Shown here: in pieces, positions 1 to 64,000 of the stretch
Numbering within the stretch: the stretch's first letter is position 1
Layout of the letters: each line of letters opens with the position of its first letter
Assembly: GCA_973895155.1 (NCBI GenBank)
Contig: OZ316894.1
Span: 6,222,134-6,286,133, forward strand
Source: Marsupella aquatica
Lineage: Eukaryota; Plantae; Marchantiophyta
Reading direction: 5' to 3'
DNA length: 64,000 nt
The notes under the pieces: generated by a model
Told to the model about the DNA's origin: nothing
Databases searched by the model: none
The model's input: only the letters and a program-made list of their open reading frames with translations
Program-made: the position numbers and the translations under genes

Positions 1-409
1 TGCCCCCCATGTCCTATACCATCAGCTGTGTGTTTTTGGGACAAAAATACTAACCATCGCTACCTAAATATGGGTGTATCCACATGCAGTAGTCCCACAA
101 CTGGACCTAGTTTTGTTAGTCATCTCATTTTAAATGTTTGTCTCCGTCCCATTTCCATGGGTCCAATAGGCTTAAGAATCCTATTTGAGAAAACCATTTG
201 GGATGGAGATCCCATCCGATCTTGTACAGGAGGACAGCTTACTCTCCACATTCCATTAAAAAAGCAGGTTCTTTTTGCCTTAATTGGGATCCATAGTGCA
301 CACTTCAAGAATGAAATTCCATTCATTTCAAGTTCCCCCCTCCTCTCTTTGACCAATTTGACTCGGCACTCATTTCTCTATAAGTGCTATTCGGGATGGC
401 TGTTCACTT

Positions 410-757
410 CATGGATTTTCTGTCACAATAATTTGAAAGGCCAGAAATTGAAGTGGTCCAAGGGACCATTTGAAAATCTAACTAGTCTCCTTGATCTGTG
501 GAGAATCTAGTGATAAACTGTTGATATGTGTAGTACTTGAGTTGTGGAGAATCTAATATATGTCCACTGGAGCTATCGAGAATCATGGATTTTCTGTCAC
601 AATAATTTGAAAGGCCAGAAATTGAAGTGGTTCAAGGGTCCATTTGAAAATCTAACTAGTTTCCTTGATCTGTGGAGAATCTAGTGATAAACTGTTGATA
701 TGTGTAGTACTTGAGCTGTGGAGAATCTAAGTTATGTCTACTCGAGCTATCAAGAAT
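410..757. repeat. Tandem duplication, two ~174-bp units
   Basis: CATGGATTTTCTGTCACAATAATTTGAAAGGCCAGAAATTGAAGTGG starts at both 410 and 584, and the following sequence is nearly identical. Confidence 0.9.
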
Positions 758-1963
758 CTACAGTTGATATGTCTATTGAAAGAAACATGAAACTGCTCAA
801 ATTTTGTGTCCAATGTGACTTAACAAGGTGCAATTTGCATTAATTTGATTTTGAATTAACTTTTGGACCCCTTTTAAATTTAGTGAACTTAGAGTTTATA
901 AATGTTTAATCTTTACTTTTCAATCACTCGATGAATTCTTTTTTTTCATGAGGGTGAGAGAAGTGAATTTGAACAATGTGCACATTCTATGTACTAAGTT
1001 CCCCTCATGGTTTTCTTTACAAAACTTATGGTTTAAATCGAGTTAGCTGTCATTACCTAGAAGCAAGTGCAAATGTGTACTATATGTGCACAACTCTCCG
1101 TACTTTCTTGGTCATAATGTGTTTTTCTTTACATGTGTACTTATGGCTTTGTGTGTTATGTCACTCACTTTTATTTAAGAGATATTATTTTTTTGGCATA
1201 TACTTTACATGCATTTATTTTTTTATCACAAATAAATTAAATGAATTACATATCACTACAAGACAAAAAAGAGGCATGTTCCAAAGAGGCATGTTCCAGG
1301 ATGAACATGCTATATCTACTGATAGACCTTTTTACTTCCTTGGCTGGAATATAAGCAAATTTTTGTCCTTATCATGTAGTCCAACCTATACAGTCAGATT
1401 AAAGTCGCCCTCTCTATTTTACCAATATGAACACATTTGGGAGAGTACAGGAAAAAGATGGGGTAAGATGGTACAAAATAGAGCCCAAGGTAGGGAAGAA
1501 TATTCCTTCAGTCTTGTAACCAAAGCGTGCTAGCAAATTCCGCGGCAGGGTCCACAAGAGGAAGATTTGTCCAGTATTCTTGTCACCAAAGTGTGCTAAC
1601 CAGGTCACAAGGAGGAGGAAGATTTGTTCAGTCTCTTGTGACCAAAGCATGTCAACAAGGTCTGCACTTTGGTCACAACAAAAGTAGGTGAATCTTCCTT
1701 CCTCTCTCCTCCTTCGCTACCACACTGAGCTATCACACTCACCCTCCCTCGGACATGCTCGACTTGATACCGTCGTCACCTGATATGTCCCTGTTTATAC
1801 TTGTATCGATCTGGCCATCATATTCTAGACTACTCTAACCCCCTACACATGTACAGAATGTAGCCAACTAGGGTTCAATGCTAGGACTTCACTTTGTCAT
1901 CAATGAGCTATATCAAACCTGCTATACTCTCCGAATCCTAATTTAATGCAAACCAAGATACCT

Positions 1964-2103
1964 AGAGAGGCATGACTTGTGGTAGTTTACTTGAGTAGAG
2001 ACCGATAGGTCTTGGGTTCAACTATTGTGTTTGACTCTTCCCTTTCAGTGGGGTTTCACAGATTTCTCTTTAAAAAATCAATTTAAAAATAAAAATAAAA
2101 AAG
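1964..2103 (+). mobile_element. Short SINE-like repeat, copy 1
   Basis: AGAGAGGCATGACTTGTGGTAGTTTACTTGAGT...TTCCCTTTCAGTGGGGTTTCACAG plus an A-rich tail. Homologous to 62941-63064. Contains a GGTTCAACT B-box-like motif. Confidence 0.5.
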
Positions 2104-2143
2104 AAGATGAATGGATTTGAGGCCTGAAAAGAATTGAGGGCAA

Positions 2144-2780
2144 TCTATCTATCTATATTCTATAAGAATAAAATGACAATCAAAAGTTACTCCCCGGCCC
2201 CCTAGAGTGGACCTCTACTATAGAGAGAGTCACAAAACCCAACTTGAGGGTACAGGCAGAAAGGAGACACAGATGGGGCCAGGAGGAAACAGGAATACTA
2301 AATGGACACGTTTTTTGGCAAGGTTATCTAAGCTCTAGGAATATTAAGTTCACCCATATGTACTCTCAGAGAATGTTGTACACTATAATCATCCGAAAAG
2401 ATATTGCAATATTGTCTCAAAGCATAGACAGACATGCGGTGGAGTATAACGTGGCGCACAATGGAGTACACTGGGAAATGCACAGGGACCATGCAATTAG
2501 ACACTACATAAGAACTATATGTACAAAACCTATATTGGCGGACCATGCATGAGACACTACATAAGAACTATATGTACTAAACCTATATTGGGGGACCATG
2601 CAATGACACACTACATAAGAACTATATGTAGGAAACCAGGTACGAAACCTATAGTGGTGGTCTTGTTTGTAACAAAAAAATTCTAGGGGCCCTAGTTTGT
2701 CACAAAAGTTTTACAGGAGCCTATCAAGTAAATTTGTTTGCCAAGTGTCCCATCAAGCATATATCTCCTACTCACACTAG
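2144..2780 (+). mobile_element. Possible non-autonomous Helitron-like element containing three ~53-bp tandem units
   Basis: A|TCTATCTATC start and CTAG|T end. Repeat GACCATGCA..ACACTACATAAGAACTATATGTA at ~2487, 2541 and 2594. No clear 3' hairpin was seen. Confidence 0.3.
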
Positions 2781-3929
2781 TAACAAAGATAGCGAGCCCA
2801 ACCACGGTATATGTAAGTAACCACATGCAATAACATAGAAAAGGTCTGCAATTCTATGAGTAATATTTATTTATTTTTCTCAGCATATTTTACATTTCAT
2901 GGCTACACCCAGGTACCACGGTAGACACAAAACCGCCGACCAGGCCCACTCAGTATCCTGTATCCACTTCGGATATAGTACACATCATTGAATTCATACC
3001 CAAAACGCGCTGTCCCTCGTTTATTTATCCCCAAACACGACATGACGCGTCTGCTGCAATTCCAAACTGTCACCGACAGTTTGGGCGGGCCCACGGACCA
3101 ACTAAACACTGACCCCTCCGGATAACGTGCACATCGTTCAATTGAAGCCCCAAACACGCATCGACCCGTCCATTCTTCTCCAGACACGATTCAGCTGGTC
3201 TGCTGCAACTCCAAACTCGCTTCAACAGTTTGGGTGGAGATCTGGACCAATGAAACATCGACGCTCAGGATCAAGTGGAAATCATCACATTCATGCACCA
3301 AACAGACACGGTCGTGTCTCCCTCTCCTCAAACAATTCCTGCCATGTCTCGTTTTCCCCAAACATGTTTTTTTCGTGTCTGCTTATCGAGAAAAACGACG
3401 AAAGTAGCCTGCCGTGTGAACAGTTTGGGCTCTGGACCAGGTGATTGTCGCCAGCTCGAGTACTGTAGATCTCTCCGCCGTTAGCCCGTTAGCCTTTACC
3501 CCTCTGCAAATGAAAGAGTCAGTTTTCTGCCACTTCAGCTGGTCGTCGTGTCACTTAAAAGTCAGCTGATCGAGATCGAGGGACTGAGGGGGAGAGGGGG
3601 AGAGAGGGGCCAGAGGGAGAGAGAGATATAATATCAGCAAATCGAGGGAGTGACGGAGCACTTAGCAGGATCGAGAGTGGCAGTGATGCATTCTGGTGGA
3701 TCGAGCTGGACAGACCTGTAGTTTGTTTTGGGCGGATCGAGAGTGGCAGTCAATTCGATAGTGGACTTTGGCGGATCGAGGAGTGACGCAGCGTTCTGCT
3801 GGATCGGGAGAGAGAGAGAGAGAGAGTTAGTAAAGCATCGAGAGAGGGAGTCGATTTTGGAGGATTGGATTGGGAGGGAGCTGGCCGCAAATAGAGGAAG
3901 AAGGAAGGAAGGAAGGAAGGACGGTGGCT

Positions 3930-6900
3930 ATGAGTCAAGCGCAAGCGAAGATGAGTTCCAAAGGTTCCAAAAGTTCCAAAAGTCCCGACTCGTTTAGCAT
4001 TCTCGGGTGCTTCAAGAGGACGTTCAAGTCGGGGCAGCTTGTTGCGCCTCCGGGTGTGGAGGAGGTCTTCCGCAAGTATGCGGAGAACGATGTCATTGTC
4101 CCCGCGAAGTTTAAAGAGTTTCTGAACGCAGAGCAAGGTGAAACCGAGGTTACCTTGGAGGATGCCGAGAAGATCATCAATGACCAGATGGCTCACGAGA
4201 AGACGATATTGACGAAAGCGAAGCACTCCTTCACGTTGGATGCATTCCTTCAGTACCTTCTCGACCCGGTTGTCAACATTGCTTACTTAAACAAGGTGAG
4301 ACGAAACTAGACGCGTCAATTTGTCCGTTTCTCATGTCCCGAGTAAGGCATGAATTAGAGTGGAGCCAATCCAGTACTTCACGGTGAATTCTAGCCCACT
4401 ATTGTGGCTGCGGTAGTCGGCAGATCGGTGTAGATTGACTTGTGTGTTCCAACAATGCGTGATTCTATAAAGCTGTCAAGAGTGTATATGGCGGATGTTT
4501 AGAGGTACAATCTGGGGCGTCCCAGATGACAGCTTCCATTCGATTGAAGTTGCTTTAATTGCAATGTCGGAATAGTTCTGCAGAGACGAGTGATAGCCGC
4601 CGAGCCTAATTGGAAGAACAGGTTGAATGTTTTGCTCCTTTCAATGCTGTATTTGTTAACCCTCCTAACAGACAGTACTTTCTCTGCAATTCCACAGCTG
4701 CATCAAGACATGACTTTGCCGGCGTCTCATTATTACGTCTACACTGGTCACAATTCGTACTTGACTGGTAATCAGCTAAGTAGTGACTGCAGCGACAAAC
4801 CTATCATTGACGCCCTGAAGAGAGGTGTTAGAGTTATCGAGCTGGACTTGTGGCCAAGCAAGAGCAATAAAAGTGAAATTAGTGTTCTCCATGGCGGGTA
4901 TTGAATTCTCAAGTTTTCAATTCTCCGTTTCTGTTCCTATGAAGGAATTTCATTTTCACTTGGAAAACATTCAGTGGCCCATTTTCTGGGGGATGGGTCT
5001 TCTAGTAGTTTTTACAGGGTGGGAATTCATGTGGTTCTCGTTATGGCAATTTCAATATTTACTGCTGTTGTTGGATTATTCCAATTCACGAGCTTCAAAA
5101 GTTAATTGATGAGCATGGCGAATGCTTCTGTGGTTTTGTTTTCAAAAACTAACTTCGTGTCAAATTCTTGAGTATGCAGGACTATGACTTCTCCGGTGCC
5201 TTTTGAGACATGCATAGTTGCTATTCGTGATAATGCATTCGTAGCCTCCCCGTACCCTGTTGTCATCACCTTTGAAGATCATCTCACACCAGCTTTGCAA
5301 GCTTCAGCAGCCAACGTAGGGCCCTGCTTGCTTTTGTATCCTGATTTTTATACCTTCATTAAGTGCATGTCACCAAAGTGACAGTTGATTTACTCCTTTT
5401 GTACACTGTAGGAGAATTTTCACGACACTGTGCTGTTTTGATGGACAGATAACGACGCGAGTGTTAGGAAACATCTTGTATATTCCTGAGGAGAATGAGA
5501 CGTTCACTGAGTTCGCTTCACCAGAATCAATGAAAGGCCGTATTTTAATCTCCACAAAGCCGCCCTCAGAGTACTTGAAGGGGAAGAAAGAGAAGGATGC
5601 GGTGGTCGAAACGGTGGGGAAGGCGGAGGGTGTTGCGGCCGAGAAGCCAAAACAAGCGAAAGCAGGTTCCAAGCCAAAGCCACCTACAACGGCAGATAAT
5701 GACTGGGGGGAAGAACTTGAGGCCTATGGTGCCTCTGGACAAGCTGATCTGTCCGCAGAACAATCTGATGAAGAGGTGGACGACGAAGGTCAGATAGATC
5801 ACGTTTCTCATCCCGAGTATAAGAGGATTATTGCTATACGTGCTGGAAAACCCAAAGGCGGTACACTGATTGATGCTTTGAAAGTTGATGAATTCGTGAA
5901 GCGCGTGAGCCTCAGTGAGCCTCAGTTGGAGAAGGTGGCCGAGAAAAAACCATCTGCGTTGATTGAGTGAGTATGCACTCTTGAGTTCACGGTGCAAACC
6001 ACATCATTCGTTAGAGCAAATTTCTGGTGTTTCCCGGAAGCCCCAAATCGTTTGGTTAACGAAACGTATGCGATATTTTCTTATTTAGCGTTTTCTTTTT
6101 GGGTGAGTTTCCTTTGTCGTCCAGTTTCCGAGCTGCAAACTATCTCCTCACTGCTGGTCTCTTACCTGTTTATTTAATTTCACGTTCGCAGGTTCACAGA
6201 GCGAAATTTGTTGAGAATCTATCCATATGGGCTTCGATTCAATTCTTCTAACTACAACCCACTTATAGCCTGGTCTCATGGAGCACAGATGGTTGCCTTC
6301 AATATGCAGGTATCGCCTCGTATGTACCTATGCTCTGCAATTCTCATAAATGTTCCGCTTGAAATTGCTGGTTGAGGTGTAGAGGCTAATGCTTGATTTT
6401 AAATGGCTCAAAAAGCAGGTAGCATACATAGCACACTTTTAGAATGGACAATGGGCGAGCAATTGCGGGAGCCAATATAGGGACAATCATCAAGCCTGTA
6501 GTTAGCGTGGACGGTGGATGTTTTTCTTTATGATCACTTTCCAAGACTTACCGAAGCCACATTCGTTGTACCATGGAAAATCGATTAAAATCTAGTATAA
6601 TGAAGCAGGAGAAATTTGTTGAGAAATCTCGATCTAAAGGCGGATGTAGTGCATCAATGGTAGAATTGACTTCTGAAAGCTTGTGGGGATGTACGAAATG
6701 GTTGCTACTGCTGTCACTGTGCGAGGTTTTCTCTAAATTCCACATTTCATTTCGAAAGAGTTCTGAGGGCTTACGTGCAGAATGGGTTAACTTGCCTCAC
6801 TGCAGGGGTATGGTCGACCACTGTGGTTGGTCCATGGCTTCTTTCGAGCAAATGGAGGCAGTGGATATGTCAAGAAACCAGATTTCCTTTTTCCGTCTGC

Positions 6901-7769
6901 GAATAAAATTAAGTTTGCTCCTTTGACGAAGGAGCTGCCACCCAAAATGAGATTGCGGGTACTCGTTTTGATCACTGTCATTTTCAAATTTCTGGTCAGG
7001 ATGTTGCTGCTTTTCTGTATCTAATTAATGAAGACTCGTGATTTTTCGGAAAATTCTGTTTCATGAGTACAATTGTCTTATATTCGGAGTCATCCAATTA
7101 CCCAGGTAAAAGTGATAATGGGCCTTGGCTGGTTGGAGAAGTTTGGCAAACATTTCTTCGACACCTATTCTCCACCTGACTTCTACACCAGGGTAAGAGA
7201 CTACTAGCCGGGAATTCTAAGCTTAGCGTATGCTATTACAGATACTGACGTGGTTATAGTAAGTATCGGGTGGACTCGTTGTGTTTAATGGTTGAAGTAG
7301 CTGATGGCTTCAAATGGCTTTGGTTGGTCAAATTTCGAGCTGTCTCTGCACGCTTCAGCTGGAGAAGGCAAAGATGTTCTTCCTCTTTTTTTCAAGTGTA
7401 TGCATTGGATAGTTCCTGACGTCTGATCTTTTATATGGAATTTTGGAATGATTGCGTGTTTTATAGGTTGGAATAGCGGGAGTTCCGGCTGACGCAATCA
7501 TGAAGAAGACGGACGCTATTGAAGATGAATGGATTCCGAAGTGGGAGAAGGAGTTCGAGTTCCCTATCAGGGTGCCGGAGCTGGCCTTGTTGCGGGTGGA
7601 AGTGCACGAGTATGACATGACGGAGAAAGATGACTTCGGTGGCCAAACCTGCCTGCCTGTTTCGGAGATCAAACCTGGATATCGTTGTATCCCTCTTATG
7701 GACAAGAAGGGCCGTGTATTGGAAGGCGTCCGGTTACTTTTGCAATTCACCATTCTCCCACCCTCGTAA
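3930..7769 (+). CDS. PLC: Phosphoinositide-specific phospholipase C (EF-hand-like, X, Y and C2 domains), 8 exons
   Basis: Exons with GT-AG boundaries and consistent phase: 3930-4295, 4698-4897, 5180-5315, 5449-5966, 6192-6309, 6806-6958, 7106-7192, 7467-7769. Motifs: [83 protein letters not shown], and C2 [21 protein letters not shown]. Confidence 0.97.
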
Positions 7770-8904
7770 GAATTGTTCCCCTGACAATTAAGCTGGGACT
7801 ACATATTGTAGAAGCAAGGGTTTACAGCCTGCTTGTCAAAACTGCCTACCAGCGCGGTTCAATCGTGGCAAGAACGGTTGGCTGGTGGAGCGCCTGTAAG
7901 TAGAGCATAGATTTCAGCAGCAGAAAGTTCTAGACGAGCTTAAACACTCAATGAACGTGTAAGTGGAGCATAGATATCAGCAGCAGGAACAACTAGTAGA
8001 GCTTAAATCCTCAATGGAACTGGTCTTCGACGAGGAAAGAGTTAGTTCCGAGATCCGCAAGTTTTACAGCTGGTTATTAGTGGTGATGGGGTTGGACTCG
8101 ATTGGGTGGGTGCTGGGGCATGCCCATGTTCCTCGGTTACTGGATTGAAACCAGCCATGAGGTTCTCTCTTCCATCCAAGCGACCTTTATCATGAACTCA
8201 GCAAATACACCTTAAGGCTGCAGTCTGAACGGACAGACGAATTGTGAGAAAGGAAACTTGTAGGAATGTACTCTTAAATTGACAAGGACACATCACAACG
8301 GTGAGCGTCTTCCATACATGGGGACGGTTAGTCGACTTCTATTGATTCCTCTCCGCGGAGTTGATGTCTGTCTAATTCGGCTTTGAGCCCTGTACTGTAC
8401 CTGGGGTCTCTGTAACTGCACATCAAAATATGACATATACTATGTACGACACCCCTGCATACAGTGATAATACTAGTTTTTTCCTTTCAATCAATGAATG
8501 CAGTCACATTTTGAATCACCAGCAGGGCTGTACCTGGGGGCTGTCCACTCAATAAAGTGGTTCGGTTCATGTTCCTGCTTCCAATGTAGAATGACGAGGT
8601 AACGGCCATGTGAAAAACTTCGACGCACAAGGTCGATTCCAGAGAGCAATCCACTTCATTTACTGCATCAACTCGTGGCTGTGCACTCCTCCATTGAGTG
8701 GCACTGCAGTTACTTATGACCAAAGTCATCGTTCTGAACTGTATGGCTTATTTTAGCGAAAACTATTGATCTCGCTTCCCGAGTGACAGGAGAAACGAAA
8801 TAGCTTCAGATTTGTGCTTCACGCCAATGACACATTTAAGTACCCCACTAATGGCGGTTGTGTAGGAAATGAACCACACTCAAACTGATGAGGGATGCAG
8901 GCAT

Positions 8905-9125
8905 GAAGGGCTTGTAGAGCACTATGTTGTACAAGGGAGGTCCTTGGTTCAACTCCTAGCCTGTCCATGCTATTGACAATTCCACCAGGTCCTTGGTTCA
9001 ACTCCTAGCTGGTCCATGCTATTGACAATTCCAACAGGTTTGGCCATGCTATTGACAATTCCAACAGGTCCTTGGTTCAACTCCTAGCTGGTCCATGCTA
9101 TTGACAATTCCAACAGGTTTGGCCG
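8905..9125 (+). repeat. Tandemly amplified tRNA-3'-half-like minisatellite (48-bp and 25-bp units)
   Basis: GGTCCTTGGTTCAACTCCTAGC..TCCATGCTATTGACAATTCCA occurs three times, plus shorter CCATGCTATTGACAATTCCAACAGG units. Confidence 0.75.
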
Positions 9126-9545
9126 TTGGACATGTTTTCTTCTGTGCTCTATGTCACTCTAAGCAGGATAGTAAAGATAATAGTGCTTTTGCTTGTCTAA
9201 CCAACTTGCTAAACACACAAACTGTCCTCAGTGCCGGTTTATCCCTTATTAGGCCCACTTACTCTTCCTTGTCTACTTCTGTCCTAGTTTGTGTACCATA
9301 TAATCTAGATCAGTCACAATGCTCCATTAGGGCGTGTCATCGCATAGCCAAAGCTTTGAAATGATGGATGATGGTATTCGGCCGTAAAGTAATGGTCATA
9401 ACTTTTTCACAAGGTTCTGTAAAAGTTTTTTTTTTAAATTGTCACCAGCCTCTACAGTGATGGTAATGGCATAAGACCAAGATTCCTCATGACAAAAAAT
9501 TATGGACTATGAATTTCATAAGCCGTAAATTTTTGTGTTAGTAAC

Positions 9546-9772
9546 CCATAACTAGGGAGTTAAGGTCCACCAAACTGTCAGCTTGAGACCCTTTATTAAG
9601 GGGGTGTCATAGCACTGCCTGAACCAAGGTCTAAATCAAGGTCTTATGGCTTTTTGTGTTCATAACCTGTAACTAAGGAGTTAAGGTCAATCAAACTGTC
9701 AGCTTGAGACCCTTTATTAAGGGAGTGGCATAGCACTGCCTGAACCAAGGTCTAAATAAAGGTCTTATGGCT
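9546..9772. repeat. Tandem duplication, two ~120-bp units
   Basis: AACTA.GGAGTTAAGGTC..CAAACTGTCAGCTTGAGACCCTTTATTAAGGG...CATAGCACTGCCTGAACCAAGGTCTAAAT occurs twice. Confidence 0.85.
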
Positions 9773-12700
9773 CCATTAAAGCGAGTCATAGCACTGCATT
9801 ATGGCTTAAAGTTTTTGGACTTACCATCCTTATGGGGAATGTATTCAAGTAGCAAGGTGGCCAAAAAGACATGTTGTGTCCTGGCCTGTCACTTAGTCAG
9901 GGCCCTCCTTTGACACTCCCTATTAATTTGTCTCTCGATCACTTTCTCTTTGCTGCGCCTCTTTTCCCTTTGTCACACTGCCTTGTTTTTCCCGAGTTAC
10001 TTATGTCCCCAGTTCACTGTTCAAATATCTTAGTCAGGTAGATAATTTTATCAACATATTGTCATAGCTCGATTAGCTCCTTTATGACTAAGATCCTGTG
10101 CTACACTTAGATGAGAGTTCTTAGGTGTGAGTGGCCAGAACTACATGAGCTCTTCCATACCTTAGGGCTGTCTTGCGTGTGCAAGGTCTTCAAAAAATTG
10201 ACACTTACATGACCATGATTGTTGGTAGCTAGGACCTGTGACCTGCTCACACACTCTCATGTCCTTCTTTGTTGTTTCTTGCTCTTGATTCTATGGGGCA
10301 ATAAGCAGGAAATTTTGCAGTGTTGTAGTGGCAGGTTTTGTCTCATTATCAATTCAAAGGTCAGGACCCCCCATGTCGTGACCAGACTAGTTATGACAGG
10401 CTTGACCACCAAAGTGCTCTAATATAACGTGAGTCTTATTAATGTGACACCACATGACTTTACAGTCATGTATGAGTCTCCATAAGACATTGGAGCATAT
10501 TAAAATATATGTTTTATTGAATAGTGGATAGTCATAGTCATTCTTAGTCTAAGTAATGTAAATGACTTTGGTCCAACCACATCCATTGTAGTCACAAAAT
10601 TGACTTCAACATTTTCATTGTGGGCCCAACATGTGGCCCACAATGGTGACGGTCAATCATGTTGAGTGAAATGCTTTTATAACAAGGCAATGACAAATAC
10701 CTTTAATTTAGGGTCTGCATCTCGGATTAAATCCCTTTACTCCCACTCACTCTACAGCCCTCTGGCAACTTCCATTTTACCGTGGCCATATATCCGGCTG
10801 CCCCGGCCAACAACATGCAGTGTGGATATATCGGCGCGTGATTGGTTGCAATGTGAACCGTACCACATTTATGATTTTGTTGCGTAGGTCAGGGCCATAC
10901 CTCACTAAATGGCCTCATTGTGACCAAAAGGGTATAGGGTTAAATATCAATTTGTGGCATGCTCATATAAGGGTAGGTGTTGTCTTACTTCGAGTGTCAC
11001 TCAGTGTTTTGATGTAACACTATTCAATACCCAAAACACCAAACTAAAAGGGCCAAAAACAAATGGCATGCACACTTGGTCTTAGTGACCATTTAATCCT
11101 ACGTGTCTCTCAACATGCCGATCAACGGGAAGTGTGCAAGTTTACTTAGGGTCGACCCCATGTGCAGACGCAAAGGGATGAGACCTTAGGAGGACACAAA
11201 GTGTCAACTACTACCACCAGGGTTTAGGGTCTACTTTTTGCAAGGGAAACCAAGTGCCGAGCAGTCTGCTCCCAAGAATATACTTTTCCTCACTTGTTGT
11301 CGACTCTCGCACTCAGGTTTAGGGATTTGGCGCTTCTTGGAGGTAACCTTGCGGCTTTTTTGGTAACAGAGCAGGCGGTAGTTGGCATTTAGGGTCCTCA
11401 GGTTGGGGCGGAGATGTGGAGGATTGAGGCTGCTGCGCCCATACATGTTTTTCTTTCAATTGGTGCTACGATTGCTTGGTGACGGGAGGCTGTGGGATGT
11501 GTGTTGTAGCTGTTGTGATCAGTGACCTCCAGTTGGGAAGGACTTGCGAGAGCTGCGGTTGGGGAGGAGCTGCGGTCGGAGCTACAGCCGGTTGGAGGTG
11601 GTCGCAAGCTGGTAACAATTGGAGGGGTTAGTTTTCTGCAGCTCAAACCTATCCTTTTGTGCTTGTGGCCATGCTATCCTTTCTGCCAGTTCATGAGTTT
11701 GCTAGGGAGACTATGTATCAATTTTCTTCTCAGGAGGCGCTGAATGAGTTCTCTACCAGGGTTTGTCGAATTTGTTTACGGGTCCATCTAGTTGCGCCAT
11801 ACAGCTTAAACTTGTGTAAGCAACGCAAATCAGTTGCCTTATGCCTGTAGGATTGGGACCTAAATTTGTGAGAGCTGCAACATTGCAGGATTAGGGTCTG
11901 CATTTGCAACGCGATGACACTTGCAAGTTGATTCTCCACGTTCACAGAACTCCATTTTGCAACATCGCCCTTATCAATACTTTCACTAACTCTGGAATAT
12001 TATAGTCCACTTGGAATTTTGATAGTGTACTTTTGGAAAATTGAATGTTACTTTTTAGAAATTTGAAAACATAGTTTTTGAGTTTTAAATAAGGGTTCTG
12101 AACAATTCCAATTTTCTTCCGGATACTTCAGCACCAATTTTGGAAACTTCAAGTTGTGATTTGGTACAAACTTTTGAGACATAACATAAGAAAAGGGGCT
12201 TAGGTTCACACGTTGTTAACTTCATCCCAATGAGTTTTTTAATAGATAGAGACCAGCCACGAAAACCCACACGACAAGGGGGAACAAGCAGCCTCACACA
12301 CAACAAAGAACATGCACAGCATACCCCTAAAAGCCCCAAAAAGACGAGGGCCAGAGAGTCGCACAAGAGTAAAGAGTAAAAGCTCAACAACAAGAGTCAC
12401 CCTGACACCTAAGGGGCACGACGGAACAAAAGGTGCACTCAAAGCTTCAATGAAGAGTAACATATGATCATTAAAAGTGGGCGGGACCAAGTGTAACAAT
12501 CCAGAGGAGCATATAGTTTAGCAAGCAGTTTTGCAAGCTTTATCGATGCCTAGAATGATGCATACAAGAATTCTACATGTCTTGTTGTGAGGGAGGAGTA
12601 TGATAGACGGAGGACTTTGCACAAGCTGTTCATCCGCACTCGAGCGCGAGCCACTCTCCTCCACCAACACACGCAATAGGAGAAGGCATCGTGAGAACAA

Positions 12701-13799
12701 AGGGTCTCTATACTCTCTCCTCCCATCCCACACGTAGAGGGAGAAGCGTCGTGTGAAAAGAGGCTCCTCTCTGCCGAAGACCAAGTCGCTCCAGAAATAG
12801 AAGGGCAAAGAACAAGGGGATTGCAAATGAAAGAGCACCAACATCCTATTTGCATAACAAAACAACATTCCACATTTGTACACATAAAGATAAGCTTGGT
12901 ATATTCATAGGAAACATATGTGCCTAACAAAAATTCTGGTTGATGTCGGCGTAGGCATCCCTGAAATATATCAACCACCCATGCTCAGAAACACCGAAGC
13001 CTCCCAAGCGGAAAACACTAAGGCGGAAAACGCAAGCACTTTCTGTTCACACCTAAACATGATGCACGATCAACTAACAAATTCCTACGCGATGATCGCA
13101 TCCGCACAAAAAACAGCTCCAAAACACTTCCCGAGAGCTGACTCCAGAATGCCTCATTCAATTGTTCCAGGATGATGGCATCCACTCGTCGGAGTCTGCA
13201 TTATCGCTATCTAGAAATTCTTCCCTTGCCCATTCCTTCAGACTTCTCTCGGAGCTTCGTTTCTTCTTCAAAGGTCCGTAATACTCAGCCAAATGATCCC
13301 TCTTCCAACGACGCCTCATCTTCTGACATTCCTCCCGACGGATCCTCTTTTGTTGCCCCTCCGCGGCCTTTGTCGGCTTCTTCTCTTTCTCTTTCTGTTC
13401 CTCCTCCACCTCATCTGCAACAGGTGCCTGGTCGTTTGTCTTGTCATGACTAACCACAGTTTGGTTGCCAAGAGGAGGAATGGTTTCTGTTCTTGCAGCA
13501 ACTCCAGAGTCAAAACTATTGGATGGCTCCGAGCACACAGAGAAGTTGGACCGCTCCTCATTTGCATTCTCTGCCTGTAATGCTCTAGAACTCTTCTCCG
13601 CATGTAATGCCAAAGGACTCCTCACTCGTCTCCCAGGTGCCATTATGAAAGTTCAGGAAAATCACCACGATCCAAAATGGTTGTCAAACGCTCAATTTGG
13701 AAAAGGAAGATTTGATCAGAAGGAGAGAGATGTTGGAGACTGAGCCAGAAGTTCATCACAAAGCATAACTTGAAGGAGAGAAACAAGCCTCTCGAATAA

Positions 13800-14510
13800 G
13801 GGTGTGTGTGATGAGATTCGGGATTTTCAAGTCATAAGTTCATTAAGACATCCTACGCGAGCATCGTGTGGCACAATTATGATACAAAAACCCGTGACCG
13901 GGCACCACACCATCATTGTGGCCACAACAGACCCGAGCCATAGGTCGACATGCGCGCCATTGCAGTGAAAGTGAAATTCAGTCCAAGTACACATCTTTCA
14001 CTTTCCGAAGGTCATAATGATCCTAGAGCTGGGTAGTCTGGCCTACACGAGCCTCGTGCGGAAAGTAACTGGAACCAACCAGCTCCAACCTCGCCTATTG
14101 TTCTCCCACAGTCCTCAACCCGACAAAATACATTACGTGTGAATATGGGTTTGTGTGATGAGATCCGGGATTTTCAAGTCATAAGTTGATTATGACATCC
14201 TACGCGAGCCTCGTGTAGCACAATTATGATACAAAAACACCTGTCAGTTTAACCTCAATAACGGAGGAAATTGAGCTCATCCCAAACAAATCTCGTGATC
14301 CGGCACCAAACCATCATTGTGGACACAACGGACACGAGCCAAAGGTCGACATGCGCGCCATTGCAGTGAATGTACACACCTTTCACTTTTCGAAGCTCAA
14401 TATGATCCTCGAGCTAAGTAATCCGGCCTACACGAGCCTTGTGCGGAAAGTGACTGGAAAAAACCAGCTCCAACCTCGCCTATTGTTCTCCCACAATCCT
14501 CAACCCAACA
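13800..14510. repeat. Two imperfect ~350-380-bp direct repeats downstream of the transposase, each with two palindromic motif copies
   Basis: GTGTGATGAGAT.CGGGATTTTCAAGTCATAAGTT...CCAGCTCCAACCTCGCCTATTGTTCTCCCACA starts at ~13806 and ~14153. Confidence 0.85.
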
Positions 14511-14572
14511 ATTAGGACGTGCCGTGCATCGCCAATTGTCTTCCACGCGAGTCTCGCGTCGAGTTAAGGATA

Positions 14573-17032
14573 TTAGTTCTCCTCAATCGTTTCTGTAATG
14601 TAAACCTTCACACTTTCCAAAACTCTCGCTGGAACTTTTACCTTTGCTTTCGCTTTTGATGTCCATCCGGTGATGGTTGAAGTTGCAAGCATCCAATCAT
14701 TCGTGATTGGGGGAATGAGGTAATTGGGATCCCTTTCCCACGTTTGCTTTGAATTAAAGCAGTCCCGATATCTTTCTGATTCGGTTGCCAAACTATTGCG
14801 ATTAAGAGGGTGCCACCATTCAACTTGGAACTCTCCAACACTCGCGTTGTCGGTATCTCTTACGACACAATCGATTGCTTTTGCAAGCCAAAATTGTTGC
14901 GGAATTCTGGTTTCAAATTCATCGGTGGGTCGAATAATAACAAATGTATTCTTTTTAATATCTTCCAGAGGACTAAATCTTGACCTCTCACGCTTAGAAG
15001 GGTGTCCGACAAAGATTGTTTGCCTCTCTTCTTCATCTTCTTGAAGCTCTCTTTCCAGATTATGCATCACCCCGTTGTCTTCGCTTGGGTTGGTATCCAC
15101 ATTCTGACCATACTGACGATACCCAGTTCCATGGTTCGTTCGAGGCCAGAATCCATCAAGTAATGGATAATCTACCCCTGCTAGCGAAGGAGAGCAAAGT
15201 GTATCCTGAAACACAGAAACAATGTTTTCCCAGTATTGAATCTCTGGACTTCGGAGACGATATCCCTCCGATGTAACATCCTTCCATGCAGTCTTCAGCC
15301 ATGAGATATAATGGATCAAGTACTCCAAAATGTCATTCGCCCGCTTGTGAGAAGACTCCATCCGCTTGGAATATGGACGTCCAATTGGAAATTTGTATTG
15401 GTTTCTCTCTGAGTCAAACAACCAAATTGTTTGACCCTTTGTAGGTAGCCAAGACGTATCAATTTTCTCTCGATATTGGTAGACTGGGACATTCTCCTTC
15501 ATTGAGAACAAGAATTGAACAGGTGCTGATTGACCCTGGATCCTTTTGACAAATGGTCCTACATAAGCTTTGTAAGATGCAACTTCGCGGATGAACCTGG
15601 GAACCGGATGTTTCTTCTCGCACTCCCAAACCTCCGCCATTAAACCAAAAAAGGTGGTAAGCTCTCGATTGTAGATCCTTATCCCCACTCTAGAGAAGAA
15701 GGCATCCACATCCTCATGAGTGTGCCCGACCATCAAAAAGAAAAGAGTTACTGACTCAAACACTCCTTTTAGAACAAGCTCGCTATAGAAAGCCAGAACT
15801 GTCTGGTTCTTGTTATCCTTTCCCGAGTTATCAAGTTGAAGGTGGAGGTGTCGAGGAAGCGCCTTGAAGGGTAGGGATGTTGAAGACTCTACGCGACTCT
15901 CATGTGGCACATTATCACCAAGCCCTGCGAAGTGAGCGAGAGAGATCTTTTTGGTTTCGAGGTATCCTACCTCAAAGGCACGCTGATCCAAGAGGGATAC
16001 AAAGATTGGATCTGTGACGTCAGAGGTGTTGAGAGCTAAATCGCCGGTCTTATCTCCCACAAATGATTTGAGATCACAAAATAACTTTGCAAGTGAAGAG
16101 ACTGTAAAATCAGGATCGCTTGCCCACAAACCAGAAAGGGCAAAATGTGCATAAATTCCAGGCTCCCGTCCATGCGTTAACATCCCCGTCAGCGTCATTG
16201 GTAGCGGGATTGATTTGCCTCCTTGGCTCTTGAGTGTAGAAGTCATTTTAGGGATTCCGGTCTTGGCTTGATCCATTTTATCGTGAATCACAGACAAATA
16301 TTTGTCGGGCTCCTGGTCCGCTGCAAGTTTTGCTGCATAGTACATACTCCTGCGTGATTGTTGTTCCAATATATGCCGTTCGTGCTTTGCCTTGATTTCT
16401 AAAATCTTATCCACCCGTTTCTCCCCCCGAAGTGTTTCTTTAATGGTAGTGCAAAGATCGCATTTTGCAAAGTTGCTCCGATCTTGGAATTGGAAATTGG
16501 GGAAATATTTATCCAAAAGCTTGTAGAAGGTTGGGAGAGAGGGCGAATGAATACCCAGGTTTTTGTTAAGCTCGCAAGCCTCTTCAAAAACATCTTTTCT
16601 CCCGTAACTTATTGGAACCCTAAAAACAACTTCCTGCTTGCCTGAAACACCAATTTTGTGAAGATGTGGCATTGGTTCTGCAGATTTCTGCAGGATACTT
16701 TGAATTGATTCTGTGAACAACACAACGTAGTCTTTGGTCTTGATGGTCCCTTCATTCCCATGAACACCAACTTTTGCCCCCTCCATGTATCGTGAATACA
16801 TTGTGTAAAATGTTCCTCGAGAAAATCCATGAATATTCCAAAAAGCTTCCTTGCAGATCCTGCTTCCCTTGAATACAATCATGCCTGAGGCGATGGTTTC
16901 ATCGTCACGACAGTGAAGATGTGAGCACGTAAGTATGTTGCTCAACATGCGATAGACCATAGTACTCTTCCCTAATGTCAGTGACGGTCTCACGGAGTTG
17001 TCGTCGACAACAACTCTGTGAGCAACAATCAA
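14573..17032 (-). CDS. Sola-like DDD transposase core (DUF7869-type motifs)
   Basis: 819-aa ORF with C..C (AKCDLC), IHDKMDQAK, LQLDNSGKDNKN and FLMVGHTHEDVDAFF, giving an RNase H-like D-D-D triad. The N-terminal part continues upstream through frameshifts (16905-17231, 17283-17894). Superfamily assignment is from memory of motifs plus the 4-bp TSD. Confidence 0.8.
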   Translation of the reverse strand: MIVAHRVVVDDNSVRPSLTLGKSTMVYRMLSNILTCSHLHCRDDETIASGMIVFKGSRICKEAFWNIHGFSRGTFYTMYSRYMEGAKVGVHGNEGTIKTKDYVVLFTESIQSILQKSAEPMPHLHKIGVSGKQEVVFRVPISYGRKDVFEEACELNKNLGIHSPSLPTFYKLLDKYFPNFQFQDRSNFAKCDLCTTIKETLRGEKRVDKILEIKAKHERHILEQQSRRSMYYAAKLAADQEPDKYLSVIHDKMDQAKTGIPKMTSTLKSQGGKSIPLPMTLTGMLTHGREPGIYAHFALSGLWASDPDFTVSSLAKLFCDLKSFVGDKTGDLALNTSDVTDPIFVSLLDQRAFEVGYLETKKISLAHFAGLGDNVPHESRVESSTSLPFKALPRHLHLQLDNSGKDNKNQTVLAFYSELVLKGVFESVTLFFLMVGHTHEDVDAFFSRVGIRIYNRELTTFFGLMAEVWECEKKHPVPRFIREVASYKAYVGPFVKRIQGQSAPVQFLFSMKENVPVYQYREKIDTSWLPTKGQTIWLFDSERNQYKFPIGRPYSKRMESSHKRANDILEYLIHYISWLKTAWKDVTSEGYRLRSPEIQYWENIVSVFQDTLCSPSLAGVDYPLLDGFWPRTNHGTGYRQYGQNVDTNPSEDNGVMHNLERELQEDEEERQTIFVGHPSKRERSRFSPLEDIKKNTFVIIRPTDEFETRIPQQFWLAKAIDCVVRDTDNASVGEFQVEWWHPLNRNSLATESERYRDCFNSKQTWERDPNYLIPPITNDWMLATSTITGWTSKAKAKVKVPARVLESVKVYITETIEEN

Positions 17033-17894
17033 CCCGATAAAGAGTATCTATGGACACCCAAGACATCTTTTGATTGCGTCTTTTCTCGAGTCGGTTTCTC
17101 TCCTTCTGGTTTGAATCTTGAGGATTTCTTCGTTGATTGTTATAGCCCCTTTTTGGCTTGATATATGAGAGAATTCTAACTCCCTCATCGTTACCATCAT
17201 TCTGATCTAAAAGATCACTAAGACATTCCATTCCAGGCTCAATCCTAGTTTTGCTGATTGGCCATCGAATTGTGCATGGTGATCAGTCAACAAATTGAGG
17301 GAACATAACTTTTCCCAAGCCAGCTTCAATAGCTAGACTCAAAATATTCACACCAACATGATCTCCCGCATGATCTTCCCCAACTCGCTCGTTGTTAATG
17401 GACGCAAGAGGATGTGGGTTTATGATGCAACCTCTTGCGAGCAAGGTTTCTCCGTCGTCCGCATAGAGAAGGGCAAACTTTTTGAACCATGTGCTACGAT
17501 CTTTCAGATCCTCCGCAAAAACCTCTGTCCCCTCCAGTCTGGTGGCTGATTCAGAATTACCTTCAATATTGTCAACTGGGTCATCAATGACATAAGCTGA
17601 CTCTGTTTGACCTCCAAGATTCATGTCATTTGCATGGCGGACATCTTGCCGATCCCACAAAACAACGGAGTTCACCGACTCTCCTACTAGATCAGCTCCT
17701 GGATGTGGATACGGCAGCTGTGCGAGGTGAAAGAAAGCATTGTCCACCGCCACACTTATCCGTTCTGCTCCAAGCAACACAGAGTGGCAGGTGTCGAAAG
17801 GTAGAACACAAAAAACCTTTCCACCAGCAACTGGTTGTTCATTGATAAGCAAGTGAACGACTTCTCCAGGTAGAAGCTGCGTTCTTGAAGCCAT
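16905..17894 (-). pseudogene. Frameshifted 5' part of the transposase gene with two Tnp1/EnSpm-C-terminal-like (DUF8039-like) modules
   Basis: ORF 17283-17894 contains VAGG.V...CH...LG.....V.V......LPYP.....VGESVNSVVLW and a second partial repeat. ORF 16905-17231 contains CCSQSCC. Splice acceptor (TTTTTTCCTCAG, minus strand) at ~17903. Confidence 0.55.
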
Positions 17895-18049
17895 TTTGGA
17901 TCTGAGGAAAAAATATTACAACAAAAACATCTTTTAAAACATCCTACACGAGGCTCGTGTGAAAATCTCTAACTCGAATGTAAGCAAATATCACAGACCT
18001 GAAAATTCACCTCCAGTTTAAACAAGCAATGAAGAGAAATTTCTATTGT

Positions 18050-18830
18050 ATCTTAGACAAGGGGAACAACACGAGACTCGTGTAGACAATCAAACATCCA
18101 AAATTCAATAGAGATTACTACTGAATACACAATAGTAGGCTCTTGAAACTTCTACACAGAGATGGATATTCTGAAATGCGTATTCTTCTTAGAGAAACTT
18201 TCTATGGAACGTTGTATTTGGATAGACGAGGGGAACAACACGAGGCTCGTGTAGACAATCCAAAGTCCAATATTCAATAGAGATTACGACTGAATACACA
18301 CTAGTAGGCTCTTAAAACTTCTACACAGAGATGGATATTCTGAAATGAGAATTCTTCTTAGAGGAACTTTCTATTGAAAGTTGTATTTGGATAGACGAGG
18401 GGAACAACACGAGGATCGTGTAGACAATCCAAAGTCCAATATTCAATAGAGATTACGACTGAATACACACTAGTAGGCTCTTAAAACTTCTACACAGAGA
18501 TGGATATTCTGAAATGAGAATTCTTCTTAGAGGAACTTTCTATTGAAAGTTGTATTTGGATAGACGAGGGGAACAACACGAGGATCGTGTAGACAATCCA
18601 AAGTCCAATATTCAATAGAGATTACGACTGAATACACACTAGTAGGCTCTTAAAACTTCTACACAGAGATGGATATTCTGAAATGAGAATTCTTCTTAGA
18701 GGAACTTTATATTGAAAGTTGTATTTGGATAGACGAAGGGAACAACACGAGGCTCGTGTAGACAATCAAAAGTCCAAAATTCAATAGAGATTACTACTGA
18801 ATAAACATTAATAGGCTCTTAAAACTTGTA
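18050..18830. repeat. 169-bp tandem array (~4.6 units) in a predicted 5' intron of the transposase gene
   Basis: GAACAACACGAG at 18064, 18233, 18402, 18571 and 18740. Each unit carries an ACACGAG-N-CTCGTGT-type palindrome. Confidence 0.95.
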
Positions 18831-19019
18831 CAGTTAAACGACATCCCAATGGGAAAGACTCAAGCAAATACATTCACATACTGACACAATCACTAAAACA
18901 AAATTGAAAATGACAGGAGCAGTACCTGAAACAACAGAGCACGCTTTAACAAAAGTCCCACCTCGGACTGAAGGCACGAATGAGTCAGATCTCAAACAAT
19001 GACTTGCACGAAGTGGTCT

Positions 19020-19395
19020 GTCACGTTATATAGTGAGTGGGGGTGCGAGAATTTCAGACTTTCAACTCTACCAGATTGTCGTGTAGTACTTTTTTGTGGC
19101 GGCGTGGAGTGTGGTGAGCAGCCATTTCCATAAATGCAGATTGGTTTGGCGGCGGGTGGTGGTTCGCCATGTTAGTGACACGTCCTCCACCAGATCCCGA
19201 GTGTCAGGTTTGGCGGTCGGGTAGCGACCGCAATCATTGTTGCGACCGCAAGGGGTATATGTTGCTTTCCAGCTCGCTGTCGCTCTCATTCTCTTTCTCT
19301 GTCAATCACGCTCTCTCTCGCTCTCTCTCTCTCTCTCACGCTCGGCCCTCAGATTGTTTCACGCTCTTTCACGCTCGCCTCGGACTATAAAAGGA
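19020..19395. promoter_or_regulatory. Putative divergent promoter of the Sola-like element
   Basis: TATATAA on the minus strand at ~19026-19032 points to the transposase, and TATAAAA on the plus strand at 19386 points to the accessory genes. A CT-rich tract lies at 19313-19337. Confidence 0.45.
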
Positions 19396-19496
19396 CCTCG
19401 GGCCTCGGACCTTGGATCATTTGTGTTTTCTATTTGTTTTTGCTGAACTGGTCAGTGCTTGACATTGTCGTGGAGGAGTTCGCACGTGCGAAGGCA

Positions 19497-20387
19497 ATGA
19501 CGACTTCTTTGGCAGAAAATGATGCCGGCTTACTTGCTCTGGCTGCATTGAGGAAGCTCAAAGGTAATTCTGACCTGCATTTCTCTGTTTTCTATGGATT
19601 GTGCTAAACTTGAGTCTGCTCTACACGAGAGTCGTGTAGAATGGGTCTCTTTCATCGACCCATACTCTCTATTTGAGAGCCCTTATGTCAGAATTTAGAA
19701 TTTCCTGTTCAGTTCTACGCGAGTCTTGCGTAGACCGTTTCTCCAATCTTGGAAGACAATGGATTTCTACGCGACTATCGTGTAGAAACTCAGGTTCTGT
19801 AGAGTGTTAAATCCTCATTCGGAGGTAGTACCATTTGGAATCAAAACATTGTTCATGTGACTTTGTTCTTTCAACTTTTCTAGAGGGAGGCGCTCATCGC
19901 AAGGACGATTTTGAGAAGATTGAGGGATTGTTGCAAAAAAGTATTTATGCTTTTGATATGAGTTTGATGGAGAATTCCATTCTCCAAAAAGCGTTGGAGG
20001 ATGAAAAGGAAGCAATAGAATACGAGCGGGAGCAGATGTTTGCAAAGTATCGATGGGCACAGATCCAACATTTGACTACTTGCAACGTAGCGGCAAAGTC
20101 CATGAAAGCTTCTCTTGAGATGGAGAAGTTTCGAGATTGTCAAGTTCATGACTTGCGCCAGGAGCTGGCCGATGGCCGAGAGAGGGAAAGACAATTGGAT
20201 ACCAAAGTGCGATGGATTGAATTGGAAAAAAACAATTGTTGCCTTCATGGCCACATGTGTTCGCATACTTTGAGTTAGGGTTCTCTTATGTTTCTAGCGG
20301 ATCAGATTGTTTTCTTAAATCTGGATGTTTTGACTCTGAATGATGATGAGCTCAAATGGCTCATACGACTATCTCCAGAGATCTGAT
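19497..20387 (+). pseudogene. Small spliced coiled-coil accessory ORF of the Sola-like element
   Basis: ATG 19497 MTTSLAENDAG..., donor GTAATT at ~19564, acceptor TTCTAG at ~19883, then the frame of ORF 19835-20278 (coiled-coil, CCLHGHMC), with an in-frame stop at 20276. Confidence 0.4.
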
Positions 20388-20626
20388 AGTCATTTTTTGC
20401 GGGATCATTTACACACCAAAGAGGCCAGAGGTCTGATAGTCATTTTTGCGAGACCGTTTACACGCCAAAGAGGCCATTTTGTAAAGGATGTTTTGACATC
20501 ATTTTGTTTGTAATGAATCAACAGTTTTTCGGCTCACTTTATTTTCTACGCGAGTGTCGTGCAGATGTTTGACATATTTCTCCTTGTCTTCTAGGAGTTC
20601 GCTCTGTTTATTTCCGTTTTGACAGG

Positions 20627-22199
20627 CTTCGCATTGAAACTCCAACGGTCGCAAAACTTCAGAATATTTTGGCGACAGTGAATTCATGGTCTTTTGAATT
20701 GCAACCAGTCAAAGGCAACTACCGTTTGATTGTGAGGGGAGTTAAAACAGAAAATGGACGAAGAAACTTTGTGAGTTTTGGCACTCTCGCAAACTGTACA
20801 AGGTTTGTGTCCCCAAAGGACAACCCATCTCTTCTGCTGACATTGGAGTGTGAGAGTTCTTGGAATTTCAAGCAGATGGTTGCTCCACTTCATGGGTTTT
20901 GCTCAGCACATTGTCTTGAACCTTACAACCAGGACACAAATGTTGTCTCTTGCGGTTTCTTTGATCCTTTAGTGGATAGATGGCTGTCACCTGATTGGGT
21001 CTTTACGGCTGATGAAATAATTCTAGGGCTTGGACGGGTCTCCTATGTCATGAAGCAGTCCAAATTTTTTATCTCTCGGACACGAGAGGTGGATCACATA
21101 ATGCGGATGAAGATCCCAGACGATGACTGGAGGAGAAAGATGACTATTTCTCCGAATGTTGTGTTCATGAAACACTTCAGTGAGACAAAGGTGGAGGAAT
21201 GGATTCGAGAGCATCCAGTAATCCAAGACTTGGTACGCCCAAAGAAGAAAGAAGCTGGTGGAAAAGAGATTGACGATGATGATGGGGAGGGAAAGGACGA
21301 GGATGACTCATCCGCCTCTGGAGAGAGCAAGTCCCATGAAACGATATCAGTCTATGAGACAGAAAATGAGGATGACGGAGAGGAGGGAAGTGTCCAAGAA
21401 GAGAGCAAGAAGACTTTTCAGAATCGGGCGGGGTCAGAGAATGAGTCAGAGTCAACAAGTTTAGAAGGTGCAGTTGAACCAACCAACGATGATGGTGAGA
21501 GTGGGGAAATTCAACAAAATGAGGTCATCCCACCAGCAAAGCCTCCAACAGAGAAGCGATACGCAAATACTGCAAAGGGAGTTTCGCCCAGGAAGGGGAA
21601 AGCTGGTGTCGTGTCAGAGTCATCCACACCCAGTTGGAAGAAAAAAGCAGTGGACAAAAAATCACCATCAGGGAAACTAGGCCGGAAGAAGGTTGATTTT
21701 GAGAAAACAAAAGAAGAAGCTAAACTACCTCGGAAGAGAGTGAGAGTCGTTGATCAAGCAGATGAGCCGCCTGCGGCAAAAACAGGCCGCAAGAAGGTTC
21801 AACGGGAAGAACAAAAAGAAGACAAGAAACCATTTCGAAAGAGAGTTCTTTTTTCTGACCAGCGCGAAGTCGTGCCTCAAGTGAAAGGTGGAAAAAACTT
21901 ATCTTTGATTGATAAACAAGAAGAGGCAACATCTTCTCGGAAGAGAATTCAAGTTGTCGAGGAAGCGCAAGGAATACGAAAATCAAGCAAAGCAAAGAAA
22001 GTCGCTTCACCAGAAAAACCTGAGGAGGAGAAACCGACTCAAAAGTCTCGGGTTGGACAGAAATCTGAGTCGGTCATGAAGAAAGTTGAGAAGGTTGAAC
22101 CGGAGATCAGGACGCTGAAGCGAAAGGGAGTTGTAAAAGATCCTGCACCAAAGGGAAACAAAAAAGCAAAACTTGATGTTGAATCAGTAGTTGTGGAAT
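20627..22199 (+). pseudogene. Accessory gene segment 1 (globular N-terminus, then acidic and Lys-rich region)
   Basis: ORF 20669-22225. It joins in frame to segment 2 when the solo LTR 22200-32028 and one GGAAT are removed (VVE|SRAKPP). Confidence 0.7.
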
Positions 22200-23570
22200 T
22201 GTCACGTCATCGGCTACGGCCTTAACTCAGACTTCAGCTTAGACGGGCACATCCCTCGTAAATCTAAGGGTTCGGGCAGGAAGGGAAGCACGTAATGCAC
22301 CTTATTCTCGTAAACTAGCGCTAAGTGCGCATACTCCTAAATACAGACACCTCCTAGGTATGGTTTGTGTTCCGCTGCCAGAACGTACCTTAGTCGATAG
22401 CAGGATCGACCCCGGCTTAAGGACTTCTAAGCCTTCGTGCTGTCCGCCTTCGATCCGGATTCGATGATACAGGTCCTCAACCCGTGCTCGCAACCACTTA
22501 CCCGCAGGCTGCACCCTGTGCACGTCTCGGGTAGTGCGTTTGGCCTGGCGCTGCCACCCATATACGAGAAACCCACACACATACACGCGCACATGCATAC
22601 AATCTCGATTTACACGAAGGAAAATGATGGGAAAGGATTTTACTACAAAGGGAACATATGCGTACACTTAGTTGACCCGACAGCCCCGGAATGAACAGGT
22701 TCAAGGCCGAGGGTGCACACTACAACGGAGCCCGGCTCCGCACTCGCCCGGCAAGCTTAGTCCTACCTCCTCCCCTTGGTACTCTTTCATTCCCAGAGGT
22801 CGGGACTCCCCGCACATACCGCGGACGCCCAACTTTGCAACTAAAAACCCCCCCCTCTCTCTACCGAGGGGTGCACTAAATACTAAGGGCCGAGGGATGG
22901 GGTGTCCTCTCGCCGAAGATTCACTGACTACGGTCCTAACTAAGCTGACAGTCAGGCCGGAAACGGCTGTGTCTTATTAGAAGATCCTAATCTATGCAGG
23001 CTGGACAACACGGCAGCGATGTTGTACCTAAGGCAGGTGCCTGTCCCAAGAGCCTGACTAAGCTAGTCCTAATCCTACTCTATTCCTACTCCGCCGCTAA
23101 TGCCTGGCACGCTTGCCAGAGCCACCTGAATGGGAGCGGCCATCCCGCTACCTTCGAAGCCTGTCATTGTCCGCCTTGAGGAGCTGGACCTGGTCTAGCA
23201 GAGATTCGTTCTCTCGCCTCGTCGCGTCCGTCTCCTCTACTGCCTCCTGACAAGCCTCCTCCAGCTGCTGGGCGTCACTTGTCAGTTTACCCGCCAGCCG
23301 GTCCTGCTTCTCGGCCTCAGTTTGGAGCCGCGCCACCTCAGCCTGCAGCGTGGCTATCTCCGCAGTGTCCCGCTGGGCCCGTTCCTCGGCCTCCTCCAGG
23401 TCTTTCTGCCAGGTGACAGTTTGATTCTTCAAACTGTCAATCTGGTTCCGGAGTCGTGTAATCTTGGCTTCATTCCCAGCTTTGGCCTGTTCGGCTAGGA
23501 CGGTGTCTGGGGGAAAAATGTGGTTCTTGAGGAAGCACCGGGCCTATGGCTGCTAGTGTCAAGAGAGAAC

Positions 23571-23780
23571 TTAAGTTAAGATCATGATTACTATTCTAGA
23601 CTGGGTAGCAGACACCACAAGGAACGATTCCGTGGATGAAAGCACAACATCATAACCCTTTTCTCCATACCTACGGACTATTGCCTCCTTGGCAGCTACC
23701 TTGGGTCGAGTTACAAAACGAATATCTCCCAACGAGAAAGAAACGGGAGGCTCATCGGAGGGAGGTTTGTTGAGATCCAT
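23571..23780 (-). CDS. Small hypothetical ORF (69 aa) in an intronic insert
   Basis: ATG-initiated and 1 nt downstream of the stop of ORF 23782-24015. Confidence 0.3.
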   Translation of the reverse strand: MDLNKPPSDEPPVSFSLGDIRFVTRPKVAAKEAIVRRYGEKGYDVVLSSTESFLVVSATQSRIVIMILT

Positions 23781-23781
23781 C

Positions 23782-24015
23782 TCAATACAAGATAAAAATT
23801 GTGCAAGCCCAATCCTGCCCGTAAACTACATAAGGGTATACAATTGGCTCTATTGAATTTAATACCGCAGTTGCAAATGCTTCTCCAAAGTGAAAAGTCA
23901 TATGCTGGTGCATTATCTCTTTTTGGAGTACATGAATTCTAATAAGGAAAGGATTAGGGAGAGGAAGAATAGGTACTGGTCTGGGCATTATCGTACTATC
24001 AAATATTTCATCCAA
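23782..24015 (-). CDS. Small hypothetical ORF (77 aa) in an intronic insert
   Basis: ATG-initiated, abuts the next ORF, and lies downstream of TATAAA (minus strand, 24530-24535). Confidence 0.3.
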   Translation of the reverse strand: MDEIFDSTIMPRPVPILPLPNPFLIRIHVLQKEIMHQHMTFHFGEAFATAVLNSIEPIVYPYVVYGQDWACTIFILY

Positions 24016-24619
24016 CTAATTTTCATTCTAATGACAAGAGATAGAATCATTCAACAAAAAGATCATCCATTTCAAACAAATATCATGCATTGAGTTAACT
24101 CTAAGTATATACATACAGATGTTTATCTTAATAGGTTGATCTTCTTTTGAATGAAAATACTATCTGAAGGTCCAACTCATACAAAATACCTCTGGCCGAG
24201 CCGAAGCTCTAAGCAAGAGTGCATGAGTGGGTCTACTTCATAAGGATTTCACCCAAAAGGGAGCATATGATGTCAAGGCATTGTTGAGCACTTTCCAACT
24301 CTTTAGAACTTAATAACCATCTCCTATCAAATGACAACACTTTCTGAAGGTCCGACTCATACAAAATATCCCTGGCCGAGCCGAAGCTCTAAGCAAGAGT
24401 GCATGAGTGGGTCTACTTCATAAGGGTTATATTCATAGAAGAGATCATCAAGTCCAATGGATTTTTAAGACTTCATAACTTAGTTGATGAAAAATGGGGA
24501 GTGAGGGGAGAGAGCCCCTCTCCTCTTTATTTATAGTGCTCACACCTCAAGCACACGGATCAAGCATGGCACACGGATGGAAGCCATGTGTCACACATCC
24601 AAGGCAAGTAAGTGTGCTA

Positions 24620-24940
24620 GTACTGTAGTTACGTGAGTGGAGCAACTGTAGACAGTACACTATAGTATGCACACTATAGATCGTACACTATAGCATGCAT
24701 ACTGTAGATCATACACTGTAACATGCACACTGTAGATCGTACACTGTAGCATGCACACTGTAGATCGTACACTGTAGCATGCACACTGTAGATCGTACAC
24801 TGTAGCATGCACACTGTAGGTCTTGCACTATAGCATGCACATTGTAGATCGAACAATATAGCATGCATACTATAGACCGTGTACTGTAGCATGCACACTA
24901 TAGGTTGTGCACTGTAGCATGCACACTATAGACTGCATAT
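24620..24940. repeat. Minisatellite of 14-bp subunits (28-bp higher-order unit ACACTGTAGCATGC-ACACTGTAGATCGT)
   Basis: Directly visible, roughly 20 subunits. Confidence 0.95.
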
Positions 24941-26849
24941 GCGAGAATTTAAACTACTATCCTATACTACTAAGCTATACTTAGGAGGAACTTACTAAAC
25001 AAAGAATCCCCACGATAACGGTAAGAGCGTGCGCCTTTGCTAATAACTCATCGGTGGCTGCAACCTTGGGTCGTAGTTGCCGAAACTCAGCCTCTTGAGC
25101 CGCAACTTCATTCTTTAGGTACACGGACTCCACCCGGTACCGCTCTATCCTCTGAAGGGCCTCTGACTGGGCCCGACCTGCCTTTACTGTGGCAACCAAC
25201 TCCTGATTGAAGAAACAGGCTACCTTCCGGGCCATGAACTCCCCGGTATCCCGGGCAATTTGATGAGAGAAATCTCCCAGAAGCCCGTTCAGAAATGTAC
25301 CCGGTACGAAGAGTTCTGGGTGGTCCAGGTTGTACCTGTCCGAAGTTGGGCACGGGCAGACGTCCACACGCGCGGGGGCCGGGGCAGTGACGTCCAGCCC
25401 TGGGGACGTAACGTTGGAAGGGGCTGGAGCGTCCTCCTGTAGCAATGTCCGGTTCTCCGGAATAGCCACCGGTGGGTCTTTGGGAGAACCGGGCTCGGGT
25501 AAGACCTCCGCCGTACCGACTTCTGTACTTAGCCCGGCTTGTTGGGTCGCATCAACGGTTGCGACACCCGACCCATCTGGTACCTCCTCGGTTATGACTA
25601 CAGCTACTTGTGGAGGTGGGGTGGATGAAGCTGGCGTGTCCGCTGGACTTCGGGCCTCGGGCTGGGGCCGTCTCTCCAAGGCCGGGAAAACCCACCTAGC
25701 TAGGACCAGCTTTGTAACGTTGACACGGGGAAGGGTTCGTCGATCAAACCGGGCGTACCACTCAAGAATGATCTTGATGTGGCTAGCGAAATACGCCTTC
25801 CGCCAATGTACAGCGTCTTCCTTCGCCGCTCCATTTCTTCATGGAATTTCTTAGCGAAGTACGACGCCCACCTCCTAGGTCGATAGTTCTCGACCTGGAT
25901 AACCTGGGCGGCGGAGATCTCCCCCCGGGGTTCCATCATGTGGAGGGCGTACCTCTGGAACTCCAGTCGCTCAGCTATCTCGGGGATGAGGCAGGTTTTC
26001 ATCACGAACCCGTTGTCCACTGCTCCCTTTGAGGGAAAACTTGAAGATTGGTACTTGGCTCCCTTGCCCCCGGGAGCCCGTGATTCGACTCGATGATCAC
26101 CTTCGGGTAACCCGAACATCATCCTGAGCCATTCTTCCGTGAGGGACATACTCCCCGTAGCCGAGTATGTTAACGCGCGTCGTCATAATTCCTGACGAAC
26201 TCCGTCATGTCCTCCCCGTAGTACCTGCAAGTGTTCCAGGGGAGGGAGGCGAGGTGCTTGAATCCCTGAGTCTTCAGGTACACCGCATGCTTGGGATGGA
26301 GGATGTTTTTGTGAACGTTTTCCCCCATGCGGTGCATTGTCACCTTGGCCACGGCTACCGTGGCCAATGGTAACCCGGATGCAGTGGCGGATTCCTTCCT
26401 CTTCTTCCCCCGTGACTGGCTTGGGGAAGGTGACACCTCCCCATCCTCCCAATCAGGCCTGGGTAGTGCTACTGCCGTTAGTAACGGGCCCGGGTCGGCC
26501 ACGGTCACCATGTTGTCTGTCGGGGCCGCTCCTGGGGTCAGAGCAGGGGGTGGGGACGATATAGTATCGGCCCCCTGAGCGCTTGTTCCTTTGGGCCGCC
26601 TGGTCAAGGGTAGGGTAGCCTCGTCGTCATCGCTAAGATCCACAACGTTGATGACGGAGCGTACTTGTGCTGGCTGGGCGATTGGTGGTGGGGTTTGGCT
26701 AGGCTGCGGCTGAGGCTGAAGCTGAAGCTGAGCCTGAGGTTGTACGGGTACGGGTACGGGTACGGGTACAACTGAGTTGGTCATGTTGGTTGCTGGCCGA
26801 GTTCCTATGAAGCTCTGTAGGTGCTGGTAGAAGTTCTCCGGGGCCTAAC

Positions 26850-29800
26850 CTCCGTGACAGGAAACAGTAAATAGGAAAAATCATAACAGGAAAATTCAAG
26901 GAAGATAACAGGAGTTCTTGCGCTCACAACAAAAAAAATATTTCATTTTCAAGAGCCAAAAATATATTTTCTATGATATTCATGATCTAGGCTATCGCTT
27001 TTTGTCATAATGGGATAAGTTTACTAGCGTCGGGCGCTAGCCAAAATACAATGATACGTTTTCATATTAGTTGCAAGGGTTATAATTAGCAAATTACATC
27101 ACATGTTAGGCAAACAAAATGTGCATTGTTTATTGGAAAGTATGTAATTTGTATTTTGTCGGTGGATACTTAGCATTTTGGCAAGGGTTATCATTAACAC
27201 CCCCTCCCGACGCTAGTCAAAATACCATCATAGTTTTTACATAGTCACAAGATTTACAATTAACATACAACAAATTCCTATGTTTGTTGAACTCTTACAA
27301 AAATGCAATATACTTCTCCTATAAACCAAGTGTGTATTTCTTGCATTTGGCCAAATCTGATCCTCTTTAAATTCTAAGGGGGAGACTTAAAGTGTACATC
27401 ATCATCAAGATTATTGAAAGAGTGCTTACGTGAGGGACACAGTCTTGGCCAAAAAACTCCTCATTTGGAATTTTTTTTTATCTAATTCCTAATTAAATCA
27501 AACCTTCAATTATATAGGAAATCTCAAGTAATACATATTTTATATTTTTCAAGTTGTTGATTCTATATATGTGGGTTGTTGTTATTTTCATAAAAATAAT
27601 TTAGAATTACTTCTAAATTATTCTCATAAGAATGTGAGGTGCTTAAGAAAATGAGAAAAGTTTTAGGCTACAATAGGATTAGAGTTTGACACTCTCTAGC
27701 AACCCCAAAATATCTAGTATAGAACAAGGAAAATATGATAGTAATGCCATACTCTACTATACAAATTGGCGTAATTTGATGTGTTTAAAGGTCATGAAGC
27801 TCAAACTCTTGGATTAAATCTAGAAATAAATCCCATAATAACTCCAGATGCAAAAGAAATTGAGACAAATTGAATATATTTATATGATATAATCCCTAAT
27901 TTAGTACCTAATTGCTATCTCAATAGTCCTAAAATCTTGTGCAGAATGTATAATAGCCCTAGGCGCTATCATAAATCATATTTATTTGACGTATTGATTG
28001 ATAAAAGTATTAGGTGCTATCATCAAATGACACATTTATGTGTAGAAACATCCATCATTTTTTAAAGAAACTTTGGCACAAGAGTTAATTACAAGAAATA
28101 ATAAACATAAACCCATAAAACAAATTTAATAAAAAAGATAAAAAAGATAAAAAAAGATACAAATGTTACTAGCGTCGGGTGCTGGTAATATCTTACTTGG
28201 CTTGATCCCCTCTAAGAATGATATTATTTTAATAATTTTTCTACAACAAATTGAGCTAAAATTAGTATAAAACATTTAAAAATGTTACTAGCGCCGAGAG
28301 CTAGTAATATTCAAGTCACCAAGACACTCCAAAATGACACTATATGAGTGCATGTTTACAAAAGATAAGTAAGCAAAGAGTAACAAAAATGATAAAACAT
28401 TACTAGCGCCAAGAGCTAGTAATGTCACACCCACCTAGACCCTCCACAATGACACTATTTTGAGTGTCTTTATGGGAAAAAATTAAGCAAAAAAGGCTAT
28501 AAAAATAAATTAACATTACTAGCGCCCGGAGCTAGTAATGTCACACTCGCTTGGACCCTTTAAAATAACATCATATTGAGTGTATTTATGAATTTTTTTT
28601 ACAAAAATTGGGCTATAAAAATGAATTAACATTACTAGCGCCGGGAGCTAGTAATGTCACACTCGCTTGGACCCTTTAAAATAACATCATTTTGAGTGTA
28701 TTTATGAGAATTTTTTTAGAAAATTGGGCTATAAAAATAAATCAACATTACTAGCGCCGGGAGCTAGTAATGTCACACTCGCTTGGACCCTTTAAAATAA
28801 CATCATTTTGAGTGTATTTATGAGAAATATTTTAGAAAATTGGGCTATAAAAATAAATCAACATTACTAGCGTCGGGAGCTATTAATGTCACACTCGCTT
28901 GGACTCTTTAAAATAACATCATTTTGAGAGTATTTATGAGAAATTTTTAGAAAATTGGGCTCTAAAAATGAATTAACATTACTAGCGCCAGGCGCTAGTA
29001 ATGTCACACTCGCTTGGACCCTTTAAAATAACATCATATTGAGTGTATTTATGAGAAATTTTTAGAAAATTGGGCTATAAAAATGAATTAACATTACTAG
29101 CGTCGGGCGCTAGTAATGTCACACTCGCTTGGACCCTTTAAAATAACATCATATTGAGTGTATTTATGAGAAAATTTTACAAAAATTGGGCTATAAAAAT
29201 AAATTAACATTACTAGCGCCGGGAGCTAGTAATGTCACACTCACTTGGACCCTTTAAAATAACATCATATTGAGTGTATTTATGAGAATTTTTTTAGAAA
29301 ATTGGGCTATAAAAATAAATTAACATTACTAGCGCCAGGAGCTAGTAATGTCACACTCGCTTGGACCCTTTAAAATAACATCATATTGAGTGTATTTATG
29401 AGAATTTTTTTAGAAAATTGGGTTATAAAAATAAATTAACATTACTAGCGCCGGGAGCTAGTAATGTCACACTCGCTTGGACCCTTTAAAATAACATCAT
29501 ATTGAGTGTATTTATGAGAATTTTTTTAGAAAATTGGGCTATAAAAATAAATTAACATTACTAGCGCCGGGAGCTAGTAATGTCACACTTGCTTGGACCC
29601 TCCATAATAGCACCATTTTGAGAAATTTACAAGAGAAATTTTACGCAAAAAATGTAGAAAAACAAAGGAACATTACTAGCGCCAAAAGCTAGTAATGTGA
29701 CTTTGGCCCAAACCCTCTAGAAAAACATTTTTTTGAGTCTGTGAGCTTTAATTATTTATTGATATACCACCTATTTCACTAGTAGTATTACCGTTTTATC

Positions 29801-31132
29801 TCTTGTGTTTGCGATTGTTGTTAAATACACCAAAGGATATTTTGGAAGGTCATGCAATTTTGCAAGTAAGAAAGAAATATCTATGTAAATGAGACCTCAC
29901 CAAAGAGGACTCTTTGTTGGCGTTGAGTGCTACTATGGTAATATGAACAAAAATGACTATAGCCTGAAGGATATATTTTGATAAGCGCCAGGCGCTGCTA
30001 TAAATTTTGGTCAAAACCAATGGCTCTAATTATCAATTTATTATATTAGTTTGTGGTGCTACTATATTATATCATCATTTGTAACATTTTAATGGTTATA
30101 TTATCACTAATATTATCTAATGTCACGGCTGCTGACCTTGTTACTAGAAAAAAAGAACATAGCATCCTCTAATGGTCTAAGGCGGTTCAATCAAAATTTA
30201 CAATATGTCAAACTCTTTATCATTGGTTAGAGCATTCAAATGACCAGAGTGTATTGCATTTGATAGCAAGAGTATATCTTTTTGCTCACATCACTCTCCG
30301 TGAGGATGTTAACCTTTGGTCAATCCACACATTTACAATCTTCTCGGTAGTACTTTGGAAGATGCATGGAACCCTTGATATGATGTGCTCCTTTATCGAT
30401 AGTTTGTCACTACTAGACGTCCAAATCAAAGTATGATTCAATATAATTCAAGTTAGTTTGAGCATGACAATTAGGGTGTCTAAAGGGAATAAACTTTTGT
30501 CTTATAATCTTTATATAGTTTTGATGTCGTGCACGATAGGTTTGAGCGTGAATATTGGTATATACATAGATGAACTAACAGTTTCTTTGGTCATAATGTT
30601 ATATACAACAATCCTCTTGGCGGACCACCATATATGGAGTGTCTACGCTTAGCAAAGGAATGAAGACTCAATCAGCAAGACAATCTCATCTCCCGTCTCA
30701 TCTATAGGGGAAGAGCAAGTTCATTGATTATCCTTAGATGTCAATGGAGATGCACTAGAGTTGGCTTGCGCTAAATGAGGGATCAGCTTGAGAGAGCATA
30801 ACATTCCAGATCCAAACACTCAAGAATTGCAAATACTTACTTGGTTAGGATTTATATGTACTTCTATTGCTCTTGTGATGATTTTTGTTGCAAGCATTCT
30901 TGAGCTATTATCAAATGATGCCTTCATGTGTAGAAAATCTTTGGCGCTAGTAAAGATTTATGTCTATAATAATTGTATCTGTTACATATATTACAATTGC
31001 TCAGTTCAAATTGTAGTGTAATTTTGGTCCTTAAAGAGGGAATTTTCTTTTGGCATTGCGCACAAAACTCCTGTTATCTTTGACCATTTTTGCTGTTATG
31101 ATAATTCCTGTTTACTGTTTCCTGTCACGGGG
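26850..31132. mobile_element. Non-autonomous AT-rich TIR element (~4.3 kb, ~70-bp imperfect TIRs)
   Basis: Left CTCCGTGACAGGAAACAGTAAATAGGAA..TCATAACAG...AGATAACAGGAGTT matches the reverse complement of the right end, CCCCGTGACAGGAAACAGTAAACAGGAA..TCATAACAG...AGATAACAGGAGTT. It splits the LTR gene. The TSD is unclear (possibly AA). Confidence 0.85.
28160..29735. repeat. ~116-bp tandem array (~14 units), each with a 29-bp palindrome
   Basis: ACATTACTAGCG at 28513, 28629, 28745, 28861, 28976, 29091, 29207, 29323, 29439, 29555 and 29670, plus diverged units at ~28163, 28282 and 28397. Perfect palindrome ACATTACTAGCGCC-A-GGCGCTAGTAATGT at 28976-29004. Confidence 0.97.
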
Positions 31133-32033
31133 AAAAACCTCGTTCTCCGAAGCGAGGGCAGACGACCTTGTTGAACGGGTAGTGCTGGACTCGCTGTTGA
31201 TGATAGCCTGAACCTGAGCAGGGATGTGGTCGAAGTGATGTCGCTGCAAGTGGATCGTACCCGGGATATTGAAGACCTCGTCCGGAAGCCGAAGCAATGC
31301 TTCCCAGAACCCGATATATTTGTCTCCGTTGAAGAAGTACCCGGATACCTCTGCTGGTCGGTAAAGCTCGCTCTGAGACGGGTAGTCAAAGTTAAGGATG
31401 TAGTGGTGTCGTCCTGCTAGGCGGATGGCTCGCTCGTACTCGCGTTCGATTTTGTATCGGCGCGGGTTGGAGTGTTTCAACGAGTCGGCCAAGTGCCTTC
31501 CGGTAGATAGGAACTGCGTCCAGAATCGAATGGCCGAGCTGGAGAGGATCGTGTGCGACATTCAGAGGAGATAGTAGTGGCGAATTAGAGCGAACAAGAG
31601 AGATGGGGTCGAAGCTGGCGCGCGGACTGATGGACTGGTGCACTACAAAGGGTTGGCTCCCCTTTTATACCTTGAGGGCTTGTCGATCCCCCGACGTCTC
31701 CTCGGCGCCCATAGGCTGAATCGCTCACGCTTGTGGTGTGCTGGCCACTCCGCCGGTCTGAGTCAGCGCATGTCAATGGCCGCTTCCTTAAGTTTGTTAT
31801 ACGGACCCGAGGGAGGGGCCCCTCCACGCTCGTAACCCGGGTGTGCGAATAGCGACCAGCCGCCAGTCCGAACCTGAATTCCTCCTTATTGCCTAATGAT
31901 ATCCTATCCATAATAATTACCTAAATACTGTCGTTATGCTAATAATAGCGGTCTAAGACACTCCTAACACGCGTGCCAAGCGCAGTTAGACCGAATCACT
32001 CATTAACCGCCGTACCGGCGGCGTCACAGGAAT

Positions 32034-33586
32034 CAAGGGCAAAGCCTCCTAAGCAAAGGGGAACGACCATAGAGTCGGCTGAAATTGTTGTGAAAACTCC
32101 CATGGTCAAAGCCGTGGGGAAGAAGGCCCCAAACGTTGAGAAGCAGGCTGTCATCACCTCTCAAGCTGTCGTTCGCAAGCCCAAGAAAGCAAAGAAAAAT
32201 CAGGAAGCTGTTGAGATTGACGAGAACCCTAGTTCCGCGAAGCTAGTTGTCGACCGTGCTCGTCTGGAGACTGCAGAAAAAACATTGGAGTTGAATAAGT
32301 CTTGGTATTGTTTCGGGATATCCAGATTTTTTTCTGTCCCGGTTGAAAACATCCATCCCCCTCCTGCCAAGATGAATGAGAGACTCCTCAATGAGGAGCA
32401 TGTCAACCATCTTGCGCAACTGATGATGACAAATGCAGGGCAAGAACCTTTACCTGCAGATTTGGTTCCTTACAAGATGATCGACGGAGTACCGAGTTTA
32501 ATTGACCTTGCGGGAAAGGACATTGACACCAAGAAGCTTGCGGAATTCAAGTTCTTTGCCATCAGTGGTCAACATTCCACAATGGCCGCCAAGAAAATTA
32601 TCCGGAGTTCAAAGACCCAACCATCTCTCATGCAAACAGCCAATTTGCTCAAATATCGTCGAGCACGAATTCTCAAAGGGTCAACTCCGGTGAAAGTTCT
32701 TGTGGAAATTTCACACGCGAACAACCTTCAGGCGGAGGCACATCGGTTTTCATCTCCATTTATTGATCAAGTGAAACATGCAAGAATGCAATACAGTGAT
32801 ATGGGGCGACCAGCTCGTCCATTTCCATCGGTTCTCCATGAGAGTTGTGAATAAAATCCTTTCTACGCGAGAGTCGTGTAGTTTCCAGTATTTGGGGATT
32901 CGAAACTTTGAGCTGGCTAACTTTGAGTTGTTTGGTCTTTCCTCCTAGGAGTATGAAACACTTGCGAAAGTTATGTTAAAGGTGAATAGCATCAGCGAGT
33001 ACAATTGGATTTTGTTTGCTCCCGAGAAGCTCTACTCTTTATGGAGAGAGGTTTGCAATAATTGGCTCAAGGGTAATCTTTTGGATTCATCCGGACAAAT
33101 GACAGGAAAATCGAAAGAAGCAAAATAGTTGACAGGGACAACATTCCGGGTTTTTGAGGGTGCCGTAGAATCCGACATCTTGGAAATCCTCCACAAAGTG
33201 AATTTGGGGGAGGCGCTTTTGATGAAAAAAACATGCTTTGACTGATCTTCCCGCCATGTCAGAATTGGCAAGAAAAGCAAAGTATACGGAGAAACTTAAG
33301 GGGGCAATACTTCGATTCTATCGGGAGAAGTACGAAGGGGTTTTCTCGCAAGGATCAACTTGGGGTGATGTAGTTCAGCAATATAATTTCACTGATGAGG
33401 AATTGGATCGTTGTTGTGCAATGGTGGACACTGGATATTTCAAGAGCCTTGTGAAGGTGTCACTAAACACAGAGATGCCGGAGCCACTGAAAAATAGGTT
33501 GAGAAATATTCACCAAAAGAGGTTTGGCGGCCATCTCCGCGCAAGGATGGATCCTTACCGAGTTTTCTATACTGGAAATCTGCGCG
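32034..33586 (+). pseudogene. Accessory gene segment 2: ParB/Srx-like domain and helical region
   Basis: VPVENIHPP...NERLLNEEHVNHLAQLM...FAISGQHS (32561-32578) resembles the ParB/Srx (I/V)DG.HR motif. Predicted intron ~32846-32948, followed by an exon with one stop and a frameshift into ORF 33238. Cut by the CACTA element at 33587. Confidence 0.6.
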
Positions 33587-35843
33587 CACTAGTAGAAACC
33601 GGGGCAATTTAGACCATACCTTATAGGACTAAGCCCACTAAGTCCTTTTTCCATACTTGAAACGACTCGCACCCATTGCACCGGTTTTGTTGAAGACTAC
33701 AAAAGACTATTAGTGTTTTATAGTTCACTAAAAGACTATGAGAAGTAACCTTGCTACTTTGTGAACGGTGAATAGTCTAGCACATCATGGGTAATGTTCA
33801 CTTATGTTGAGGAGGGGTAATTCTATAAAGAGGGTGATAGCAAGGGGCATAACTCAATAAATGGCCTTATTTGTGACCAAAAAGGTTTTGGAGTGAGGTT
33901 CATGGAGGGTGGACTACGGAGGGATCGATTACTAACTCCATCTATAAAAGGCCGAGATGCACAAAGGTAGATTTGTACCGGTCTCAAGGGGGTGTGGGTT
34001 TAGGGTTAGGGGGTTGTCCAGCCGAAGAACACTCGGTTTGATGTCAAGGGTCGGGGGTTGCATGTTAAGGGGATGGGGGTTTTGGGACCATTGGATCGTC
34101 GGCATCCATCCCCCCCGGTCCATTCTTCATCCATTTAACCCTCTTTTGTCAATGACTCCAAATGTCCAATGGGTTTTCAGAGGGTTTATGCTTGAGGAGG
34201 GTGAGTTTAAGGGTAGGTGTTGTTTTTTGCCATCTGGGTGACTTAGGATATTTATCTAACCCAATGACTATACCCAAAATACCCAACTAAAAGCCCCCCC
34301 CCAAAAAAATGCATGCACCCTTGGTCTTAGTTACCGTTTAATCCTAACTGTGAACTTACGTCTAAATGTGTTAGGTGCTTGCAGAATGCCTATGAACGAG
34401 TCCTTCCAGTCGACTCAATGTTTAGGGTAAACGGATTTTGTAAAGGAAAATTGCACAAAGTGTCGACGGCTACCACCAGGGTTTTCCTTCACGTTTCTGC
34501 AAGGGAATCCAAGGCCAAACACTTTGCGCCCGATAATGCACTTTTCCTCAGTTGCTCTCGACTCTTGTACCTGATCGCACTCAGTCAATACATTTAGCGC
34601 TTTTGGAGGTGGGATTTCATGTCATTGCGTAGGGCTTGGAGCTTCGACCTTTGCTATATGACCCATTGTCGACTGCAATCTCACTATAGGGTTTAGGTGG
34701 GCCCTAAATCTTACATTCGTCTTTCCTGTGGTGACAACGCGGGTGCTAAGGTGTATAGGAGCAAGGTTGTCGGGAGGTTTATCATGGATGACTGGCGATT
34801 GGTGAGGCCTATTTGCATTCATCTCCACTATCATTGGGTACCCGAGATACAACGGTCGACCTTCTATACAGAGGCGAGGAAGTGACGAGAACCTACAACT
34901 CTTTGCGGGAATGCGTGGTCTTCTGCTTACCTGATTGCCCTCATGCTTGACTGTAAATACATTAGTAAAGTTTTGCTTTGGCTCAACTTTGGTCTTTTTT
35001 GGCCTTGCACGACTGCGCTCACTTCTCTCGGTTTCCAGTGTGCAGTTGGCTAAAGACCTGGATGTCATGCTGTGAGCGCAAGCTGCTAGTAGTTGTCCAT
35101 AGCTTGGGGAAAGCGGTGGGGACTGAGGCCACAAAGGAGTTTGACCTGCGCTTTTTTTTCTTTGCAGCAAGAGCGAGAGTGAGACGAGTTGCAAATTGAG
35201 TTTCATTGAGCTGCTGCCCTGGGCTTGGCGGAGGTCCTACACTCTTGTGTTGCTCACTTGTTCAGCTGCGGTGGGAGCGGGCTTTTGGTAGTGACCTGTT
35301 CAGTTGCAGTGGGAGCTGACAACTTTGGTGGCTGTGGTGTTGAGCTTCTAAGGAGGGCAAGCAACTGCGTGATGTGCCCTTGAGTGAATGTCTCTTGGAG
35401 GAGCTGCAAAGTGGTGAAAGGGGAAGGAGGTGAGCTCGGGCCTGGAAGCAATGTGCTTCTCCAACATTTTTGCACAATGCAATGCTGCTCAATTGTTTAT
35501 CCTTCCTCTAAAGCTGATTGTGACGCATCGACCTTTGACGGGAGTATCTGCATTACAGTTTGCTACATACGGCTCTGTGTGGCAATCGCCAATAGCTAGC
35601 GCAATGGAGGGTTCGACGTCAACTTTGAGTCATTGATCAGTGCACACTACATCGCTCTCCCTTTGCTAAACCCTTTCTTTTGGCTTGGTTCTTGGTGCCT
35701 TTGGCATAGGAGCGACGTTATTGCTAATCAACTCCCGAATCAACTTTGGAGGTGCGGGTTAGAAGGGGTTGGAGAGAGGAGGTCCAAACCGAGAATGCCC
35801 TTCACTGTCAACGGGCGGTAGCCATTGTTCCATCTTTGAGCCC

Positions 35844-38800
35844 TGTGGTGCGTCCCATGGCTCCCTAAACCCAAGAAACCCCCCAGCTCAAGCCGATTCC
35901 CGCAGGTTTTGCGCTTGGCGAGGCCATTTCCGCGGCTTAGCGGCATGGGACGCTGCTAACCTTCTACTACTACTATTAACATTTTACACACATATACTGG
36001 ACAGATCCTTCATCGGGTCATGAGATACGTAGCCGGCCTAATCTAGGCCTTCCCCTGTCTTCCCCTCCGTCTTGTTAGGTATGTTTGGATTCCGCCGCCG
36101 GAATGATCCCCAATAGGCTTGGTTAAGCCGCTAAGACCTCTCTCAGCTCGACACATCCAACTCTCACTCCCCTGCTTACTTTCCTTCCTTTTGGTTGATG
36201 TGGGCACTCTTCACACAAGTTAATGCGACACACAAATAGCAAAATGACTCATTCTGACTGAGTCATACCATGCACTTGCCATACAAACAGTACATCTCAT
36301 ACACAAGCTCTGCGAACTAAGCCGTGAGGCCAACTCTATTCAGCTCTTAGGCATGAGGAAACATGAATATACACAAGGGTCACTGTATGACTAACCGAGA
36401 GCTTCTCGTACTACTTGATCCCAGCCCGGCTGGTGCAAACTAAAAACTTGCTAAAGAAGAGGCCCTGAGCTCCCCGCTGCCCAGGTACTTATCCTGGTAG
36501 TGGATCCGCCATTCTTTGCATCGTAAGCCTAATCTACTTAACAGTAATCTACTTGCCCGAATCTACCTATGTACAACAAGGCAGGAGCACAAGTGTTGCT
36601 CCTACCAGTGGGACCGCAATCCCACTAAGCTAAGTGTCAGGGCCGCTCCTGGTCCTGATCCTAATCCTAAACTTGGAGATCCGCGCCCGCCCTGCCCACT
36701 CACGCCTCCTCCCTCTACGTCCGCCCTCCCTAAAAGGAACGGCGCCCTTGCACCGTCACGACACTGGTGGTGGATCCTTAATGGACGCCCCCAACGCTTC
36801 CTCCTCAGCCACTGCTGTAGGCTCATTCCTTGACAGATTACCTGCCCTTGACTGAGTCAACTCTCCATCGGCCTGACTGGGTCCACCATCAGCGTCGGCA
36901 TCGGCTCGGGAATCGGTTACGGCCTCAGCCTCGGCTACGGTCTCCCCGGCCTGCTCAAGAGGCGGATCTGGAATACCGGCCTCATTACTGAGTAGTTCGG
37001 CTTGGGCCGCACCACCCCCACCTGTGATGATAGCGGGATCTATTGCCGTATTCATGCCGGGGGATGGTGCTGGTTCTACCTCTTTGGTCACCACGGCTTG
37101 TGGAGTCGGATTACTCTTTGACCCAGAAGGTTTCCACTTTTTCTTCTTTTCTGGTTCGGCAGCTGGTCCCTTCCCCTTCCCACTTACTTCCGGCACTGGT
37201 GCAGTTGGCGCGGCTTTTTCTTCGGCCAGTACCACTCCTGGTAACTTGGTTGCCCCAATTGGAGTTGGGCCTGATGAAGACAAGCACTTAAATACTGCGG
37301 CTTGTTTCTTCAGCCGCTCCGTTTGGTTGTCGGCCCGCCGCTGGAGGTTCTCCATCTTCCTCGTGATTTCCTCCAACTCCTCTTGGGTCTCATCCAGGTC
37401 CTTGCGTGCCTCCACTAGTTCCTTCTGGGCTTCCTCCCGTTCTTGTTTCAAGGTAGTCCTCTCCTCCCGGGTTGCTCTTAGCTCCTTGTCGAGCTCTGCA
37501 ATGATGACAGACTCCATCTGGTTCATCTTGGCGTAAGTCTGTTCGAGCATCTCGTCCTTCTCCCTTAGGTCGGCCTTGAAGCTGGCCGTCAGGGACGCAA
37601 GCTCCTGCTGCAGCGCCATAATCCCTTGATAGGATTTCCCTAACTCGGCCTCCTTCTGCTCAAGGGCTCCGCGGATTTTCTCGAGCTCCCCCTTCAACGC
37701 CCATTCCTTTCTTTGGGTCTCCGCCATGGCCCGGCTGTTGGCTGTTATGTGGGCCTCCTCTGTATTCTTCAGCTCTTGCTTCCACTTCTCCCTCTCTTTG
37801 ATCGTGTCGGCCAACTCTCCCTGCGTCTGAGTCAGTTTATCCTTGATATTCTGATTATCAGCCTGCGCGGTGTCCAACTGCCCCTGCATGATGTTAAGCT
37901 CATGTCGTTTAATCCGCAGTTCATCTTGGGCTTTCTTGGCCGCCCTTAGATCTTCAATCTCGGCTTCCATCCTCCTAAGCCGCCGAATGACCTCGTCCTT
38001 CTTGCTTCTCTCTAAAGCCACCGCTTCTTCTAATTGGTGCTTCTCCAACTGCTCCCTATGGAAAAAGGGTCCTACCTCCAACTCCTCTCCAAAGATGCCG
38101 AGCGCAAGTTCCCCACACATCTCACCATACTCCATGGCTCTATTCTTAGCGTAGGTGGAGTAAGTAGAAGTGATCGGCATCGCCCATCGCGGCCTCTGCT
38201 CCCAAGCCGTCCTGCGGATCTCTTCAATCGTGGCTAGAGGTTTGCTTCCTTTTTCGGCTAGCCGCCTGATGTCCTCCGGCCAATCTCCTCCTGGTAAATC
38301 CTTTTCCCTAGCCAGGGCTGCCTCCTCTTCCTGCCTGATTCGCTCCTGAAATTCCTGCACCGTCTGTTTTATGCCGTCGAAGCTCGGGGGAGCAACATCT
38401 GGTGGGGGAGACTCAGGGCTACTCTGCTGGTTGGGGTCCCCTCGCACTACCCTTGGAAGTGTGGGGACAAACCGGCCACAGGTCCTTACTCCTGGAACGT
38501 GATGGTCCGACCCATAGCCGGAATTATCATGGCTGCAGTCCTCCACTGCCTCCTCTACCTCTTGGACGTCCGGCTTCTCCCTCTCCTCTTCGTCGGTAGG
38601 AGCTTCAGGAAATTCTGCCTCAGATTCGGAGCTTGAGGTTCCCACGTACATTCGAACACCTGGCTTGGATTCCGGCCTGATTCTCTCCTTGTCTCCAGCA
38701 AAGGGGTTTTCTCTTGTGAGCCGGTGTAGGCCTACCTCTGTAGTAGTGTCCTGCATTGTTGCCGTTGCCGTTGTTGTTGCCGATGCCGATTTCTTTTCTT

Positions 38801-40506
38801 TCTCCAGTAGTTTCAGTAGACTCTGCATGCCTGGTTGCTGCATCGGCAAGTCCTCCTTCCTGGGCCTAAACACCTGCTCGATCGTAGGGCTAACAGGTGG
38901 TTGAGGCTTCTCAGCCAACGGCCTTGGCGTTGGAGCTTCCTCGGGTGCCCTTACCTGCAGGGGAAGTACTGGGGCAAAAGTCTGACCTCTGGCATACCGG
39001 CACAACAGCGGCATGTGATAGCCAAGCCGCGACACGCTCCCCATGCCGATTACCTGCTGCTCCTCCTTTAAGATCTTCTTCAATTGGTTGAGGAGGTACC
39101 CGTTGTAGTCCCGGCTTGGGTCTGGTCTTTCTGCCAGATAGACCTGTGCCTTGCCGATCTCTGCCCTCGGCAAGTTACAATGCATGGTCACCCACAAGAA
39201 GTCGATCATCTCTCCTATGTGCGGGTTGGTGCAGGTATTCCGGAAGAAGCCATTCTTCGTTGATGGCCCAGGGAACGACCGGAACTCCTTGTCAGGCAAG
39301 GTCTTCCTGGTATCAACTTTGGTCTTATTGCCTATCGGCAAGCCAAACACTTCGGCAATTACCTTGGGAGTAAGATAGAAATCCTTCCCATATATCCTCG
39401 TGCAATTGGTCTCGGGTTCCCATGACCCCACGAATTCTAATAGGTCTGACTCCGGTACCTCCGGCTTCAGCCATGGTAATCTTACAAAGGCCTCTAAGCC
39501 GGATCCGGCCATGAAGCCTTGGTACTTCTTGGTCTGCATGGCCGTGAAGCATGCATCCTCCTCCCGTGCAAAATGTAGTTGCACCTCCACCGGTAGGGTT
39601 GCCGCCCAGCCCTTCCAGGTGTCATCCCTGGTTGGAATGGCCTTGATGGGATCGACCTCCTCCTCTTCGGCTTCTCCCTACCTCCTGCTCTGCTGCTCGG
39701 CTGGCTTCTTTGGTGCCGCCGACCTCGTTCTTTTTGCCGGGGTGGCTTCATCGTTGATGGCTCCCTTCCTCTTCATCTCTGCTGCCGTGGAGGTTTCTCC
39801 TAGCACCGTTGCCTGGGTCCACCTTTCCGTGCTACCCTTTAATTCCCAGTGTATGTCGTTGCAGTTCTTGATGGCCTCTCGGATGCCGACGACGCTGTCT
39901 TTGCAAAACAGAAGATCGTCGAGTTGATTGGAAGTAGGCGTCCACAGGAACTCGCCCTTGATGAGTTTGCCTCCTAAGAAAGCCGTCTTCTGCAGCTCCC
40001 ACAATCGAGCGAGCTCCTGCCATTCTCGAGCTGCCCTTTCTGATTCCTCGTCCTCATAAGTCTTGATGTACTCAGTTGCCCGTTCGAACAGGCATCCCCA
40101 GAAATGTGCCGCTTGATTGACGTTGCTCATACCCTCCTTAGGTCGATCGTCGGTATCTACTCTCTCCCCGAGTGCTTGCCTAAGCAGCTGACAGTAGTTG
40201 GCCTCCCATAGTCGTCTGCCTAGTTCGTGCTCGCAAATGAGCCACCATCTCCTGCAAGCGCTCCTTACCCCTCTCCTCTACCGGTCCTTCTTCCCGTTGA
40301 TCCTTCCTAGCCGCCGACGCTTAACGCGCCCTAACCCTAATCGAGTTTTCACCCTCAGCGTCCTTACCTCCGGCCTCGGCCCGGGTTCCATGGTTGCCCC
40401 TAATGGTTTATATTTTCCTTGTTTTGTCCCTATACTAAGGTGTTCCTAGGGTGCCTTCCTGGTTTACCCACTTAACTGGCCGAGTGATTCCTGTCTAGGC
40501 ATCACA
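35844..40506 (-). mobile_element. Giant solo LTR 2 (4663 bp, TG...CA, TSD AGCCC)
   Basis: AGCCC|TGTGGTGC at 35839-35851 and GCATCACA|AGCCC at 40499-40511. No gag, pol or paired LTR was seen. Confidence 0.85.
36756..39590 (-). CDS. LTR-borne 944-aa protein (plant-transposon-protein-like N-domain plus long coiled coil), probably extending to ~40130 or beyond through one stop
   Basis: Long open ORF with FVRLPW...LLEFVGSWE...LTPKVIAEVFGLPIG...KNGF...CTNP and an E/K/Q-rich heptad region. Upstream ORF 39678-40130 is in the same frame. Confidence 0.75.
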   Translation of the reverse strand: MEVQLHFAREEDACFTAMQTKKYQGFMAGSGLEAFVRLPWLKPEVPESDLLEFVGSWEPETNCTRIYGKDFYLTPKVIAEVFGLPIGNKTKVDTRKTLPDKEFRSFPGPSTKNGFFRNTCTNPHIGEMIDFLWVTMHCNLPRAEIGKAQVYLAERPDPSRDYNGYLLNQLKKILKEEQQVIGMGSVSRLGYHMPLLCRYARGQTFAPVLPLQVRAPEEAPTPRPLAEKPQPPVSPTIEQVFRPRKEDLPMQQPGMQSLLKLLEKEKKSASATTTATATMQDTTTEVGLHRLTRENPFAGDKERIRPESKPGVRMYVGTSSSESEAEFPEAPTDEEEREKPDVQEVEEAVEDCSHDNSGYGSDHHVPGVRTCGRFVPTLPRVVRGDPNQQSSPESPPPDVAPPSFDGIKQTVQEFQERIRQEEEAALAREKDLPGGDWPEDIRRLAEKGSKPLATIEEIRRTAWEQRPRWAMPITSTYSTYAKNRAMEYGEMCGELALGIFGEELEVGPFFHREQLEKHQLEEAVALERSKKDEVIRRLRRMEAEIEDLRAAKKAQDELRIKRHELNIMQGQLDTAQADNQNIKDKLTQTQGELADTIKEREKWKQELKNTEEAHITANSRAMAETQRKEWALKGELEKIRGALEQKEAELGKSYQGIMALQQELASLTASFKADLREKDEMLEQTYAKMNQMESVIIAELDKELRATREERTTLKQEREEAQKELVEARKDLDETQEELEEITRKMENLQRRADNQTERLKKQAAVFKCLSSSGPTPIGATKLPGVVLAEEKAAPTAPVPEVSGKGKGPAAEPEKKKKWKPSGSKSNPTPQAVVTKEVEPAPSPGMNTAIDPAIITGGGGAAQAELLSNEAGIPDPPLEQAGETVAEAEAVTDSRADADADGGPSQADGELTQSRAGNLSRNEPTAVAEEEALGASIKDPPPVS

Positions 40507-40938
40507 AGCCCCAACATGCTCAACAACTTTTGTGTGAGGCTATTCTAAGGTGAGAGTCTTACACTTCCACACATTTCAATTCTAGAGTGCGAATTTGTAT
40601 ATGTAATCTATAGTGGCTGGAATAACAAATTCCAAAAGCCAATTCTTTCCAGAGCTGGTGATTTAGGATGTTTAAGTTAAGCAAGCCACCTGAGCCCCCT
40701 TTCTGCGGACAGTGAAGCTGCTGATTGAAGCGGATCTCTTGGCTGAACAGGGGACCTTGCGCCAAGGAGGGGGGAGTCACTTCAGAGAGATGGACGGACT
40801 CTGCAACTGAGCCCGTCTACTTTTCTTCCAAAAAACTAGACTTTGTCGGAGTTGCAAACATCAATCAATCGACTACAAAGGCGTTGCAGCGCATCCAAGT
40901 CATTGGTGAGTTTCTCTAACATAGATCACAACTTTGAT

Positions 40939-42153
40939 AGGTTGCCTCTTGTTGCCCTTTTCCTTCTCTTACTCGGTGTCTGGGAGCGCTCGTTTGAGTC
41001 GTCAATTCATTCGGCAACTACAGCAGGTTGAAGCGTTTTGTTACAGCTCTGAAGAGCAACCTTCTTAGCTGTATTTATTAATTAACACTGTCTCGTTCAG
41101 GTGGTTTGCAACTAGGTCGCAGCATGTTCTCAAGCTCCCGCGTATAACTCTTAGGTCTACTAAAACTGTGTCTCGTTTTCGTTCGCTACTACGGTTGGGA
41201 TAAGCATTTGTCAATGCCCAACACATAAATCTTAGCTTTCTAAACACTCTGTCTGTGCACGGGTTTTTCCAGCATTTAGTGATCTTCGAATTTGACTTAC
41301 TGAAATTTCTGAAATGATTGCTTCTACAGGTCAGTTGAACTTGTCTATGCCGATCGCGACTCCCGGTTATTAGTGTCGAACAAGCAGCTGAAAATAACTA
41401 AGAACCTCTCCGGTTTCGTTATCACCCTGTTCCGTGCGATTTCTTGCTACGGACAAGGGCCCTGCGGACGGGCGGACAGCAATTTGTTAAAGGGGGCCTC
41501 ACTTCGCTCGACAATCATGGCGACCACCAAAGTTTATTATTTTTTGGTTTCTGCAAAGTAAATCAAGGATTCAGATTTGGTTGTTCGAGCAGAAGGACCT
41601 CAGAATAGAGGGACGCATCATCGGTTTTGATGAATACATGAATTTGGTCCTCGAGGATGCCGAGGAAATCTCATTAAAGAAGAAGACGCGGAAACCTCTT
41701 GGTCAAATTCTCCTCAAAGGTGATAATATCACACTGATGATGAACACGGGCAAGTGACCACCGTTTCTTTCCTTAGGATATTTACTGTCAACAGTTTCCT
41801 TGTCCTTAGTCCACCACTTACAATGGTTCACCTGCCACCTCTTGAGATTTCTCATAGCGGTCACAGGGACTAATGTCTATTGGGGTGGGAGCAGTAGTAA
41901 TCACTAGAACCTGATAGTGTCTGAGTTGTTCTGGCTGTTGGATAATATACAACCTATCGGAAGGCCCCCTTCCAGCAAGTTTTGTAGGGTTAGGATGCCA
42001 ATTCTGGAAGCTGTTCATGTCTTTTTGTGAAAAGTTGACAACCAGGAGTAAGAGCTTGTTCTTTCCAAGGTTTTTCGGGCTCACAGACAAGATGGCTGTT
42101 CAATTCTTATACTCATGATGATCTTCCCAACATAAAATAAATAAAAAATAAAA
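40939..42153 (+). pseudogene. SmE: Processed retrocopy of small nuclear ribonucleoprotein E (SmE), frameshifted
   Basis: ATG 41517 MATTKV, then a ~26-nt deletion and frameshift, then [72 protein letters not shown] ending at 41757. No coding introns. A-rich tail 42134-42153. 16-bp TSD AGATCACAACTTTGAT at 40923-40938 and 42154-42169. Confidence 0.93.
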
Positions 42154-43291
42154 AGATCACAACTTTGATTGTTGTAGACCTCTAAGGTATGCAGTACGAT
42201 AGGGATCCGAGTGAAGTTGTCCCAAAATTATCGTATGAACTTGAGTTGCCAACAGGTCCCATTAAAAATAAATGCCAGTATTCAAAGTTGTTGTCTGCCT
42301 ATCACTACGCTCTATTGGTAGTTGTGATATCTTGCAAGTACTTCTCTCCTTGTCTTGGCTGTTTTTCATGTGTTGTCAATCTGGTTGCCATGGTGCGTTG
42401 TAAATACTCGAAAGGCTTGAAGTGTGAAGTCTCTCGAAAGGCCTGCCAAAGGTATTCCTCTAGATTGCGATTGGACAGCACTTGAGCAATTGGAAGCTGG
42501 TCGTGGAAGAGCAGGAGTGGAAAACCTGACGCTTGCAATCTTGTAGGTATTTTGGAGCTTGCAGCTCGGCAATCCGGAATTGCACTTGAAATTCTCTTAT
42601 GAATGTCCTACGTGCTTGCATTTTCAATTGCATGCTGAATTGTTTTTTCTGTCATGTTTTTGCCTGTTCTTCCCTGCCTTGCTATATTGTCACTTGCATG
42701 TGGTTATAAGGTTATGTGGCCTCCTAGTGGTGATTATTTAGCCATCTATAAGCTCCATTGATCTTGTAACTCGTCAACATTCTTTCATTCCCCTCACGGC
42801 CTCCAATGCACCCACAATGTTGCTCTTGAACTCCATTGCCTCCTTAGCTCCTAAAACCCCTATTGCATGCGCTAAACCTGTAGACAATGTCCTTGGCCCG
42901 CTTCATGTAATAGACAGTGAATGCCTGCGAAACCTCAGCTTCCTTCCTCACTGTTACTGTCTGTCTAGTACCTTTAAGACACAGTTTTAATTCTCTGAGC
43001 CCTTAATTCCAATGTTGTTACTCGGGCAGGGACTGACTACATCCCTTTAACATTGAGAGAGACATATGAACCTGGGGAGATGCAATATGATGAGGTTGAT
43101 GATGTGCAATAGGCAGCGGCTGAAGATTCACTTTGATGAGGTTGAGGATGACTACATGCACATAGTCACAGAACGGGAATTGCTTCCCGAAATGATGTTT
43201 TGGTCATGTCCATATGCATGAAATTGATTGATACTTTGAATTTAGTGTGCTCATTTAGCCTGGGTTTGGTTGTGGATGCTATGCAGAAACT

Positions 43292-46200
43292 ATGGGGGAA
43301 GAGGGTGAAGACATGGAGACAGACATGGGGCTTGGAGAGTGGGGTGAAGAGGAAAGATTAGATATGGATGGACATCCAGATGCAGGGGGCTCACAGAAAA
43401 ATGCACCTGTGCAGGATGCACAGGGCCCTGATCAAGTGCTAGGTAGGTGGGCAGCCAGAGAGAAATCACGTAATCCATACCCTAGAAGGAGCCAAAGTTA
43501 TTGGCAAGGGACGCCTGATGATTATGATGATGACTACGATGGAGCAGAAGATGGATGGGGTGAATATGAATGCCCAGAGCGTGGTAGAGATGGGTACAGA
43601 GGGCAATGGAAAGATCAGGAGGATGATTGGACAAGTAAGTGCTTTGTGCTAGTGATTTTGTGATGGTAGTAGAAATTGTAGCTCAATATGGAATTATCTG
43701 ATATCTAGGGCAAAGAGTGTATCTAACCGGTCCATGAGTGTGGCATGTGCCTGTTGGTGAATGCAGACTCTGATTGGGACAATCACGAAAACAACAAAGG
43801 CCATCCACGTTCAGATAGGAGGCAATCATTCACAGGCAGGAGAAACGGCCCTAATTCATCAAGACAAGGCAATTGGACAGATGGTCCAGAACCATCTATG
43901 CGCCCAGGGAGAGGTAACTTGGTCATTGCAAAATTGCTCTGAAGCTCAGTGTATATTTGGCAGCAAAATTTATGCTTCATACTTAAAAAATGGTTCACGT
44001 AAATGTGCAGGGACTCCACGGAGGTTTGCACAATGCGCTCTAGGCCGTGGTGCAGGCCGTGGGGGCCCAGGCCGTGGGGGGACACCAGGCCATGGAGGGA
44101 CACCTAGTAGCGCTTCAGGGAGTACCAAGGCAGGAGACAGTAACAAATTTGGTAAAGTAGAAGTGAATTCCGATGGTTGGATAACTCCCACATGTGATGG
44201 TAAGAACCGCTGGCATTCTAACTTGAGAGGAGAAGTATTGCACTGGTTAGATTTGAGCATTACAGAGTTTAGGAGTCAGAACAAAGCCGATTGGGCTACT
44301 ATTTGCAAGGACATTCTTGAACGGTGGGAGTATGTTGGTAATAATGGTAAGGGCCCAGTTGAAGATTGCATATCAGATTATGCAATGAGGATTTTGAAAC
44401 AAGAGAGACATAGGTTGAAAAGGATGTGGATAGACAATGGTTCTAACAGGAGAATGCCAGCACCCCCATCATTGGAACTGGATCAATGGACACGGTTAAT
44501 CAAAGGGTTCATGTCAGAGGCTGGGCAGAGCAAGAGTGAACTGATGTCAAATGCTCGAGGCAAAGTGAAACACCTTTCACAGGCTGGGAGAGGAAGTTAT
44601 GCTCCAGTGAAAGAACAACTGGTAAGGCATGTCTGATAGTAAGCGTAGCCTATCACTAATCATCTTGCTACTATTATTGCATTTTCATTGACAATCAACA
44701 GTTGCTTTAATTCATATGTATGTTGATGTGGCATACAGAAGAAATTGACAGGTGAAGAACCATCAGCACAAGAAGTGAGAGAGGAGTTCATGAAACAAAG
44801 GAGTGAGGTGACAAGTGTGACTTCCAAACAGGTGATTATGTTGTAATTCTGTGATGTTCGATAGCATCAGAAGGAAATGTAGTAGAAAGTAAGCAACCAG
44901 TTCTTGGGGACAGTTATCTGAGATATGTAAGTTGTGTGATTACAGGGAACTGTTACAACTCTTGCAGAGATGTGTGAACGGTTGAAGTCATTAGAGTGTG
45001 GACTTCCTCGAGTGGAAAGTAAATTGGGTGATCGTTTGGATATTTTGGAGGCATCTGTAGCAAACCTACTTGCATCAGTGGAATCTAATTTCAAGCTTGT
45101 GATTGAGAAATTGGGTGGTTCTCAGCCAAACAATGAGGGCAACCTTGTACAAAGTGTGCCCTTGTTAACAAAAAAGGGAATTGGCAAATCTGACACAGGT
45201 ATGGAAATGACACCGGCCCATTGTTCATTGTGTCCTATGTTCAAATATTAGAAGTGGGTTTTCATGAATTGAGTGAATGGTTTGAATGCAGGAAGAGTGG
45301 AGGCATCGAAGGGCCCTGTAATCAGTAAGCAGAAGGGCAAGAAGGTTGTTGAGATAGGTAACCTGCTATGATCCAGTAGATTACATTTGAAAAGTGCATG
45401 GAGTTTTGTGAAGCTTAAGCCGATTGGAGGTAATCTTTTCTGTAAGAACTGGTTGGATCAACTGGGATCTGAAGTGACATCATGATTAACTTGCTTCAGG
45501 TGACTCAAAGAGCAATAATGAAAAGGATGTGCCCAGTGCCTCAGTGACCATAGCCAAGGAGGTATCAGGTAAGCTGATGCTTTAAATTCCTCTATATGAA
45601 TGTTGAGAGACAATTCAATGGTTAATAGATTCAACCTGAATATTGTGGTGTGTTTATTGATCAGCAGAAGCAGACATGGAGGATATGGCAATGGCAAAGA
45701 AGGGGAAGAAGGTTGTTCATAATGGTAAGGAGATAGTGACAACTTTGTGGTTGGTGACATGTACATGTAGCACATGTGATGAGTGATTCACTTATGTTGG
45801 ACAATGGCACTGAATTGTAGTTGATGCAGAGTTGTCAGACTCTCAACCAAGTGGGAGCAGGGTGAAGCGACGTCGAAATTTGGGAGCAACATTGGATGCA
45901 AGTAAGATTGTAGATGCTTCAATTGAAGCAAGTACAATGTTGGCATATACTGAGATGATGTCGCAGGGAAATCCTACTACACAATCGGAAGTGTCAAATA
46001 TGGATGCAGATTCTTTGAAGAAGAGTGTAGCCAATTCTCGATCACCAGCACAAAACACTCGTGCCAAAGTCATGACTCGCAACCAAGGTATGAATAATGT
46101 CATGTATAAGCCACCCAAGAAAGCCAAGAAAAACAGCCAGGGTAAGGTGGAGGTGATAGCCATAGCAGAGCCAGTCCATAATCTTCAATCATGGGAGGAT

Positions 46201-46425
46201 GACTCATAGGTATGTGTGGGTACAGGCATTTTGTGACCGGATCATGCTAAATTCCATGGCAAAATGGTCCCCGATGACCATGTGGTAGTGTTGTTGACTA
46301 TAGTGATTGTATCTGATTGTAATTTGCCATTTCCGAATAGAGATGATGATCCACCTCAGGAAATAATTGCAGATGTAGTAGGATCTCTTGTGCTCTGGCC
46401 ATCAGAGTGTGTTAGTCTGCAGTGA
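43292..46425 (+). pseudogene. CACTA TnpA-like multi-exon gene (Ptta/En/Spm-type and Tnp1-type domains), degraded
   Basis: ORF 43761-44636 contains DQWTRLIKGFMSEAGQSKSELMSNARGKVKHLSQAGRGSY. The 3' exon reads CVGTG...FHGKMVP...VVV......LPFPNRDDDPPQEIIADVVGSLVLWP* with internal stops. Confidence 0.75.
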
Positions 46426-47194
46426 CTGAATGCAAGTGTAGATAGAACCATGTGAATTGTGTTACATTTTGACATTGCCTTGGAAAGATCCAAGAAATAT
46501 CTGTACCAATTTTTCCATTTGGTAAAGAGGATGACGGATTCGTTATCATTATGTGTGACATGTATATATTTCTGAATTCTGTGTGTATGTATGAAACAAG
46601 TGATTGATGTCAAACTATGGCTGTAAGGTGACCATTGGATGATACTAGAATCTGTTTTGTATCATTTCAATATTAGTGTGTATGGTAGTTTCATGCTTTG
46701 TGACCTTATAGAGTGAGTTCATTTACAGTACACAAAAAAACATGAATGGAATGTCTTATTTGTGCACATTCCAAGTAGTATAGTGGGGTCTTCATCACTC
46801 ATTTCGAGTTGACATGAAAGACTTATACATACCCCACTAAGTATCTCCTTTAGTCGTTTTATAGACCCACAAAGTAAACTTAAAGACTACCCTCCATAAC
46901 CTGTTTAGTCCTTCCCAACAACTCACCATCGCACCCCTTAAAAGACTGAAAATGACTCACCAAAGCTACCCAAACAAAGACTACAATAGACTGAAAATCC
47001 AGTCTGTTAAACGACTCGTGAACCAGTTCTATAAAGGACTCAGTTGATTATAGTAACAAAACATACGACTCACAGTCCTATAAAGGACTGGAGTCCTATA
47101 AAGGACTGGAGTCCTTCCCAGTCATTTCCGAGTCCTATACGGTACTACATAGTCGTTTAATGGGGTCTAAATACCCCCCGGTTTCTACTAGTTG

Positions 47195-48174
47195 CTCGCG
47201 TCTGCTGATCCTCCTTTTGATTCGGCTAGCTGCAAGGAGTCAATATTGGCATCTCTAGCCATTGTTGATTTGACCCATACTGGAAAACCGGTTTGGATGT
47301 AGTCCAAAATCTTGAACTTCTTGAAGATCGTCGTGAATATCCCAACAAATGATCTGGTAACAGTTGTTTTTGTTCGTCCTGGTATTATTCTTGCAAGAAT
47401 AATTGAAGCTGTTCGAGATCTCCCGGAGAACTATAATGCGCACCTTGAATATGGTTCGTTCATGAGGAGTTCTATGGTTAATGCTCCTTCGCAACACATG
47501 AGAGGCGATGCGGACATGGTTCTTTTCCTTGGCGTCTCCCAAGATTGGGTTCTTGACTGGGAAAAGCATTTCAAGGATTTTACCGGTCACTTTGTGTTGG
47601 AGGAGTCCGACCTCGAGGAGACAATCAAGCCAGTCGAGAGGATTATTCCGATATTTCGAAGGATGATATGCAGGAGAAAAAAGGGACACATTGATCTCAC
47701 GACTTGAAGGCCTTGTTCCTTTCAAATTGACGACTGGACGGCCATTCACATTGAATATTAAGCCCAGTCGCATCCTACAGAGTTTTATTCATGCATTTTC
47801 TTCGAGGGAGGAAATTGTCCTGGATTTTTTCACAGGAGGGCAGGTACTGAAGAATGCATTGATGCTTGAGCGTGAGTGTTTTTCATTCTGCTCTGACCGT
47901 GAGGATGTCTCTGACCTCACGGCTTATGCAGAGAATCTTAAATTGTTAGTTCCGGTTGCACAGTTTGCCAAATCATTGTGGAAACCTCCTGGCCTTGAAG
48001 GGAGTTCGACTCAGAACTCCAATGCTAGTGGAGCAAAAGAGGGCCAGCATTATCAGATTGCCGGTACAGTTTTACATTACGCCGGGGTGGAAGCGGAGGA
48101 AAAGTTTCTAAGTTCCATTGGGGAGATGAGTATTGGTCCATCAGTCGTTCCAATTGCAAGTCGCGAAGGATTTC
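47195..48174 (+). pseudogene. Accessory gene segment 3: amino-DNA-methyltransferase-like (beta-class motif order), degraded
   Basis: DPPF at 47207-47218 (motif IV-like). KPSRILQSFIHAFSSREEIVLDFFTGG at 47760-47840 resembles KP..L...LI...S..GD.VLDPF.GSG (motifs X and I). One stop (~47300) and one frameshift (~47700). Confidence 0.55.
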
Positions 48175-51100
48175 TGTCGCACCCCTACCCTGGGCCTTAA
48201 ATCCGGGTTAGTGTCGTGGTGCGACCTCGACCACCAGTAGGGGTGAGGGTTCGGGCAAGGAGGTGTGTAGTGACCTTCAATAGCCCTAAGTCGGGCTAAG
48301 CTGCTATACTTACTGGTATAACACTCGCATAATTCGTACTTGTCATAGGTATATTTATTTTCCACCGCTGGAATTTTCCCTCAGTTAGTGACGCGGACTA
48401 ACTCCCGACTTGGGGCTTTTCAAGCCATCGACGTGATAGGACCTTGTGACATGCAATGAGTGGCAATCCCTACCATTAGTCCGCACCCGGTACGTCCCTT
48501 AAAATGGCGCCTTTGCCCGGACAAAGCATACACACAACACCAGTTACTCTCAGAGACATTAAGGGGAAAAGACTACATTTACTTAGCGAAGCATCAGTTT
48601 ACATGGTTGACTCGACTTCAAAGGGGGTCAGCAGGCCCAACGGCAGTCGATGCCCAGTCTCTACGAGGCCCTGCCTCACACTTGCCCAGCAAGCTCGACT
48701 CTGGCTCTCACTCCTTGGTACGCTCTGACCCTACTCAGGCCGGGACTCCCCGTGCCTCGCCTTTCTTCTGCTGAGATAACTAAGCCTTCTCCCCCTTCCC
48801 ATCGCGGAAGGGGAAGCCTAAATACTACCATAGCGGAAGAGAACCGGAGGATACTACCTTCCGGGGTACTACCTACTGACTAACTAACTGCTGACTACCG
48901 GTCGCGCTGTACTGACCGGTTGACCGTCGACTACGAGTGTGCCAACCGGAATGGCAGCGGCCAAGCCTATTGACAAACTCTAGTCCGTTGATGGACTCAA
49001 TCCTACGTTGGCTGATCCTAACTGACCGGCCCTAATTCTTCCTACTGCCGCTAATCAGTGCCTAATGACAGTCATTCTGTCGTTACGCCTAACTAAAAGA
49101 TGCCGCTGACTTAACCGCCTCGCGCGGCGCCTGCTTCTGCCCTTCGCTAACTACCCCTTTCGTGTGTGTAGTGGTTGGACCAGGGCTGGTCCCCTTGTCG
49201 GGGCGAGACCTCGAGCCGCCTTGATCAGAGGTGGGCCCAGGTTTTCCCCGCTGGAGGACGAGCAGGGTGACGCGGTCCTGCAAAGCCTTGTTGTCCCGTA
49301 ATGCTTCCTCCGCCTCGTTTGCAGCTTCGTCGGCTTCAGTCTGGAGCCGCGCCACCTCCAAGTTGAGCTGGTCGATGGCGTCGCGATGGACCTGGTCCTG
49401 CGCTAGCAATTTATCTCGTTCGGCAGAGAGACTAGCCACCTGTTGTGCTGCCTGCAGGAATTGTTTGTTGAGGTCGGTCAGGCTGGTAACCCGAGCCAAA
49501 GATTCTGAGCGTAATTGAAGCACGGTGTCGTCCAGCTTCTTGAGTTTGGCCTGCGCTCCGCTTAACTCTTGGGTTAGTCCGTCCCTCTGTTCAACAGTGC
49601 GGACTAAATCCTCACGGCGGGTCGTTGCCTCCTCCTCGAGGTGCTCTACCAGCATCTGGAGACGCCCGATCTCATTCCCCTTCGCCATGAGTTCTTCTTC
49701 CAAGCGGCTGACGATCCGTGGTTGGTGCTCTAACATGAAGAAGGATGGTTGAAAGTACGCCGAGACTTGTTGTCCGATGTATGTCGCCAACTCCCCAGAC
49801 ATAGTCTGGCTAAACTTCTGGACCAGGTCGTAGGCCATGGTCCCCGGGGCTACTTGGTAGTCCTCCATCCTCTCGGGTACCGGTGGTTCCTCGGCAGGGG
49901 CAATGAGCTCCTCCGTAGTCAGCGCTGGGGAGGGGAAGGTTTCTTCAGGTGGTGGAGGGATTGGGGGTGGTTGTACTGCAGGTAGCGGAGGCTCAACGGA
50001 AGGAGGCGGTGGAATTTCCACAGGGGGCGGTTGCAAAGTATTAGTCGGGGCTTCCGGCTCGGGGTTTGTCCGAGGGACAGTAGTTCGCGTAGTCGGGGTT
50101 GCCTCCTCTGGGGCGGGGGTGACATTACCCGGGGCTGAAGTGGCCGTATTCTTTCCTCTGGCCTCCCGCCGTGCCTTGTACCAGGCGAGGATAATGGCGA
50201 TATGACTCCCCAAGTAAGTCTTCCCTCCAATAGCCATACCACCCTGAGCCCGCTTCAGCTCCCCCGAGAATCTTCGGTAGAAGAATTGGGCCCAGTTTCA
50301 TCGTTTGTACTGTTCCACCTGCACTATCGTGCAGAGGGAAATCTCGGATCATGGCTCAATCATGTGTAGGGTAGTCCGTATGAAGTTAAGCCGCTCCATA
50401 CAGGTTAAGTTGGTGCACGCCCCCTGCTTGTATCCGTTGTCCGTCTTACCCTCGGGTTTGAAGTGCCGCGGCGTATACTCCTTATCCCAAATTCGGATTT
50501 CCACCGGCACCGGCCCGGTTGGTAGGCCGAAAATTTGCGTTAACCGATGCTCCGTGAGTGATAAGGTCTGCCCCGAAACCTTGGTGGTTGACGCATCAGT
50601 GTCGAAATTGGAGATGAACTCACAAATCTCCTTCGGGCCGGCGGCACACGGCCTCCATAGTAAGTGGGCGAACCGCTCCAACTGATGCTCCTTGAGATAG
50701 TCCGCATGTTCGAGTTTCTTGATCGCGATCTAGACTACCTCGGGGACGCGGATTACCTGTAATAAGTTGGACTTCGGGTTATCCGGGGGCCGTCAGGTCT
50801 GGTTGGTCGGGGGGTTTGCCGGGGCAGGCGCAGGCGCGGCGTCGGTCCGTGTTGATTCGGGGGCCATCGTAGTCCTTGACCGCTTACGAGGACGCTATTC
50901 GAGTTGCAGACTAGCTCGCTCGGAACCCAAAGAACACTCCGCGTTGATTACTAGACGGACTTGGGACTGGTTCGGCGGTACTCCGGTGGTCATCGGTTGA
51001 GGCGCTGGGGTAGCCATATCCCAGTTGAAGGCGTTGGAGCTTTCCCCGAGGAACGTGAGATTACGCGCCGCTTCCCATTGTCTGCTGATGTCTTCTTGGC

Positions 51101-52012
51101 GCTTTTCGGCTGCGATCTGCTGGTCTAGGTACCCCAGAATCTTGTCGAACTCCGCTTGAGTAAGCCGCTGGTTGCCCTTCAGCTTAAAGAACTTAGCTGG
51201 AACCTCAAGAATCGCCTCTGCTACCGATCTAAGCCCTTCCTTGCTGAGATATAGTTCGGTGATGTAGTCTCGCAGCTCGTTATAGCTAGAATCCCTGGTG
51301 ATGGCTGTCCTTTCGCAATTAACCAGTGCTACCTTGGTTACCAGCTTTGCGTACCTTCGTTCGTAAGCGGCTTTCTAGGGGCAAGAGTACCAGTAAGTTT
51401 CGGAGAACTTAGCACCTACCTCGCCAAACAAGGTCCAAAATCCCAAGGCGATGAGGGTCATACTAACCTCGTAGTCCGGTTTGTTGCGTCCACGTTCCCA
51501 CCTGGCTGGTCCTTTTACGCGGAGGCCTCGCTCGTCCTGACTAAATCTTGCCACATTCCGCTCTTCTCCCTCGATAATTTCCTCGTAAAGGTCGACTGGA
51601 TTCAATCAAAAAGGCGAGCGGATGGCAGCGTCCGTGAATTCCAAAAAGGTAAACGTGAGCGAATGGCCCGCAATGCCATCGGCTCCTCTCTTATGGGGGT
51701 GCCCGGACGAGCCCGAGCGTGAGAAGGTCAGGCCGTTTGGTCATTGATAACGAGCTGAAGTCGGCGTCTCGGTCCAAGCGTGATTCTTCTAACTGATTTT
51801 TACTCCGCTGCCGCCACCGTACCTCGGTCATGCGTAATAATCCCTTTCCTGAACTCGTAATTATTCGGTTATCTTAACCTACTCCTAATCTAATCATAAT
51901 GGCAACTTGACGGCTATACGTGCTATTCTACGCTATGGCTACGGTCCTAATGACCGTATAAGTCCTAATCTACGACCTGGGTTCGGTCAAGTGACACGTT
52001 ACCCGTGTCACA
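48175..52012 (-). mobile_element. Giant solo LTR 3 (3838 bp, TG...CA, TSD ATTTC)
   Basis: ATTTC|TGTCGCAC at 48170-48182 and GTGTCACA|ATTTC at 52005-52017. Removing it restores the reading frame REGF|PLVMAE. Confidence 0.88.
49089..51605 (-). pseudogene. Degraded LTR-borne gene homologous to those in solo LTRs 1 and 2
   Basis: Fragments 51375-51605, 50349-50681 (FAHLLW...EICEFISNFD...SLTEHRLTQIFGLPTG...DNGY...CT...ERLNF) and 49089-50237 (Pro-rich region plus coiled coil). Confidence 0.72.
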
Positions 52013-52017
52013 ATTTC

Positions 52018-52670
52018 CTCTTGTAATGGCTGAAGGAGGTTATGGTTTGGCAGATAATTCTGAAAACTTACAGGCGGGCACGGGGTTGATTGCATTCAAC
52101 AAAAATCTGGAAGATGTTGTGGATGATGTCTCCCTACACACGTATCGTGTAGATCCTCCAGGGTTAGAGTGCAACAGAGGTGTTGAGCAATCTCTTCTGG
52201 TTGATGCTTTAGTTCTTCGAAGTGGCCCAATTTTTGATGATTGTGAGGCAAAAAATACACTCGAGGATGTCGAGAAGGGGGTGGTGGATTGTGGACCCTT
52301 AAAAGAGATTGTTGTGGAGGAGGTTGGGATTGTGGAAAAAGATCACACTCCGATTGAATTTCAATGCGATGACAATGTTGACTCTCGTAGCACTGAAGTA
52401 ATAGGAGAGAATGATAACTCATTTTCTCTCACAGCAAATCCAGAGGTGTCAGAGAGGCGAGTCGATCGTGCGGAGGCAACCAATGAGGCAGGTGCCAATT
52501 TCCTCTCTCTTGTCTCAAGTCATAAAGTTCTAAGCATAAACAAATGTCCTCTCCCATCTCCGGATCCAATGGATAACAAAATGAGGATTGACAATTGCCT
52601 CAGTGATGTTTTGGATCAGGATGCGGTTCTAGTTAGGACTAATGGGTGCCTAATAACTCGTGGACAATGA
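52018..52670 (+). pseudogene. Accessory gene segment 4 (acidic linker)
   Basis: ORF 52005-52670 continues segment 3 in frame after the LTR is removed. Confidence 0.55.
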
Positions 52671-52785
52671 TTTCTGCGCAAGACGCGTGTAGAGGGATAC
52701 AGACGGGGTATTTGATTTCAAGTGGTCTTTGGTCAAGACTGTTGCAATGACTAACCATCCGGACTCGATATTTTTATGTTTGCAG

Positions 52786-53770
52786 AGTTTGTTCCCAAAC
52801 TCCACTAAGAGATCAAGCGAAAGCTCTTGATTTTTTACCTTAATAAGGTTTGTTTTGATTCCGTAAAGAGTAAAAGCTCCCGGACCATTTTGGAGGCTCA
52901 CATCTGTGAGGGGCGTTCACTGGGGAAGACGGGGCGGGAACACATTTATGTATGTGGAGCGTCCAGGACTTCACAAATTTTTACAAGTGATTTTCAAGTA
53001 TTATGATGTCGCGATATGGACTTGCGCGGGAAGGCCGAGAACAAATGAAATGATGGATCTTGTTTTCAACGATGCTGAACGAAAGCAGTTCAAGTTTGTA
53101 TTCACCCAAGAAGAAACGTTTGACACTGGCTTTTTGAGGTCAGATATTACGGATGGGAAGGCAAACATACTTCTCAAGGAAATCCAAACTGTTTGGGATC
53201 GTTTTGGCAATAGATATGGTCCGACAAATACTGTTCTCATTGATGACTCTCCTCTGAAGTGTTTCGCGAATCCAAATGTTAACACGTTGTTTCCAGTTCC
53301 ATTTGTTCACAACATGGGAGGCAACACTTTTCTGATGGAGATATTGCTTCCACTTCTTCAAAGAATGCACAATGCTTTTGATGTAAGACACTTTCTGAAT
53401 GTTAACTACCCAAAATGGTCCGCCTACAATAAGGGTGAAGCCCAAAGGAGGCATTGTGATATCTTTGCAGGACTCACTCAAGCCTGGGGGCACCGCGTTG
53501 CTGGCATCGTCGATAATTTCACTGTCCTTGATCACTCGGCAGACGAGATTTCCTGGGAAGTGAAGCATACCGTGCAAAGTTTGCCACCGGTGCAGGATAT
53601 GAGTGACCGTGACATCAATTCAATTGCTAAAGGTCTACTTGGAGATGGTTATTCCGGCCTTGCAAAATAAGCGGCAATTTGTTTGGGAAGTCCTAAAAAC
53701 TAGGGACCTTACTTCTAAGTTTAGAAACTTGTATCCTAAAGACACTTGCAACCGAGATAGAAAGCTTGTA
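52786..53770 (+). pseudogene. Accessory gene segment 5: FCP1/NIF-like HAD phosphatase domain, degraded
   Basis: Acceptor TTTGCAG ends at 52785. KRKLLIFYLNK (~52815) is a decayed KKLLVLDLNG-type motif. ORF 52906-53670 contains VERPGLHKFL....YDVAIWT, LLKEIQTVW and NTVLIDDSPLKCFANP. Confidence 0.75.
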
Positions 53771-55858
53771 AGTCAGGAAGTAGACTTACTTGCTCAAATA
53801 TGTTTTACAGTAGCAACACACATTCAATGATCGTTATTTAAAAATTTGGAGACTTGTAATATTGAGGGGAGGCCTATTACAAGTAAACAATTGTTATGGA
53901 CTTCTGTATGGTTCCCGTTAGTGGGTGACAATGAAAATGTGACATTACTCATGTGACTATTCTCCACCAAATTCGTACGCCAAAAATGTATTTTACATGG
54001 ATTTGGAAATTTCAACTGGTGTTTAGGAAACTTGAAAGAGTGTTCTAGAAATTCCAGCTCCAAGTTTTGGAAACTTCATTTAAGGTTGTTGGATAATGTA
54101 TTTATTTAATTTGGAAATTTTACCAAGCCACTTTGGAAAAAAGAATTTCCAGAATTAGTGAAATCACTGATCCTTGCTTCATTGCTGATTTGTCCTTGCC
54201 CATAAAAGTACTTATATTCTTTGAGCTGCAGTTGGGTAGGTGCTACGACAGTTGCGGTTGAGGAGGAGCTGTTCGCTTGTTTGTTCTTTCAAGTTTTGGT
54301 GGCTGTGGTGTTGAGCTTCTCAGGAGGGCAAACAACTGCCCTTTTTTTGGAGCTTTGAAATAGGTAGGTGATCTCCCTCCAATGTCAAGGTTGCATTGTC
54401 GTTGCTTAGTTCATACCCAATTCTTTTTCTTAAATCATTTGAGTGTGTTTGTACCTGCATGCGGTCAGACGTTGTTTGCAAGTTGTGAAAATTCTGTGCA
54501 TAACTGCTGCTTGTCTATACTTCCCTTTTGTTGCATCACTGCCCGCATTGCTCAACTCTAATCCCTGCTATGTTTGTTCCTCTGGTTTGCTTCATGTGGC
54601 CACACAACTCAGCAGTTTGTATTTGTTGTTTCTTGTCCATGGATGTATAACTTCACATTGACTTACATGTCTGTATTTCTGCCCGACCCTTTTAGATTTG
54701 GAGAGGAGACAAACAAGATTACCATTGTTCATTGTGCTTTTTTTCTCAATTGCTTAGTCGTTTGCTTTGTTATTCTTGCCAATATCTTGCTGTCGATAAT
54801 TGTAACTGCTAAAGTCTGGTAATTGGTAATTGGTATTTCATTTCATTTGTAGTTTGTTTCTCTGTTTGTGCTACATTGAATGATCTTGTTGATTGTTGTG
54901 TGTTCCGTCATAGTTCCTGTTTTTAGATATTTGTTTGTAGAACAATTTCCGATAACACAATTTAGAGCCTTTGCTAAAATAATGTGGCAACTACGTAATG
55001 GCTGAATATGAATGTTTCCCTTTGCCCTCAAAGCATGTTGCTAAGATTGACTAGCACATCCCATTATTTAGCCATCTATAAGCTCCTTACATTGTTTGTC
55101 TTTTGAGCAATGTTGGTGAACTGAGCTCTTGCGTTGCCTGAGCTGCTGTGTTTGCTGAGAAGCTCAAAGAGTTGCGGTCAAGGAGGGAGCTAAAGGCAAG
55201 GACAAGTTGCCGTTGGGGACAACCTGTGTCCAATGCACGGTTGTAGCTCAATCAACTACAGCCAGTTGGAGCTACAGGCCGGTTAGTTTTCTGCATCTTA
55301 AACCAAAACCATGTTTTGTGCTAGCTGCCAACTACCACACAAGATCTGGTGCCATTTCTTGTTGGTGCAACGTCACATCGAGTCTTCAGGTACTATCCGA
55401 TCCTAAAGGGCTTCCAACAGGGCCAGCTGTGACCAAAACCCATGTATTGTCTCCAGCACTAGAGCCCCAATGTGGCTGGAATTGCATTTGTTCTATCCTC
55501 TTACATTGAGTAGCATATGTTTTGACTTAAACTTGATTTTGAATGTGGCCTTTCGTATGATTTTTTGCCGACACATCGTCCAAGTCTGTCACTGTGTTGG
55601 TTGATTTTTATTGGTTGGATTGGCAATTTGCCCTTTCTTTTAGTTTAGTTTGGGGATGATGTCTCAACCGTGCATCAATTTGTTCTTTGTGCTATGAACT
55701 CTGTGATGGATTGTTGTTGCTCACCCCTCCTACACATGAAGAAGGTTGACACCAGTGATTCATTTGTATGAGTAATTGGAAGTCTAAATATGTTATCGAC
55801 CATGGAGGATTTCTTGTTTTTTTTGTTTACTTAGTTTGCAGCTCAGTTCAAACTGCGA

Positions 55859-56439
55859 TTGCTAATATGCTATTTGGTTATTGCAGAGTTTACCAATGTA
55901 CTGAATACCCTCAGTTTGAACCCATATGAAGAGTTCATAGAAGTTGCCAAAGGCGGTGAGAATGGATGGGAAACAAAGGGCCACATGGAGACCCAAATTC
56001 CATCACAAGCAGGTGACATGCAGGATGTGACCATGGACGCTGGAGCAGAAGTTGAACTTTCAACTGCTGGGAGACCTACTCGGAAGGTGAAGAGTCGGGC
56101 TTGAGCAAGTGGTAGAGTGACAGCGACAAAGAAGCGTAAACCTGATGCACAGCCTGAGTATATATTGTTATCGCCACAACAAGATGAGTTGTGTGTAGGG
56201 TTTGGAAAACTGCGCCTTGAGCATATTACATTCCATTGCAAATAAGTGTCACCAGGGTATTCTGTAGTGTTTAGGGTTAGGGTTTAGTGTTGTTGACAAA
56301 GCTTGTGAAGCCAAAGACCCCTTTATCAATTCCTAATTTGAATGATGACCCGCCACAGACAACTATTGTAGATGCTTTGAACTCTTTGGTGTTGTGGCCA
56401 ACAGATTACATAGGGACAGCTGAAATGTGTGATCTGTAG
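55859..56439 (+). pseudogene. TnpA/Tnp1-like C-terminal remnant of the outer CACTA element
   Basis: LCVGFG...FH...PNLNDDPPQTTIVDALNSLVLWP is homologous to 46210-46425. Confidence 0.7.
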
Positions 56440-56524
56440 TTCTTGATACTTAAAACAGATGCATGATTGGTGCCAATGTCACCAAGATATTTCATAATGC
56501 AGAATTCAATTCAGATTCCCTGAT

Positions 56525-56727
56525 CCCTGGGCCCTCACTTCGTGTAAAAGAAGTGGACCCCCCTGCGATCGGGCCCTTTTCCTGTTTACCCCTTGTTATT
56601 TCCATTTTACTATTAAAAGTTCCCTTATTACCGGTAATAATTATAATTATTAGTTCAAAATTAATAAAAACTACCCTTTGAGCGTTCGCACGTCCTCCAT
56701 GTATTAGTTAAGACTGAGGGCCTAGGG
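56525..56727. mobile_element. MITE (203 bp, 13-bp TIR, 8-bp TSD)
   Basis: TCCCTGAT|CCCTGGGCCCTCA ... TGAGGGCCTAGGG|TCCCTGAT. An 8-bp TSD suggests hAT or a related superfamily. Confidence 0.85.
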
Positions 56728-57142
56728 TCCCTGATGTTTCCACTAATTATGTTGTGACAACTTTGATTGTATGAAATTATGCATGTGTGTTCAATAGTCA
56801 ATATGAGTTCTAAGATTCTAATAGAATTATCTTGTCTATCCTGTTTTCATGTAAGACTTGTATGCTCATGCTTTGATTTTTGGGATGTAACGAGTCAACT
56901 TTCACAAGTCTCAATTTGTCGGTTATGGTCATGGTTCTAGTCCTATGTGCAGACCGCATGTGACTCAGGTCGAGTCAAAATTTTGACCACTTGGTCAAAG
57001 AATACTTCAGTATGCGGTCGTTAACTAGACTACTGAGTCATTTTGGGTCATTAAGTTATGACCGTTGTATATGTCAACACCTTGCAATGGGGCTTAACTC
57101 TCTACTAGAATTAACTTCACCACTTATGCCCCTTCTTATCGT

Positions 57143-60100
57143 TGTCCGGGTTCCTAGGACGGGTGAATAGCAGGACAGGAGGTCTCTTTCTCCTTAACTC
57201 TCTTTTTTCTCACTCACACACCCGACTGGGTAATTTTATTTCCACCGCTGGAAAGATCACCTCAAAGGGTGGTTATCGCTCCCTTGCTTTCCCGCTGGAA
57301 AACACTCACACAACCCCACTCCCGATCTCAACACGGCAAGTGCCCACCCACAAGTTGTCCCCACAAACTCCCCATGTGGCTGCCCCTCCAAGAGTTCCCT
57401 CCGCTTACTTCACCATGAGCTTCAAGACCATCACTTCCTATCTCAACAAGGCAAGTGCTTGGTCCCTCCGTCACTCCCTGGCTTCAAGCCTCACCCCTCT
57501 TGGTGTTGAGTCACACCTGAGCTTGCATACACACTCACTGGATTCAAATAACCGTTGGATAGACACTTCAAAACTGAGGCTTATGCATGAGCCTTTACTG
57601 CAAGGAATGGTACAAGATTAGATCACAACACTTCCCCCTACCCTCTCCTTGCTGTCTACCTAGTGGACTAGTCCCCTATCCACACTCTCTAGTGCCTTAA
57701 GCCAATGTTGACTCTCCCTAAGTGAGATCTCAGCCCCCAGGCTCTCAGCCTTCAGGAGAATGTGCAAGTGAACAAGTGAGGAGACAACCCCCTGGTTCTC
57801 CTCTTTATTTCAACACCCCAGGGCTCCAAACCAACCCAAGCCAAACCAAACCAGGCCTAAGGTGCTAACTCAGGTTAGTGGTCACCCTGGAACTTAACCC
57901 AAGCGTAACTACTTTCCCGCTAATCCTTAACCCGGGTTAAGTTTCTATCTTAACCGCAGGTCAACTTAACTACAACCAGTACTCTGGTTTCCACACAAGA
58001 CCTGAACAGCGGCCACCTCTTAGTGAGACAAGAAACCAGGGTACCCCCTTGGTAACTCTTACAACTAATCGAGTTGTAAACTGACTGGAACACAATATTT
58101 CTCACGATAACAACTTCAAGCTCGGCCTACACCTGAGGATTAATATGTCACTGAGTTCCGGGTTACCACTGAGTCTCGGGTTTTGCCGCTGAGACTTGGG
58201 TTACCACAGAAACACAGGTCAGCTTTTACACAGTTGTAAACTTACCCGACTAGGACAACTACCGCTTGAGTTGGTTCCAACTAGAATGTTGGCATTAGCA
58301 GTTATTCTATGGCTACTGTGCGAGTGCAAGGCCGAGCTATCTAGCAACAACTCATTGTATACCAGCACCCATCAAGTGTTGGGCTTCATAATAGTCCAAC
58401 AACTTATTACAAATATATAGTGGTTTTCCAGCCTTCATGAAAACTCCTTAGCATATCCTATTGGGATAAAAAATGGTCTCTCAGGCCTTCATGAATTCGA
58501 GGCACCCCTGTTGGGCCCTCCTCTGGTCTTCCTGGTCCCCTACTGGCCTCGACCCGGCTCCAAAAAGTCCCTCAAACCCGGTTGCAGGATGTCGCTTTAG
58601 TTTAATTAGAGTTGTTGTGAGCTATTCAAACGAACAGCTCAAAAAGCTCTATTGGTATCCCAACTGAAATCCCTAGCAACCAACAGGTCTCAGGTTCAAA
58701 ACTTGCCGCCACCAAACTCACCAGGTAAGTTTTTCCTAAGCCCTACTCGTGTGTTTTTCTTTTCCTTCCCAAAGCTTTAGTAAGCGGCCGCGAGCTGCTT
58801 TATAGTTGCGAGCTCCACAGCCAGGAGCACGATTGAAGCGGCGAGGAACTCCCTCCCCATAGCAGCAAACTCCATAGCCAGGATTTCAGCCCCTCAACAA
58901 TCCCCATAGCCAGCAGCACCTCCCTGGTAAACAACTACTTAGTGAACATCACTCAGCAGCAAGCTCCATTGAATACACAATCAACAGCACAGAGCTTATC
59001 TTCAGCAGTCCAAAGCTGCTTACTACCACTGCAGTAACACTCCAAGCTCTCAGCTTTGATCAGCCAGCTCATAGCAACAAACTCAATTAAACACGAACCT
59101 CCTTTGATGCTTCAAACTTAAATTGAACATCGAGCCTCTTCAGTAACATCGTAGCAGCACTTGGCAGTAGCGAGCTCCTGAGTGGCACCAAGCTCTCAGC
59201 ATCGAGTAGCAAGATCAAGCTCTTCTTTCATCAACGCAACACCTAGTTAGCAGCAAGCTCTATTCAATACATGCTCAGTACTACGCTCATCTCTAGCAGT
59301 TTGAAGCTGCTCACTAATCCCAGCAACAAAAGCTCTTTGGTAGAGTAATCAGCCATTCAATTCAATTGCAAATGGCAGCACTGCAGCAGTGAGGCTCAAT
59401 TGAATGGCAACATTGAATCTCCATCCACCCACTCCTCACCCAACTATCTCCTTATCTCCCTGCCTGAAATCAAGCTCCTTGTGTGTGCTCTCCGGATTTC
59501 ATGAGTCAACTCTAATTGTCCTTATGGAAGGAGTTGATTTTGCCTAACTGCACCTGGCTCCCATCCTGTTGGAATTTTGTTGTTTCCCCATCACTGCTAC
59601 GTAGGTTTCTTTTGAAATCTTGTCCTTATGAAAGGGCTTAGGTGGTGACACCTGGCCTTTCTCACTAACCCTCATAGCATTCTTTCATTGTAACTATTCC
59701 ATTACTCCTACGGTATCCCATTTGAGTATACTTATAACGGGATCCCGGTTTCATAAATCTCCAGCAATGTGCCCGGACCTCTGTTTTACTTGAATTTTTT
59801 GCTAGTGAGCTCCTTGAACCTAAAACTAACTACTTGCTAAATTCCTAGCTCTAACTCTATTCTGAGACTTTTATCTAAATCTGCTAAGTCGATCGTCTTT
59901 TTTATTTATGGTCACTTTTATTTAAACTACTAATGTTAACCTAATAAATTCTAACCTAACTTGTCTTTTCCTAACTCGTTTAGGTAACCCATACTAAATC
60001 AGCTTGACCCCCTACCACTTACTATTCATCTCTTTGTTCTCCTAACCGTAATTTATTGCTAACCATGGTTACTTCTAACTGTAGTTATGTCATTTGTAAC

Positions 60101-61480
60101 TCTAGTTTAAACAACTACTACTTAATTTGGCATCCGACATAGCTCCCCTCTCAAGTGTGCAGCGTCCACGCAAACACTCAGTCTCCCTGCTCAGAATACT
60201 TTTTTAGACGATCATAGTGTACCCAGATCGGGTAGACCTCTCCAGTGATCGTGGCGACTTCCACTGATCCGTTGTTGAAAATCTGTTTGACCACATAGCG
60301 TCCCAACCAGCGAGTATGGAGTTTTCCTGGAAAATGTTTTACTCTGCTGTCACACAATAGCACAAGATCGCCATTGACAATGTTCACAGGCCTCACCTTC
60401 TTATCATGGTACTTCTTGTTGCGGGCTTGCTGCTTTATTAGTGTCTCAGCAGCTTCTTCTCTATTTTCCTCTAGCAGCTCCAACTGATATGCTCATTCCT
60501 GCTGGCTGCTCCCCTCTGGCATTCTGTCCCCGAACAGAGTTCTCCATGTTGGTATTGCAAACTCCACTGGCACAACTGCATTCTGGCCAAAGACGAGATA
60601 GTATGGAGTCTTGCCTGTTGTAGTCTTGTAAGCCAAGTTGTATGAATACACAGCAGAGTATAGCTTGTAGTCCCAAATAATCACTCTTGTGACTAGCTAC
60701 AGTGGTGTTGAGGATCCTTCCAATGATACCATTAGCTCGCTCAGTCAGGCCGTTCGCCTTTGGATGATACGGTGTAGTCTTTCTGTGCTTCACCAAATAA
60801 TTTGCAGTCATCTCCTCAATTACCTCATTCAGAAAATGAGTTCCTTGGTCACTTACCAGCTCCAAGGGTGGCCCAAATCGAGTAAAGATATGTTCATACA
60901 AAAATTTGGCTGTAATTGCGGCATCATTCTTCACAGTCGGTAGAGCCTCGACCCACCTAGTAGCATAGTCAGTGGCCAATGATGTACCTGCACCTTCTTC
61001 GTCTGGTCACAGGTGTGATGGGTCCCATGAAGTCGATTCCCCACTTTTCAAATGGTGCGAGCGGCAAGATTGGATTCAAAGGATGGTGTCCGGACATTCT
61101 CGGTTTTCCCACTCGCTGGTAGGCATCACAGCCTTGAATGAAAATTTCCCACTCGCTGGCAGGCATCACAGCCTTGAATGAAAAGAGCACATCCCGGTGC
61201 AATGTCGGCCACCAATAGCTTGCATCTAAAATCTTTCTTGACGTTACCACGGCAACATAGTGTCCACCTGCTTCTTCCTCATGTAGTGCTCTCATCACCA
61301 CATGAATCTGGTTCTCCTCCAAGCATCGACGGATTGTACTGTTAGCTCCCTGCTTGTGAAGGACGTTGTTGAGCAGCATGTACGGTGCTGCCTTCCTCAA
61401 AAAAACAACAGCTTCTTCTGCATTGAAGGTCTCCGGCACTCTGCCGGTTGTTAGGTACCTGAAAATATAGCACCAGTCAT
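57143..61480 (-). mobile_element. 5'-truncated Ty3/Gypsy retrotransposon: integrase remnant, PPT and ~3-kb 3' LTR (57143-60139)
   Basis: On the minus strand the PPT GAGAGGGGAGCTA is followed by TGTCGGATG at 60139, and the LTR ends ...GGACA at 57143. Confidence 0.85.
60178..61439 (-). pseudogene. Gypsy integrase, frameshifted
   Basis: H..GGH, YWWPTL..D, WGIDFMGP, DYATRWVEA, SDQGTHF, TPYHPKANGLTER and KLHTRWLGRY. A 40-bp duplication lies at 61108/61148. Confidence 0.92.
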
Positions 61481-62395
61481 ACGTGCGAAATACTACTCTT
61501 TCTCACTGACTGTTTGTGACTAATTCATACCTTGTCTTGAGTCATGAAAATGACTACGTTGCAATCATTTCTAAGACTGTAGCACGTTCTCATCCAAAAG
61601 TGCACAAGTACAGATCTGGTCATTATTAGTCACAAAATGTGTCTTAAAGCCTAGTCATAGAGCTGATCACTCGATTTCAGTCACTTTAAATAAGACTCTA
61701 TGTTGAAATTATGACTGGTTTGATACCCCCCGAACTTTAGTCACAAGGAGTCATGGGCAGTCCTAAAACCTAGTCATATAACACCCCGGTTTCTACTAGT
61801 GTGGAAGGGCCAGAAACTTTCCGGCCTTTGCCCTTGAGAGTCCTCAAATATTGCCGTGAGGATTGGGGCTGGAGAAGACACATCATGAAAGACCCACTCA
61901 GTCCAAAGATGCCGCCTGATCATTTAAAGGGGTGATTTTCTCAAGACCATCACATGCAAGACAACCCTTAAATCCTGTGCTACACTTAATTGAGAGTTCT
62001 CTGAGTGTGAGCAATCAATTTGCTTGACTACATCAGTTGGTGAGAATTCACACAAGAGACAATCAAGGATCTAGCCTAGAATATTTAGCAAAGCTGACAA
62101 GCTAGATGGGTACATCAATGACATAACTGGGAGCTTAGGTGTTCAGCCCCTGCTCGAGCAGAACGAAGTGTGGGATGAACTGAAATTGCTGGCAACAGTG
62201 AAGCAATGGAAGATATGACAGGAGAGGACCAGAATGTCCTCACTCCAAAGGAACGGAGGACCTGCTCTAGCCTTCTTGTCTTGATATAGTACTCCACCTC
62301 TGTTGCTGTAGTGTTCAACTCAAAGGTAGGATAAGAATTAAATTCTCAATTCAACCTCTATCGGTACTTCTCCCCTAATGTCATGTGTTTGTTTT

Positions 62396-62447
62396 TGGAT
62401 TAGATTAGATTAGATTGGATTGGATTGGATTGGATTGGATTGATTGG
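62396..62447. repeat. Pentanucleotide microsatellite (GATTA/GATTG)n
   Basis: Directly visible. Confidence 0.9.
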
Positions 62448-62940
62448 TGTGGATAGGCAAGCAAGGGTGAGCTGGTCTTGGCCATTGGGGATATGCAAAC
62501 TAAGACCTGAACAAGCTAGGGTTTAGGGTGCTCTGGCAATGATTGAAGGAGAAGAAAGTTGTGAAGGAGGATCAGGTCATGGGTCAGGGTATGGGCAGAT
62601 TGCTGGTCCAAAGCTCCAGGGATAACTACACAAAACTTGTAGGCACTATGTGCAATTCACATTAAGGTATTTTCATACCATTTTGACAATTTTGTTTTAT
62701 AAAAGAAGTTAAAGCCCCCATGGACAAGTCAAACCTGGATGGATAGAATTGAAACACAAAAATATGCTTGGATATTGTCGATATAGTATTGTCCCAAAAT
62801 GTGCCTATCAGTGCTCATTTTCCAACTAACCTTTGCCCTCCCACCCTTTTGTCCATCCCATTTTTTTCAAGTTCAGTAAGAAGAGGATAAATTTTACATA
62901 TATTTATGTTATTTAGGAGTTTCAAGACCTTATCATGTCT

Positions 62941-63064
62941 GTCCAGAGAGGCATGGCTATGTGGTAGTTCACTTGAGTTGAGACTCATAGATCTTCTCTT
63001 CAAATGTTGTGACTAGCTATTCCCTTTCTGTGGAGTTTCACAGGTTTCCACTTAAAAAAACAAA
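62941..63064 (+). mobile_element. Short SINE-like repeat, copy 2, with TSD
   Basis: Homologous to 1964-2103, with an A-rich tail. Flanked by ACCTTATCA(T/G)GTCT at 62927-62940 and 63065-63078. Confidence 0.7.
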
Positions 63065-64000
63065 ACCTTATCAGGTCTTTTGATAAATAAATTGCAAGTA
63101 GAGTGAGCACTTCATATTTGTCCCACAACATCTAATGTCCTTTGCTCAAGGTCAAACTCAATTTCATGACAACATAGCAACTTTTCTACACACTATCTTG
63201 ATATTCTGGGACATTGACATTTTGCAAATTAGCTTTACGGCTTGTGGGAACGCTGTTGCAGAAGCTTGCTTTTTTTAAGAGTCGCTCTTTTTACAAGGCC
63301 TGGTTTGAGTAGTTTTGCTCCTCTAAAGTTATCAGAGATTCTAATTTGCCAGAGTTTTATTGTGGAATTCTGTTTGTCAGAGAACTTTGCTCTAATATAA
63401 AAAGTGCTTTTAAGTAATTTTGTTGACATTGTAGACTATCAAAGATTTCAAGTTGCTGATGCTTTGCAGATTACTATCCCAATCCACAGGACAGGGATGG
63501 CCAAATTTAAAGTCTAGGTCCATCTGAGCTATAAACTTCTTTATAGAGTGTAGGAAATAAAGTAAGATCTTTTGAAAAAATAGATCTTCCTCATTGTGTA
63601 ACTATAAAAATAGAATGAGTTATCAAGAATTTTGAAGTTTGAATATGTACATAATATTCGCTTCCTAGAATATGAATATTTTAATGAAGTTGAGATTGCA
63701 CTTTGTATCCTGAAAGTGCTCCAAGTTAACCCTCGGGTCCAACGTCCAAAGAAACATTGGGACCCATGCTCCGGCTCTGTTGGCCAGGTGGCAAAGAGAG
63801 GTCCTGGCTGACACTATGCTGTCGTTTGTGCCTAATTGCCTCTTGATGATCTGCAGCCACCAGTCATGAAGTGGTGGCCTAGACCATGCCGGCATGCCCA
63901 CCCCCCTCAGGTCCTGTAGCAGTTACCAGTCTGAAAATTCAGTGGGCAGACCCTGACAGCTGCGAAATGTTCTCATCTGTTCACACCCCCCCCCCCCCCC

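Follow-up and report, generated by a model that had tools for sequence, protein, structure and literature searches.

A broken copy of a likely Sola1-type giant transposon in the liverwort Marsupella aquatica, with a ParB-like accessory gene and dispersed palindromes

Why would a plant transposon carry, beside its transposase, a second gene with predicted ParB-like, methyltransferase-like and phosphatase-like parts, together with a palindrome of its own? The question is raised by 64,000 nucleotides of contig OZ316894.1 of Marsupella aquatica (assembly GCA_973895155.1), here called the window. An earlier reading of the same DNA, made from the letters alone (the sequence-only reading), had proposed a self-marking or anti-silencing system. 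The answer tentatively favoured here is an accessory protein that binds the palindromes as a scaffold and methylates nothing.

The cut-and-paste element occupies 11973..54171 of the window, with 14.9 kb of its own sequence (14,915 bases) and 42 kb when nested inserts are included. Its 25-bp terminal inverted repeats (TIRs) lie at 11973..11997 (plus strand) and 54147..54171 (minus strand) and agree at 21 of 25 bases. Directly outside them the target-site duplication CCTT stands at 11969..11972 and 54172..54175, as the sequence-only reading had described; this 4-bp duplication is seen at the one window copy. In all four public runs contigs stop at 54171, and in at least three of the four, loose ends at the right TIR show agreement of 0.53-0.59. 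Further copies in these runs end exactly at the right TIR with differing flanks, have the cargo gene physically joined to it, and diverge from the window copy after 52666. Membership of a multi-copy transposon family is supported by these observations. The window copy is pseudogenised, as claimed earlier: stops and frameshifts interrupt its frames, and the majority alleles of other copies open the frame of the NIF region. A small basic/acidic open frame of about 160 aa with an ATG (13158..13646, minus strand) may be a third gene or a 3' exon; a Pfam search of it matched no family. The CpG observed/expected ratio does not single out the element (0.73, versus 0.55-0.92 in the nested inserts).

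The DDD transposase gene, of the DUF7869 family, lies on the minus strand at 14573..17894. Its frame 14573-17047 matches Pfam DUF7869 with E 7e-38 and 130.6 bits (cut-off 26); the 5' part is cut off from it by a stop and a frameshift and has to be read in other frames. Three acidic motifs of the frame, at 16285, 15838 and 15727, are probably akin to those of Sola DDD transposases. The 4-bp duplication has the same length as in Sola2 and in Sola1-1_Ec32 of Ectocarpus, whose reported best match is a Sola1 labelled PPa (PMC12477816). The window element is likely of Sola1 type, with Sola1 taken from the Ectocarpus parallel.

The cargo gene runs on the plus strand, divergent from the transposase, and is interrupted by three unstranded nested inserts. 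Insert 1 (22200..32028) is a TG...CA element with the 5-bp duplication GGAAT. Insert 2 (33587..47193) is a CACTA element with a further TG...CA insert inside it (35844..40506), and insert 3 (48175..52012) is again TG...CA, with the duplication ATTTC. Excision of 9,834 bases at insert 1 and 3,843 bases at insert 3 keeps the frame, in agreement with the earlier statement that two junctions rejoin in frame. The CACTA junction, previously unresolved, is settled by an empty site that restores the cargo frame: the joint 33580->47193 is present in three of four runs (X1, X2, X4; not X5). An empty-site joint for insert 3 was found in two of the four. From the large exon on, the coding model has about 1,857 codons, within the 1,800-1,900 aa estimated before, and the whole protein comes to about 1,860 aa or more. 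Its domain order is an N-terminal domain, a ParB/Srx fold, an amino-methyltransferase-like fold and a NIF domain.

Upstream, two likely exons (19497-19563 and 19884-20278; plus strand, 19497..20278), placed by frame-keeping GT-AG ends, would encode a likely coiled coil and may either open the cargo gene or form a small gene apart from it. An N-terminal domain overlooked in the sequence-only reading is conserved over about 200 aa and was delimited by profile and alignment at 20595..21250 (plus strand); a profile of five homologues recovers the window frame with E 3e-5, and 2.7e-6 in a second round. It is followed on the same strand by a low-complexity linker, acidic and then Lys-rich (21251..22199, resuming at 32034-32269).

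The predicted ParB/Srx-fold domain occupies 32270..32846 (plus strand). The ParB/Srx-like motif recognised earlier is borne out by its model (pLDDT 90.5), for which the best ten Foldseek rows are all ParB, Noc, PadC or sulfiredoxin (best E 3.1e-4) and the top VIA-align rows are PadC (Z 8.4) and KorB (Z 8.3), the best with rmsd 3.9 over 118 aligned residues; as evidence for a predicted ParB fold these scores are modest. Over 54 aligned rows the active-site region keeps H102 in 54, N152 in 53, and G100 and R130 in 52 each. A likely intron with an approximate donor position follows (32847..32948, plus strand), near which homologous open frames stop. Beyond it lies a conserved, likely helical region (32949..33580, plus strand; one stop and one frameshift), a candidate DNA-binding domain that by eye may resemble the ParB helix-turn-helix (HTH); profile comparison with the ParB HTH gave no match, and neither did its positive control. 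The ParB arginine patch GERRxRA (PMC7333895) reads SGQHSxxA in the cargo family, and S-G-Q-H-S stands in place of GERR in the window, so CTP clamping cannot be assumed for the cargo.

The methyltransferase-like domain is found at 47193..48020 (plus strand; one stop and one frameshift). Its beta-class fold, with the permuted motif order IV before I, is predicted from a model of a Riccia relative and not from the window's own frame (M.RsrI, E 7.8e-9; CcrM, Z 15.5, rmsd 4.0, 215 aligned residues); the window is linked to that relative by a profile (E 4.8e-13 among 4 sequences) and by tblastn. Pfam N6_N4_Mtase stays below cut-off, at 19.1 versus 26.7 bits. All motifs quoted in the sequence-only reading are present, and its amino-methyltransferase-like fold is upheld by the model of the relative, but its choice of DPPF (47207) as catalytic motif IV is not: the alignment puts motif IV 20 residues later, at DLTH (47267), an equivalence resting on strand position and sequence alignment rather than on a printed structural alignment. 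The window's DPPF is not conserved in aligned relatives, and [DN]PP[FYW] is absent from all 43 homologues checked. D-x-T-H is instead common to the window, Riccia (D[LV]THP) and Adiantum (DTTH). Most motif counts rest on one species, Riccia: of 40 pattern matches at motif IV, 35 read D[LV]THP, whereas for motif I, which is DFFTGG in the window (47823), 66 of 79 read DFFSGG, with one FSGGG. Across lineages, motif IV retains its first Asp and motif I both of its glycines. The SAM loop departs from F-x-G-x-G and is one residue shorter than that of M.RsrI. An acidic residue at the end of the strand after motif I has a role in SAM binding; none is aligned there, where the aligner opens a gap. Given D-x-T-H at motif IV and a SAM loop shortened by one residue, self-marking by methylation appears unlikely from the sequence.

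An acidic linker (52018..52692, plus strand) leads to the NIF/FCP1-like (HAD) domain and C-terminal tail at 52788..53671 (plus strand). Here the earlier assignment stands, with a Pfam NIF match of E 1.9e-15 and 57.4 bits against a cut-off of 21.8, and with a match to UBLCP1 (E 1.6e-7). At the DxDx(T/V) position the window has Y-L-N and the majority allele D-L-N. The catalytic motif varies by lineage: D-x-E occurs in 33 of 34 pattern matches, and D-L-D is intact in one Diphasiastrum model. Relatives of the cargo were found in liverworts (107 Riccia proteins), a lycophyte and a fern, with invariant residues and domain order kept from liverworts to the fern.

The 19-bp palindrome CTACRCGASNSTCGYGTAG, a consensus built from the sites themselves, has 20 sites with at most 3 mismatches in the element's own 14,915 bases, close to the 18 or so reported earlier. 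At the same threshold it has none in the window's other 49,085 bases, and 100 first-order Markov simulations contained none. Imperfect palindromes overall are not enriched (38 in the element's 14.9 kb versus 112 in 49.1 kb). Five sites (13853, 14043, 14200, 14428, 14543) lie in 13853..14561, four of them in duplicated units of 350-400 bp. One weak site, at 15889, falls within the transposase gene. Seven occupy 17944..19086 between the divergent genes, five of these in a 169-bp tandem array (18054-18832). Three more (19621, 19715, 19767) lie in a likely upstream intron, one (20546..20564) stands immediately before the large-exon acceptor, one (32863) lies in the likely cargo intron, and two weak ones (52134, 52674) in the acidic linker. 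Thus 18 of 20 sites are non-coding in an element that is 66% coding (binomial P 3e-7); merging duplicated units leaves 14 independent sites, 12 of them non-coding (P 1e-4). Of the 20, 11 fall in the stretch that separates the transposase start from the cargo's large exon, and the closest sites to the left and right TIRs are more than 1,856 and more than 1,455 bases off, respectively.

As the best explanation, held with less than even confidence, the window contains a broken copy of a multi-copy transposon whose accessory protein binds the element's own palindromes as a non-methylating scaffold and keeps both genes usable. Binding would likely go through the predicted ParB-derived part: much as ParB recognises parS, the ParB-like region and the helical one after it would dimerise and read the two half-sites. 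Spreading along the element may be enabled by a nucleotide switch. The methyltransferase-like fold would have been retained for gripping DNA or reading bases, with no transfer of methyl groups, and the NIF domain would contact a phosphorylated partner, e.g. the RNA polymerase II tail, with catalysis presumably reduced or lost in some lineages. By analogy, the most likely outcome would be VANC-like protection from silencing, and the direction of regulation may differ. A bolder form is rather doubtful: a eukaryotic ParB/parS system in liverwort, lycophyte and fern transposons, in which a nucleotide-gated clamp would load at the palindromes and spread, a dead methyltransferase would read modified bases and a phosphatase would target the RNA polymerase II tail; a single protein would thereby mark and license its own element on plant chromatin.

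The same binding could instead serve transposition, with the protein coating or bridging the 15-kb element and aiding end pairing or the timing of excision. The element is long, its TIRs are short and sites are spread over most of it, and ParB proteins do spread on, bridge and condense DNA (PMC7333895); however, the sites keep their distance from both TIRs and crowd upstream of genes and in likely introns. The role is considered unlikely. From what is known of FCP1/SCP enzymes the NIF domain points to transcription, which suits it better than end pairing. SCP phosphatases are recruited for gene silencing, and this speaks for a self-repressor, which would bind palindromic operators near both promoters as KorB does, damp transcription through its phosphatase-like domain and limit copy number. 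KorB is the second VIA-align row, more than half of the sites lie between the two gene starts, and plasmid ParB proteins silence genes adjoining their sites (PMC7333895); yet the cargo family reached 107 proteins in Riccia and the site pattern fits the activating VANC system (PMC5735166), neither point being decisive, and such a repressor has a low probability.

Equally low is the probability that the palindromes are bound by the transposase or a host factor, the cargo having its role elsewhere or being a passenger. Transposases can themselves activate cognate copies sequence-specifically (10.64898/2026.08.24.746577), which also counts against the best explanation, and the cargo's DNA-binding domain is only a candidate. 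Insert 1 carries its own, unrelated palindrome array, and so such arrays do not require the cargo. The conserved residues and domain order are nevertheless unlike a mere passenger, and in red algae, arrays of inverted repeats accompany ParB-like accessory genes in elements with unrelated transposases (10.1101/2025.02.11.637652). Quite improbable is the mechanism first proposed, in which the protein would be catalytically active as an N6-adenine or N4-cytosine methyltransferase and mark the element that encodes it. Fold, motif order and the retained Asp and glycines would suit it, and the algal relatives are predicted to methylate (PMC12477816), but the lack of [DN]PP[FYW], the misplaced DPPF, the short SAM loop, the missing acidic residue at the aligner gap and the sub-threshold Pfam score all weigh against it.

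Accessory genes of ParB and methyltransferase type on giant transposons, so far predictions from algae, now extend to land plants, among them a liverwort whose genome holds about a hundred copies. The added NIF domain points to transcription. As the methyltransferase motifs are lost alike from liverworts to fern, methyl transfer is probably not the function that has been conserved. A precise candidate target is supplied by the mostly non-coding 19-bp sites, and the self-recognition hypothesis is therefore directly testable in transformable bryophytes. If binding and spreading prove true, the system would be a second, unrelated answer to the problem that VANC solves, and possibly a tool for targeting a whole locus.

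The statement of the sequence-only reading that no Sola element with such cargo had been described does not hold, as Sola1-1_Ec32 of the brown alga Ectocarpus, a Sola1 element with a 4-bp target-site duplication, is published with a ParB and N4/N6-methyltransferase gene opposite its transposase (PMC12477816). By its description it shares with the window element the giant size, the ParB-like and amino-methyltransferase parts and their strand, and differs in a 1,104-aa protein of two domains, a 282-bp TIR and AACCG termini; the longer window protein has added N-terminal and NIF domains, a 25-bp TIR, mapped dispersed palindromes and degenerate methyltransferase motifs. Plavaka elements of Bostrychia, also giant DNA transposons and bearing the accessory genes PAG2 and PAG3, have a ParB-like accessory protein beside inverted-repeat tandem arrays and an N6-methylase domain among their cargo (10.1101/2025.02.11.637652). 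In the same account the transposase is of EnSpm/Plavaka type, one gene joins ParB with a 2OG oxygenase, another joins the methylase with a SET domain, and no phosphatase is named. Self-recognition was proposed independently for these algal elements (PMC12477816; 10.1101/2025.02.11.637652). No land-plant element combining palindromes with ParB-like/methyltransferase cargo was found in the literature searched.

Compared with bacterial ParB, Noc and KorB, the cargo shares a predicted N-terminal fold followed by a likely helical region and dispersed sites of two-fold symmetry, on whose counterpart, parS, ParB nucleates via its HTH domain; it differs in SGQHS for GERRxRA, in lacking ParA and in its fusion to three other domains (PMC7333895). 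With the beta-class enzymes M.RsrI, CcrM and rotifer N4CMT it has the predicted fold and motif order in common, but D-x-T-H replaces DPPY/SPPY and the SAM loop is shortened, whereas Marchantia DN4MT1, described as a two-gene host family, keeps TSPPY (10.1101/2021.02.12.428880). The comparison with VANC drawn earlier is sustained by the placement of the palindromes, since VANC motifs lie in introns and intergenic DNA and are partly amplified as tandem repeats (PMC5735166). Both systems have an accessory protein beside the transposase and element-specific, mostly non-coding, partly tandem motifs; VANDAL elements, as reported, are Mutator-like, with non-palindromic motifs of 8-9 bp in one orientation and a VANC function shown experimentally (PMC5735166). 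General searches brought up no homology of the cargo to VANC. New among these systems are the occurrence in land plants, the phosphatase and N-terminal domains, and the conserved loss of the methyltransferase motifs.

The element at 11973-54171 is a cut-and-paste transposon, likely of the Sola1 type, expanded to 42 kb by nested inserts; its own sequence without them amounts to 14.9 kb. The 25-bp terminal inverted repeats (TIRs) proposed in the sequence-only reading of this DNA were borne out, with 21/25 bases identical and CCTT flanking both outer sides, as was the minus-strand transposase, which matches DUF7869 (E 7e-38) and carries three acidic motifs. The 5' part of the transposase is broken. 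Its N-terminus (17286-17894, minus strand) contains two similar stretches with no match in Pfam or PHROG, which presumably resemble the Tnp1/En/Spm-associated domain. Inserts 1 (22200-32028) and 3 (48175-52012) are TG...CA elements with 5-bp duplications, and their excision preserves, as stated earlier, the frame of the plus-strand accessory gene (cargo). The junction of the CACTA insert (33587-47193), previously left open, is settled, because a joint from 33580 to 47193 that continues in frame was present in three of four public sequencing runs; a joint across insert 3 occurred in two of the four (runs compared over 33300-53299). Joining the element's two flanks gave no single open frame, the element and its inserts could not be told apart by CpG content, and no match was found in Rfam. 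A promoter scan, bacterial in type and not relevant here, was at chance level.

Insert 1 contains a tandem array of about 11 units of 116 bp (28396-29622); every unit bears a near-perfect palindrome of 29 bp, ACATTACTAGCGC...GCTAGTAATGT, unrelated to the element's 19-bp site. Inverted arms of 65 bp (26852-26916 and 31066-31130) surround the array, and 26852-31130 is possibly a further nested element with putative binding sites of its own. Three stretches (22200-32028, 35844-40506 and 48175-52012) have TG...CA ends and 5-bp duplications and are devoid of an internal LTR pair. The minus-strand proteins that they encode are related to one another (tblastx E 2e-29 to 6e-8), and no Pfam family was found for these proteins above cut-off. 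The stretches may be solo LTRs of giant size that carry genes of their own; of the three, the middle stretch has by far the greatest depth in the runs. Retrotransposon-like stretches in the CACTA insert (33967-35300) and the left flank (11195-11312) are alike, so that nesting exceeds three insert levels. Integrase remains (60461-61502) and a host phosphoinositide phospholipase C gene (3834-7800, plus strand; EF-hand-like and PI-PLC-X matches) were also located.

Contigs from the public runs (X1 to X5) were compared with the window. Between 56 and 66% of the words from the element's 3' end are present in four runs from two organisms, and only 6% in X5. A contig ends exactly at 54171 in 4/4 runs, at depths of 227, 163, 656 and 1,026 (compared over 52500-54600), and contigs reaching into the window copy's own flank have depths of 40 (X1), 18.5 (X2) and 71 (X4), contig depth not being equal to copy number. 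Behind 54171, loose ends of at least 3 (X2), 5 (X3) and 3 (X4) contigs agree at just 0.53-0.59 and therefore represent several different flanks. In X1 a 1,148-base contig starts within the NIF domain and reaches the right TIR. The majority allele, in the runs covering these positions, carries neither the stop at 52806, nor the extra base at 52879, nor the Tyr in the NIF motif; these lesions are thus private to the window copy. Internally deleted derivatives of the element show up as a 418-base skip within the methyltransferase-like region (47455-47874), seen at depth 1,016 in X1 and again in X5, and as a joint that links 47731 to 53091 in X4. Some contigs match only its final 40 bases (54132-54171), diverging before 54132-54133, and belong to families, related or non-autonomous, that share this TIR.

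The cargo comprises an N-terminal domain, a ParB-like domain with the motif ISGQH, a methyltransferase-like region and a NIF domain. The N-terminal domain (about 200 aa), absent from the sequence-only reading, is conserved across homologues; it was found by profile after a single-sequence search had failed, and has no match in Atlas, Pfam, PHROG or PDB. The label 'BAH domain', given in UniRef to one Riccia model, lacks Pfam support and was dropped. At the 50% cluster level, 81 relatives of the ISGQH domain were found. Species were named for 10 of the 30 looked up: Riccia sorocarpa (6), Diphasiastrum complanatum (2), Calypogeia fissa (1) and Adiantum nelumboides (1), which makes a seed-free land plant the probable host of the window. 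The Adiantum model carries ISGQH and NIF on one chain with the methyltransferase-like region in between, a Riccia model has the ISGQH domain and, weakly, a match to N6_N4_Mtase, and in a Diphasiastrum model NIF follows directly after the ISGQH domain. Many homologous open frames stop at the position of the window's likely intron. A profile of the methyltransferase-like region recovered 107 proteins, all from Riccia and spread over eight contigs of 5-56 Mb, and a NIF domain is precomputed for 21 of these proteins; since the query was mostly Riccia, this number shows copy number, not range. The middle of this region as query gave no match among longer proteins, two metagenome scans yielded no relative, and neither phages nor plasmids were matched by tblastn. 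A second Riccia lineage (P0066, P0074, P0076) has SGAHS in the ParB-like domain, a more decayed methyltransferase-like region and models devoid of NIF. A quick tree of 49 rows, one very long-branched, placed the window beside Calypogeia (SH-aLRT 81, unstarred) and was discarded.

The ParB/Srx-like motif noticed earlier lies in a domain whose structure model (32270-32851, pLDDT 90.5) is predicted to have the corresponding fold: the ten best Foldseek rows comprise Noc, ParB, PadC and sulfiredoxin (best E 3.1e-4), and VIA-align gave Z 8.4 for PadC and 8.3 for KorB. These scores are consistent though modest, and viral structure matches were mostly ParB-like and weak. None of the 81 homologues matched a Pfam ParB family at E 0.05; there was one DndB match (E 0.04). 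Bacterial ParB has the arginine patch GERRxRA (available text of PMC7333895), whereas the cargo family has SGQHS in its place. An additional Arg, Ser and Asn in the domain are nearly invariant, and a conserved region follows C-terminal of it. By its pattern we take this region to be a candidate for a ParB-type DNA-binding domain. Profile-profile comparison with bacterial ParB (13, then 12 sequences) had no power, recovering neither the HTH nor the N-terminal positive control.

A Riccia relative of the methyltransferase-like domain was folded because the window's own frame is broken. Its model (pLDDT 72) resembles beta-class enzymes (M.RsrI, E 7.8e-9; CcrM, Z 15.5), and the window is linked to it by profile and tblastn, so that the amino-methyltransferase-like domain of the sequence-only reading stands as a predicted fold. 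PHROGs and NCBIfam gave weak methyltransferase matches and nothing else. The DPPF at 47207, previously read as the catalytic motif, does not hold that position: the DPPY-equivalent strand ends in D-L-T-H at 47267, an equivalence based on where the strand lies in the model and on sequence alignment. At this motif-IV position Riccia has D[LV]THP in 35/40 pattern matches, with DFAR and DLAR in two more models, and Adiantum has DTTH; [DN]PP[FYW] occurs in none of the 43 proteins checked. Motif I is one residue shorter than in M.RsrI. The simplest reading is a conserved pseudo-enzyme, for which METTL14 offers a parallel.

The FCP1/NIF-like phosphatase domain was recovered above the Pfam cut-off, with UBLCP1 as its nearest solved relative. 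The second Asp of its DxD motif is Asn in the majority allele of the runs, Glu replaces it in 33 of 34 pattern matches, and the motif is intact in one Diphasiastrum model; judged from these residues, NIF activity may differ by lineage.

The 19-bp palindrome, earlier put at about 18 copies, was counted at 20 sites with up to three mismatches from CTACRCGASNSTCGYGTAG, a consensus derived from the sites themselves; all lie inside the element, with none in the remaining 49 kb and none in 100 Markov simulations. Merging duplicated units leaves 14 independent sites. Under a gene model with inferred splice sites, by which 66% of the element is coding, 18/20 sites are non-coding (P 3e-7), as are 12/14 independent ones (P 1e-4). 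The interval from the transposase start to the large exon of the cargo holds eleven sites; a 169-bp tandem array accounts for five and likely introns (predicted splice sites) for several, and none is within 1.4 kb of either TIR.

From the ends, copies, domain order, site pattern and altered motifs, together with two predicted folds, we tentatively favor, at somewhat less than even confidence, a scaffold protein that recognises its own element and has a VANC-like effect. Such a protein would bind the palindromes and might spread along the element, its methyltransferase-like domain would act as a reader, a contact with the polymerase could follow, and the direction of regulation is putative. The earlier reading holds in its observations and partly in its interpretation (folds and NIF, but not DPPF as catalytic motif).

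Other roles are conceivable for the same protein and sites. A helper of transposition is an unlikely one. Slightly less probable, and on a par with each other, are a self-repressor and palindromes bound by the transposase or a host factor instead of by the cargo protein; transposases can act as activators with sequence specificity (10.64898/2026.08.24.746577). An active methyltransferase, in place of a pseudo-enzyme with altered motif IV, is the most doubtful.

The combination of ParB and methyltransferase is already known. In the available text of PMC12477816, Sola1-1_Ec32 from Ectocarpus (21.5 kb) encodes, on the opposite strand, a protein of 1,104 aa that has a ParB-like and an N4/N6 methyltransferase domain and for which self-modification was proposed; according to a supplement row, the duplication measures 4 bp and the best match is Sola1. 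The design is that of the window cargo, the proposal that of the sequence-only reading, and the earlier statement that no Sola element was known with such cargo is superseded. A literature search found no description of such cargo from a land plant or alongside a phosphatase; it did not retrieve the Ectocarpus paper either, and Repbase entries or supplements may add more. From the accessible parts of the respective sources, Sola2 elements carrying Fanzor cargo are known (PMC3627910), a ParB-like accessory gene adjoins inverted-repeat arrays in Bostrychia (10.1101/2025.02.11.637652), the methyltransferase domains of DIRS1 are inactive (PMC4738411) and comparable to the putative pseudo-enzyme of the cargo, and VANC motifs are non-coding and in tandem pattern (PMC5735166), much like the element's mostly non-coding, partly tandem palindromes. 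New relative to these systems is a land-plant form that has four domains, degenerate motifs and a candidate site mapped in the element.

What the first reader, a model, noticed from the sequence alone, without database searches (positions are those of the whole stretch)
13853..52692. Element-specific 19-bp palindrome CTACRCGAG-N-CTCGYGTAG dispersed through introns and spacers (parS-like or VANC-target-like)
Seen at about 13853, 14043, 14200, 14428, 14543, 15889, 17944, 18067, 18236, 18405, 18574, 18743, 19621, 19715, 19767, 20546, 32863 and 52674. All copies lie in Sola-like DNA, and I saw none in the nested LTR or CACTA inserts or outside the TIRs. Copies fall inside short predicted introns (~19564-19883, ~32846-32948, ~52630-52785) whose flanks are otherwise unrelated, which suggests selection for the motif itself. 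It is CpG-rich, so binding could be methylation-sensitive. Inference: a dimeric binding site for an element-encoded protein.
Basis: partly seen in the sequence, partly recalled or inferred. Interest (0 to 1): 0.85.

Follow-up and report, generated by a model that had tools for sequence, protein, structure and literature searches.

The report
Plant transposon's private palindromic docking sites
A broken 15-kb jumping gene, likely from a liverwort, carries 20 copies of one mirror-image DNA word almost only in its non-coding parts, which likely are docking sites for a protein it encodes that is predicted to fold like bacterial ParB; this design was already proposed for seaweed transposons but is untested.

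Summary
The motif is better written CTACRCGA-N3-TCGYGTAG. All lie in the 14,976-bp body of a Sola-like transposon (11973-54171, 25-bp imperfect TIRs, TSD CCTT); none lie in the other 49 kb. Eighteen are non-coding and two sit in variable coding stretches. None is within 1.4 kb of an end, where a different A/T-rich repeat lies. The opposite-strand cargo gene has a predicted ParB/Noc fold (pLDDT 92), a degenerate N6/N4-methylase part and a degenerate NIF phosphatase part. This copy is dead. Best reading (0.6): binding sites for the ParB-like protein, a VANC-like self-recognition system; binding is untested. Main rival (0.2): the transposase, because distant Sola-like loci carry their own different palindrome and only 1 of 80 shows a ParB-like remnant. 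Protection from methylation is not shown: all four motif variants among copies are CpG transitions. The design is proposed in print for Ectocarpus Sola1-1 and Bostrychia Plavaka, and this scan reported it many times on other DNA of this genome.

The parts
11969..11972 (+). left 4-bp target-site duplication CCTT
   Evidence: same 4 bases at 54172-54175
11973..11997 (+). left imperfect 25-bp TIR; left end of the element
   Evidence: a low-depth junction contig ends at 12002 (30 bases in) and a high-depth contig starts matching at 11973
12010..12150 (+). A/T-rich subterminal repeats (TTTGGAAATT-like), distinct from the palindrome
   Evidence: 5 hits in the first 250 bp
13161..13652 (-). 164-aa open frame of unknown role downstream of the transposase
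   Evidence: no Pfam hit
13853..14561 (.). five palindrome copies (13853, 14043, 14200, 14428, 14543) behind the transposase stop; two pairs lie in duplicated segments
14573..17894 (-). Sola-like transposase gene (DUF7869), split over three frames in this copy
15889..15907 (.). palindrome copy inside the transposase frame, in a gapped, poorly conserved linker
17902..18925 (-). inferred 5'-UTR intron of the transposase gene, holding copy 17944 and the 169-bp array with copies 18067, 18236, 18405, 18574, 18743
   Evidence: GT/AG signals read from the sequence; array; no RNA data
19026..19392 (.). inferred divergent promoter: TATA-like boxes at 19026-19032 (-) and 19386-19392 (+), with palindrome copy 19068 about 35 bp upstream of the first
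   Evidence: sequence
19498..22199 (+). 5' part of the cargo gene(s): short exons, then a long exon with a lysine/glutamate-rich tail
19564..19883 (+). inferred intron with copies 19621, 19715, 19767
20546..20564 (.). palindrome copy in a second inferred intron (about 20280-20595)
22200..32029 (.). nested insert A (TG...CA ends, 5-bp duplication GGAAT), no firm motif copy; itself holds a TIR element at 26852-31130
   Evidence: one contig reads the empty site (loose end at 22199)
32035..32851 (+). cargo exon with the ParB-like N-domain (SGQHS motif)
32863..32881 (.). palindrome copy in the inferred intron just after the ParB-like exon
   Evidence: many homologous frames stop matching at the same place
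32949..33586 (+). helical region after the ParB-like domain (candidate DNA-reading domain), with a stop and a frameshift
33587..47194 (.). nested CACTA element, no motif
47195..48200 (+). N6/N4 DNA-methylase-like region; IVDLTH at the inferred catalytic site; stop and frameshift
   Evidence: (PF01555 E 0.0014, below cut-off)
48211..51990 (.). nested insert C (ends approximate, no duplication found), no motif
52134..52152 (.). palindrome copy in an acidic, family-less open frame
52674..52692 (.). degenerate palindrome copy in the inferred intron before the phosphatase exon
   Evidence: 19.5 bits leave-one-out
52786..53670 (+). NIF (FCP1-like) phosphatase-like exon, frameshifted, DxDxT motif not intact
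   Evidence: (PF03031 E 1.9e-15)
54002..54145 (+). A/T-rich subterminal repeats at the right end
   Evidence: 6 hits in the last 250 bp
54147..54171 (-). right imperfect TIR; right end of the element
54172..54175 (+). right target-site duplication CCTT

Best explanation
The 20 palindromes are likely binding sites for a dimer of the element's own cargo protein, which is predicted to have a ParB-type fold and would let the transposon family recognise its own copies and keep them transcribable. Shown: the sites, their confinement to the element, their bias to non-coding DNA, their spread by local duplication, and a cargo gene opposite the transposase with ParB-like, methylase-like and phosphatase-like parts. 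Predicted: the ParB/Noc fold, and more weakly a following helical domain placed like the HTH domain of ParB and KorB. Inferred: each 8-bp arm is read by one subunit; the densest clusters (the transposase's 5'-UTR intron, the shared promoter, the first cargo intron, the spacer behind the transposase) load the protein around both genes; the outcome is activation or anti-silencing, as with VANC. The methylase part likely does not methylate DNA, as its catalytic motif is degenerate. This copy is dead and could only be acted on in trans.
For: 20 of 20 firm copies in 14,976 bp and 0 in 49,024 bp. Only 2 of 21 candidates lie in coding DNA, which makes up 63% of the element (p 7e-7; 2 of 15 contexts, p 1e-4, counts include the later rejected 13085). 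The copy in the transposase lies in a gapped linker. No copy is within 1,497 bp of an end, and the ends carry a different repeat. ParB-like model: pLDDT 92.4; Foldseek top hits Noc and ParB, E 3e-4 to 4e-3; VIA Z 8.9 to PadC and 8.6 to KorB, rmsd under 3. A Riccia homologue aligns on through the helical region to KorB (199 residues, rmsd 5.5, Z 7.5). Most related contigs have the consensus C at 19727, where the window copy departs from the palindrome, and one contig shows an extra motif copy behind 19796. Duplicated segments differ at 2 of 64 motif bases against 49 of 456 others (p 0.034 one-sided, 0.069 two-sided). Distant Sola-like loci lack this word and have a different one.
Against: No binding data. 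Many distant Sola-like loci carry their own palindrome (225 hits against 1-5 shuffled), yet only 1 of 80 shows a ParB-like remnant (L060), and L058 is a 4.6-kb element with six copies and no room for cargo. Among copies in intron 1, motif bases vary no less than the rest (4 of 48 against 13 of 283, p 0.29), and all four changes are CpG transitions, so the sites are not visibly protected. CpG retention in the element (mostly 0.58-0.78) exceeds flanking transposon DNA (0.38-0.44) but not inserts A and C (0.75-1.11). The ParB arginine motif is altered (G-Q-H-S), and the HTH match is weak.
Confidence: 0.6

Rival explanations
1. The palindromes are binding sites for the Sola transposase (or its N-terminal domain), used for synapsis or for self-activation of transcription.
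For: A different palindrome, TRGTGGCCACYA, flanks the transposase in several AT-rich Sola-like groups where no ParB-like gene was detected, often within about 1.5 kb of it and near the TIRs. Arabidopsis AtMu1c transposase alone binds its TIRs and hypomethylates cognate copies (10.64898/2026.08.24.746577, section 7 read).
Against: Here no copy is within 1,497 bp of an end, and the ends have their own repeat. Copies sit in introns of the cargo gene far from the ends. One AT-rich locus does hold a decayed ParB-like gene head-to-head with its transposase (L060), so supply in trans is possible there.
Confidence: 0.2
2. The word is a site for a host transcription factor or chromatin protein that the element has accumulated to be expressed, for example in germ cells.
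For: Clusters lie at the inferred promoter and first introns. No genome was available to see whether host genes carry it.
Against: A 16-base palindrome is long for a plant transcription-factor site (own knowledge). It is absent from the host PLC gene and from the other transposons of the window. Related families use a different word.
Confidence: 0.08
3. The copies are neutral: a tiny mobile palindrome (micro-MITE) or a by-product of local duplication and hairpin-driven copying.
For: Nine of 20 copies lie in duplicated or tandem segments. All 6 half-asymmetric contexts point the same way (p 0.03), which fits copying from one template. One context has a 7-bp direct repeat four bases out on each side. 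Conservation among copies is not significant.
Against: Flanks of the 14 contexts are unrelated, there is no consistent TSD, and no copy lies in 49 kb of neighbouring DNA that includes the nested inserts. Neutral copying does not explain a word kept in introns spread over 11.6 kb of element sequence.
Confidence: 0.08
4. The motif acts as an RNA hairpin or a splicing signal in the element's transcripts.
For: Intron 1 folds well (z -5.15), and each copy can form an 8-bp stem.
Against: The folding follows from the palindromes themselves. Copies lie upstream of the inferred transcription start and on both transcribed strands. The G5/T15 pairing would be a G-U wobble on + strand transcripts but an A-C mismatch at 14200 and 15889, which lie on the minus-strand side. 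No Rfam match.
Confidence: 0.04

Closest known systems
Sola1-1_Ec32 of Ectocarpus and its ParB-like/N4C-N6A methyltransferase accessory gene (PMC12477816; passages, supplement rows; figures and sequence files not seen)
   Same: Giant Sola-type element with 4-bp TSD; accessory gene on the strand opposite the transposase with ParB-like and amino-methylase domains; proposed to bind and modify its own element.
   Different: Brown alga against a likely liverwort. 'palindrom' occurs 0 times in that paper's main text and no binding word is given in what I saw. Here the methylase motif is degenerate, a NIF phosphatase-like exon follows, and TIRs are 25 bp against 282 bp. The two proteins were not compared.
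PAG3 of Bostrychia Plavaka elements (10.1101/2025.02.11.637652; passages; supplements closed)
   Same: ParB-like accessory protein with inverted-repeat units beside its gene, proposed as self-binding sites.
   Different: Another superfamily; ParB is fused to a 2OG oxygenase; the repeats are described as tandem arrays next to the gene, not as single copies in introns across the element.
VANC proteins and target motifs of Arabidopsis VANDAL elements (PMC5735166; passages)
   Same: Family-specific motif in introns, intergenic and other non-coding regions, multiplied by tandem duplication with gain and loss among copies.
   Different: VANC binding and hypomethylation are shown by experiment. 'palindrom' occurs 0 times in that paper. 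No VANC-type Pfam hit among the 29 frames scanned here. VANDAL is a Mutator-type element (recalled).
Bacterial ParB/parS, Noc/NBS and KorB/operator systems (PMC8494293; passages)
   Same: Predicted ParB N-domain fold; a palindromic site of similar size.
   Different: No ParA-like frame found; the arginine of the CTP-binding motif is replaced; the word occurs at only 5 single sites in GTDB genomes; no partition role is plausible in a plant transposon.

Membership tests
Sola (Sola1) DNA transposon | 4-bp target-site duplication | tested here: met
   CCTT on both sides; left end confirmed by contigs
Sola (Sola1) DNA transposon | AWWT target preference (PMC3845634 passages) | tested here: not met
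   TSD is CCTT at this one site; the Ectocarpus family is also described with another bias; related locus L017 has ATAT
Sola (Sola1) DNA transposon | terminal inverted repeats | tested here: met
   25-bp imperfect pair 11973-11997 / 54147-54171
Sola (Sola1) DNA transposon | transposase related to named Sola transposases | tested here: inconclusive
ParABS (ParB/parS) | ParB/Srx N-terminal fold | tested here: met
   (predicted model)
ParABS (ParB/parS) | GxxR CTP-binding motif (consensus recalled) | tested here: not met
   family has G-Q-H-S at this place
ParABS (ParB/parS) | HTH middle domain that reads the site | tested here: inconclusive
   helical domain after ParB-N in a Riccia homologue, pLDDT about 60-95; aligns to KorB and pNOB8 ParB at rmsd 5.5
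ParABS (ParB/parS) | ParA ATPase partner | tested here: not met
   no such Pfam hit among 29 frames scanned
ParABS (ParB/parS) | specific binding of the palindrome | not testable with these tools
   needs EMSA, DAP-seq or ChIP
VANC/VANDAL anti-silencing system | motif concentrated in non-coding regions of the cognate element | tested here: met
VANC/VANDAL anti-silencing system | motif multiplied by tandem duplication, with gain or loss among copies | tested here: met
   169-bp array and two duplicated segments; one contig with an extra copy
VANC/VANDAL anti-silencing system | VANC-homologous protein | tested here: not met
   no such Pfam hit; the candidate reader has a ParB fold
VANC/VANDAL anti-silencing system | protein-dependent loss of DNA methylation | not testable with these tools
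   CpG proxies were inconclusive
Sola1-1_Ec32-type ParB-methylase accessory gene | ParB-like plus N6/N4 methylase gene opposite the transposase | tested here: met
   the methylase Pfam score is below its cut-off
N6A/N4C DNA methyltransferase | (D/N/S)PP(Y/F) catalytic motif after the strand of motif IV (consensus recalled) | tested here: not met
   IVDLTH here; IIDTTH, VFVDLAR and VFADFAR at the matching place in P0128, P0134 and P0124, matched by eye. An ADPPF 18 residues upstream, beside the CACTA junction, lines up with a linker by eye, so this is not certain
micro-MITE | consistent TSD and copies outside the host element | tested here: not met
   whole genome not available

The most novel reading that the evidence does not exclude
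Land-plant transposons run a eukaryotic ParB/parS-type self-recognition system. A catalytically disarmed ParB-methylase-phosphatase protein loads as a dimer on a family-private palindrome, spreads along its own element like a bacterial sliding clamp and shields it from host methylation, with protein and palindrome diverging together family by family. That would be a second anti-silencing system, independent of VANC, with a definable 16-base code.
Probability: 0.3. Interest if true: 0.8.

Novelty: new variant of a known kind. Interest (0 to 1): 0.5.

Why it matters
[quoted passage not shown] The algal ParB-accessory idea is a proposal with no defined target word in the passages I saw. This element gives an exact candidate site, a candidate reader and a second family with a different word, so the proposal can be tested with one binding assay. 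If it holds, it is a new sequence-specific route for escaping silencing in land plants and a possible tool for targeted epigenome work. The interest is tempered: the design is already in print for algae, this copy is dead, the binder is not identified, and the scan has reported the same arrangement many times in this genome.

Tried and rejected
No whole genome was held, so no genome-wide motif scan. No RNA holder was listed, so all introns are inferred. Candidate copy 13085 was rejected. TIRs starting at the CACTA-like word at 11984 were rejected, as no duplication fits them. Word-index searches with the ParB-like exon (longer proteins) and with P0124 found no relatives. A sequence search of PDB chains with the ParB-like profile found nothing significant, and Pfam gave only a weak DndB hit in 2 of 50 members. 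The Atlas listed unnamed clusters and DUF3723 on 31% of one cluster's members: a lead only. The homodimer prediction gave no verdict (score 0.00, controls not folded). The locus search of viral contigs with the ParB-like alignment could not run. The exact motif gave 0 hits in viral contigs and 5 single sites in GTDB genomes. No Rfam hit. The methylase part of the P0124 model is low-confidence (pLDDT mostly under 50) and was not used. Sequence look-ups in earlier findings gave nothing relevant. Literature searches. None listed a paper describing such palindromes in land-plant Sola elements; subscription papers and bioRxiv supplements were not searchable. PMC4738411 passages mention ParB-HTH methylase fusions in chlorophytes and chytrids, not this system.


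Full report
OBSERVATION. All 18 listed positions appear at 3 mismatches or fewer. The two bases beside the centre are loose, so the word is CTACRCGA-N3-TCGYGTAG. Leave-one-out scoring keeps 14 of 15 contexts, adds 19068 (14.0 bits, borderline) and 52134 (20.5 bits), and rejects 13085. The best score outside the element is about 13 bits, at 22516 in insert A. The total is 20 copies. Nine lie in duplicated DNA (13853/14200, 14043/14428 and the five-copy 169-bp array). Flanks of the remaining contexts share under 45% identity.

THE ELEMENT. It runs from 11973 to 54171, with imperfect 25-bp TIRs and a CCTT duplication. In public contigs a low-depth junction contig stops 30 bases inside the left end and depth rises several-fold inside. 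This suggests a family of very roughly ten near-identical copies, though the tool warns that depth is no copy number. Three inserts (22200-32029, 33587-47194, about 48211-51990) leave 14,976 bp of element body; one contig reads the empty site of the first. The minus strand holds a DUF7869 transposase; the named proteins among its 59 listed homologues are from Riccia sorocarpa and Calypogeia fissa, so the host is likely a liverwort. The plus strand holds a spliced cargo region: a low-complexity exon, a ParB-like exon, a helical exon, an N6/N4-methylase-like part (PF01555, E 0.0014, below cut-off) and a NIF phosphatase-like exon (E 1.9e-15). Stops, frameshifts and inserts show that this copy is dead. 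Homologues with ParB-like plus methylase or NIF parts exist in Riccia and Adiantum (P0127, P0128). Whether all parts form one protein is inferred.

WHERE THE MOTIF SITS. All 20 copies are in the element body. Only 15889 and 52134 are in coding DNA, which is 63% of the body by my inferred exon map (p 7e-7 for 2 of 21, p 1e-4 for 2 of 15 contexts, with 13085 still counted). Copy 15889 falls in a gapped linker of the transposase alignment. Six copies lie in an inferred 5'-UTR intron of the transposase and one beside its TATA-like box. Six lie in four inferred cargo introns, and five lie behind the transposase stop. The nearest copy to an end is 1,497 bp away. Both ends carry a different A/T-rich repeat, with 5 and 6 hits in 250 bp against 18 in the 14,476-bp interior.

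IS IT UNDER SELECTION? The evidence is mixed. Duplicated segments differ at 2 of 64 motif bases and 49 of 456 other bases (p 0.034 one-sided, 0.069 two-sided; four of eight comparisons pooled as independent). In intron 1, contigs of four runs show 17 variable places: 4 of 48 motif bases and 13 of 283 others (p 0.29). All four motif changes are at CpG; 0 of 30 non-CpG motif bases vary against 12 of 277 elsewhere (p 0.62). At 19727 nearly all depth reads C, giving a perfect palindrome, so the window's T is private decay. One contig carries a further motif copy behind 19796, so copy number changes by local duplication. Motif CpGs therefore mutate like methylated DNA in at least some copies; protection is not shown. 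CpG ratios in the element (0.58-0.78, 0.41 in the last 500 bp) exceed flanking transposon DNA (0.38-0.44) but not inserts A and C (0.75-1.11), so age confounds this.

THE CANDIDATE READER. The exon at 32231-32851 has 83 relatives at E 0.001 or better. Its model has pLDDT 92.4. Foldseek's first seven hits are Noc, ParB and PadC (best E 3.2e-4, TM 0.34-0.40). The independent aligner gives Z 8.9 to PadC (98 residues, rmsd 2.8) and 8.6 to KorB. The family has G-Q-H-S where ParB has GxxR (ParB consensus recalled), so CTP clamp chemistry cannot be assumed. In a Riccia homologue the next helical region aligns over the middle domain of KorB and pNOB8 ParB, at rmsd 5.5 and Z 7.5-7.7: suggestive only. 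In bacteria the HTH of that middle domain reads parS (PMC8494293, passages). The methylase part has IVDLTH at the likely catalytic site, and homologues also lack PPY there (matched by eye).

CONTROLS IN RELATED ELEMENTS. Eighty metagenome loci with distant transposases (the best 80 of 487) have no match to this motif at 3 mismatches in 739,641 bp. A de novo palindrome search recovered the motif as the top hit in the window's element and found a different word, TRGTGGCCACYA, in AT-rich loci: 225 hits at 1 mismatch against 1-5 in shuffles, across several transposase clusters. Some loci are the same site assembled twice, so 225 overstates independence. L017 is an 11.3-kb TIR element with an ATAT duplication, NIF cargo and a dense array between cargo and transposase, the same layout as here. 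A family-private palindrome is thus a wider trait of these elements. But only L060 of the 80 loci shows a ParB-like remnant (E 0.0024 against 0.29 for reversed sequences; 1e-5 when read through with X at hand-chosen breaks), and L058 is a 4.6-kb element with six copies and no cargo. Many loci are short or cut, so absence is weak, and supply in trans is possible. This is the main reason the transposase keeps 0.2. A 2026 preprint shows that a transposase alone can activate and hypomethylate its own family through TIR binding (section 7 read).

WHAT IS KNOWN. A ParB-like/amino-methylase gene opposite the transposase is described for Ectocarpus Sola1-1_Ec32 and proposed to bind and modify its own element (PMC12477816, passages and supplement rows). 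Bostrychia Plavaka PAG3 is ParB-like, with inverted-repeat arrays beside it (passages). VANC motifs sit in non-coding regions and multiply by tandem duplication (PMC5735166, passages). The system works like VANC and resembles ParB/parS, but is a member of neither. My eight literature searches listed no description of such palindromes in land-plant Sola elements. Earlier notes of this scan report the same arrangement many times in this genome, also on Mutator and Helitron elements. Those notes are unchecked and are not counted as evidence.

VERDICT. A real, element-confined cis motif; likely the binding site of the element's ParB-like protein (0.6), with the transposase as the main rival (0.2). 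New variant of a known kind; interest 0.5.

Noticed in passing
L017:1202-12482 (same site in L022, L024); also L058, L078, L047, L042, L032 and others: AT-rich Sola-like elements carry their own palindrome TRGTGGCCACYA. L017 has about 30 copies, 36-bp TIRs, an ATAT duplication and at least two NIF phosphatase-like cargo remnants, but no detectable ParB-like gene.
   Followed up: partly
L060:about 400-800 (minus strand): Decayed ParB-like gene about 8 kb upstream of, and head-to-head with, a Sola-like transposase.
   Followed up: partly
window 26852-31130: AT-rich element with 65-bp TIRs and no long frame, nested in insert A. It has its own palindrome (TTACTAGCGCC-N-GG-N-GCTAGTAA type) in a 116-bp tandem array plus scattered half-sites; no encoded reader.
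   Followed up: partly
window 11973-12222 and 53922-54171: A/T-rich subterminal repeat in the same orientation at both ends of the element, unlike the TIRs; possible transposase site.
   Followed up: partly
window motif copies 14200, 15889, 19767, 20546, 32863, 52674: All six contexts with unequal arms have G at position 5 and T at position 15 on the + strand, whichever strand is transcribed (p 0.03): polarity or a common template.
   Followed up: partly
window 10891-11972 and 54172-56400: The flanks resemble parts of the nested CACTA element, so the Sola-like element likely landed in an older CACTA relative.
   Followed up: partly
window about 41560-41760: Short frame inside the nested CACTA that looks like a captured Sm/snRNP-E gene fragment (recognised from recall; not confirmed by a search).
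   Followed up: no
window 3834-about 7800: Host phosphoinositide phospholipase C gene (EF-hand-like and PI-PLC-X hits).
   Followed up: no
window 22200-32029, 35900-40400, 48211-51990: GC-rich inserts with related minus-strand coiled-coil frames and no gag-pol hit among the frames scanned; insert A has TG...CA ends and a 5-bp duplication but no LTR pair was found.
   Followed up: no
window 13161-13652 (-): 164-aa open frame inside the element, downstream of the transposase and of the five-copy cluster; possibly a third gene.
   Followed up: no

Follow-up and report, generated by a model that had tools for sequence, protein, structure and literature searches.

Three gene-bearing units with LTR-like ends

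The window analyzed here, 64,000 nt of Marsupella aquatica DNA, holds three units (E1, E2, and E3), all on the minus strand, and the remains of a Gypsy element, G (Table 1). Each unit starts with TG, ends with CA, and is flanked by a perfect 5-bp target duplication (3/3 units), which confirms the ends and duplications given by a sequence-only reading of the window; the terminal inverted repeats match at 6/8 positions in E1, 7/8 in E2, and 6/8 in E3. Repeat comparison and a Pfam scan also upheld the statement that the units contain neither gag/pol nor paired repeats: in no unit do the two ends share a long direct repeat, no gag/pol Pfam domain appears among the ORFs scanned in E1–E3, and no PBS, PPT, or internal gag-pol lies within them. 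E1 had been taken for a giant unit; its ends and target duplication hold, but the 9.8-kb span includes a TIR insert and an AT-rich insert, so that its native size is ~4.1 kb.

Table 1. Coordinates of the units, their genes, and the neighboring Gypsy element in the window
Feature	Position	Strand	Remarks
E1, likely solo LTR	22200..32028	-	TG..CA, TSD GGAAT; ~4.1 kb without two nested insertions
3′ LTR hairpin motif, E1 copy	22370..22383	-	common to all four LTR-like units
E1 gene, C-terminal coiled-coil piece	23148..23510	-	ORF list, domain scan
Second, AT-rich insertion in E1	23510..25030	.	28-bp array; ends approximate
E1 gene, middle piece	25030..26851	-	conserved domain ~26334-25796; frameshifted
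TIR-bounded insertion in E1	26852..31130	.	terminal arms of 65 nt (85% complementary) and a 116-bp tandem array; long ORFs absent
E1 gene, N-terminal piece before TIR insertion	31131..31561	-	ORF list, sequence
E2, likely solo LTR	35844..40506	-	4,663 bp; TSD AGCCC; high-copy; empty site
3′ LTR motif, E2 copy	36090..36103	-	same motif as E1/E3/G
E2 gene frame	36756..40277	-	1,173 codons with a single premature stop (39678-39680); first ATG 40130
E2 conserved ~200-aa domain	38961..39560	-	Transposase_32/ATHILA-like; predicted VANC-like fold
E3, likely solo LTR	48175..52012	-	3,838 bp; TSD ATTTC; high-copy; empty site
3′ LTR motif, E3 copy	48360..48373	-	same motif as E1/E2/G
E3 gene frame	49089..51740	-	883 codons, 7 in-frame stops; domain 50747-50169; start uncertain
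G, 3′ LTR of decayed Gypsy, orients units	57072..60139	-	3,068 bp; no gene remnant detected
Polypurine tract of G	60143..60152	-	lineage's pre-PPT motif; directly after integrase stop
Decayed Gypsy integrase	60178..61502	-	rve, H2C2

Read depth and empty sites were evaluated for E2 and E3. Depth over the whole of both units is hundreds-fold above that of the unique flanks, with sharp borders, and is similar along the full length of each; empty-site joints were recovered at 35838>40507 for E2 (read runs X2 and X4) and at 48169>52013 for E3 (X1 and X2).

Each unit holds a sense gene of ~870–1,170 codons with a shared ~200-aa domain, and the homology claimed for the three genes is real (tblastx 5.7e-29 for E1–E3, 1.5e-11 for E2–E3, and 1.1e-8 for E1–E2). 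Every copy here is broken (0/3 intact): the E1 gene is frameshifted and split, and the one stop of E2 is private, other E2 copies being without it. Synonymous changes exceed expectation in E2 (18/37 vs. 11.0 expected, P 0.010) and in E3 (7/11 vs. 3.4 expected, P 0.026), as counted on the best-supported variant rows listed; this gives modest support to purifying selection on the gene. The N-terminal part of E2 and alignment A2 had no match in word-indexed protein databases, and the E2 protein retrieved no locus from metagenome and viral contigs.

A motif near the 3′ end ties the units to G. Exactly four copies exist in the window, one near the 3′ end of each of E1, E2, E3, and G and each on the minus strand, vs. 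a mean of 0.32 in shuffled sequence for a pattern that was built from these same sites; the site in G sits in an LTR behind integrase and PPT. E3 and the Gypsy LTR had earlier been linked through a 15-mer, and both copies are present (48359 and 57239), but the motif spans four units rather than two. A conserved hairpin with an AT-rich box lies 180–260 nt from the 3′ end in 4/4 window LTRs, and the only copy of the lineage's pre-PPT motif in the window is that of G. The closest named relative of the window integrase comes from the liverwort Calypogeia fissa (79%), and the integrase alignment used as a query found no match in viral contigs. A remnant of the gene inside G was considered and rejected, as sequence and profile searches of its 3-kb LTR found none. 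TATAAA precedes the gene in two units, as had been reported, at 31664–31669 in E1 (360 nt from the start) and at 40407–40412 in E2 (~95 nt); taken alone, it is weak evidence. Several further TATAAA copies occur inside the inserts of E1, and E3 is without one before its gene.

Position of the gene relative to the PPT

The same domain follows pol in related Gypsy contigs. We surveyed the PPT in 26 such loci, leaving out the domain-bearing L029, L040, and L042. In 7/26, a PPT-TG stands between pol, which it follows closely, and the gene; the gene is internal and followed by the PPT in 5/26 (L003, L014, L017, L066, and L070), with the PPT motif 22–110 nt after the gene stop; and 14/26 were assigned to neither layout. 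The LTR start matches the PBS-side end (9/9 in L002, 11/12 in L006), and in L001, L004, and L005 the 218, 876, and 1,106 nt that follow the gene are free of a second PPT motif. Because the PPT-TG precedes the gene and the LTR start corresponds to the PBS-side end in these relatives, the gene very probably lies inside a true, giant LTR; of the layout of a U3-encoded gene, the PPT side is seen in these relatives. The related loci might, less probably, carry a duplicated PPT and att upstream of an internal gene, a reading left room by the L002 contig, which ends within the gene, and the L006 contig, which ends at the gene start.

In an integrase tree built without REXdb reference lineages, the seven PPT-before-gene loci and L059 form one starred clade, and this clade nests in a starred 14-row clade that contains the window's integrase. 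In the domain tree, the E1–E3 domains form their own branch (93/92, unstarred), apart from the in-LTR clade. The domain lists of P0002 and P0109 fit an RT-RH-INT order without chromodomain or archaeal RNase H; these are relatives, not the parent pol of E1–E3.

No full element with two gene-bearing LTRs was found among the related contigs, and neither PPT nor gag-pol was seen beside the families of E1–E3 themselves. In read run X6, a two-contig loose end at the 3′ end of E2 fits the lineage PBS with a likelihood ratio of 526, a fit reached by 51/20,000 random pairs under an inferred tie rule. At the ends of E2, X5 (with 4 contigs at each) and X8 supplied further loose ends, whose consensus was undecodable or belonged to other flanks. 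These observations bear on the alternative, raised in the sequence-only reading, that the units are single-piece non-autonomous elements which never occur as pairs and are moved by an integrase supplied in trans. The presence of three within 30 kb, the failure to find a full element with paired units (none was seen for the families of E1–E3), and the similar depth along each unit would all suit it. We nevertheless hold it to be very improbable: the X6 loose end at E2 is PBS-compatible, relatives have a PPT before and a PBS after the same layout, the 3′ motif is common to a true 3′ LTR, that of G, and the units are without PBS and PPT, both of which reverse transcription requires.

We give hardly any credence to the units being internal-deletion derivatives of short-LTR elements with an internal extra ORF. 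That layout, which had been named as contrary to the solo-LTR proposal, does exist in the lineage, in the five internal-gene loci, but not in the PPT-before-gene clade; moreover, the units lack terminal direct repeats, the pre-PPT motif is confined to G, the 912–948 nt tails 3′ of the gene in E1–E3 contain no PPT-TG restart, and the units are high-copy as a whole.

We consider it probable that E1–E3 are solo LTRs of three diverged bryophyte non-chromovirus (Athila-like) Gypsy families, with 4–5 kb LTRs bearing a sense gene, likely in U3, for a protein predicted to be VANC/MAIN-like. The PPT-TG before the gene, the match to the PBS-side end, the shared 3′ motif, and the X6 loose end argue for this reading, in which the earlier claim of a solo LTR with a sense gene inside it largely stands. 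The assignment to U3, which we regard as likely, is not fixed, since the gene is preceded by TATA-like boxes and others lie close to the 3′ end. The gene could lie within the LTR but downstream of the main start, in R or U5, and be translated, upstream of gag, from the 5′ LTR, like the 5′ extra ORFs of Ogre or Retrosat2; TATA-like boxes do precede it in E1, E2, L001, and L006. This placement appears improbable, in that the hairpin and AT-rich box near the 3′ end of the four window LTRs and, in L006, a TATA-like box that stops ~150 nt short of the PBS-side end suit a main promoter there, while homologs 3′ of pol in sister branches lead to U3 by a PPT shift.

Domain family, predicted fold, and possible role

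Homology of the domain extends to ORFs that follow pol in related Gypsies (hhalign 72%, E 3.3e-5, 167 columns), and a profile of 146 database proteins containing no window sequence detects E2 (4.6e-8) and E3 (1.2e-3). The relatives' domain groups A4 and A5 match each other directly with a probability of 0.7% and are linked only via the window alignment and the joint profile. The comparison with Transposase_32, ATHILA, and PMD proposed earlier yielded weak family matches (Atlas 0.83 for E2, 0.90–0.91 for L002) and a VANC-like predicted fold, but nothing reaches the Pfam cut-off: window proteins have no Pfam match to Transposase_32 (PF20167) or ATHILA (PF03078), the L014 match (E 1e-4) is below it, and relatives score 14–24 bits vs. 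a curated cut-off of 45, with matches in 2/40.

The structure of the conserved domain is an AlphaFold model (pLDDT 83.5); an earlier, poor model from a 4-row alignment (pLDDT 41.7) was kept out of the structure searches. VANC21 is the top structural match in two aligners. The Foldseek match is weak (E 0.54, prob 0.44, TMq 0.48); in the second aligner, of 48,161 chains VANC21 alone reaches Z≥5 (Z 6.7, next Z 2.4; 190/200 residues aligned, rmsd 4.3), at a sequence identity of 10–12% and a Z in the range that this aligner calls common. Nothing in a viral fold library matched at E≤0.001, and a PDB sequence search returned only a repeat-protein artefact.

VANC21 (VANDAL21, Mutator-like) and the plant mobile domain proteins MAIN/MAIL1 share with the units' protein the order of globular domain, variable region, and coiled coil; the differences are that ours is a retrotransposon LTR gene, that motif arrays were not found, and that the likeness is one of predicted fold. 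In the available text of the sources, VANC belongs to DNA transposons of eudicots and recognizes motifs arranged as tandem repeats, to which it binds (PMC5735166), pentamers held by a coiled coil are predicted for VANC as well as for the Athila domain (PMC13547354), and VANC and MAIN/MAIL1, the fold's characterized relatives, act on silencing (PMC13547354; bioRxiv 2024.09.27.615353). Unlike VANC targets, the non-coding parts of E1–E3 show no enrichment of a repeated motif, the top 6-mer being equaled by 24, 47, and 9 of 60 shuffles in E1, E2, and E3. A CCGGA excess in relatives was rejected as a VANC-type target array, as it is equally dense in gag and pol.

The gene product is predicted, from its model, to be a VANC/MAIN-like DNA-binding factor, and we tentatively suggest that it may act against silencing; a shared fold by itself shows no function. 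That last point, the absence of VANC-type target arrays from E1–E3, and L017, in which pol continues in frame from integrase into the domain, as a targeting module might be placed, would also suit a protein of the same structure that serves in integration targeting, chromatin tethering, or particle scaffolding. We regard such a role as a serious but rather unlikely alternative to anti-silencing, given that the characterized relatives act on silencing and that placement in the LTR would favor action in trans from the gene's own promoter.

Proposed origin and meaning of a gene probably inside the LTR

Among known systems, MMTV sag is the closest in layout: as far as the available text of PMC4667437 goes, the gene lies mostly in U3, the LTR has internal promoters, and 490/527 sag contigs are solo LTRs. 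Sag belongs to an animal retrovirus and encodes an unrelated protein, whereas here a much larger gene very probably lies in the 4–5 kb LTR of a plant Gypsy, in a putative U3 position. The extra ORFs of Athila-type elements are likewise sense ORFs after pol, to which ours have a weak family match. The accounts at hand in PMC7264820 and PMC6317226 place the Athila "env-like"/ATHILA ORF-1 (PF03078) and Transposase_32 (PF20167) ORFs internally, between pol and the 3′ LTR, give no known function for plant Gypsy extra ORFs, and describe no gene in non-chromovirus LTRs, which reach ~5 kb; here the PPT precedes the gene. Other plant Gypsies with extra ORFs include Retrosat2/RIRE3, whose ORF0 differs in being upstream of gag-pol, and Retand; in the parts available, Retrosat2 has LTRs >3.2 kb and many solo LTRs (PMC3485330), and the TRP28 ORFs of Retand, whose LTRs measure 315–1,194 bp, lie internally in antisense orientation (PMC11963269).

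We propose that the gene began as an ORF of the internal region, downstream of pol, the state still found in L003, L014, and L017, and that plus-strand priming would then have moved to a PPT directly after pol, by which everything downstream becomes part of U3. Recombination between LTRs would have left the gene and its candidate promoter behind in solo LTRs, from which it might be expressed. The protein would oligomerize via its coiled coil, bind the DNA of its family as VANC does, and counter the silencing of that family. The full form of this scheme, in which a VANC-fold anti-silencing gene brought into U3 by a PPT shift is present in two copies per element and hundreds of solo LTRs serve as autonomous cassettes and lift, in trans, the silencing of the family, we regard as quite doubtful.

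Plant LTRs are treated as non-coding, and none of the papers reached by a literature search reports an LTR-internal gene in a plant retrotransposon. Solo-LTR formation is the host's usual way to disarm an element; with a gene of ~1,000 codons in the LTR, it can leave the gene intact. Annotation pipelines will miscall these 4–5 kb units, taking them for repeats of unknown type or for genes of the host. The three layouts of sister branches (internal, fused to pol, and inside the LTR) open the PPT-shift route to comparative genomics, and the predicted VANC/MAIN-like fold offers a testable hypothesis for the role of Athila-type extra ORFs. If the full scheme is true, it would be the first anti-silencing system in an LTR retrotransposon of this kind and would tell what the so-called env-like ORFs of plants do, and the end-pieces of these elements may be self-contained counter-silencing cassettes.

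Borders, orientation, and gene content of the three units

The sequence-only reading had described E1, E2, and E3 as giant solo LTRs, each carrying a homologous gene, and its borders hold: all three units lie where claimed, open with TG and close with CA, and are flanked by perfect 5-bp duplications (GGAAT, AGCCC, and ATTTC, respectively). Their terminal inverted repeats are imperfect (6/8, 7/8, and 6/8), and their tails of 912–948 nt close in CA. As that reading had also stated, no long direct repeat joins the ends of any unit, and a Pfam scan of 24 window ORFs revealed no gag or pol domain in the unit ORFs. Each unit contains a minus-strand gene; the three genes have a ~200-aa domain in common (tblastx E from 1.1e-8 down to 5.7e-29), continue through a low-complexity stretch, and finish in a coiled coil. 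The observation of a gene inside each of these LTR-like units is real. The units are embedded in large DNA-transposon-like tracts (see table).

Positions of features in the window
Feature	Positions	Strand	Remarks
Host phosphoinositide phospholipase C gene exons	3834-5970	plus	
ORFs: DUF7869 transposase-like, weak Transposase_24, N6_N4_Mtase DNA methylase-like, NIF phosphatase-like	14573-17047 (-), 20573-35800, 43761-47800, 52867-53670		
E1	22200-32028	minus	likely solo LTR
Smaller E1 insert	23510-25030		~1.5 kb, ends approximate
Larger E1 insert	26852-31130		4.3 kb, TIR-bounded
E2	35844-40506	minus	likely solo LTR
Repeat between E2 and E3	43100-47450		high depth
E3	48175-52012	minus	likely solo LTR
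G	57072-60139	minus	3,068-bp TG..CA LTR, 3' of integrase and polypurine tract
Decayed Gypsy integrase	61502-60178	minus	followed by polypurine tract, then G

The orientation of the genes follows from G, the 3' LTR of a decayed neighboring Gypsy whose integrase has its nearest named relative in the liverwort Calypogeia fissa (79%), which makes a liverwort the likely host. Across the whole window a hairpin motif has exactly four sites, each of them minus-strand and 180–260 nt from the 3' end of E1, E2, E3, or G; because the pattern was built from those four sites, its contrast with shuffled sequence (mean 0.32) is inflated. The common strand and near-3' position show the genes to be sense, as the earlier reading had inferred. 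No gene remnant was detected in G.

None of the three gene copies in the window is intact. The E2 frame spans 1,173 codons with one stop and the E3 frame 883 codons with seven; the E1 gene is frameshifted and broken up by the two inserts, which, when discounted, give a native E1 length of about 4.1 kb. The larger insert is a non-coding TIR element whose 116-bp array consists of about 11 palindrome-bearing units. The smaller, AT-rich and inside the coiled-coil region, holds a 28-bp array; because GTAAGT lies close to one of its ends and the opposite end has AG and a pyrimidine tract, it might be spliced out.

Repeat behavior of E2 and E3 in public sequencing runs

Contigs of public sequencing runs, examined for E2 and E3, identify both as mobile repeats. 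E2 is present whole or in part in 13 of the 15 runs listed, none of these recorded as RNA. In runs X1 and X2, depth along the entire unit exceeds that of unique flanks by hundreds-fold for E2 and tens- to hundreds-fold for E3 (depth does not equal copy number) and drops at the unit borders. Empty-site joints with five ambiguous bases appear for E2 in X2 and X4 and for E3 in X1 and X2. In X1 and X2, E2 and E3 ends are also joined into other E2 copies, reflecting nesting among these families.

In four runs, nearly all depth carries a base other than that of E2's premature stop, and the E2 family gene is thus one long frame. Among the best-supported in-frame differences, synonymous ones number 18/37 in E2 against 11.0 expected (P 0.010; best 40 of 1,680 rows) and 7/11 in E3 against 3.4 expected (P 0.026; best 40 of 499 rows).

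Gene position in related Gypsy elements

An integrase search yielded 80 metagenome loci, of which a joint domain profile matches 29 at E<=0.05 (11 of these were profile members), with the domain in a sense ORF 3' of pol. Homology between this domain and that of E1–E3, though weak, is consistent at the sequence level: hhalign gives 72% (E 3.3e-5, 167 columns), and 146 database proteins, with no window sequence among them, make up a profile that finds E2 at 4.6e-8, E3 at 1.2e-3, and E1 at only 3.6, although those proteins were gathered with a profile containing window rows (1,461 matches at E<=0.001).

The polypurine tract (PPT) that primes plus-strand synthesis fixes the 5' edge of U3. Short LTRs with an internal ORF, which the earlier reading held would make the units deletion derivatives, do occur: in 5 of 26 surveyed loci (L003, L014, L017, L066, and L070) the gene is internal and the PPT lies downstream, 22–110 nt past the gene stop in four of them. 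Against this, 7 of the 26 (L001, L002, L004, L005, L006, L008, and L056) have a PPT and TG directly after the pol stop, ahead of the gene; 14 gave no assignable layout. This TG start matches the LTR end beside the primer binding site (PBS) at 9/9 bases in L002 and 11/12 in L006, which by sequence comparison marks it as the true LTR start. No second PPT motif was found past the gene within 218 nt (L001), 876 nt (L004), or 1,106 nt (L005).

In the integrase tree, the seven PPT-before-gene loci and L059 form a starred clade, nested in a starred 14-row clade that holds the window integrase. In run X6, two contigs form a loose end at the 3' border of E2 that would accommodate the lineage PBS five bases past the CA (likelihood ratio 526, reached by 51 of 20,000 random pairs), a fit that assumes alphabetical tie-breaking, itself inferred from base composition. 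Two results count against the in-LTR reading: no contig contains two complete gene-bearing LTRs as a pair, and in the domain tree E1–E3 form a separate branch outside the in-LTR clade. Judged from their sequences, the relatives appear to settle most of the gene-in-LTR architecture.

CCGGA is enriched ~ten-fold or more throughout L001, L002, L004, L005, and L006, gag and pol included (mostly 14–45 per kb; the window has 1.4 and L003 has ~0). In L017:765-9740, gag-pol and, behind it, the domain form a single in-frame ORF of 2,992 codons, after which come a PPT and a short LTR.

Possible role of the protein and origin of the arrangement

The domain model from a 15-row alignment is a confident fold (pLDDT 83.5, pTM 0.80). 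Foldseek against the PDB ranked DNA-bound VANC21 first (E 0.54, TMq 0.48), and in VIA-align VANC21 was the sole chain among 48,161 at Z>=5 (190/200 residues, rmsd 4.3; next-best chain Z 2.4), its Z of 6.7 being in the range under 8 that can reflect a common arrangement. Language-model neighbors are Transposase_32 and ATHILA clusters (E2 0.83, L002 0.90–0.91), matches that fall under Pfam cut-offs. VANC is described, in the parts of the literature consulted, as removing silencing marks sequence-specifically from its own family (PMC5735166) and as structurally related to MAIN/MAIL1 (PMC13547354; bioRxiv 2024.09.27.615353). Based on the modeled fold, anti-silencing may be the likeliest role, an assignment we hold tentatively; counting against it, target-motif arrays show no enrichment in E1–E3. 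The L017 arrangement, with the domain fused in frame to pol, would suit a targeting role as well.

The sections consulted describe MMTV sag as lying mostly in U3 and persisting in solo LTRs (PMC4667437), the layout proposed here for E1–E3, whereas the extra ORFs of plant Gypsies are there described as internal (PMC7264820; PMC6317226; PMC11963269; PMC3485330). The literature searched yielded no LTR-internal gene in a plant retrotransposon.

L003 has a PPT-like copy directly after pol (L003:3715-3790) with no following TG, and its working PPT lies beyond the gene; L028 has a similar second tract right after pol (L028:7203), again with the working PPT further downstream. These extra tracts are possibly central PPTs. 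The TATA-like box that precedes the gene in E1, E2, L001, and L006 could serve as its promoter; a candidate for the main promoter is the conserved 3' hairpin with its AT-rich box. Placement of the gene in R/U5 instead of U3 seems improbable to us. We favor placement in U3: a shift of priming to an upstream PPT copy would make the gene part of U3 and copy it into both LTRs, and recombination between these long LTRs would then leave the gene behind in a solo LTR.
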